A stretch of DNA of 20,000 nt, from contig NC_057749.1 in the NCBI RefSeq assembly GCF_004010195.1, positions 8,366,057 to 8,386,056 of the forward strand, in the 5' to 3' direction. Each line of letters begins with the position of its first letter. Position 1 is the first letter of the stretch. Under the pieces are notes generated by a model. It worked only from the letters and a program-made list of their open reading frames with translations. It had not been told where the DNA came from and searched no databases. Source of the DNA: Chiloscyllium plagiosum. Lineage: Eukaryota. Shown one piece after another: positions 1-20,000 of the stretch. Position numbers and translations under genes: made by a program.

Positions 1-118
1 GCTCAAATGTAGCTCCCCTGTTTATATTGGTCAGCCAGGACCTCCCAACTGGCACAGGTTAACAACACAAATCAAGGTCCTCATAGTCAACAAGATCCAC
101 TTGGTTCCAATCACTACA
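1..118 (-). mobile_element. LTR-like repeat end (truncated by window edge)
   Basis: Minus strand starts TGTAGTGATTGG (TG.. terminus) and contains CCAATATAAA (CAAT/TATA-like). Resembles recalled shark solo-LTR repeats. The other end lies outside the window. Confidence 0.35.
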
Positions 119-995
119 ATATCCCACTGGGGAAGTAGCCCAGATTGTTGTAACTTGAGAGTTAGTGGAGGACTTGAACCCGGTGCCTTCAGACATGATG
201 GACTCAAGCACAGAGCTACAGTTGACACTTAAAATCTTCTCTGGTTCCTCTCTCATGTAGACAGCCAAAAGCTTTCACACTCCACTGCAAGCAGTTAACA
301 GAGAATCAGAGATGCCGCCTAAGTAGGAGGCTGCGGCAGTGACAAAGGGTAGTTGGTTTTAATGTAACTCTGTAATTTCCAATTAAAGCAACAAGTCCCA
401 CTCTGCATTATTGTAAATCAGAATGTCACACACCACGGAAGAGCAAAAAAAAATACCTTTTATTCCAAACGTTAATGAGATGCATACTTGTTATATTACA
501 TAAAAGAACTGTATATTTAATTTTGTAATCTTATAGTTCATTGCCACAGGCCTAGCAACTGGCTCAGGTTTCTGTAGAACATCACTGATGAAATTAATGT
601 CACGACTTTTCATGATCATGATAATTAAGAATACTACTTACACATTTCAAATTAATGATTTTTTTCAAGAAGTGCTTGCTAAGAAACAGAGTTTCTAACT
701 TAACGCTGATTAAAATTTGCAAACATATTTTCTCTCCAGGAAGTTGCAATATTTCTATTCATGTTTCCATGCGTGACTGCGATATAAAGAGTTAGTTATT
801 TCAGTAGCACGATGGAGTCTTTGACAATTTGTTGATGATATTTAGCTACATATTCCAAAGCGTCTTTGAGACATTATTTTTTTTCCTTGAAAAACTTAAA
901 GAGAGTTCTCCTTCCTGTAGCCCTGTGGTTCTTGGATTGTCAGTAAAAACAAGAAAACTGGGTGTATTTGACACTTAAAGAAATGCCAATGCAGA

Positions 996-1130
996 GAAAA
1001 CAGGAAGAACTGCGGATGCTGTAAATCAGAAACAAAAACAGAAATTGCTGGGAAAGCTCAGCAGGTCTGGCAGCATCTGTGGAGAGAAATCAGAGTTAAC
1101 ATTTTGGGTTCAATAACTCTCCCTCAGAAT
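996..1130 (-). mobile_element. Penelope-like terminal repeat (pLTR) fragment with decayed hammerhead motif
   Basis: Shares CAGCAGGTCTGGCAGCATCTG..AGAGTTAAC with 2680-2928, 8166-8377 and 9651-9775. Minus strand reads TTCTGAGGGAGAGTTATTGAACCCAAAATGTTAACT, a degenerate CUGANGA..GAAACGUU. Confidence 0.65.
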
Positions 1131-1254
1131 CAACAGAAAGGTTTCTCAGCGGCATTCCAATAGGATATGGGAGCCATTTCTACATTACTGTACAGAACAA
1201 TGTTATGACATAAGCCCCATTAGTTACAAGATATGTCAAAGAGATGAAGACTAA

Positions 1255-1455
1255 TATATATGTTTGTATGTGTGATTGCAATTATGTACATATGTGAACA
1301 GGTGGATAATTTTGGGTGTATTATGTATGTATTATTTTATGTTTTTGTGTTAATTTGTCTATGTTGTAATGCATGCTGTTATGTATACATGCATTGTTTG
1401 TGTTTTATTGTGCATGTGTGCTGTTTTATATGCTATTATGTGAGTTTATGTTATT
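1255..1455. repeat. Low-complexity T/G/A-rich (TG/TATG-like) degenerate microsatellite
   Basis: Runs of tgtatg/tgtgt/ttatg with almost no C. Confidence 0.8.
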
Positions 1456-1492
1456 GGACAGAGGTTCTGTCTGTGCTTGATGTTCAACAACA

Positions 1493-1992
1493 CACAAGTC
1501 AGGGGTGTGATGGAATACTCCTCACCTGCAGTTGGGTTCTGCTCCAACAACACTCAAGAAGATTGACACCATCCAGGACAAAGCAGCCTGTTTAATTGGC
1601 AGCAACATCCTCGAATTTCCACCACCGACACTCAGTGGCAGTAATGTCTACCATCAACAAGATGCACTGCAGTATCTCACCGAGGCTCCTCCAATCAGTC
1701 CTTCCAAAGCCAACTGCTACCACCTGGAAGGACAAGGGTGTGTAGGATATGTAGGAACACAATCATCTGTAAGTTCCCCTCCAAGCAACTCACCATCCTG
1801 CTTGGGAAATATATCACCATTCCTTAAGTGTGGCGAGGTCAAAATCCTGGAACACCCTCCCTAAGTGACAGTGGGTCTATCTGTCAATGGACTTCAGTGC
1901 TTCAAGAAGGGGACTCATTATCACTTTTTCACGTGCAAGTAAAGATAGATAATAAATGCTGGTTGAGCTAGTGACACCCACTGGAATAAAAA
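1493..1992 (+). mobile_element. 3' end of a decayed CR1/L2-group LINE (RT C-terminus plus 3' UTR)
   Basis: Translates QVRGVMEYS.. then SAPTTLKKIDTIQDKAACLIG, with a frameshift between them; this is a typical post-RT thumb motif. Ends AATAAATGCTGG..GTGACACCCAC..AATAAAAA. Confidence 0.75.
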
Positions 1993-2679
1993 CACAAAAG
2001 TATTAGGTTGTGTAAGATGGCATATAAATGTAATTCTTTCTGCCTGTGAATATACATTTAAATAGAGTTAGATGCTTAGGGGATACACTTTACAGTTTGA
2101 GTTAACTTTGCCACTGTAATGCATCAGGTACCTAAAAATCATCTGACCAGCATTATAGAGGCTGGATTAACCCTTTAAACCCCCTTGTTTAAATCAGAGC
2201 GAATGGAGAACTGAGCAAAAGTGGCAAGGCCTCACCCACTGTTGTTACAGAATGCAATTATGCTCCAGCAAATAAAGCAAGACATTGCAACCTTTGAACA
2301 ATTAGTGACGCAGAAGATCATTTTACACATGACAGCGAAAGAAAAATAATCCTAGAAATTTGTCAGAACTGTCATGTTGCTTCTAATTTACAATCGTGAC
2401 AAATGCTACATTTTGCAATTTAAAATAAACTAACCTTCACCGTTGAATTACTTGAGTTGGATATAAAAGTACAGAATGTCTGTTCTGTATGAGAAACATA
2501 ACCAGTTACAAAACATTGCAGTATGTTCAGGGAGTTCAGAGAATTCAGAATTCTTCTGTTATCTTTTTTAACCCTTACCTTGCTGCTTTACAGCTATTAC
2601 AAAAGATTTTTTTCTCTTATGTGTTGGCCAATGGCCAAAAGAATACTGCAACTGACTCACAAATTCTCAATAAAAACCA

Positions 2680-2928
2680 ATAAAACAGCGGATACTGGAA
2701 AACAGGAATCAAATAAACCAGTTGGACGATAACCCAGTGTTGTGTACCTTCTGACTTTGTCCACCCAGTCCAACACTGGCGCCTCCACAGCATCTGCGGA
2801 GAGGAATCAGAGTTATAGTTTCAGGCCTGGTTCTGTAGAATGGTCACTGGCCCCAAAACGTTAACTCTCATTTCCCTCCACAGATGTTGCCAGACCTGTT
2901 CAATCTTTGCAGCAATTTCTGTTTGTGT
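2680..2928. mobile_element. Inverted pair of Penelope-like terminal repeats; left arm interrupted by another repeat fragment (~2708-2788)
   Basis: GCATCTGCGGAGAGGAATCAGAGTTA (~2790-2815) is the reverse complement of TTAACTCTCATTTCCCTCCACAGATGT (~2861-2887). Decayed hammerhead on + at 2829-2866. Confidence 0.65.
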
Positions 2929-3050
2929 CCCAAATTCTCTGTCCATGCTCCATTTGAACATGGCTTCATCGTTTGATGGAATTATGTACAGGAATGACAG
3001 ATTTAAGAGAAACAGTAGGCCTTTCAGCCCTTTAAGCCTATTTTGCCATT

Positions 3051-3396
3051 AGTGGGAGATGATGGCTACATGGTATTATCACCAAATTATTCATTCACAG
3101 ATCCAGATAATGAACTGGGGAGCATGGTTCAAATCCTAACACAGCAGATGGCTGAATTTGAATTTGATAAAAATCTGAAATGAATGATATTAATTTCTAT
3201 CAACTTAATTGTTGGGGAAATACCCATCTGGTTTATTGATGTCCCTTAGGGAAGGAAACTGCTGTCCCTACCTGGGCTGGGCTACATGAGATTCCAGGCC
3301 ACAGCCTCTTACCTAACGTCTGGGCATTGAGGGATAAGCAGCAAATGTTGGCCTGACCACTGACTCCTACAGCTCTTGAGTGATTCTTTTTTAAAT
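3051..3396 (+). mobile_element. tRNA-derived SINE (second shark family) inserted into an old CR1 3' end (flanks ~2990-3050 and ~3398-3560, minus)
   Basis: B-box-like GGTTCAAATCC at ~3126, then GATGGCTGAATTTGAATT and CCCATCTGGTT..TAGGGAAGGAAA. Same family at 4783-4990 (+), 5110-5312 (-) and 19225-19348 (-). Confidence 0.7.
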
Positions 3397-3615
3397 ATAA
3401 GGTCATGGCTGATCTGATTGTGATCTCAACTCCACTTTCATATCTGCCAAATTTCCTACCCCTCCCCCAACCCACCCCAACAATAACCCTCAACTCCATC
3501 ACCCAGCAAAAATAACCTAACTCTTAGAGTTACTCTTGGATCTGTCTCCAGCAGAATATTCCAGAAACCTGGCCGATGGTTAGCCCTCAGACAACATCAT
3601 TGCCTTCTTAGGACC

Positions 3616-3780
3616 ATGCTGCTGTTTGGGGGATCTTGTTGCGCGTAAATCTGGCTGCCATATTTCTGCATGTTACATCAGTGACTACATCAAAAAGTAC
3701 TCAATTGGCTGTGATGGGGTTTGGAGCATTCTGAGATCATAAGCAGATGCTATAGAAATCCACATGTTCCCTTTTTCTCT
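3616..3780 (+). mobile_element. Deu-domain SINE 3' part (AmnSINE1/SacSINE1-like)
   Basis: TGCTGTTTGGGGGATCTTGTTGCGCGTAAATCTGGCTGCC..CAGTGACTACATCAAAAAGTAC..ATTGGCTGTG..GCTATAGAAAT matches the recalled Deu-SINE tail. Confidence 0.7.
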
Positions 3781-3835
3781 AGAAAATGGCCAGTCAGAAA
3801 TTTCTCATGTGAAGCTGGAAATCATATTCAAGGAA

Positions 3836-4343
3836 AGTAGAATCATAGGCATAGAGACGTATAGCATGGAAACAGACCCTTCAGTTCAAATCGTCCATGC
3901 CAGCCAGATATGCAACCTAATCCTGTCCCATTTCCATACGCGCACCACCCTCTGCGTAAAAATGTTATCCCTTAGGTCACTTTTAAATCTTTCCCTTCTC
4001 ACCTCAAACCTATGCCCTAAATCTGTTTACCCTATCCATACCCCTCATGATTTTATGAACCTGTATAAGGTCACCCCTCAGCCTCCGATGCTCCAGGGAA
4101 ACCAACCCCAGCCTATTCAGCCTTTCTCTATAGCTCAAATCCTCCAACCCTGGCAAGATCCTTGTAAATCTTTTCTGAACCCTTTCAAGTTTGACAACAT
4201 CCTTCCAATAGGAGGGAGACCAGAATTGCACACAATATTCCAAAAATCGCTTATCCAATGTCCTGTACAGTCGCAACATGACCTCCCAACTCCTATGCTC
4301 AATGCTCTGACCAATAAAGGAAAGGAAGCCAAACGCCTTCTTC
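3836..4343 (-). mobile_element. CR1/HER1-type LINE 3' fragment, 5'-truncated, with internal deletion
   Basis: ORF 4010-4279(-) reads LYRTL..LEYCVQFWSPSYWKDVVKLERVQKRFTRILPGLEDLSYRERLNRLGLVSLEHRRLRGDLI, the CR1 ORF2 C-terminus. Tail CTCTATGCCTATGATTC on minus. Confidence 0.92.
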
Positions 4344-4346
4344 AGT

Positions 4347-4569
4347 AGTCGAGACTGTGTTGCTGGTAAAGCACATCAGGTCAGGCAGCATCTGAAGAGC
4401 AGGAGAATCGATGTGTTGGGCATAAGCCCTTCATCATGATTCCTGATTAAGGGTTTATGCGCGAGACACCGATTCTCCTGCTCCTCGGATGCTGCCTGAC
4501 CTGCTGTGCTTTTTCAGCACCACACTCTCAACTCTGACCTCTAGCATCTGCAGTCCTCAGTTTCTCCTA
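4347..4569. mobile_element. Palindromic element made of two inverted Penelope-like terminal repeats (~190-bp hairpin plus 3' tail)
   Basis: 4347-4436 is the reverse complement of ~4442-4533. Only the right arm continues into the CTCTAGCATCTGCAGTCCTCAGTTTCTCC tail. Confidence 0.8.
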
Positions 4570-4782
4570 ATCTTCTTGTTTAAGGGTTCAAGTCCCACCT
4601 TGTTTGGAATGTGCCATAAAATGGCTGACCAAATTAAGTTTCTTTCATTATTAATTTCCTGTTACACTACAGAAAGCAGCGGTCAATCCTACATAAGGCA
4701 GACCCATTTAGCAATGGGCTAATTGATCATTTAATTTATTTAACATACAGTCATTGAGGGATAAGTATTGGTCAATTTACTT

Positions 4783-4990
4783 AAAAACCCATCTGGTTCA
4801 TTAATGCCCTTTAGGGAAGGAAACCGGTCATCCTTACCTGGTCTTGCCTACATGTGACTCTAGACCCACAATAATGTTGAGTTACACTCATCTGCCTTCT
4901 GGAATGGCCTTGGAAACCTCTCAGTTCAAGAGCACAAAGAGATGGTCAATACTTACTGGATCCTGCCTGTGACATCCACATCCCATGAAA
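4783..4990 (+). mobile_element. 3' half of the tRNA-SINE family seen at 3051-3396
   Basis: AAAAACCCATCTGGTTCATTAATGCCCTTTAGGGAAGGAAA..CCTACATGTGACTC..GACATCCACATCCCATGAA. Confidence 0.7.
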
Positions 4991-5109
4991 GGTGAACTAC
5001 AAGGTTTAACATTGTGCCCAAGAACCTGCACATCCTGAAACAGTGAAACACTGCCAGTGTTAGCCTGAATTATGAGCTCATGCGTGTGTGTCAGTGAACC
5101 TACAACCTG

Positions 5110-5312
5110 TCAGCCAGACCAGGAAAGGATGGCAGTTTCCTTCCCGCAAGAGCATTAGTGAACAAGATTTCATGGGCTCCATTAGTTTAGATTAATGTCA
5201 GAATTTGTTTTAAATTAAATTCAAATTCCGTCATGGCAGGATTTGAACCCACGTGCCCAGAATGTTATCTGGCTCTCTGGCTTAAATAGCCCAGCAATAG
5301 TATCACAAGGTC
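5110..5312 (-). mobile_element. 5' part of the same tRNA-SINE family
   Basis: GGATTTGAACCC (minus-strand B-box), AATTCAAATTCC and CAGTTTCCTTCCC. Confidence 0.6.
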
Positions 5313-5318
5313 ATTAGG

Positions 5319-5417
5319 TAAAAACGAGGACTGCAGACGCTGGAAACCCAAGTCTGGATTAGAGTGTTGCTGGAAAAGCACAGCAGGTCAGGCAGCATCC
5401 AAGGAGCAGGAAAATCG
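5319..5417 (-). mobile_element. Penelope-like terminal repeat fragment, truncated near the hammerhead position
   Basis: GAGGACTGCAGACGCTGG..GCTGGAAAAGCACAGCAGGTCAGGCAGCATCCAAGGAGCAGGAAAATCG; same family as 19778-19877. Confidence 0.75.
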
Positions 5418-5461
5418 TTGCCTCCCTTTGGCTGTGGAGGCTGTGATCTACCTACCAGATC

Positions 5462-5598
5462 ATTGGAAAGCAAAAGTGAGAAGTGCAGATTCCAGAGATT
5501 AGAGTCAAGAGTGTGGTACTGGAAGAGCACAGCAGGTCAGGCAGCATCCAAGGAGCAGGATAATCAACGTTTTGGGCAAAAGCCCTTCATCAGGAGAG
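5462..5598 (-). mobile_element. Solo Penelope-like terminal repeat with hammerhead motif and 10-bp target-site duplication
   Basis: CTACCAGATC at 5452-5461 and 5599-5608. Minus strand reads CCTGATGAAGGGCTTTTGCCCAAAACGTTGAT. Confidence 0.8.
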
Positions 5599-5884
5599 CT
5601 ACCAGATCTCTACCCAGTGTAGAATGCACATAGGTTAAAGTTCAGTATTCAGACCCTCTGACATGTTCTTCCAGCCCAGCTAGCCCACCAACAGCAATGG
5701 TTCTGTACTTCACACCATGTGAGCTATCAATAGACGGAGCAAGGAAACCGAGAGGGAGAGCAAAACCACATTTTGGCAGGTAATCTAGTCTGAAAACTGA
5801 TCACCCAGTTCAAAATAACACTGGTATGGAAGCTTAGAACGACATGCACAGCACTGGGAGTGACCTGAGAAGATAGGAGCAAGC

Positions 5885-5965
5885 AGCTAAGGGAAATATA
5901 TTGTCAAAGCTTTTTAATCCTGTGCTAGTCAGGGCAAATACAAGAATGCCAAATCTCAAATGATC
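5885..5965 (-). mobile_element. Second Penelope-like family 3' end (decayed hammerhead, AAGCUU stem III)
   Basis: Minus strand TTTGGCATTCTTGTATTTGCCCTGACTAGCACAGGATTAAAAAGCTTTGACAA; homologous to 6863-6914 and 18877-18927. Confidence 0.55.
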
Positions 5966-6127
5966 ACAACAATATATGCCGCAGGAGAAAAGGGTGTGAC
6001 TGGTCCACTTGGAATGACTAAGATGTTGGCATGGAGGAAAAATCAGATCATTAAACTTGGATGTATTCCCTGATATTAAACATATGCCACCTCTTGCAAG
6101 CACAAATGAGTTAAACCTTTATTGATC

Positions 6128-6710
6128 AATGCATTGAGTACAGGAGTTGAGAAGTCACTGTACAGGACATTGGTTAGGCCACTTTTGGAATATTGCATGC
6201 AGTCATGGTCTCCTTGCAATTGAAAGACTATTGTGAAACTTGAAAGGGTTCAGAAAAGATTTACAAGGATGTTGCCAAGGTTGGAGGGTTTGAGCTACAG
6301 AGAGAAGTTGAATAGGGTGGGACTGTTTCAGCTGGAGCACCGGAGGCTGAGGGGTGACTTTATCATGGTTTATAAAATCATGAGGGGCATGGATAGGGTA
6401 AATAGCCAAGGTCTTTATCTGTGGTGGGGGAGTCCAGAACTAGAGGGCATACCTTTGGGGTGAGAGATGTAAAAGGGACCTAAGGGGCAACTTTTTCATG
6501 CACAAGGTGGTGTGTGAATGGAATGAGCTGCCAGAGAAAGTGATGGAGGCTGGTACAATTGCAACATTTAGAAGGCATCTGGATGGGTATATGAATGGGA
6601 AAGTTTTAGAGGGATATGGGTCAAATGCTGGAAAATGGAACTAGATTAATTAATGGACAAGTTGGACCAAAGGACTTGATTCCATGCTGTACAGCTCTAT
6701 GACTCTGACT
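6128..6710 (+). mobile_element. CR1/HER1-type LINE 3' fragment
   Basis: ORF 6233-6463 reads KLERVQKRFTRMLPRLEGLSYREKLNRVGLFQLEHRRLRGD. 3' UTR ends GCTGTACAGCTCTATGACTCTGACTC. Confidence 0.92.
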
Positions 6711-6794
6711 CCATCTTAAATTGTTGCGAGTTTAGCTATTGGTGCACTCAGTGCACTTCCTGATATCCCTTTGAGTTCACTGTTACTTTCTCAA

Positions 6795-6942
6795 TGGGCA
6801 GTACCTCAGCCAATCAGAGCCAAGTTGTCAACCAATCAGTATCTCTTTCCTCTGTAAAATAATTTGGCATTCTTGTACTTATCCTGATGAGAATGAGACA
6901 AAAAGCTTCAACAACGTATCTCTCTTTTCAACAATATTCAAA
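6795..6942 (+). mobile_element. Second Penelope-like family 3' end with hammerhead-like motif at 6879-6914
   Basis: CCAATCAG twice, then TTTGGCATTCTTGT, then TTATC-CTGATGA-GAATGAGAC-AAA-AAGCTTC-AACAA. Confidence 0.6.
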
Positions 6943-7429
6943 CGGAATGCCACCTATTTAAGAAAAATGAATCGGGTGAGGAGAATTTGTTTGTTTAATA
7001 AACTACACAGTGTGACTCCTGAACATCCCATCATCACCCACTGTGTTTTATCTGTTTTAGATATATAATCAGAATGTAATCTGTCATAAACCTCTCTGAA
7101 ATACAAGAACAATCAGTTCCTGTTGGGAAAATAACATTTAGTTTGAAATACAAGCACAGCTCCTGTGGCAGATTAAAGCAGTCGTTCCTCCATTATTTTC
7201 TTTGGGCCAACAATTTTGCTCACAAGGTAGAGGAGATCATTGCATTTTATGGCTAGAATGATAAAGTAACCAACATTGCCTGTAGTTCAATTAGCCCTCT
7301 GGTCTCTGAATCACAACATTGAAATTTTTAGTCTCATCTCAGACTTCAAAACAAACAGCCATGAAAGCTGAGGGACCAGTTCATCCATATGCAACAGCTT
7401 CACAAATGCATTACCTCAATGCCAATTCT

Positions 7430-7898
7430 TTGATTTTTGATTTTATTTGGTTTATTATTATCACATGTACCTACATACAGAGAAAAAAATTGTTTTGCAT
7501 GCAGTACAGGCAGATCATACTGTACAACGTGCATTAAGGTAACAGAACAGAGTGAGGGATACAATGTTATGGCTGCAGAGATGATGCACAAAGAACGAGG
7601 TCAACATTAAATTTAAAACTTGAAGTTCCTTTCAGAAGTTTAATAACAGCAGGGAAGAAGCTGTTCTTGAATCTGTCGGTATGTGTGTTTAAGCTTTTGT
7701 ATCTTCCATCTGACAGAACACGTTTGAAGCGATAATAACTGGGGTGGGAGGGGCGTTTGATGATCTCAAGACAACGAGAAGCGTAGATAGAGTCAATGGA
7801 TGGAAGGTTGGTTTGTGTGATGGACTGGGCTGTGTTCACAACTCTCTGTAGTTTCTTATGGTCCTGGGCAGAGCAGTTGCCATATCAAGCTGTGATGC
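7430..7898 (-). mobile_element. Rex1/Babar-like LINE 3' fragment
   Basis: ORF 7567-7839(-) reads TAQSITQTNLPSIDSIYASRCL..IIKRPSHP..GRYKSLNTHTDRFKNSFFPAVIKLL, the Rex1/Babar C-terminal motif. Degenerate (AAATC)n tail. Confidence 0.8.
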
Positions 7899-7899
7899 A

Positions 7900-8160
7900 T
7901 ATAAAAGCAATGCAGCAGCCAATCTGTGAACAGGAAGATCCCACAAGCAATGTGATGATTGCCACCCTATCTCTCACAACGTTGATTGAAGGTAAAGTAT
8001 CAAATGGTAGAGGATGACCTTTTTGTCACCTATGAATAGTTTTGTGAAAACTTTGAGCATGAAATTGATTCAACATTGCACCCACAATTCCCCAGTCCAT
8101 CTCCTCATCAATGCTGCACTGGAGTAAAAGCTCAACTTTTAAAGTGGGACTTCAACCCTC
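7900..8160 (-). mobile_element. Decayed Deu-domain SINE
   Basis: GCAGCCAATCTGTGAACAGGAAGATCCCACAAGCAATGTGATGA (reverse complement of the Deu tail) through GCTGCACTGGAG..GTGGGACTTCAACCC (reverse complement of the tRNA head). Confidence 0.6.
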
Positions 8161-8165
8161 AGTGA

Positions 8166-8377
8166 AATAAAGCAAAAAAAACCCGCAGATGCTGGAAATC
8201 TGAAATTCAACAGGTCTGGCAGCATCTACGCACAGAGAGAAGCAGCGTTAATGTTTCGAGTCCAGTGACTCGTCACCATTTCTGAAAAGTCACCAGACTC
8301 AAACCCTTAACTCTGCTTTCTCCACACAAATGCTGCTAGACCTGCTGAGTTTCTCCAGCAATCTTTGCTTTTGTTTA
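8166..8377. mobile_element. Inverted pair of Penelope-like terminal repeats
   Basis: CAGGTCTGGCAGCATCT..GCAGCGTTAA versus TTAACTCTGCTTTCTCCACACAAATGCTGCTAGACCTG. Only the left arm has the GCAGATGCTGG tail. Confidence 0.7.
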
Positions 8378-9107
8378 TGAACTCTCTATCAACCAAGCCA
8401 AGATAATAGGGTCTATGAGCATTGCATCTGTTGAAAAGCAAATCAAATTTGTTCAACAATTTTGCAGTCCTACTGTCTTTTTTGCACTAAGTATCCTTTT
8501 GTTTTTAAACCCACCACCAACTCACCCAATCATTTAATCTAAAACAAGCAATAAGTTACAAACATTGCCCACTAGGGCAGTGCAACAATAACAAAGGGGA
8601 CAGGTGGGGAAAGAGGAAGATGTTAAATTAAAACCAAGTTGGAGGGGGTACTCCAACTCCCATGGTGCCCACCTCTCTCTAATTGCTTACTAAGTGCAAT
8701 CCTTTCGGTGCAATACCTCTAACAAAACACCCGGGCTTCCTGCAACCTTCATCTATTTTTAACTCAACCTGTTTAGTTATTTCGTAACATACCTCTGAAC
8801 CAGTTTTATATTCTCTAATCTGCCAATGTCAACAGGTCTGGCAGCATCTACGCACAGAGAAACATTTGGTCCCTCCAAAAGACCTATCCATTTGCCTGGA
8901 TCATTAACATTGGGCAGCCTAGTGAAGATCTTGCATGTTGTATGTCAGAGATACTGCTTGGTTCACCAGTGGGTGAACAGATGCTTACACTGAAGCAGAC
9001 ACCCGACAAAACGTGTGAATAGCATGCACTTTTTCATTATTTGTTCATGGGACTTTTCTCCTTTCAGAAACTCCTTACAGAAACTCATTTCAATTCTGAA
9101 GAAGAGT

Positions 9108-9635
9108 GATTTGATTTGATTTGATTTGACTTATTATCATCACAGGCACTGAGATACAGTGAAATGTATTGTTTTGCGTGCTATCCAGGCAAATCATACC
9201 TTACAATAAGTACATCTGTGTTATAGAACAGAATGCAGAATATTGTATTACCGTGAGAGAGAAGATGTAGAGAAAGATCAATTCTAATATATGAGAGGTC
9301 CGTTCATAAGTCTGATAACAGCAGGGAAGAAGCTGTTCTAGATTCTATTGGTACACCCTTTCAAAGATGGTAGATGGTAAAAGAGAGTATAACCGATGTG
9401 GGGAGGATCTTTGTCTGCTTCCCCAAGGCAGCAGGAAGTGCAAACGGAGTCAATGGATGGAAGGCTGGCTTTCCTGATGGACTGAACTGTGTTCACAGCT
9501 CTCTGTAATTTCTTGCAGTCTTGGGCAGGGCAGTTGCCATACCAAGCGGTGATAGGATCCAGATAGGATGCGTTCTATGGTGCACCTATAAAATTTGGTA
9601 AGAGTCATCGTTGACATGCCAAATTTCCTCAATCT
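9108..9635 (-). mobile_element. Rex1/Babar-like LINE 3' fragment with (AAATC)n tail
   Basis: RKFGMSTMTLTKFYRCTIERILSG (ORF 9450-9632). Homologous to 7430-7898. (GATTT)4 at 9108-9128. Confidence 0.8.
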
Positions 9636-9650
9636 TCTAAGGGAGATTTG

Positions 9651-9775
9651 GAGTCATAGCGGACATGAAACATTAACTCAGTCTCTCTCGCCACAGAAGC
9701 TGCCAGACCTGCTGACTTTCTCCAGAAATATCTGTGGTTGCCACTGACTTCCAGCATCCACAGTATCTTGCTTTG
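9651..9775 (+). mobile_element. Penelope-like terminal repeat, 3' part (5' part at 9092-9110, split by the LINE)
   Basis: GAGTCATAGCGGACATGAAACATTAACTC..GCTGCCAGACCTGCTGAC..TTCCAGCATCCACAGTA. Confidence 0.65.
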
Positions 9776-11132
9776 AATTAGGTTTCCGCATTCAGATGTG
9801 GAAATTCCTCTGACTATGGCAAGAAACGGACAGACAGGATACAGATTGAGCGACAAACTGGAAACATATTTTTTATTGTTGCTTGGTGTTGATCCCCCCT
9901 TGCTTTTATGTCACCACTGCTGGCATAAAGACAAGGGGAAGGTTTGAAACTGCCTTGAACAATCTGCCCTGCTTTTTTTACCTCAGCTAAGGCGTCTCGC
10001 ACAGACACATGCAATGACAGTAATGCTGCAACTTCACAACATTGAGCAAGTTTAAATGCCATAAAATGATGCTGAATGATTGATGATGCCTTGCATTCCA
10101 GTCCTGCCCGGATTCCTTTCATTAGGCCGATCCATCTCTTTTATTTACTCTACAACTGGGACGACCTGTGACTTCAGTTTGTGGAAGATTTAAAGCAAGT
10201 CAGTCTTCCAAGATACTGCCAAAGCTAAGGGAGTAAAATTTTAAAAAGAGAAGTGCAAGGGCTCCTCTTCCCCCACTTCTGATTTAAGGCAAATTATCAT
10301 AAGGTAAAAAGAAATGGCAGGCGTACTGAAAATCACTGAAGCATAATGTCAAGCATTAATGCCACCTCTCTGGGGACACAGAGAATGATTAAACAGTCAG
10401 TCCATGTACAAACCAGTACCACACAAGGAATCATTTTAATTTGTCTCATGGGAGCATCCTAACTCTGTTCCTTAAATCCATTTATTTTTGGTGTTGTTGT
10501 TGTTGGCATGTGAACATCTTACCTGTTAGAAGGTAGGAGTTAAAATGCCACCATGTGTATACTGAATACAAAGATCAGAGAGAAGCACTGAGTACAGAGG
10601 GTGTTTATCATTAACACACTACGAAATTAAAATCCGGGTGCAATGTGATTAAATCTTCCTGAGTGCTGTTGGTCTGGAAAATAAAGTGCATGCAATACAT
10701 TTCATGGTGCGAATTTTAATGGAATATCATGGAAAATTAAATAAATTGCTGTCCCAGGAAATTGAATCCATTATTTGTCTCAAGGTTATGGCTCTTGGTA
10801 CAAAAGCAGAGTACTGCAGATGGTTTTATGGTTTTGGTCTTGATTCGAGTCTCAATAAAGTCTGGGAACTGAGGGAAAACAGATTGTTAACTTTTTCCAA
10901 AGATTTGACGTGATTGGCTGCCTTTGAATCGCAAGGTTCAGGTTTCAGAGCCCACACACTGCGGCTAAATAAACGGGGGCAACTCTGAGGGAGGTGGCAT
11001 TGCCAAATCCTAATTAAGGTAAATCACTGTCTTCCCCACTTCACTGAAAATGAATAACCACACGGAGAAAGAAGCCCTCAGATTTCTAATCAAATCTGAG
11101 TCAGCAAGCTGAGGATGTGTCTTACCCAGAAA

Positions 11133-11680
11133 CGGTACTGAGGGAGTGCTGAATTGCCAGAAGAAGCATTCTTTCAGATGAGGCTTTAGAACAGGGACAT
11201 CATCTACCCACTCAGATGGAAGTAAAATAACTATTTTGAAGATTAAAAAAGCTGTTCACTCCAGAATTCTGGTCAATTTGCCTGTCAGTCCACATCACTG
11301 AAATAGGTTGCTTGGTTGCTATTTGTGGGATCTTGCTGTGGGCATATTGACGTCTGTGTTTCCAACATCACAACAGTGATCACATTTTTAAAGTACAGGG
11401 CGACCACCATATCCGCGGAATTGGCTTCCGCGGTTTCAGTCATCCGCAGTTTGCCGCGGCCCGAAAATATTACATGGAACATTCCAGAACCAGGAGTCAG
11501 GGGGCTGCTGAGGGATAAATTTCCCATTTAAATGAATGGAGTCGTTACCATCCGCGGTTTCAAGCTTCTGCGTTAGGTCTTGGAACCAAACCCCCCCCCG
11601 CCGCGGACTACTGCACCTCAAAAGGATGCAAACAGCTTTAGGATGTTCCAAGGTGCTATAGAAATGCAAGTCTTTCTTTT
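11133..11680 (+). mobile_element. Deu-domain SINE (AmnSINE/SacSINE-like) interrupted by a MITE
   Basis: GTACTGAGGGAGTGCTG..CTTTCAGATGAG..CTCAGATGGA..TTTGTGGGATCTTGCTGTG..ACAACAGTGA..AAAGTA | CCTCA..GCTATAGAAATGCAAGTCTTTCTTTT. Confidence 0.75.
11396..11613 (+). mobile_element. Tigger7/MER44-like non-autonomous Tc1/mariner-pogo MITE (218 bp)
   Basis: TA|CAG start and GGACTACTG|CA end. Internal TATCCGCGG..TTCCGCGGTTTCAGT..CCGCGGCCCGAAAATATTA and ATCCGCGGTTTCA..GGTCTTGGAAC..CCCCC match the recalled MER44/Tigger7 ends. Confidence 0.75.
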
Positions 11681-12416
11681 CCCCCACAACCAGCATTGGT
11701 AATAAAGCATTAACAGATTGGCGGTGATTGTGTGATCTTACCTCATGCTATATAGCTGCACCATTGATACACTCAAGAAGAACTGTACATCAATGTAATT
11801 CAGAATGGGAAACCCTGGGGATTTATCTAAGGGAAGTGAGAGTCTGCTATATAAATGCCAACTTGCGTTGACTTTTAAATCAGTTTTAATAAATTATACT
11901 GGCTATATTTTCTGTTTTCCATAGCTTAGATAAGCTGCAGATTTATTTAGATTTTCGCATCAATGTGCAGTGTGTCATACCGAGTAAAGTTCCATCGAAA
12001 ACTGGAGTAAAGAAATCACATTTACAAGGAAGTACCATCACGAGTGGCCAAAATCTGAAGACAGGGTGAGAGCAGGGATAACGAACCAGAACAAAACTAT
12101 GGTCAGCCAAATGATTGAAGAAGTTTTATTGTGAGATCACACAAAGGAGTCTCTCGAGATTCTGTGACAAGAACCGAGCTGTGAACCGAGCTAATGGGTT
12201 TTGTGCAGGAGTGTGCTGTTTGGTCGAGGGTGATCAGTTGATGCGCAGCTACCCTTGCAGATAGCTCAAGAATCAAATCCATTGAGTGAAAGAACTGGGA
12301 GAGCCTACCTTCCAGCAGCTGACAAAAGACTGAGATTGCAATGCACGCCCATAACAGCTAAGAACCAGGCATAATATTGTATACACACAGCACTTGGAGC
12401 CCTTTAAGGTGACCAT

Positions 12417-13096
12417 TCATAGAATCCCTACAATGCAGAATCAAGCCATTCAGCCCATTGAGTCCACACCAACCCCGTGAAGAGTATCACACCCAACCAC
12501 CACCTTCACCCTATGTCGCAACATTTCCTATGGCTAATCTATCTAGCCTGCACATCCCTGGACACTATGGACAATCTACCTAACCTGCATATCTTTGGAC
12601 TACGGGATGAAACTGGAGCACCCGGAGAAAACCCACACAGACATGGGGAGGATGTGCAAACTCCAAATGGGCGGCATGGTGGCACAGTGGTTAGCACTGC
12701 TGCCTCACAGCGCCAGAGACCCGGGTTCAATTCCCGCCTCAGGCGACTGTCTGTGTGGAGTTTGCACGTTCTCCCCGTATCTGTGTGGGTTTCCCCTCGG
12801 GTGCTCCGGTTTCCTCCCACAGTCCAAAGATGTGCAGGTCAGGTGAATTGGCCATGCTAAATTGCCTGTAGTGTTAGGTAAGGGGTAAATGTAGGGGTAT
12901 GGGTGGGTTACGCTTCGGCGGGTCGGTGTGGACTTGTTGGGCCGAAGGGCCTCTTTCCACACTGTAATGTAATCTAATCTAATCTAATGTAATCTAATCT
13001 AATCAAATTTACTAACAAGTCGCCTGAGGCTGGAATCGAACACAGGTCCCTGGTGCTCTGAGGCAGCAGTGCTAACCACTGACCCACCGAACCACC
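12417..13096 (-). mobile_element. Older HE1-type V-SINE (12417-12668 plus 13009-13096), split by a younger HE1
   Basis: Tail TCATAGAATCCCTAC; V-domain reverse complement GAAACTGGAGCACCCGGAGAAAACCCAC..GTGCAAACTCC. The head resumes at GTCGCCTGAGGCTGGAATCGAAC..GGCAGCAGTGCTAACCACTG. Confidence 0.85.
12669..13004 (+). mobile_element. Young full-length HE1-type tRNA-derived V-SINE with (TAATC)n tail
   Basis: A-box GTGGCACAGTGG, B-box GGTTCAATTCC, V-domain GTGTGGAGTTTGCACGTTCTCCCCG..GGGTGCTCCGGTTTCCTCCCACAGTCCAAAGA, HER1/CR1-like tail GGGCCGAAGGGCC, CpGs retained. Confidence 0.92.
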
Positions 13097-13585
13097 TTGC
13101 CCACAAAATGGCGTTACTAAACAAACTTTGGCACAAATAATCTCCAACTACCTCCAAACATCCCCAGATCCTCAGTCCCACCAACAATGTGATTATCCAA
13201 CGATTGTAAATGGCTGACAAGGCGAGTCTATCTTTCTAATCATCAAAATGTGGACAAAGGTATTTTACATTGCCATGTTTTGAGTTAATGGAATTTGTTT
13301 TCACTTATGAAAGCTTGTTTTAACATATGAAGGCCCAGTCCCCACCAAGCCTACTGCAATATTAAAATGACCAGTAATTTATGACCAACCCAAACCCCTG
13401 CATTCACACCATCTCCTGAGGTAGACACCAAACAATTCCAAAGAACAGGAGAAAGAAAATTCCTCTCCTTCGTGGGCAATTGAAAGCACCCAAATAGATC
13501 ACACTCAGCAAACATCAGGACGATGTGTGATGAGATTTCTACCCCAACCTATCACCAAGACCTATTCCAAACCGTTTCCAGTGCT

Positions 13586-14472
13586 GAGTTGAAAAGTGTG
13601 GCGCTGGAAAAGCACGGCAGATCAGCCGCCATCCAACATTTCGGGCATAGGCCCTGCATCAGTAATGTAGGGGAGGGAAGGGAGGGCTGAGAGATAAATA
13701 GGAGAGGGCTGCTGGGGCTGTGGGGAAGGTAGGTGGGATGGGTATGGGGGGATAATTGTGATAGGTCAATGGGGAGGTGGAGTGGATAGGTGGATAGGAA
13801 GATAGACAGGTAGATCAGGTCAAGATAGTGCCAACTTGGAGGGCTGGGTCTGGATGTGGTGGGGGGAAGGGGAAATTGACGTTGATGACGTGTGGTGGGA
13901 ACGTCCTAAAGCAGAAGATGAGGCGTTCTTCCCCCAGGTTTCGGGTGGCTTGGGTTTGGCAGTGGAAGTGGCCCAGGACTTGCATGTCCTTGGTGGAGTG
14001 GGAGGGGAAGTTGAAGTGGTCGGCCACAGGGCAGTGGGGCTGTTTGGTACGGGTGTCCTGGAGATGTTCCCTGAAATGCTCCACAGGTTGGCGTTCTGTC
14101 TCCCTGATGTAGAGGAGACCACATCGAGAGCAACGGACGAAGTAGATGAGGTGAGTAGATGTGCGGGAAAATATCTGCCAGGTGTGAAAAGATCTTTTGG
14201 GGGCTTGGACAGAGGTGAGGGGGGAGGTGTGTTTGTAGGTTTTACACCACTTGCGGTGGCAAGGGAAGGTACCAGGAGTCAAGGGTAGGTTGGTGGGGGA
14301 GTAGACCTAATGAGGGAGTCATTAGGAGTCGCAGAGGGAAAGGTCTCTATAGAATGCAGGTAGGGTTGGGGAGGGAAATATATCTCTGATGGTGGGGTCT
14401 GATTGTACAATCCTACAGAGATGTCACCATACAGAACTCTAACTCTCCAGCATCTGCAGTACTCACTTTCTC
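13586..14472 (-). mobile_element. Penelope-like retroelement 3' portion: decayed GIY-YIG endonuclease, 3' UTR and pLTR; the 3' tail is inverted at 14435-14472
   Basis: ORF 13815-14282(-) reads PGTFPCHRKWCKTY..STHLIYFVRCSRCGLLYIRETERQPVEHFREH..PVADHFN..HS, i.e. a decayed Cys linker plus the IY..C..C..YIGET..R..EH GIY-YIG signature. pLTR at 13586-13665. Confidence 0.88.
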
Positions 14473-14792
14473 TCAGTTCCAATTCTGGAATGGACACATT
14501 TACTAAAAGACCTGGCCCTGCCAGTGAAATGATATGTGAGGAAAATGGCTAAGTCAGAGCAGACAGTTTGCAGCAAGGATACAACTTAATGGGTATAACC
14601 ATGACTTTGCTGAACTGTGGGTGAGATCTCTGGTATAGGTACATGATAATCAGAGATGGTATGACATGTCTGTGGAACAGGCAGAACTTAACCCAGACAT
14701 CATTCGAAAAAGAATGGATTAAATTATATAAAATGGACAACACAGCCAAAGGCCATACTGTCTAACTAGTACCACTGATGTTGCTCCTCACA

Positions 14793-15152
14793 GGGGCAGC
14801 ATGGTGGCTCAGTGGTTAACACTACTGCCTCACAGCTGCAGGCACCTGAGTTCGATTCCACCACCAGTTGACTGTCTGTGTGGAGTTTGCACATTCTCCC
14901 TGTATCTGCGTGGATGTCTGCCAGGTGCTCAGGTTTCCTCCCACAGTCCAAAGATGTGTGGGTTAGATGGATTTGTCATGTTACATTGCCCTATAGTGTC
15001 CAGGGATGCGTACGTTAGCTGCCTAAGCTACGGGTCCTGCAGGGGTTACAGGGATAAGGTAGGGGGATGGGCCAGGGTGGGATACTGTTCAGAGGGACGG
15101 TGTGGACTTGTTGAACCGAATGCCCTGTTTCTACGCTGTGGGGATTCTATGA
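14793..15152 (+). mobile_element. HE1-type V-SINE, full length, older
   Basis: GGGGCAGCATGGTGGCTCAGTGGTTAAC (A-box), GAGTTCGATTCC (B-box), V-domain, tail GGGATTCTATGA. Confidence 0.9.
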
Positions 15153-15169
15153 AGTCTCCTCCTATCCTG

Positions 15170-15605
15170 CTTCACACAGCCTTATCGACATAAACGCCTG
15201 TTCCTTTCTGCTGCTTGTACTCAACTAGATTCTTCTTAAATGCATCTCCGCTGTTCCACACAACCACTCCTTGTGATGACAAGTACCGCTCTCCATCCAT
15301 TCTCTGGGGTTCTTCCTCAATTCCCATTTGGATTTTATCATGACTATCCCATACTTATGACCCTGAGCTATCCAATTAGTCTCACTTCCCTCCTCTTTCC
15401 CACAGCCTTGCAAGTTATTCCATTTCAAGTATGCATGCTATTTCCTTGAGAAACTTAGCATGGATGGATTTCCACCATCCTGTCAGCTGATACATTCCAT
15501 GCATAATTATTCGCTTTAAATAAAGCTAATTCTCCTCACCTCTGCTCCGGTTCCTTTCCAACTGATTTCCATTGGTTACTATCCCTCGTGCCACTGGAAA
15601 CAGCT
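15170..15605 (-). mobile_element. Highly decayed CR1-type LINE 3' fragments
   Basis: TTCTTAAATGCATC..ACAACCACTCCTTGTG.. and CTATCCAATTAGTCTCACTTCCC..CCCACAGCCTTGCAA resemble reverse-complemented CR1 3' ends. Confidence 0.45.
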
Positions 15606-15645
15606 TGCACTATGAAAAGCCTCTTTAGTGTGAGCACTGTTATTA

Positions 15646-15974
15646 ATCATAGAATCTCTACACTGTAAAGGCAGGCATTTGAAACCACATTGACCCTCCG
15701 GACTGCATCCCATTCAGACCCAATCCCAACTCTCTAGCCCGGCATTTCCCATGCCTAACCCACTTAGCCTGCAGATCCTTGGACACTATGGGCAATGTAG
15801 CATGGCTAATCCACCTAACCTGCACATCTTTGGGAGGAAACCGGAGCACCCAGAGGAAACCCATGCTGACACGGGGAGAATTTCTGCACAGGCAGTTGCC
15901 CTAAGCTGGAATCAAACCAAAGTCCCTGGCACTGTAAGGCAAGAATGCTAACCACTGAGCCAACATGCCACCCC
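15646..15974 (-). mobile_element. HE1-type V-SINE, full length
   Basis: ATCATAGAATCTCTACACTG..TAGCATGGCTAATCCACCTAACCTGCACATCTTTGG..GGAAACCGGAGCACCC..GCTAACCACTGAGCCAACATGCCACCCC. Confidence 0.9.
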
Positions 15975-16730
15975 GTACGCTCCTCAGTTTTAAGGAGAGC
16001 AACCTTTGTTTCTCCACTATCTCTGTCTCTGTGCAGATTAGGTCTTTCATTTTTGATTCATTTCTGGAAAATCTCATCTGCAGTCCCTCTAAGGAATTCA
16101 ACATCACTGAAAAACCTATGCCCAAAACTAAACACAAAAATACTCCCAGCTGAGACCAAACCAACTTCAACAGTTTTGACAATAAAATCATCAATGATGT
16201 AAAATAAAAATTTTCTCTTCAATATGCCCTGAACATCTGAGGCCTAGTGAGCTACCTTCAAAGAAAATGTTGTGTAAATATTTCTCATACATAATTTAGA
16301 ACCAGGACTCCGATGAGGAACAGTACAGTTTTGATATCAAAAATACAATGATTTGATGTTATTAAACTTGCATAGCCTCATTCAGAGCTCAGCTAACTAT
16401 ATATATAAATCAAATGTTAACTACACCCTCATTCATATCTGTTCGCTTCATCATAGACTTTGTTGTATTTTGCTTTTGAAAAGATCATTTTATCATTCAA
16501 AGTGTTTTCACAGTTCACAAGCAACGAATGACATTTTAATGCTGTCACCTGCTGAGCTGTAAATGTCAAAGAAACCTGTCTGGAACAGACTGGGGAGCAT
16601 TTAATATGGGAAAAGTTTTCAAAACCATGGATAAAGTCAGTTTGGATAAATATGAGAGAATGAAATGGTGTCAATTCCAACCACTACACTTGGTAATACA
16701 GGGTATTAATATGCTGAAAAAAACACAACA

Positions 16731-17553
16731 CAGATTGTTTTGCTATAACGCGATAGTTGTGTTCTTCTGCAACCTTTCGCATAGAAAATCATGCAATGGA
16801 AAACTGCTGTAGAAACCCGCATTATGGAAAAATGCTATAGAAAATCACGCGTTATGGAAAACTGCTACAGAAACCCTCATTATGGAAAACTGCTATTGAA
16901 AATCACACAATGGAAAACTGCTATAGAAAATCGTACTATGGAAAGCTGCTACAGGAAATCGCGCAATGGAAAATTGCTACAGAAACTCACGCAATGGAAA
17001 ACTGCTGTAGAAAATCACAATATGGAAAATTGTGATAGAAAATCATGCTATAAAACTGTGATAGAAAATTGTGTTATGCTATAGAAAATCACGCGTTATG
17101 GAAAACTGCTATAGAAACCTGTGTTATGAAACACTGCTATAGAAAATCGGACTATGAAAAACTGCTATAGATAATCGCGTCAGGGAAAACCACTATAAAA
17201 AATCATGCCATAGAAAACTGCTATAGAAAACTGCTATAGAAACTTGTGCTATGGAAAACTGCAATAGAAAATCACAAAATTGAAAACTGCAATAGAAAAT
17301 CACAATATGGAAAACTGCAATAGAAAATCACACTATGGAAAACTGTTATAGATAATCGCACTAGGCAAAACTGCTATAGAAAATCATGCTATGGAAAACT
17401 GCTACAGAAAATCACACTGTAGAAGATCGCTAATAGAAAATCGTTCTACCTATTCAGTAGAAAGTTTGCATTATCCTAACAAAGTCCACAATTTGTCAAT
17501 CACATTATAGCCAATTCGCACTGACTAAACATGCATTATAGCAGAACAGCTTG
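16731..17553. mobile_element. Tc1/mariner-pogo(Tigger)-type MITE with an internal minisatellite
   Basis: Imperfect TIRs: CA|CAGATTGTTTTGCTATAACGCG (16729-16752) versus the reverse complement of the right end, TA|CAAGCTGTTCTGCTATAATGCA (17532-17555); 17/24 identical. TA-type target site. Confidence 0.7.
16781..17447. repeat. Minisatellite, ~23 copies of a 28-bp dimeric unit ATGGAAAACTGCT + ATAGAAAATCRCRCT
   Basis: Units read directly, alternating 13-bp and 15-bp related monomers. Confidence 0.95.
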
Positions 17554-17589
17554 TACGTTTGTGTGCATCGGAAGTTACGTCTATCATAA

Positions 17590-18575
17590 CAACATAAGAA
17601 TCCTCGAGCAGGAGGAGGCTATTCCCCTTGAGCCTGTTCTCCTATCCAATATGATCATGGCTGACCTCATCTCGGCCTCGACTCTACTTTTCTAGCCATT
17701 GTCCACAACAGTGGAGGGTTTGAGTTATGAGGAGAGGTTGGGTCGGCTGGAGCTATTTTCATTGGAGCATAGGAAGTTGAGAGGTGACCTTATAGAAATT
17801 TATAAAATCATAAGGGGTATAGGTAAGGTGAATAGCAGGTGCATTTATCCTAGGGTGGGGGATTTCAAAAGTAGGGGTCATATTTTTAAGAGGAGAGGAG
17901 AAAGAATTTAAAAAGACATGAAGGGCATTTTTTTTACACAGAGAATAGTTCATGTGTGGAATGAACTTCCAGAGGAAGTGGTGGATCTGGGTACAGTTGC
18001 AACAGTTCAAAGACATTTGGATAAGTACATGAATAAGAAATGTTTGGAGGGATATGGACCAAGCGCAGGTGGGATGAGTTTTGTTTGAGATTATGGTTGG
18101 CCATGGACTGGTTGGACCAAAGGATCTGTTTCGGTGCAGTACGAATCTAAGACGCTTTAACCCTTCAAACCGATGCTAATTAAATATCTATCTCCCCCTT
18201 AAATTTACTCAAAGTCTTGGAATTGCACAGATCATAGGCACAGAGGAAACATATCTTGTATGTCTACTTTGTCAATCTCCTTTAGAGTCTTATATACCTC
18301 AATTAGAATCCTAATTCTTCTAAACTCCACAGAGTATGTGCCTAAACTACTCAATCCCTCACTGTAAGACACAGCCCTCATCGCTGAAATCAATTTAGTG
18401 AATTTCCTGTGAACTGTATCCAATGCAACTGTATCCCTCCTCAACTTAGGTGACCAACATTGTATTCAACACTCCAGGTGCAGTCTCACCAGTACCTTGT
18501 ACAGTTGCAGCAACACTTCCCTGTTTTTATACTCTGCTCCCTTAGCAAGAAACACCAAAATTACATTTGTCTTTC
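17590..18575 (-). mobile_element. Older CR1 LINE 3' region (17590-17700 and ~18155-18575), split by a younger CR1
   Basis: Tail AACATAAGAA..GAGCAGGAGGAGGCTATTC..ATGATCATGGCTGA. ORF 18232-18444(-) reads RRDTVALDTVHRKFTKLISAMRAVSYSEGLSSLGTYSVEFRR..LIEVYK. Confidence 0.8.
17705..18153 (+). mobile_element. CR1/HER1-type LINE 3' fragment
   Basis: ORF 17699-17911 reads EGLSYEERLGRLELFSLEHRKLRGDLIEIYKIIRG. 3' UTR ends GGTTGGACCAAAGGATCTGTTTCGGTGCAGTACGAATCTAAGAC. Confidence 0.9.
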
Positions 18576-18589
18576 TTCTTAATTTATCG

Positions 18590-18950
18590 ATAGACAGGGC
18601 CTTGTTCTTTGTAGACAGAAAGGACATATATGTATACAGCACCCTGTTTTAACTCAACAAAATAGGTGACAGCCATTTGCTGATTCATTTGTCAGGGCAA
18701 CACATTGATCAAACACTGTCAATCTGCCTTGTTCAAAAGTTAAACAAAGCTTGATGGTTAGCTGGCAATCATCATTGTCTAGTGTGTTCTTTATGACAAT
18801 GCCTTAATCAGAATCCTCATGCCAATCAATCAGCACTCTCCTCCCATATAATATAAATGTTGGTTTTCTCCTTAAATTGGTATTCTTGTGAACTGTCCTG
18901 AAAAGTGACAGACAAAGTTCTTCGACAAAATCATTTTCATCAATACTGCA
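18590..18950 (+). mobile_element. Second Penelope-like family: ORF C-terminus, 3' UTR and decayed hammerhead
   Basis: 18595-18621 translates QGLVLCRQK (recalled PLE C-terminal LCxQK motif). The 3' end is homologous to 6795-6942. Motif TGTC-CTGAAAA-GTGACAGAC-AAAG-TTCTTC-GACA at 18894-18927. Confidence 0.55.
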
Positions 18951-19224
18951 TTGTCCTTCCTTTTTTCTTGGGTGATAAAGCGAAAACTTCTATTCAGAAA
19001 CAAGATCTTTGGTAACATTAAAACATTCCAAAGTGCTTCTCTGCCAGACACTAATGAAGTGCACAACAGGCAATTTGTACAAAGTATTGCTCCACAAGCA
19101 ACAATCCTTTTCCCCGATAGTCTTGTGGGATAAGACATAACCCCCAAAGCCCCCCTTTCTTGGATGGGAGTAAATGATCCCTTTGAAGAAGCAGAGGGAA
19201 GGGTCTGCTCAGTCTCCTGCCAAT

Positions 19225-19348
19225 TCTGTTTCTATTGAATTCAAATTCCACCATCTGCTATAGTAGATTTCAATGCCGGGTCTGCAGAACAATACCTGGG
19301 TCACTGGATTAACTTTCCAGTAATAATGCCATTGGACCACTCCTGCCC
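19225..19348 (-). mobile_element. 5' part of the tRNA-SINE family of 3051-3396
   Basis: ATTGAATTCAAATTCCACCATCTGC..CTGGATTAAC..CCAGTAATAATGCCA. Confidence 0.6.
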
Positions 19349-19394
19349 AATTTGTAACCGAAACCACTAAATCAACTCATCTGATCATCATCAA

Positions 19395-19560
19395 AATGCT
19401 GTCCGTGGGATTTGTTGAGTTGCAACTACATGTCTGAGCTACACCTCAGAAGTGACCTTATCTAAAGCACTGCTGTGCTTTTCCAGCACCACACTTTTTG
19501 AATTTAGGGCAGCCTTCCATTTGTAAAAGGTGCTATATAAGTGCAAGTCTTCCTTTCTTT
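19395..19560 (+). mobile_element. Decayed Deu-SINE tail with a small pLTR fragment inserted (~19465-19500)
   Basis: TGCTGTCCGTGGGAT..CTACACCTCAGAAGT..GTAAAAGGTGCTATATAAGTGCAAGTCTT; insert CTGCTGTGCTTTTCCAGCACCACACT. Confidence 0.5.
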
Positions 19561-19777
19561 GTAGTAGCCAAGAAAGAAACATGTGTCATGTGAGCTATCC
19601 TATCTCCCATTCAGAGGGGAGTCAGGGTGTCTGTTTAATACCTCACTGGAAATGTCAATCCGATTGAGCACTCAAATTTCTGGATTAGGGCTTGAATCCA
19701 CAGTCTTGTACTTCAGAGGCAGAAAAAAAAGGCATTCTGAATCAGCAGTGAATCATCTCAACAAACAGTGCCCAAAA

Positions 19778-20000
19778 CTAAAATCTGGATTAGTGGTGCT
19801 AGAAGATCACAGCAGTTCAGGCAGCATCCAAGGAGCAGCGAAATCGACGTTTCGGGCAAAAGCCCTTCATCAGGAATAAAGGCAGTGAGTCTGAAGCGTG
19901 GAGAGATAAGCTAGAGGAGGGTAGGGGTGGGGAGAAAGTAGCATAGAGTACAATAGTTCAGTGGGGAAGGAGATGAAGGTGATAGGTCAGGGAGGAGAGG
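19778..20000 (-). mobile_element. Young Penelope-like element 3' end (pLTR plus 3' UTR), continues beyond the window
   Basis: Same layout as 13586-13830: pLTR followed by G-rich GAGAGATAAG..GGTGGGGAGAAAGTAG..GTGATAGGTCAG. CpGs retained. Confidence 0.85.
19841..19877 (-). ncRNA. Minimal type I hammerhead ribozyme motif (PLE-associated, dimer type)
   Basis: Minus-strand RNA AUUC-CUGAUGA-A-GGGC UUUU GCCC-GAAAC-GUC/GAUUU: complete catalytic core, 4-bp stem II, palindromic ACGU stem III. Predicted cleavage between 19846 and 19845. Stem I is weak (one U.U mismatch). Confidence 0.7.

Follow-up and report, generated by a model that had tools for sequence, protein, structure and literature searches.

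Metazoan Penelope-like elements (PLEs) carry minimal hammerhead ribozymes (min-HHRs) in their pseudo-LTRs, as described in those sections of Cervera and De la Pena 2014 (PMC4209133) that are drawn on here. In PAc, a Poseidon-type PLE of Anolis carolinensis, the hammerhead lies shortly upstream of two internal reverse-transcription starts that define a tail of 30–40 bp, and the ORF begins inside the unit (Frangieh et al. 2024, PMC11167929). Insertions of EN+ PLEs are distinguished by a neighbouring copy that is inverted and 5'-truncated and by a one-sided tail of 30–40 bp (PMC11167929 and the available part of PMC8557442).

The window, i.e., the whole stretch of 20,000 nucleotides of Chiloscyllium plagiosum DNA analysed here, contains motifs that we consider, with a probability of about 0.85, to be insertion relics of endonuclease-bearing PLEs whose last ~130 nt carry a minimal type-I hammerhead. 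Minimal hammerheads on PLE tails have been on record since 2014 and the finding is, thus, mostly ordinary, while the scale and the fossil record are added here, with tens of thousands of letter-perfect motifs and ~3% of the sampled DNA. The likeness to the min-HHRs treated in the sections of PMC4209133 used here includes the catalytic boxes, the extra base between positions 9 and 10.1, the G10.1–C11.1 pair, the loop-less palindromic helix III, the short helix I, the presence of several covarying families per genome, and the occurrence of copies mostly singly or as close opposite-strand pairs, with few on full elements. Helix II, however, has 4–5 bp in families A–C here and 7–8 bp in the Schistosoma families of the same source. 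As in PAc (PMC11167929), the hammerhead is placed near two 3' ends, an arrangement read here from sequence, in which ~55–70 and 99 nt separate the cut site from the two ends.

Repeat copies in the window

Repeat comparison by blastn confirmed that eight main-family sites of the initial annotation are true repeat copies, four each of families B and A, and added copies absent from that list, marked as new below.

1005..1140, minus strand: family B terminal unit (blastn to the B reference, 77% over 125 nt)
~1098-1130, minus strand: decayed min-HHR of this unit, with lesions A9 to G, G12 to A and C15.2 to U read from the sequence
2710..2788, plus strand: family C tail, 5'-truncated, hammerhead gone (blastn to the C unit); new
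2788..2942: family B inverted pair (hairpin, blastn), short arm 2830-2788 on the minus and long arm 2830-2942 on the plus strand
2829-2866, plus strand: decayed core of this hairpin (from the sequence)
4343..4568: family A inverted pair (hairpin), arms joined at 4439, cores decayed in both
5316..5417, minus strand: family A copy starting at the predicted cleavage site (C17/G1.1) and reaching the tailed 3' end, without hammerhead core; new
5462..5598, minus strand: solo unit of family A, in which only G12 to A and C17 to U alter the core
8204..8380: family B inverted pair (hairpin), arms 8285-8204 (minus) and 8277-8380 (plus), cores decayed in both
9092..9753, plus strand: family B-like copy, interrupted, in pieces 9092-9110 and 9651-9753 whose exact join is uncertain
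13598..13732, minus strand: family A unit and PLE 3'UTR, ending without tail, with a 16-nt internal deletion and its core decayed by A9 to C and C15.2 to U
13815..14306, minus strand: open frame remnant of a putative PLE protein C-terminus, with Cys-rich linker and GIY-YIG-type region
14437..14480, plus strand: inverted tail piece adjoining a 5'-truncated PLE copy; new
19469..19503, plus strand: short family A fragment (reference positions 178-212); new
19775..19993, minus strand: family A unit with PLE 3'UTR, ending without tail

By the full descriptor, only one of the ~11 copies retains an intact min-HHR, located at 19841-19877 on the minus strand with CUGAUGA from 19873, and direct reading of the remaining ones reveals one to several core lesions in each. 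Nearly all window copies are dead. The CpG decay of cGAAA to cAAAA that had been noted earlier is a frequent lesion and is seen at three sites (5562-5596, 1098-1130 and 2829-2866). In the interrupted copy at 9092..9753, an insertion of ~540 bp (9111-9650) separates the core box at 9096-9102 from GAAAC and the tail, which resume at 9651. The bare CTGANGA box is not enriched in the window, where 12 were found and 14 were expected.

Association with Penelope-like elements

Shared sequence identifies the repeat unit as the 3' terminus of a PLE: upstream of it, two window copies extend into a 3'UTR, one of them into the putative GIY-YIG-type ORF remnant, and this common 3'UTR is also reached by loci L001-L008 and by 30 of 99 sampled copies, 9 others having masked upstream DNA. 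Therefore, much of the apparent swarm consists of ordinary PLE 5' truncation and adjacent inverted copies. The frame at 13815-14306 (minus strand) shares 57% identity over 157 amino acids with protein P0001, whose Pfam matches stay below the cutoffs for both GIY-YIG (E 2.5e-4, 21.7 bits against a cutoff of 22.6) and RVT_1 (E 7.7e-3, 16.4 bits against 29.6); the window frame itself matched no Pfam family. These sub-threshold scores support the view that the protein attached to the units is probably a GIY-YIG-type PLE ORF. In most other copies the coding body is masked (N), and long copies are described here from their 3' ends. The Cys-rich linker of P0001 has the form CX4CX2C. Such linkers are ascribed in the literature to the Neptune and Nematis clades, and a Neptune/Nematis-type placement of the PLE may be proposed. 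The tie to PLEs made in the initial annotation is supported by the sequence shared between the units and the 3' end of a PLE with a probable GIY-YIG-type ORF, and its description of short, mostly ORF-less retro-copies is borne out; the copies have target-site duplications (TSDs).

Structure of the hammerhead motif

The boxes CUGANGA and GAAA, in type-I order and with an NUH cleavage triplet, are present in families A, B, C, and D. On the sense strand of families A and B, CUGANGA is followed by an extra A, a helix II of 4–5 bp, GAAA, and ACGU, without a loop. The unpaired base between A9 and 10.1 is A in families A, B, and C and U in D, and helix II is closed by G10.1–C11.1 in the former three and by G–U in D. 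The loop of helix III is absent throughout, its palindrome being ACGU in A and B and AGCU in C, and the corresponding sequence in D being AUGU, which is non-palindromic and contains a wobble. Since this loop is missing, helix III could only form between two RNA copies. Helix I is short, with only 3/4 pairs in families A and C, and in the lowest-energy fold of the family A monomer part of the CUGAUGA box is paired with the cleavage-site region.

MAFFT misaligned the four families structurally, and helices were parsed by script instead. In the resulting hand-parsed table of 11 copies, pair 1.1:2.1 is G–C, A–U or U–A across families A–D, pair 15.2:16.2 is C–G, G–C or U–G, and helix II measures 4, 5 or 7 bp; this covariation is read from the table and differs from a statistical covariation test. 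The earlier statement that stem II varies and stays largely paired is upheld in these 11 copies by compensatory changes in helices I, II, and III between families, as is, by the min-HHR hallmarks of all four families, the hammerhead reading of the main-family motifs. The motifs are supported as hammerhead-type of the minimal PLE kind, with self-cleavage as a dimer only predicted. Rfam searches of the window and of intact copies searched alone returned no hammerhead family (type I, II, III, HH9 or HH10), either at the gathering score or at E up to 10. The Rfam hammerhead models contain a helix III hairpin that is absent from these motifs.

The initial annotation also included a second hammerhead family, which corresponds to a true repeat, dispersed and ~80 nt long, with 40 matches scored among 233 candidates and with these copies:

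5880-5956, minus strand: 80-nt dispersed repeat
6861-6941, plus strand: 80-nt dispersed repeat
18875-18950, plus strand: 80-nt dispersed repeat

The repeat is real, whereas its assignment as a hammerhead did not hold. Its consensus has no helix II of at least 4 bp, and RNAalifold found no conserved fold in it (-0.9 kcal/mol, 3 pairs, 0 compensatory). Even with CpG decay allowed, CUGAUGA and GAAAAGCUUC are present but helix II reaches only 2 bp.

Joints, tails, and target-site duplications

Across the genome (3.56 Gb), 4,549 head-to-head joints were counted versus 3 head-to-tail joints, and no head-to-tail array was found in the window or among 45 matches in 220 kb. Copies end in two 3' classes ~40 nt apart, the ~40-nt tail being present on one end only; the 3' ends of 99 distinct, unbiasedly picked copies comprise 53 tailed, 43 short, and 3 other. 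Moreover, both outer ends could be seen in 16 inverted pairs. In 13 of these, one end is tailed and the other is not; in two, the sense arm has the tail and its inverted partner begins further in; one lacks tails altogether, and two tails were found in 0 pairs. In the window, the pair at 4343..4568 has a minus arm without tail (stopping at reference ~201-214) and a tailed plus arm (247), and the piece at 14437..14480 (plus strand) is, from comparison with other tails, the tail-carrying adjacent inverted arm, a family A fragment. 5' truncation is frequent, and the 5' end is very often adjoined by a 5'-truncated inverted copy. TSDs of 7–14 bp accompany copies (L026:1746, L013, L024, L047, L056, L059, L072, L096, L106, L126, and L128), including the solo unit at 5462..5598 (minus strand), which is flanked by the 10-bp duplication CTACCAGATC at 5452-5461 and 5599-5608. 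The hallmark of EN+ PLE insertions is, thus, found in both the inverted joints and the tailed–untailed pairs.

Near-perfect inverted arms with TSDs are also what fold-back DNA transposons (MITE-like) carrying a chance hammerhead-like string would display, and the hairpins give sub-threshold microRNA-precursor matches. However, the arms are unequal and end at two 3' sites common to solo and ORF-attached copies, the inner junction is variable, single arms often occur with TSDs of their own, and the arms are identical to PLE tails, so that this origin is extremely improbable.

The copies are organised as PLE insertions, unlike retrozymes, and the earlier term retrozyme-like is not sustained by the ratio of tandem to inverted joints or by the window, which lacks an array. 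Non-LTR retrozymes of animals were reportedly treated by Cervera and De la Pena in 2020 (PMC7229834). According to the accessible part of Li et al. 2026 (bioRxiv 10.64898/2026.07.22.740005), such retrozymes share with the present units the type-I hammerhead and the short ORF-less repeats from PLE terminal regions, but they form head-to-tail arrays yielding circular RNAs, in contrast to the 3 tandem versus 4,549 inverted joints here. The insertion relics of endonuclease-bearing PLEs, the reading preferred here, would resemble PAc in the cutting and extension of both target strands, studied in vitro for PAc (PMC11167929). By analogy with the Anolis PLE, the enzyme would nick both target strands and start reverse transcription at two internal RNA sites, and this two-site, two-strand start would account for the fold-back pairs and for a tail that is present at a single end. 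The joint, tail, and cut-site counts agree with PLE integration in vitro, i.e., with two internal starts, priming on both strands, and cleavage unneeded, and they set these elements cleanly apart from retrozymes.

5' ends, cut site, and RNA reads

The starts of truncated copies are clustered, with 34 of 58 falling within 13 nt (reference positions 111-123, mode 117), whereas a uniform spread over the 55 visible positions would give ~14. The mode lies 4 nt upstream of CUGANGA and not at the predicted cut site. Twelve copies start at 117, six of them with unique flanks and without an inverted arm. From this cluster, roughly one copy in three is likely to stem from a discrete short RNA template. 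The initial annotation had regarded randomly distributed boundaries, as in ordinary 5' truncations, as evidence against it, and on this point the starts speak in its favour: the cluster differs from the expectation of plain random truncation.

The same ends could come from a short non-autonomous retroposon distinct from the PLE, of retrozyme-like or SINE-like character and replicated in trans by PLE enzymes, in which a dedicated RNA of ~90–130 nt from 4 nt upstream of CUGANGA would explain both short units and fold-backs. Besides the clustered starts, this agrees with the commonest left boundary in the reads and contigs of three runs, which is the same position with heterogeneous flanks (L004:1497), and with inverted arms that stop there too. 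The sequence YYATTCC around the start resembles the initiator consensus, YYANWYY, and a TATA-like reading of the DNA upstream of the unit may be proposed. Nevertheless, we regard this retroposon as unlikely: the short units match the PLE's own 3' end letter-for-letter, subfamily by subfamily, the tandem arrays are absent, a unit starting at 117 without the upstream 3'UTR is probably dead on arrival, and internal PLE starts on any transcript that begins in a PLE tail would yield identical ends as a side effect. Moreover, one raw poly(A) single-cell RNA run gave 1,279 reads on the units, about equal on both strands and 95% of them running into unrelated flanks, which suggests passive transcription; a second raw run of this kind gave 0 such reads, and no molecule starts or ends were tabulated.

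Returning to PLE insertion relics, many templates would be short RNAs with a 5' end ~4 nt upstream of CUGANGA, and the hammerhead may act, as a dimer assisted by protein, on transcripts that are multimeric or read-through, both by analogy with the Anolis PLE. A tentative, rather doubtful extension is that the short units are run-off copies of a short RNA from the initiator-like YYATTCC, a self-feeding by-product amounting to over a million arms, ~3% of the genome. The start would then coincide with the outer edge of helix I, 4 nt ahead of CUGANGA, truncated PLE tails retaining some 3'UTR would each fire short RNAs, and the PLE enzyme, starting internally 90–130 nt downstream, would convert them into dead units and fold-backs. 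If true, no larger population of ribozyme motifs would have been described in a vertebrate, and two-site, two-strand priming by PLE enzymes would be backed in vivo and on a genome scale.

The predicted cut site shows no excess of starts among the 99 sampled copies (2/99). Genome-wide counts of starts at 148, 149, and 150, filtered so that all six upstream letters differ from the family sequence, were 143, 62, and 40; most of the filtered starts represent an internal deletion of 8 nt that recurs and takes out GAAACGUC, or recurrent inverted-arm joints, and no clear peak was left at 148-150 after these confounders. Circular-type cut-site joints numbered 0 in the poly(A) single-cell RNA run and two contig sets, a library type unsuited to small circles. 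Neither insertion ends nor RNA reads, the latter from a poly(A) library, give any sign of cut-site ends, which are likewise unseen in vivo for PAc (PMC11167929).

This lack of cut-site ends would be expected if the motif were hammerhead-shaped without cleaving itself in vivo and were kept as a recognition RNA of the PLE enzyme or as a rider. In the same direction point the low in vitro activity of metazoan min-HHRs (in the sections of PMC4209133 used here), insertion in vitro without need of cleavage and the absence of Anolis cut-site reads (PMC11167929), and the successful proliferation of hammerhead-less PLE clades (in the available part of PMC8557442). However, four diverged families keep all catalytic boxes while their stems change by compensatory pairs, a pattern that points to selection on the fold, and the Anolis element displays protein-assisted cleavage with C3/G8 rescue (PMC11167929). 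A motif without self-cleavage in vivo is considered quite unlikely.

Genome-wide abundance

In a 220-kb sample (the window plus 20 random 10-kb loci), the min-HHR descriptor gave 13 matches, versus 0 in the reversed sequence and 0 in each of five shuffles; the composite motif greatly exceeds chance. Genome-wide, 42,174 fully intact family A motifs (control 0) and 160,737 with at most one mismatch were counted, together with 3,024 of family B (8 in the control) and 47,610 near-intact motifs (at most one mismatch) of the third family, C. These counts, with reversed-pattern controls of 0–8, confirm the earlier expectation of very many hammerheads, there being tens of thousands. The sections of PMC4209133 used here give ~4,000 motifs in coelacanth and ~9,000 in Xenopus, compared with the 42,174 of one family here, under differing search criteria. 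Arms are estimated at 1.2 million and occupy ~3.4% of the sampled DNA; the whole-unit DNA search covered the best 40 copies, a non-random sample. In annotation, such hairpins should not be counted as microRNA precursors or novel ribozyme genes. Rfam matches on the hairpins were sub-threshold and microRNA-precursor-like only.

Parent Element of the Hammerhead Units

The hammerhead units of the window are end-pieces of Penelope-like elements (PLEs) plus their inverted companions, almost all of them dead. At the loci around the first genome matches, the family-A motif lies in a unit of ~130 nt, some units extend upstream into a common non-coding stretch, and the 3' end of every unit is fixed and carries no poly(A). 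Two window copies also extend into that shared stretch, and behind one of them lies an open frame (13815-14306, minus strand) with 57% identity over 157 residues to P0001, a 486-residue predicted protein. PLEs encode a reverse transcriptase followed by a C-terminal GIY-YIG domain; in P0001, GIY-YIG near the C-terminus scores just below threshold, and a weak RVT_1 match precedes that region. With neither score reaching its threshold, and the coding regions of the other copies given as N, the assignment of the frame and P0001 to a PLE is likely, not established.

Hammerhead units in the window (blastn with the family references; tail, the ~40-nt stretch separating the two 3'-end classes)
1005-1140, minus strand: family B
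2710-2788: family C tail
2788-2942: family B inverted pair
4343-4568: family A inverted pair
5316-5417, minus strand: family A
5462-5598, minus strand: family A
8204-8380: family B inverted pair
9092-9110 plus 9651-9753: family B, split copy
13598-13732, minus strand: family A
19469-19503, plus strand: family A
19775-19993, minus strand: family A

The sites assigned to the main family in the initial annotation belong to genuine repeat families, whose sense strand reads CUGANGA, one A, a helix II of 4-5 bp, GAAA, ACGU and then C or U. In the window no Rfam family matched at the gathering score, matches at E up to 10 were microRNA-like, all sub-threshold and on three palindromic stretches, and the bare CTGANGA box occurs at chance level (12 observed vs 14 expected). 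A descriptor of the minimal hammerhead (min-HHR: boxes, 0-1 nt bulge, perfect helix II of 4-8 bp, GAAA, paired 15.2/16.2, U, H) matched 13 times in 220 kb, comprising the window and 20 arbitrary 10-kb loci, versus 0 in the reversed sequence and 0 in five shuffles. Within the window the descriptor matches once, on the minus strand, with the first base of its CUGAUGA at 19873; the remaining copies carry one to several core lesions each, and the CpG transition reported initially (G12 to A) is present at 5562-5596, 1098-1130 and 2829-2866.

A 32-nt piece of a family-B arm (8207-8238) recurs with 100% identity 622 nt downstream, at 8829-8860, outside recognisable units. Of the two copies of a ~450-bp repeat (7436-7900 and 9115-9553, about 80% identity), the latter is nested inside the family-B hammerhead copy at 9092-9753.

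Ribozyme Structure

Minimal hammerheads were defined in PLE pseudo-LTRs by Cervera and De la Pena (2014; PMC4209133). The hallmarks are a helix III without loop, a palindromic 15.2-16.2, a short helix I, conservation of both the G10.1-C11.1 pair and the base between 9 and 10.1, and covarying families inside one genome; that paper also describes numerous copies that are single or closely paired on opposite strands. Every sequence feature of the definition is found in the units described here. The hammerhead reading of the main-family motifs was right in kind. Helices were parsed by script in 11 intact copies of four families, across which the catalytic boxes are invariant while the helix pairs differ; helix II varies between families and stays paired, as had been proposed.

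Helix pairs in families A to D (script parse)
Helix I pair 1.1:2.1: A, G-C; B, A-U; C, G-C; D, U-A
Pair 15.2:16.2: A, C-G; B, C-G; C, G-C; D, U-G
Helix II: A, GGGC/GCCC; B, GGGUC/GACCC; C, GGAGC/GCUCC; D, 7 bp

The Rfam hammerhead models gave no match even when intact copies were searched alone, so the motif is classed by the published min-HHR descriptor instead of by an Rfam model. In the minimum-energy structure of family-B RNA, helices I and II form and the core is open; in the family-A fold, helix II forms and part of the box pairs with the cut-site region, and folding z-scores are unremarkable throughout. The modelled folding would be compatible with a weak ribozyme dependent on a dimer or a protein, and proves nothing.

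Abundance

In the 3.56-Gb assembly containing the window, the family-A motif occurs at 160,737 places with at most one mismatch (reversed-pattern control, 0), the exact family-B core at 3,024 (control, 8) and family C, again with at most one mismatch, at 47,610. The expectation that the shark genome would hold very many hammerheads is borne out by family A alone, which is fully intact, outer helix I letters included, at 42,174 places; about 4,000 motifs in coelacanth and about 9,000 in Xenopus are given, under different criteria, in PMC4209133. Of 192 kb of arbitrary non-masked DNA, 3.36% consists of family A, B and C terminal units, and the 67 distinct stranded arms in this sample scale to about 1.2 million arms genome-wide. 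The 31-letter words of a young family-A unit also occur in runs of four coded organisms (A-D) from seven studies, so near-identical copies are not confined to one label.

Copy Architecture

The organisation of individual copies was read from an anchor 33 nt long, downstream of the ribozyme, with 53,139 exact genome matches. The first 100 places, viewed with 203 nt around each, gave 99 distinct copies after removal of one exact duplicate; because of the anchor's position, this sample is blind to 5'-end content. Positions refer to the copy L004:1381-1675, from a genome locus; on this copy the C of CUGAUGA is 121, and the predicted cut separates 148 from 149.

Sense-arm 5' ends of the sampled copies
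Extends into PLE 3'UTR: 30/99 (28 to the edge of view, 2 with diverged 3'UTR, identified through shared flanks)
Upstream masked: 9/99, plus locus L113, where the mask reaches the start at 117
Truncated inside the 3'UTR: 1/99
Start 111-123: 34/99
Start 124-145: 16/99
Start 146-150: 2/99
Start 151-165: 6/99

Since the near-identical copies L111 and L112 are counted once within the 34, the rows add up to 98 plus these two. Two classes of 3' end are seen, 53 copies stopping at about 247 and 43 at about 200-221; the other 3 stop elsewhere. Solo units, and inverted pairs as a whole, are enclosed by target-site duplications of 7-14 bp (e.g., L047, L056, L106, L128, L026:1746 and window 5452/5599). 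Both outer ends are visible in 16 inverted pairs: 13 combine a long (tailed) with a short end, in two the sense arm is tailed and its inverted partner starts further in, one pair has no tail and no pair has two.

This architecture matches the PLE insertion signature of Craig et al. (2021; PMC8557442), in which copies are truncated at the 5' end, lie next to an inverted copy that has lost its own 5' part, and bear a tail of 30-40 bp on one end. Agreement extends to the in vitro work of Frangieh et al. (2024; PMC11167929), where the tail is delimited by two internal start sites, and cutting and extension take place on both strands of the target. Non-LTR retrozymes are defined by tandem organisation (Li et al. 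2026 preprint, bioRxiv 10.64898/2026.07.22.740005), whereas the copies here are not so arranged: intact head-to-tail joints number 3 genome-wide against 4,549 intact head-to-head joints within 15 nt, and TRF found no array of hammerhead units in the window. The retrozyme-like label is rejected.

Start Sites of Truncated Copies

Boundaries distributed at random, which the initial annotation held would count against its ribozyme elements, are not observed, since 34/58 truncated copies start within 111-123 (mode 117), i.e., in 13/55 visible positions; the mode lies 4 nt before CUGANGA. An inverted arm adjoins 15 of these 34, and the flanks of the other 19 are unique. When reads and contigs from three runs are compared with a young copy, their left boundary falls most often on exactly the hot-spot base, with heterogeneous flanks, and their right boundary most often on one or other of the two 3' ends. 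Family-B arms in the window likewise join 4 nt before CUGA. The sequence around the start, YYATTCC (TCAGTTC in family B), would fit the initiator consensus. Many templates may be short RNAs beginning at the hot spot, on which the enzyme would start internally 90-130 nt downstream and then run off the RNA 5' end. The short units would then arise as a side effect of PLE activity and not form an element in their own right; a less likely source would be a dedicated RNA of a non-autonomous kind.

If cleaved RNA were a common template, copies should start at 149, immediately after the predicted cut (C17|1.1). In the sample, starts at 146-150 (2/99) are no more frequent than at neighbouring positions. 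Genome-wide, among copies in which none of the six letters upstream agrees with the family sequence, 143 start at 148, 62 at 149 and 40 at 150. Much of the start-148 class, including nearly half of the 100 places heading its list, belongs to a recurrent family-A variant lacking exactly 8 nt, GAAACGUC (GCCC joined to GAUU), a deletion that takes out half the catalytic core plus the cut site, and inverted-arm joints account for about 24/62 of the start-149 and 26/40 of the start-150 copies. After removal of deletions and joints by eye, the three positions are similar in size, and no clear cut-site peak appears in this rough test. Starts at the predicted cut do occur, in one window copy (5316-5417) and in one sampled copy with a perfect target-site duplication (L026:1746-1843).

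Other Repeats in the Window

The proposed second family of hammerheads is a real dispersed repeat of about 80 nt and roughly 80% identity, found at 5880-5956 (minus), 6861-6941 (plus) and 18875-18950 (plus) and at loci L129-L140. An alignment of 15 copies reads CCUGAUGAG, then UGCAAGA, then, once CpG decay is allowed for, CGAAAAGCUUC, with a conserved complement of UGCAAG upstream of the box. It leaves space for a helix II of 2 bp only, RNAalifold gives essentially no common fold and Rfam no match; on the helix and the fold, it is not counted as a hammerhead. The ends of the repeat are sharp, it contains a UGAUGA box and, close to its end, a run of T, and many copies show a string resembling TATAAAT some 30 nt upstream.

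A repeat with a tRNA-derived-looking head (GGTGGCACAGTGGTTAGCACTGC...GGGTTCAATTCC), presumably a SINE family, is present in several copies, direct as well as inverted, at 12416-13100 and 14789-15975. A further family (4023-4271, 6157-6405 and 17712-17835; arms 84% and 76% complementary), with an open frame reading ...LEHRRLRGDLI.VYKIMRG..., probably represents the terminus of another retroelement. A minisatellite unrelated to the hammerhead units spans 16781-17442 (28-nt unit, about 23 copies, 70-80% match, with further scores at periods of 56 and 84). Finally, 11400-11615 is CpG-rich within CpG-poor surroundings, with five CCGCGG sites in about 200 nt.

Follow-up and report, generated by a model that had tools for sequence, protein, structure and literature searches.

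The 3' end of the window, as the whole stretch of 20,000 nucleotides of Chiloscyllium plagiosum DNA analyzed here is called, carries on its minus strand a sequence that an earlier note, made from the letters alone, had read as a hammerhead ribozyme (HHR) with an intact core in a terminal repeat of a Penelope-like element (PLE). The locus raises the question whether this motif is a genuine ribozyme of the PLE kind, and whether this particular copy, termed the 19846 copy after its predicted cleavage position, still cuts RNA. Taken as a whole, the reading that the motif is the hammerhead of a PLE 3' module, that it lies in one 5'-truncated arm of an inverted pair, that the locus is a relic and that efficient self-cleavage is unlikely here is considered very likely.

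Results and Discussion

Structure of the motif

The minus strand reads CUGAUGA-A-GGGC-UUUU-GCCC-GAAA-CG-UC from 19873 to 19846. These letters bear out the strand, the coordinates, the extra A, the complete core and the loop-less ACGU described in the earlier note. The core C3-U4-G5-A6-N7-G8-A9...G12-A13-A14...U16.1-H17 is present in the 19846 copy with no substitutions, together with the G10.1-C11.1 closing pair and a paired helix II. Helix III is palindromic and has no loop, which is the form that permits dimers. In helix I, AUUC (19877-19874) faces GAUU (19845-19842) and forms G-C, A-U, U.U and U-A, that is three of four pairs; the U.U mismatch at 1.3-2.3 is found in the subfamily of the 19846 copy. 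Judged from these letters, the scissile bond is predicted between 19846 and 19845, and the location of C17 agrees with the cut after GUC that had been proposed. The motif is a genuine minimal type I hammerhead of the PLE kind, and it is intact. Its parts, and the other copies in the window, are listed in Table 1.

Table 1. Positions of the hammerhead, its flanking module and related copies in the window.
Feature	Position	Strand	Remarks
Minimal hammerhead	19846..19873	-	Based on strand reading, core pattern, descriptor and exact 28-mer genome count
C3-A9 (CUGAUGA)	19873-19867	-	
Unpaired A between A9 and G10.1	19866	-	
Helix II GGGC/GCCC	19865-19854	-	4 bp, loop UUUU
G12-A14	19853-19851	-	
Palindrome ACGU	19850-19847	-	A15.1-C15.2-G16.2-U16.1, loop-less, replacing stem III
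C17	19846	-	
Helix I, 5' strand	19874..19877	-	Positions 2.1-2.4 = C,U,U,A
Helix I, 3' strand	19842..19845	-	Positions 1.1-1.4 = G,A,U,U, directly past the predicted cut
Rest of the putative 3'-terminal module, downstream of the ribozyme	19775..19841	-	
Non-coding stretch upstream of the ribozyme	19878..20000	-	In longer copies, separates the HHR from the ORF end
Decayed copy of the same family	5566..5593	-	G12>A and C17>U, both CpG sites; 5' truncation ~4 nt before the motif
Head-to-head palindromic pair of two decayed A2-type copies	4410..4470		Motifs at ~4410-4437 (-) and 4443-4470 (+); centre near 4440
Decayed copy CTGATGC..GGGCCTATGCCC..GAAATG	13595..13732	-	Internal deletion
Older sister family, GGGUC/GACCC-type stem II	1009..1132	-	Mutated core
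Same older sister family	2828-2928	+	Mutated core
Same older sister family	8297-8380	+	Mutated core
Same older sister family	9686-9764	+	Mutated core

Sister families and covariation

The first 100 genome matches listed for a loose hammerhead descriptor (given below) were classed by eye, and about 77 were A-type, 13 belonged to family B, 8 to F and 1 to D, with 1 left unclassed. A-type motifs have an unpaired A, helix II GGGC/GCCC, the palindrome ACGU with UC, and helix I GAUU/AUUC, which becomes a perfect GAAU/AUUC in A3; their loops are UUUU, UUAU, CUGU, UCAU or UAAU, and N7 is U or A. Family B also has an unpaired A, combined with helix II GGAGC/GCUCC, the palindrome AGCU with UA, and helix I GUG/CAC. 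Both F families have an unpaired U and the palindrome ACGU. F1 (with UC) shows helix II GUUACCU/AGGUAAU and helix I UGG/CCA, and F2 shows GUCACCU/AGGGGAC and UGC/GCA at the corresponding places. A nucleotide past A9, be it A, U, C or G, is unpaired in every family listed.

Pairing was counted in 11 hand-picked representatives (six A-type, three F1 and two F2) that stand for perhaps 3-5 independent lineages; the two rows of family B were left out, as their MAFFT alignment was off by one column. Pairs were formed in 87.1% of the 85 cells of these representatives, compared with 23.5-43.5% when the 3' partner was slid by 1-3 columns. Changes on both sides occurred in 4 of the 11 pairs, three of them in helix I and one in helix II, and the covariation score was reached by none of 500 shuffles. 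The 10.1-11.1 pair is GC in eight representatives and GU in the other three. At three of the four pairs of helix I, both partners differ between families. None of the 13 invariant core positions varies among these families with their differing helices. The covariation of stem II, on which the earlier note had made its reading depend, is thus found between families but not within family A, where stem II is constant apart from decay.

Link to Penelope-like elements

For the analysis of the surrounding repeat, 44 distinct copies were compared, taken from 3-kb loci around exact motifs, from refetched regions and from the window. The comparison supports placing the 19846 copy in the 3'-terminal (pseudo-LTR) module of a PLE, because its 127-nt upstream stretch and its 3' module are homologous to other copies, some of which retain a remnant of the ORF. 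The PLE link made in the earlier note is confirmed at the level of the family by these upstream remnants, which other copies carry ~190-210 nt from the motif. They consist of broken frames located between 190 and 720 nt before the motif in three loci with readable upstream sequence (L022, L025 and L033), which read ...PCHPRNCKTC...NVIYCILCSRCGLLYIGETG... and ...FREHLRDT..PVAQHFNSPSHS..LEEERLIFRLGTLQPQGINVDF before a stop, and which harbor a CxxxxCxxC motif followed by YCIxCSRCGLLYIGETG. With residues 278-404 and 369-455 of P0002, the frames share 70% and 74% identity. P0002 is an uncharacterised shark protein with weak matches to GIY-YIG (21.7 bits, cut-off 22.6) and RVT_1. P0006, a more distant match from axolotl, lies above the cut-offs of both GIY-YIG and RVT_1. 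Pfam searches of the three broken frames themselves yielded no family even at E<=1, GIY-YIG included, so the link to GIY-YIG comes via the homologues P0002 and P0006. A genome search with the Pfam GIY-YIG model gave one weak match among the 150 scored of 14,403 candidates. According to PMC8557442, EN+ PLEs are defined by a reverse transcriptase (RT) together with a C-terminal GIY-YIG domain. The position of CxxxxCxxC before the GIY-YIG region hints at a linker of the Neptune/Nematis type rather than that of Poseidon, as far as the residues can tell. Stretches of N lie just upstream of the motif in 10-12 of the 44 sampled copies, where the ORF of the element would be, and in one locus (L034) a 2.4-kb block of N separates two motifs that face away from each other.

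The ends of the copies are also informative. Homology upstream of the motif ends between 0 and at least 459 nt from C3 among the 44 copies, which amounts to variable 5' truncation; in 13 of them it ends within 15 nt of C3, and two more meet N stretches there. The 3' ends, assessed by eye, reach about +130 (...GTTTTTACCT) in 24 of the 44 copies, most of the remaining copies terminate around +93 to +99 (...CTAATCCAGA), and three already before that. The long and the short class are ~35 nt apart. Inverted head-to-head pairs were found among the family copies as well. These two classes of 3' ends, the 5' truncation and the inverted pairs fit the anatomy of PLEs, whose hallmarks, as given in PMC8557442, are a 'tail' of 30-40 bp that only one end carries, heavy truncation at the 5' end, partial tandems, and a neighbouring copy that is inverted and itself 5'-truncated. 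The tail is tied in PMC11167929 to two adjacent start sites of reverse transcription.

Copies that begin 0-15 nt upstream of C3, such as those in L003, L014, L020, L021, L029 and L030 and at 5566-5595 of the window, are units of 105-140 nt that hold the whole uncut ribozyme. The junctions of the head-to-head pairs in L038, L045 and at 4440 of the window are located at the same place just before helix I. A preferred RNA 5' end or a template-switch point just before helix I is what these ends point to. The possibility that the short copies start at the 5' end of a cleavage product was rejected, because the 5' ends of these copies precede the entire motif.

The 19846 copy, its inverted sister and other copies in the window

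The 19846 copy ends near 19775-19780 (~+95 to +98 from C3) and lacks most of the ~35-nt tail. On its other side, homology of the stretch 19878-20000 to other copies extends to the window edge. The copy lacks its 5' part and is young. An inverted sister copy carrying the full tail is located ~1.5 kb away, outside the window, with its motif at position 1417 (+) of L037, a sequence of 9.9 kb beyond the window whose first 1,366 bases, in which the ORF belonging to the 19846 copy would be expected, read N. The sister and the 19846 copy show ~3 differences in ~146 aligned positions (-49 to +97). The two copies therefore represent the arms of one head-to-head insertion unit of ~1.8 kb, which is young, with ~2% divergence between its arms. 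A non-LTR retrozyme, that is a head-to-tail array, was considered and rejected, since the window contains no same-strand intact copy and the nearest partner is the inverted one ~1.5 kb off. A 40-nt fragment of the same tail family is present in opposite orientation at 19463-19504 (+), 270 nt from the 3' end of the 19846 copy; joints classified as 'opposite strands' in the mapping of RNA reads are due to this inverted fragment.

All other copies in the window are visibly decayed, so the claim that only the 19846 copy has retained an unmutated core holds. A search with its 28-mer at up to 3 mismatches found one further match in the window, 5566-5593 (-), with the changes GAAA>AAAA and GTC>GTT. 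The lethal changes in the dead copies of the window fall on CpG (CCCG>CCCA and CGTCG>CGTTG), and CpG decay would be the expected route in a methylated vertebrate genome. The decayed copy at 13595-13732 (-) has the upstream non-coding stretch in common with the 19846 copy.

The arms of the palindromic pair span 4347-4439 and 4441-4533. Sub-threshold Rfam matches to mir-1791 (38.9 and 37.6 bits; gathering score 75) and mir-2007 occur on both strands at 4371-4510; they result from the near-perfect palindrome that the two head-to-head element tails form around 4440. Inverted element tails can thus mimic miRNA precursors. A tandem array at 16797-17508, in AT-rich sequence, repeats with a period of 28 nt (16 overlapping copies of 203 nt) and is unrelated to the hammerhead family.

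Proposed origin and role of the module

Most probably, the motif is the hammerhead in the 3'-terminal module of a 5'-truncated copy of a Penelope-like retrotransposon, and the 19846 copy would be one arm of a head-to-head inverted pair created at insertion. In source elements the RT-GIY-YIG ORF is expected to end ~190-210 nt before the module, and the element 3' end to follow ~70-100 nt after it. By analogy with known PLE ribozymes, two copies may pair via the ACGU palindrome and helix I to form a double hammerhead. This structure, possibly aided by protein, would cut after C17 and thereby process the element RNA. At this locus, the motif is probably a young passenger relic. Its core would be intact because three CpG sites are still undecayed, rather than because the locus is under selection.

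A different role for the module, which we regard as rather unlikely, is that it is kept mainly as a structure for RT/EN protein binding or template recognition, or as an unrelated parasite of PLEs, and that in vivo the RNA is cut incidentally or not at all. For one Poseidon element, PMC11167929 reports that cleavage occurred only with added protein, that RNA-seq ends at the site were not found and that catalytic HHR mutants had no effect on in vitro insertion. Naiad PLEs proliferate without HHRs, and that 'HHRs simply parasitize PLEs' is offered as a possibility in PMC8557442. The short copies mentioned above (13 of 44, plus the two that meet N) begin upstream of C3 and not at the cleavage site, which indicates that the retrotransposed RNAs carried the whole uncut ribozyme. 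However, identity of the 13 invariant core positions across families with differing helices is the signature of selection on catalysis, not on a hairpin of just any kind. Likewise, the alternative hairpin that family A can form (see below) is impossible in family B, as judged by reading of the sequences, and is therefore not the conserved feature.

Transcription and cleavage at the locus

The 19846 copy itself might still be live: a minus-strand transcript could form a dimer, either in trans or with a same-strand copy far away, and cut itself or its partner, thereby breaking a host transcript. The complete set of core nucleotides speaks for this, as does the occurrence of the family among poly(A) RNA reads. 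Even a partner whose core is dead could, by the geometry, be cut in principle if it has a U17 site, as 5566-5593 (-) does, and HHRs of PLEs and amphibians are reported to cleave better as dimers (PMC6765202, PMC7229834). However, the nearest same-strand copy is ~14.3 kb off and has a dead core, and a 4-nt palindrome with a 3-bp helix I makes a weak trans interface. Folding predictions, in which tertiary contacts and proteins are outside the model, also argue against a live copy. The minimum free energy (MFE) structure of the monomer (-11.4 kcal/mol) is an inactive hairpin, in which U4-G8 pair with C15.2-G1.1 atop stem II, and the double-hammerhead pairing reaches only -10.3 kcal/mol compared with -27.3 kcal/mol for the MFE structure of the dimer. 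In addition, any transcript that reads through both arms would, judging from the letters of the inverted sister, trap the motif in a duplex with that sister of at least 146 bp.

A Pfam search of the 21 open frames of at least 90 aa in the window detected no host gene. The sole match was to NopRA1; it was sub-threshold, probably spurious, and located in a TE-like frame at 7567-7884 (-). This open frame encodes 105 aa (YGNCSAQDHKKLQRVVNTAQSITQT...FKNSFFPAVIKLL), and its translation resembles what we take to be the C-terminal part of another retroelement ORF.

RNA reads were assessed in X8, the one RNA run that yielded any, a poly(A) single-cell library of which ~2% was read and which has low power and is of a type unsuited to cleavage ends. 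Coverage was confined to the repeat part 19778-19882, where it was equal for either orientation, with maximum depths of ~107 in one and 114 in the other. Depth was zero on the unique flanks at 19505-19777 in this run, and no pile-up of molecule ends was observed. This result is weak evidence against cleavage. Among the X8 reads, 29 align from 19844 upward and have a further part that does not align; the consensus of this part is family-like with many A>G changes (agreement 0.8). A>G is the commonest class of difference in the run (11 of 26 places). These reads could reflect hyper-editing of double-stranded RNA formed by inverted copies, differences between subfamilies or an artefact of sequencing.

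That the copy might retain self-cleavage, perhaps inside a host pre-mRNA, was suggested in the earlier note and finds no support: no host gene was found, the unique flanks are at zero depth and a same-strand intact partner is not nearby. The U.U in helix I, the monomer fold that sequesters U4-G8 and the inverted sister with its ability to pair point in the same direction. A live copy that breaks host transcripts is accordingly judged very unlikely, and meaningful self-cleavage of the 19846 copy in vivo is just as little to be expected. As background, PLE minimal HHRs (min-HHRs) are described as having low in vitro activity even as dimers (PMC4209133), and the in vivo role of PLE hammerheads is left open in PMC11167929. 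The locus is best described as a relic that carries an intact hammerhead.

Genome-wide abundance and chance occurrence

Matches were counted on both strands of the genome of 3,556,477,427 bases, with a reversed-pattern control for each pattern. The exact 28-mer is present 18,175 times (control 0), and 108,987 times if up to 2 mismatches are allowed (control 0). The pattern CTGANGANGGGCNNNNGCCCGAAACGTH, which describes the A-type with intact core and stem II, gave 94,213 matches (control 0), and the loose descriptor CTGANGAN{9,22}GAAASSTH gave 228,954, with 7,988 in the control. These counts show that the intact core is the majority form of the family and not a rare survivor; with 18,175 exact copies, the impression of rarity given by the earlier note was misplaced.

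The loose core CTGATGA N{4,30} GAAA N{0,12} GTC has one match in the window and at least one in 18 of 200 shuffles, and is by itself weak evidence. The full descriptor, comprising core, paired stem II and palindromic helix III, had 0 matches in 5 mononucleotide shuffles (110,840 bases). The Infernal search proposed in the earlier note did not recover the motif. None of the Rfam hammerhead models (Hammerhead_1, _3, _II, HH9 and HH10) matched at gathering score or at E<=10, either in the whole window or in 19780-19940 alone, and no Rfam model of any family reached its threshold within the window. Hammerhead_1 and Hammerhead_3 describe the same catalytic core as the 19846 motif, yet gave no match at E<=10. 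Such a negative result is to be expected from models that are limited with regard to variants with a loop-less helix III, and is not counter-evidence, although it remains a negative; the published PLE hammerheads came from RNAmotif descriptors rather than covariance models (PMC4209133). That the hammerhead likeness within the repeat arose by chance, as the shuffle matches of the loose core and the missing Rfam matches might suggest, has a negligible probability in view of genome counts far above their reversed-pattern controls, the 0 descriptor matches in shuffles, and helices I and II that covary among families while the core stays invariant.

The counts obtained here exceed the ~4,000 min-HHRs given for coelacanth and the ~9,000 given for Xenopus in PMC4209133. 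The loose-descriptor count also exceeds the 126,247 hammerhead motifs reported for the far larger genome of axolotl (PMC7229834), bearing in mind that descriptors differ between studies. About one third of the sampled copies are mini-units of 105-140 nt that start 0-15 nt upstream of C3 and end at either of two 3' ends ~35 nt apart, which look like the tail signature of PLE reverse-transcription start. We tentatively raise the possibility, itself rather doubtful, that this genome has the densest hammerhead load yet (~2.2x10^5 above background) and that SINE-like units composed of helix I, hammerhead and RT entry site are mobilised uncut. If the SINE-like reading is true, the young intact copies, which are often inverted pairs, would be a large source both of trans-acting ribozyme halves and of long double-stranded RNA.

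The single locus is of little importance: the ribozyme-bearing retrotransposon of which it is a young fossil belongs to a known kind. At the scale of the genome, 18,175 unchanged copies of one 28-nt ribozyme sequence and more than 200,000 minimal hammerhead motifs overall deserve attention. This makes the genome a good natural system for asking whether PLE hammerheads cut in vivo, because with thousands of identical young copies a family-wide 5'-OH or 2',3'-cyclic-phosphate signal would be strong. Part of the repeat also occurs at high depth in contigs of run X2, which is labelled as a different organism, and 799 pieces there show a likeness of 99% or more. At least one further species thus has the family in common, or one very close to it.

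Comparison with known systems

The kind of ribozyme found here is already known from the work of Cervera and de la Pena 2014 (PMC4209133) and of Lunse, Weinberg and Breaker 2017 (cited in PMC6765202). The features of min-HHRs listed in PMC4209133 comprise a nucleotide between 9 and 10.1, the G10.1-C11.1 pair, a palindromic 15.2-16.2 and a short helix I. Like the metazoan PLE min-HHRs, the motif has the core CUGANGA...GAAA...UH, the unpaired nucleotide, G10.1-C11.1 and a palindromic loop-less helix III. Its helix I, with three of four pairs formed, may count as the short helix I of ~4-5 bp next to the core that belongs to this kind. The motif shares with them the location in the terminal repeat of an RT-GIY-YIG element, the many and mostly solitary, 5'-truncated or inverted copies, and the occurrence of several consensus families per genome with compensatory changes. 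In contrast to the PLE min-HHRs of Schistosoma, in which helix II has 7-8 bp, helix II has 4 bp here, and the subfamily of the 19846 copy also shows the U.U mismatch in helix I. No title or abstract on PLE hammerheads of cartilaginous fish was found among the papers listed in a literature search; supplements may list such species.

The Poseidon element PAc of Anolis carolinensis, as described in PMC11167929, is a PLE with a pseudo-LTR HHR and a tail signature, which the two 3'-end classes ~35 nt apart resemble. The ORF of PAc begins at stem II, with the cut site 26 bp within it, whereas here the AUG of CUGAUGA opens a frame of only 17 codons and the motif is located downstream of the EN domain, near the 3' end.

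Animal non-LTR retrozymes are, according to PMC7229834, short non-autonomous sequences whose type I hammerheads act as dimers in vertebrates; they are related to PLE pseudo-LTRs and reach high copy numbers, and in these respects they resemble the family studied here. A relationship of vertebrate retrozymes to PLE pseudo-LTRs is also put forward in a preprint by Li, Clavereau and Pollet 2026, in which one chondrichthyan was sampled. Retrozymes, however, are tandem units of 170-400 nt with canonical helix III hairpins and give rise to circRNAs (PMC7229834). Short direct pairs are present in only a few of the sampled copies, and the 19846 copy is solitary or, together with its sister, inverted, and has a helix III without a loop.
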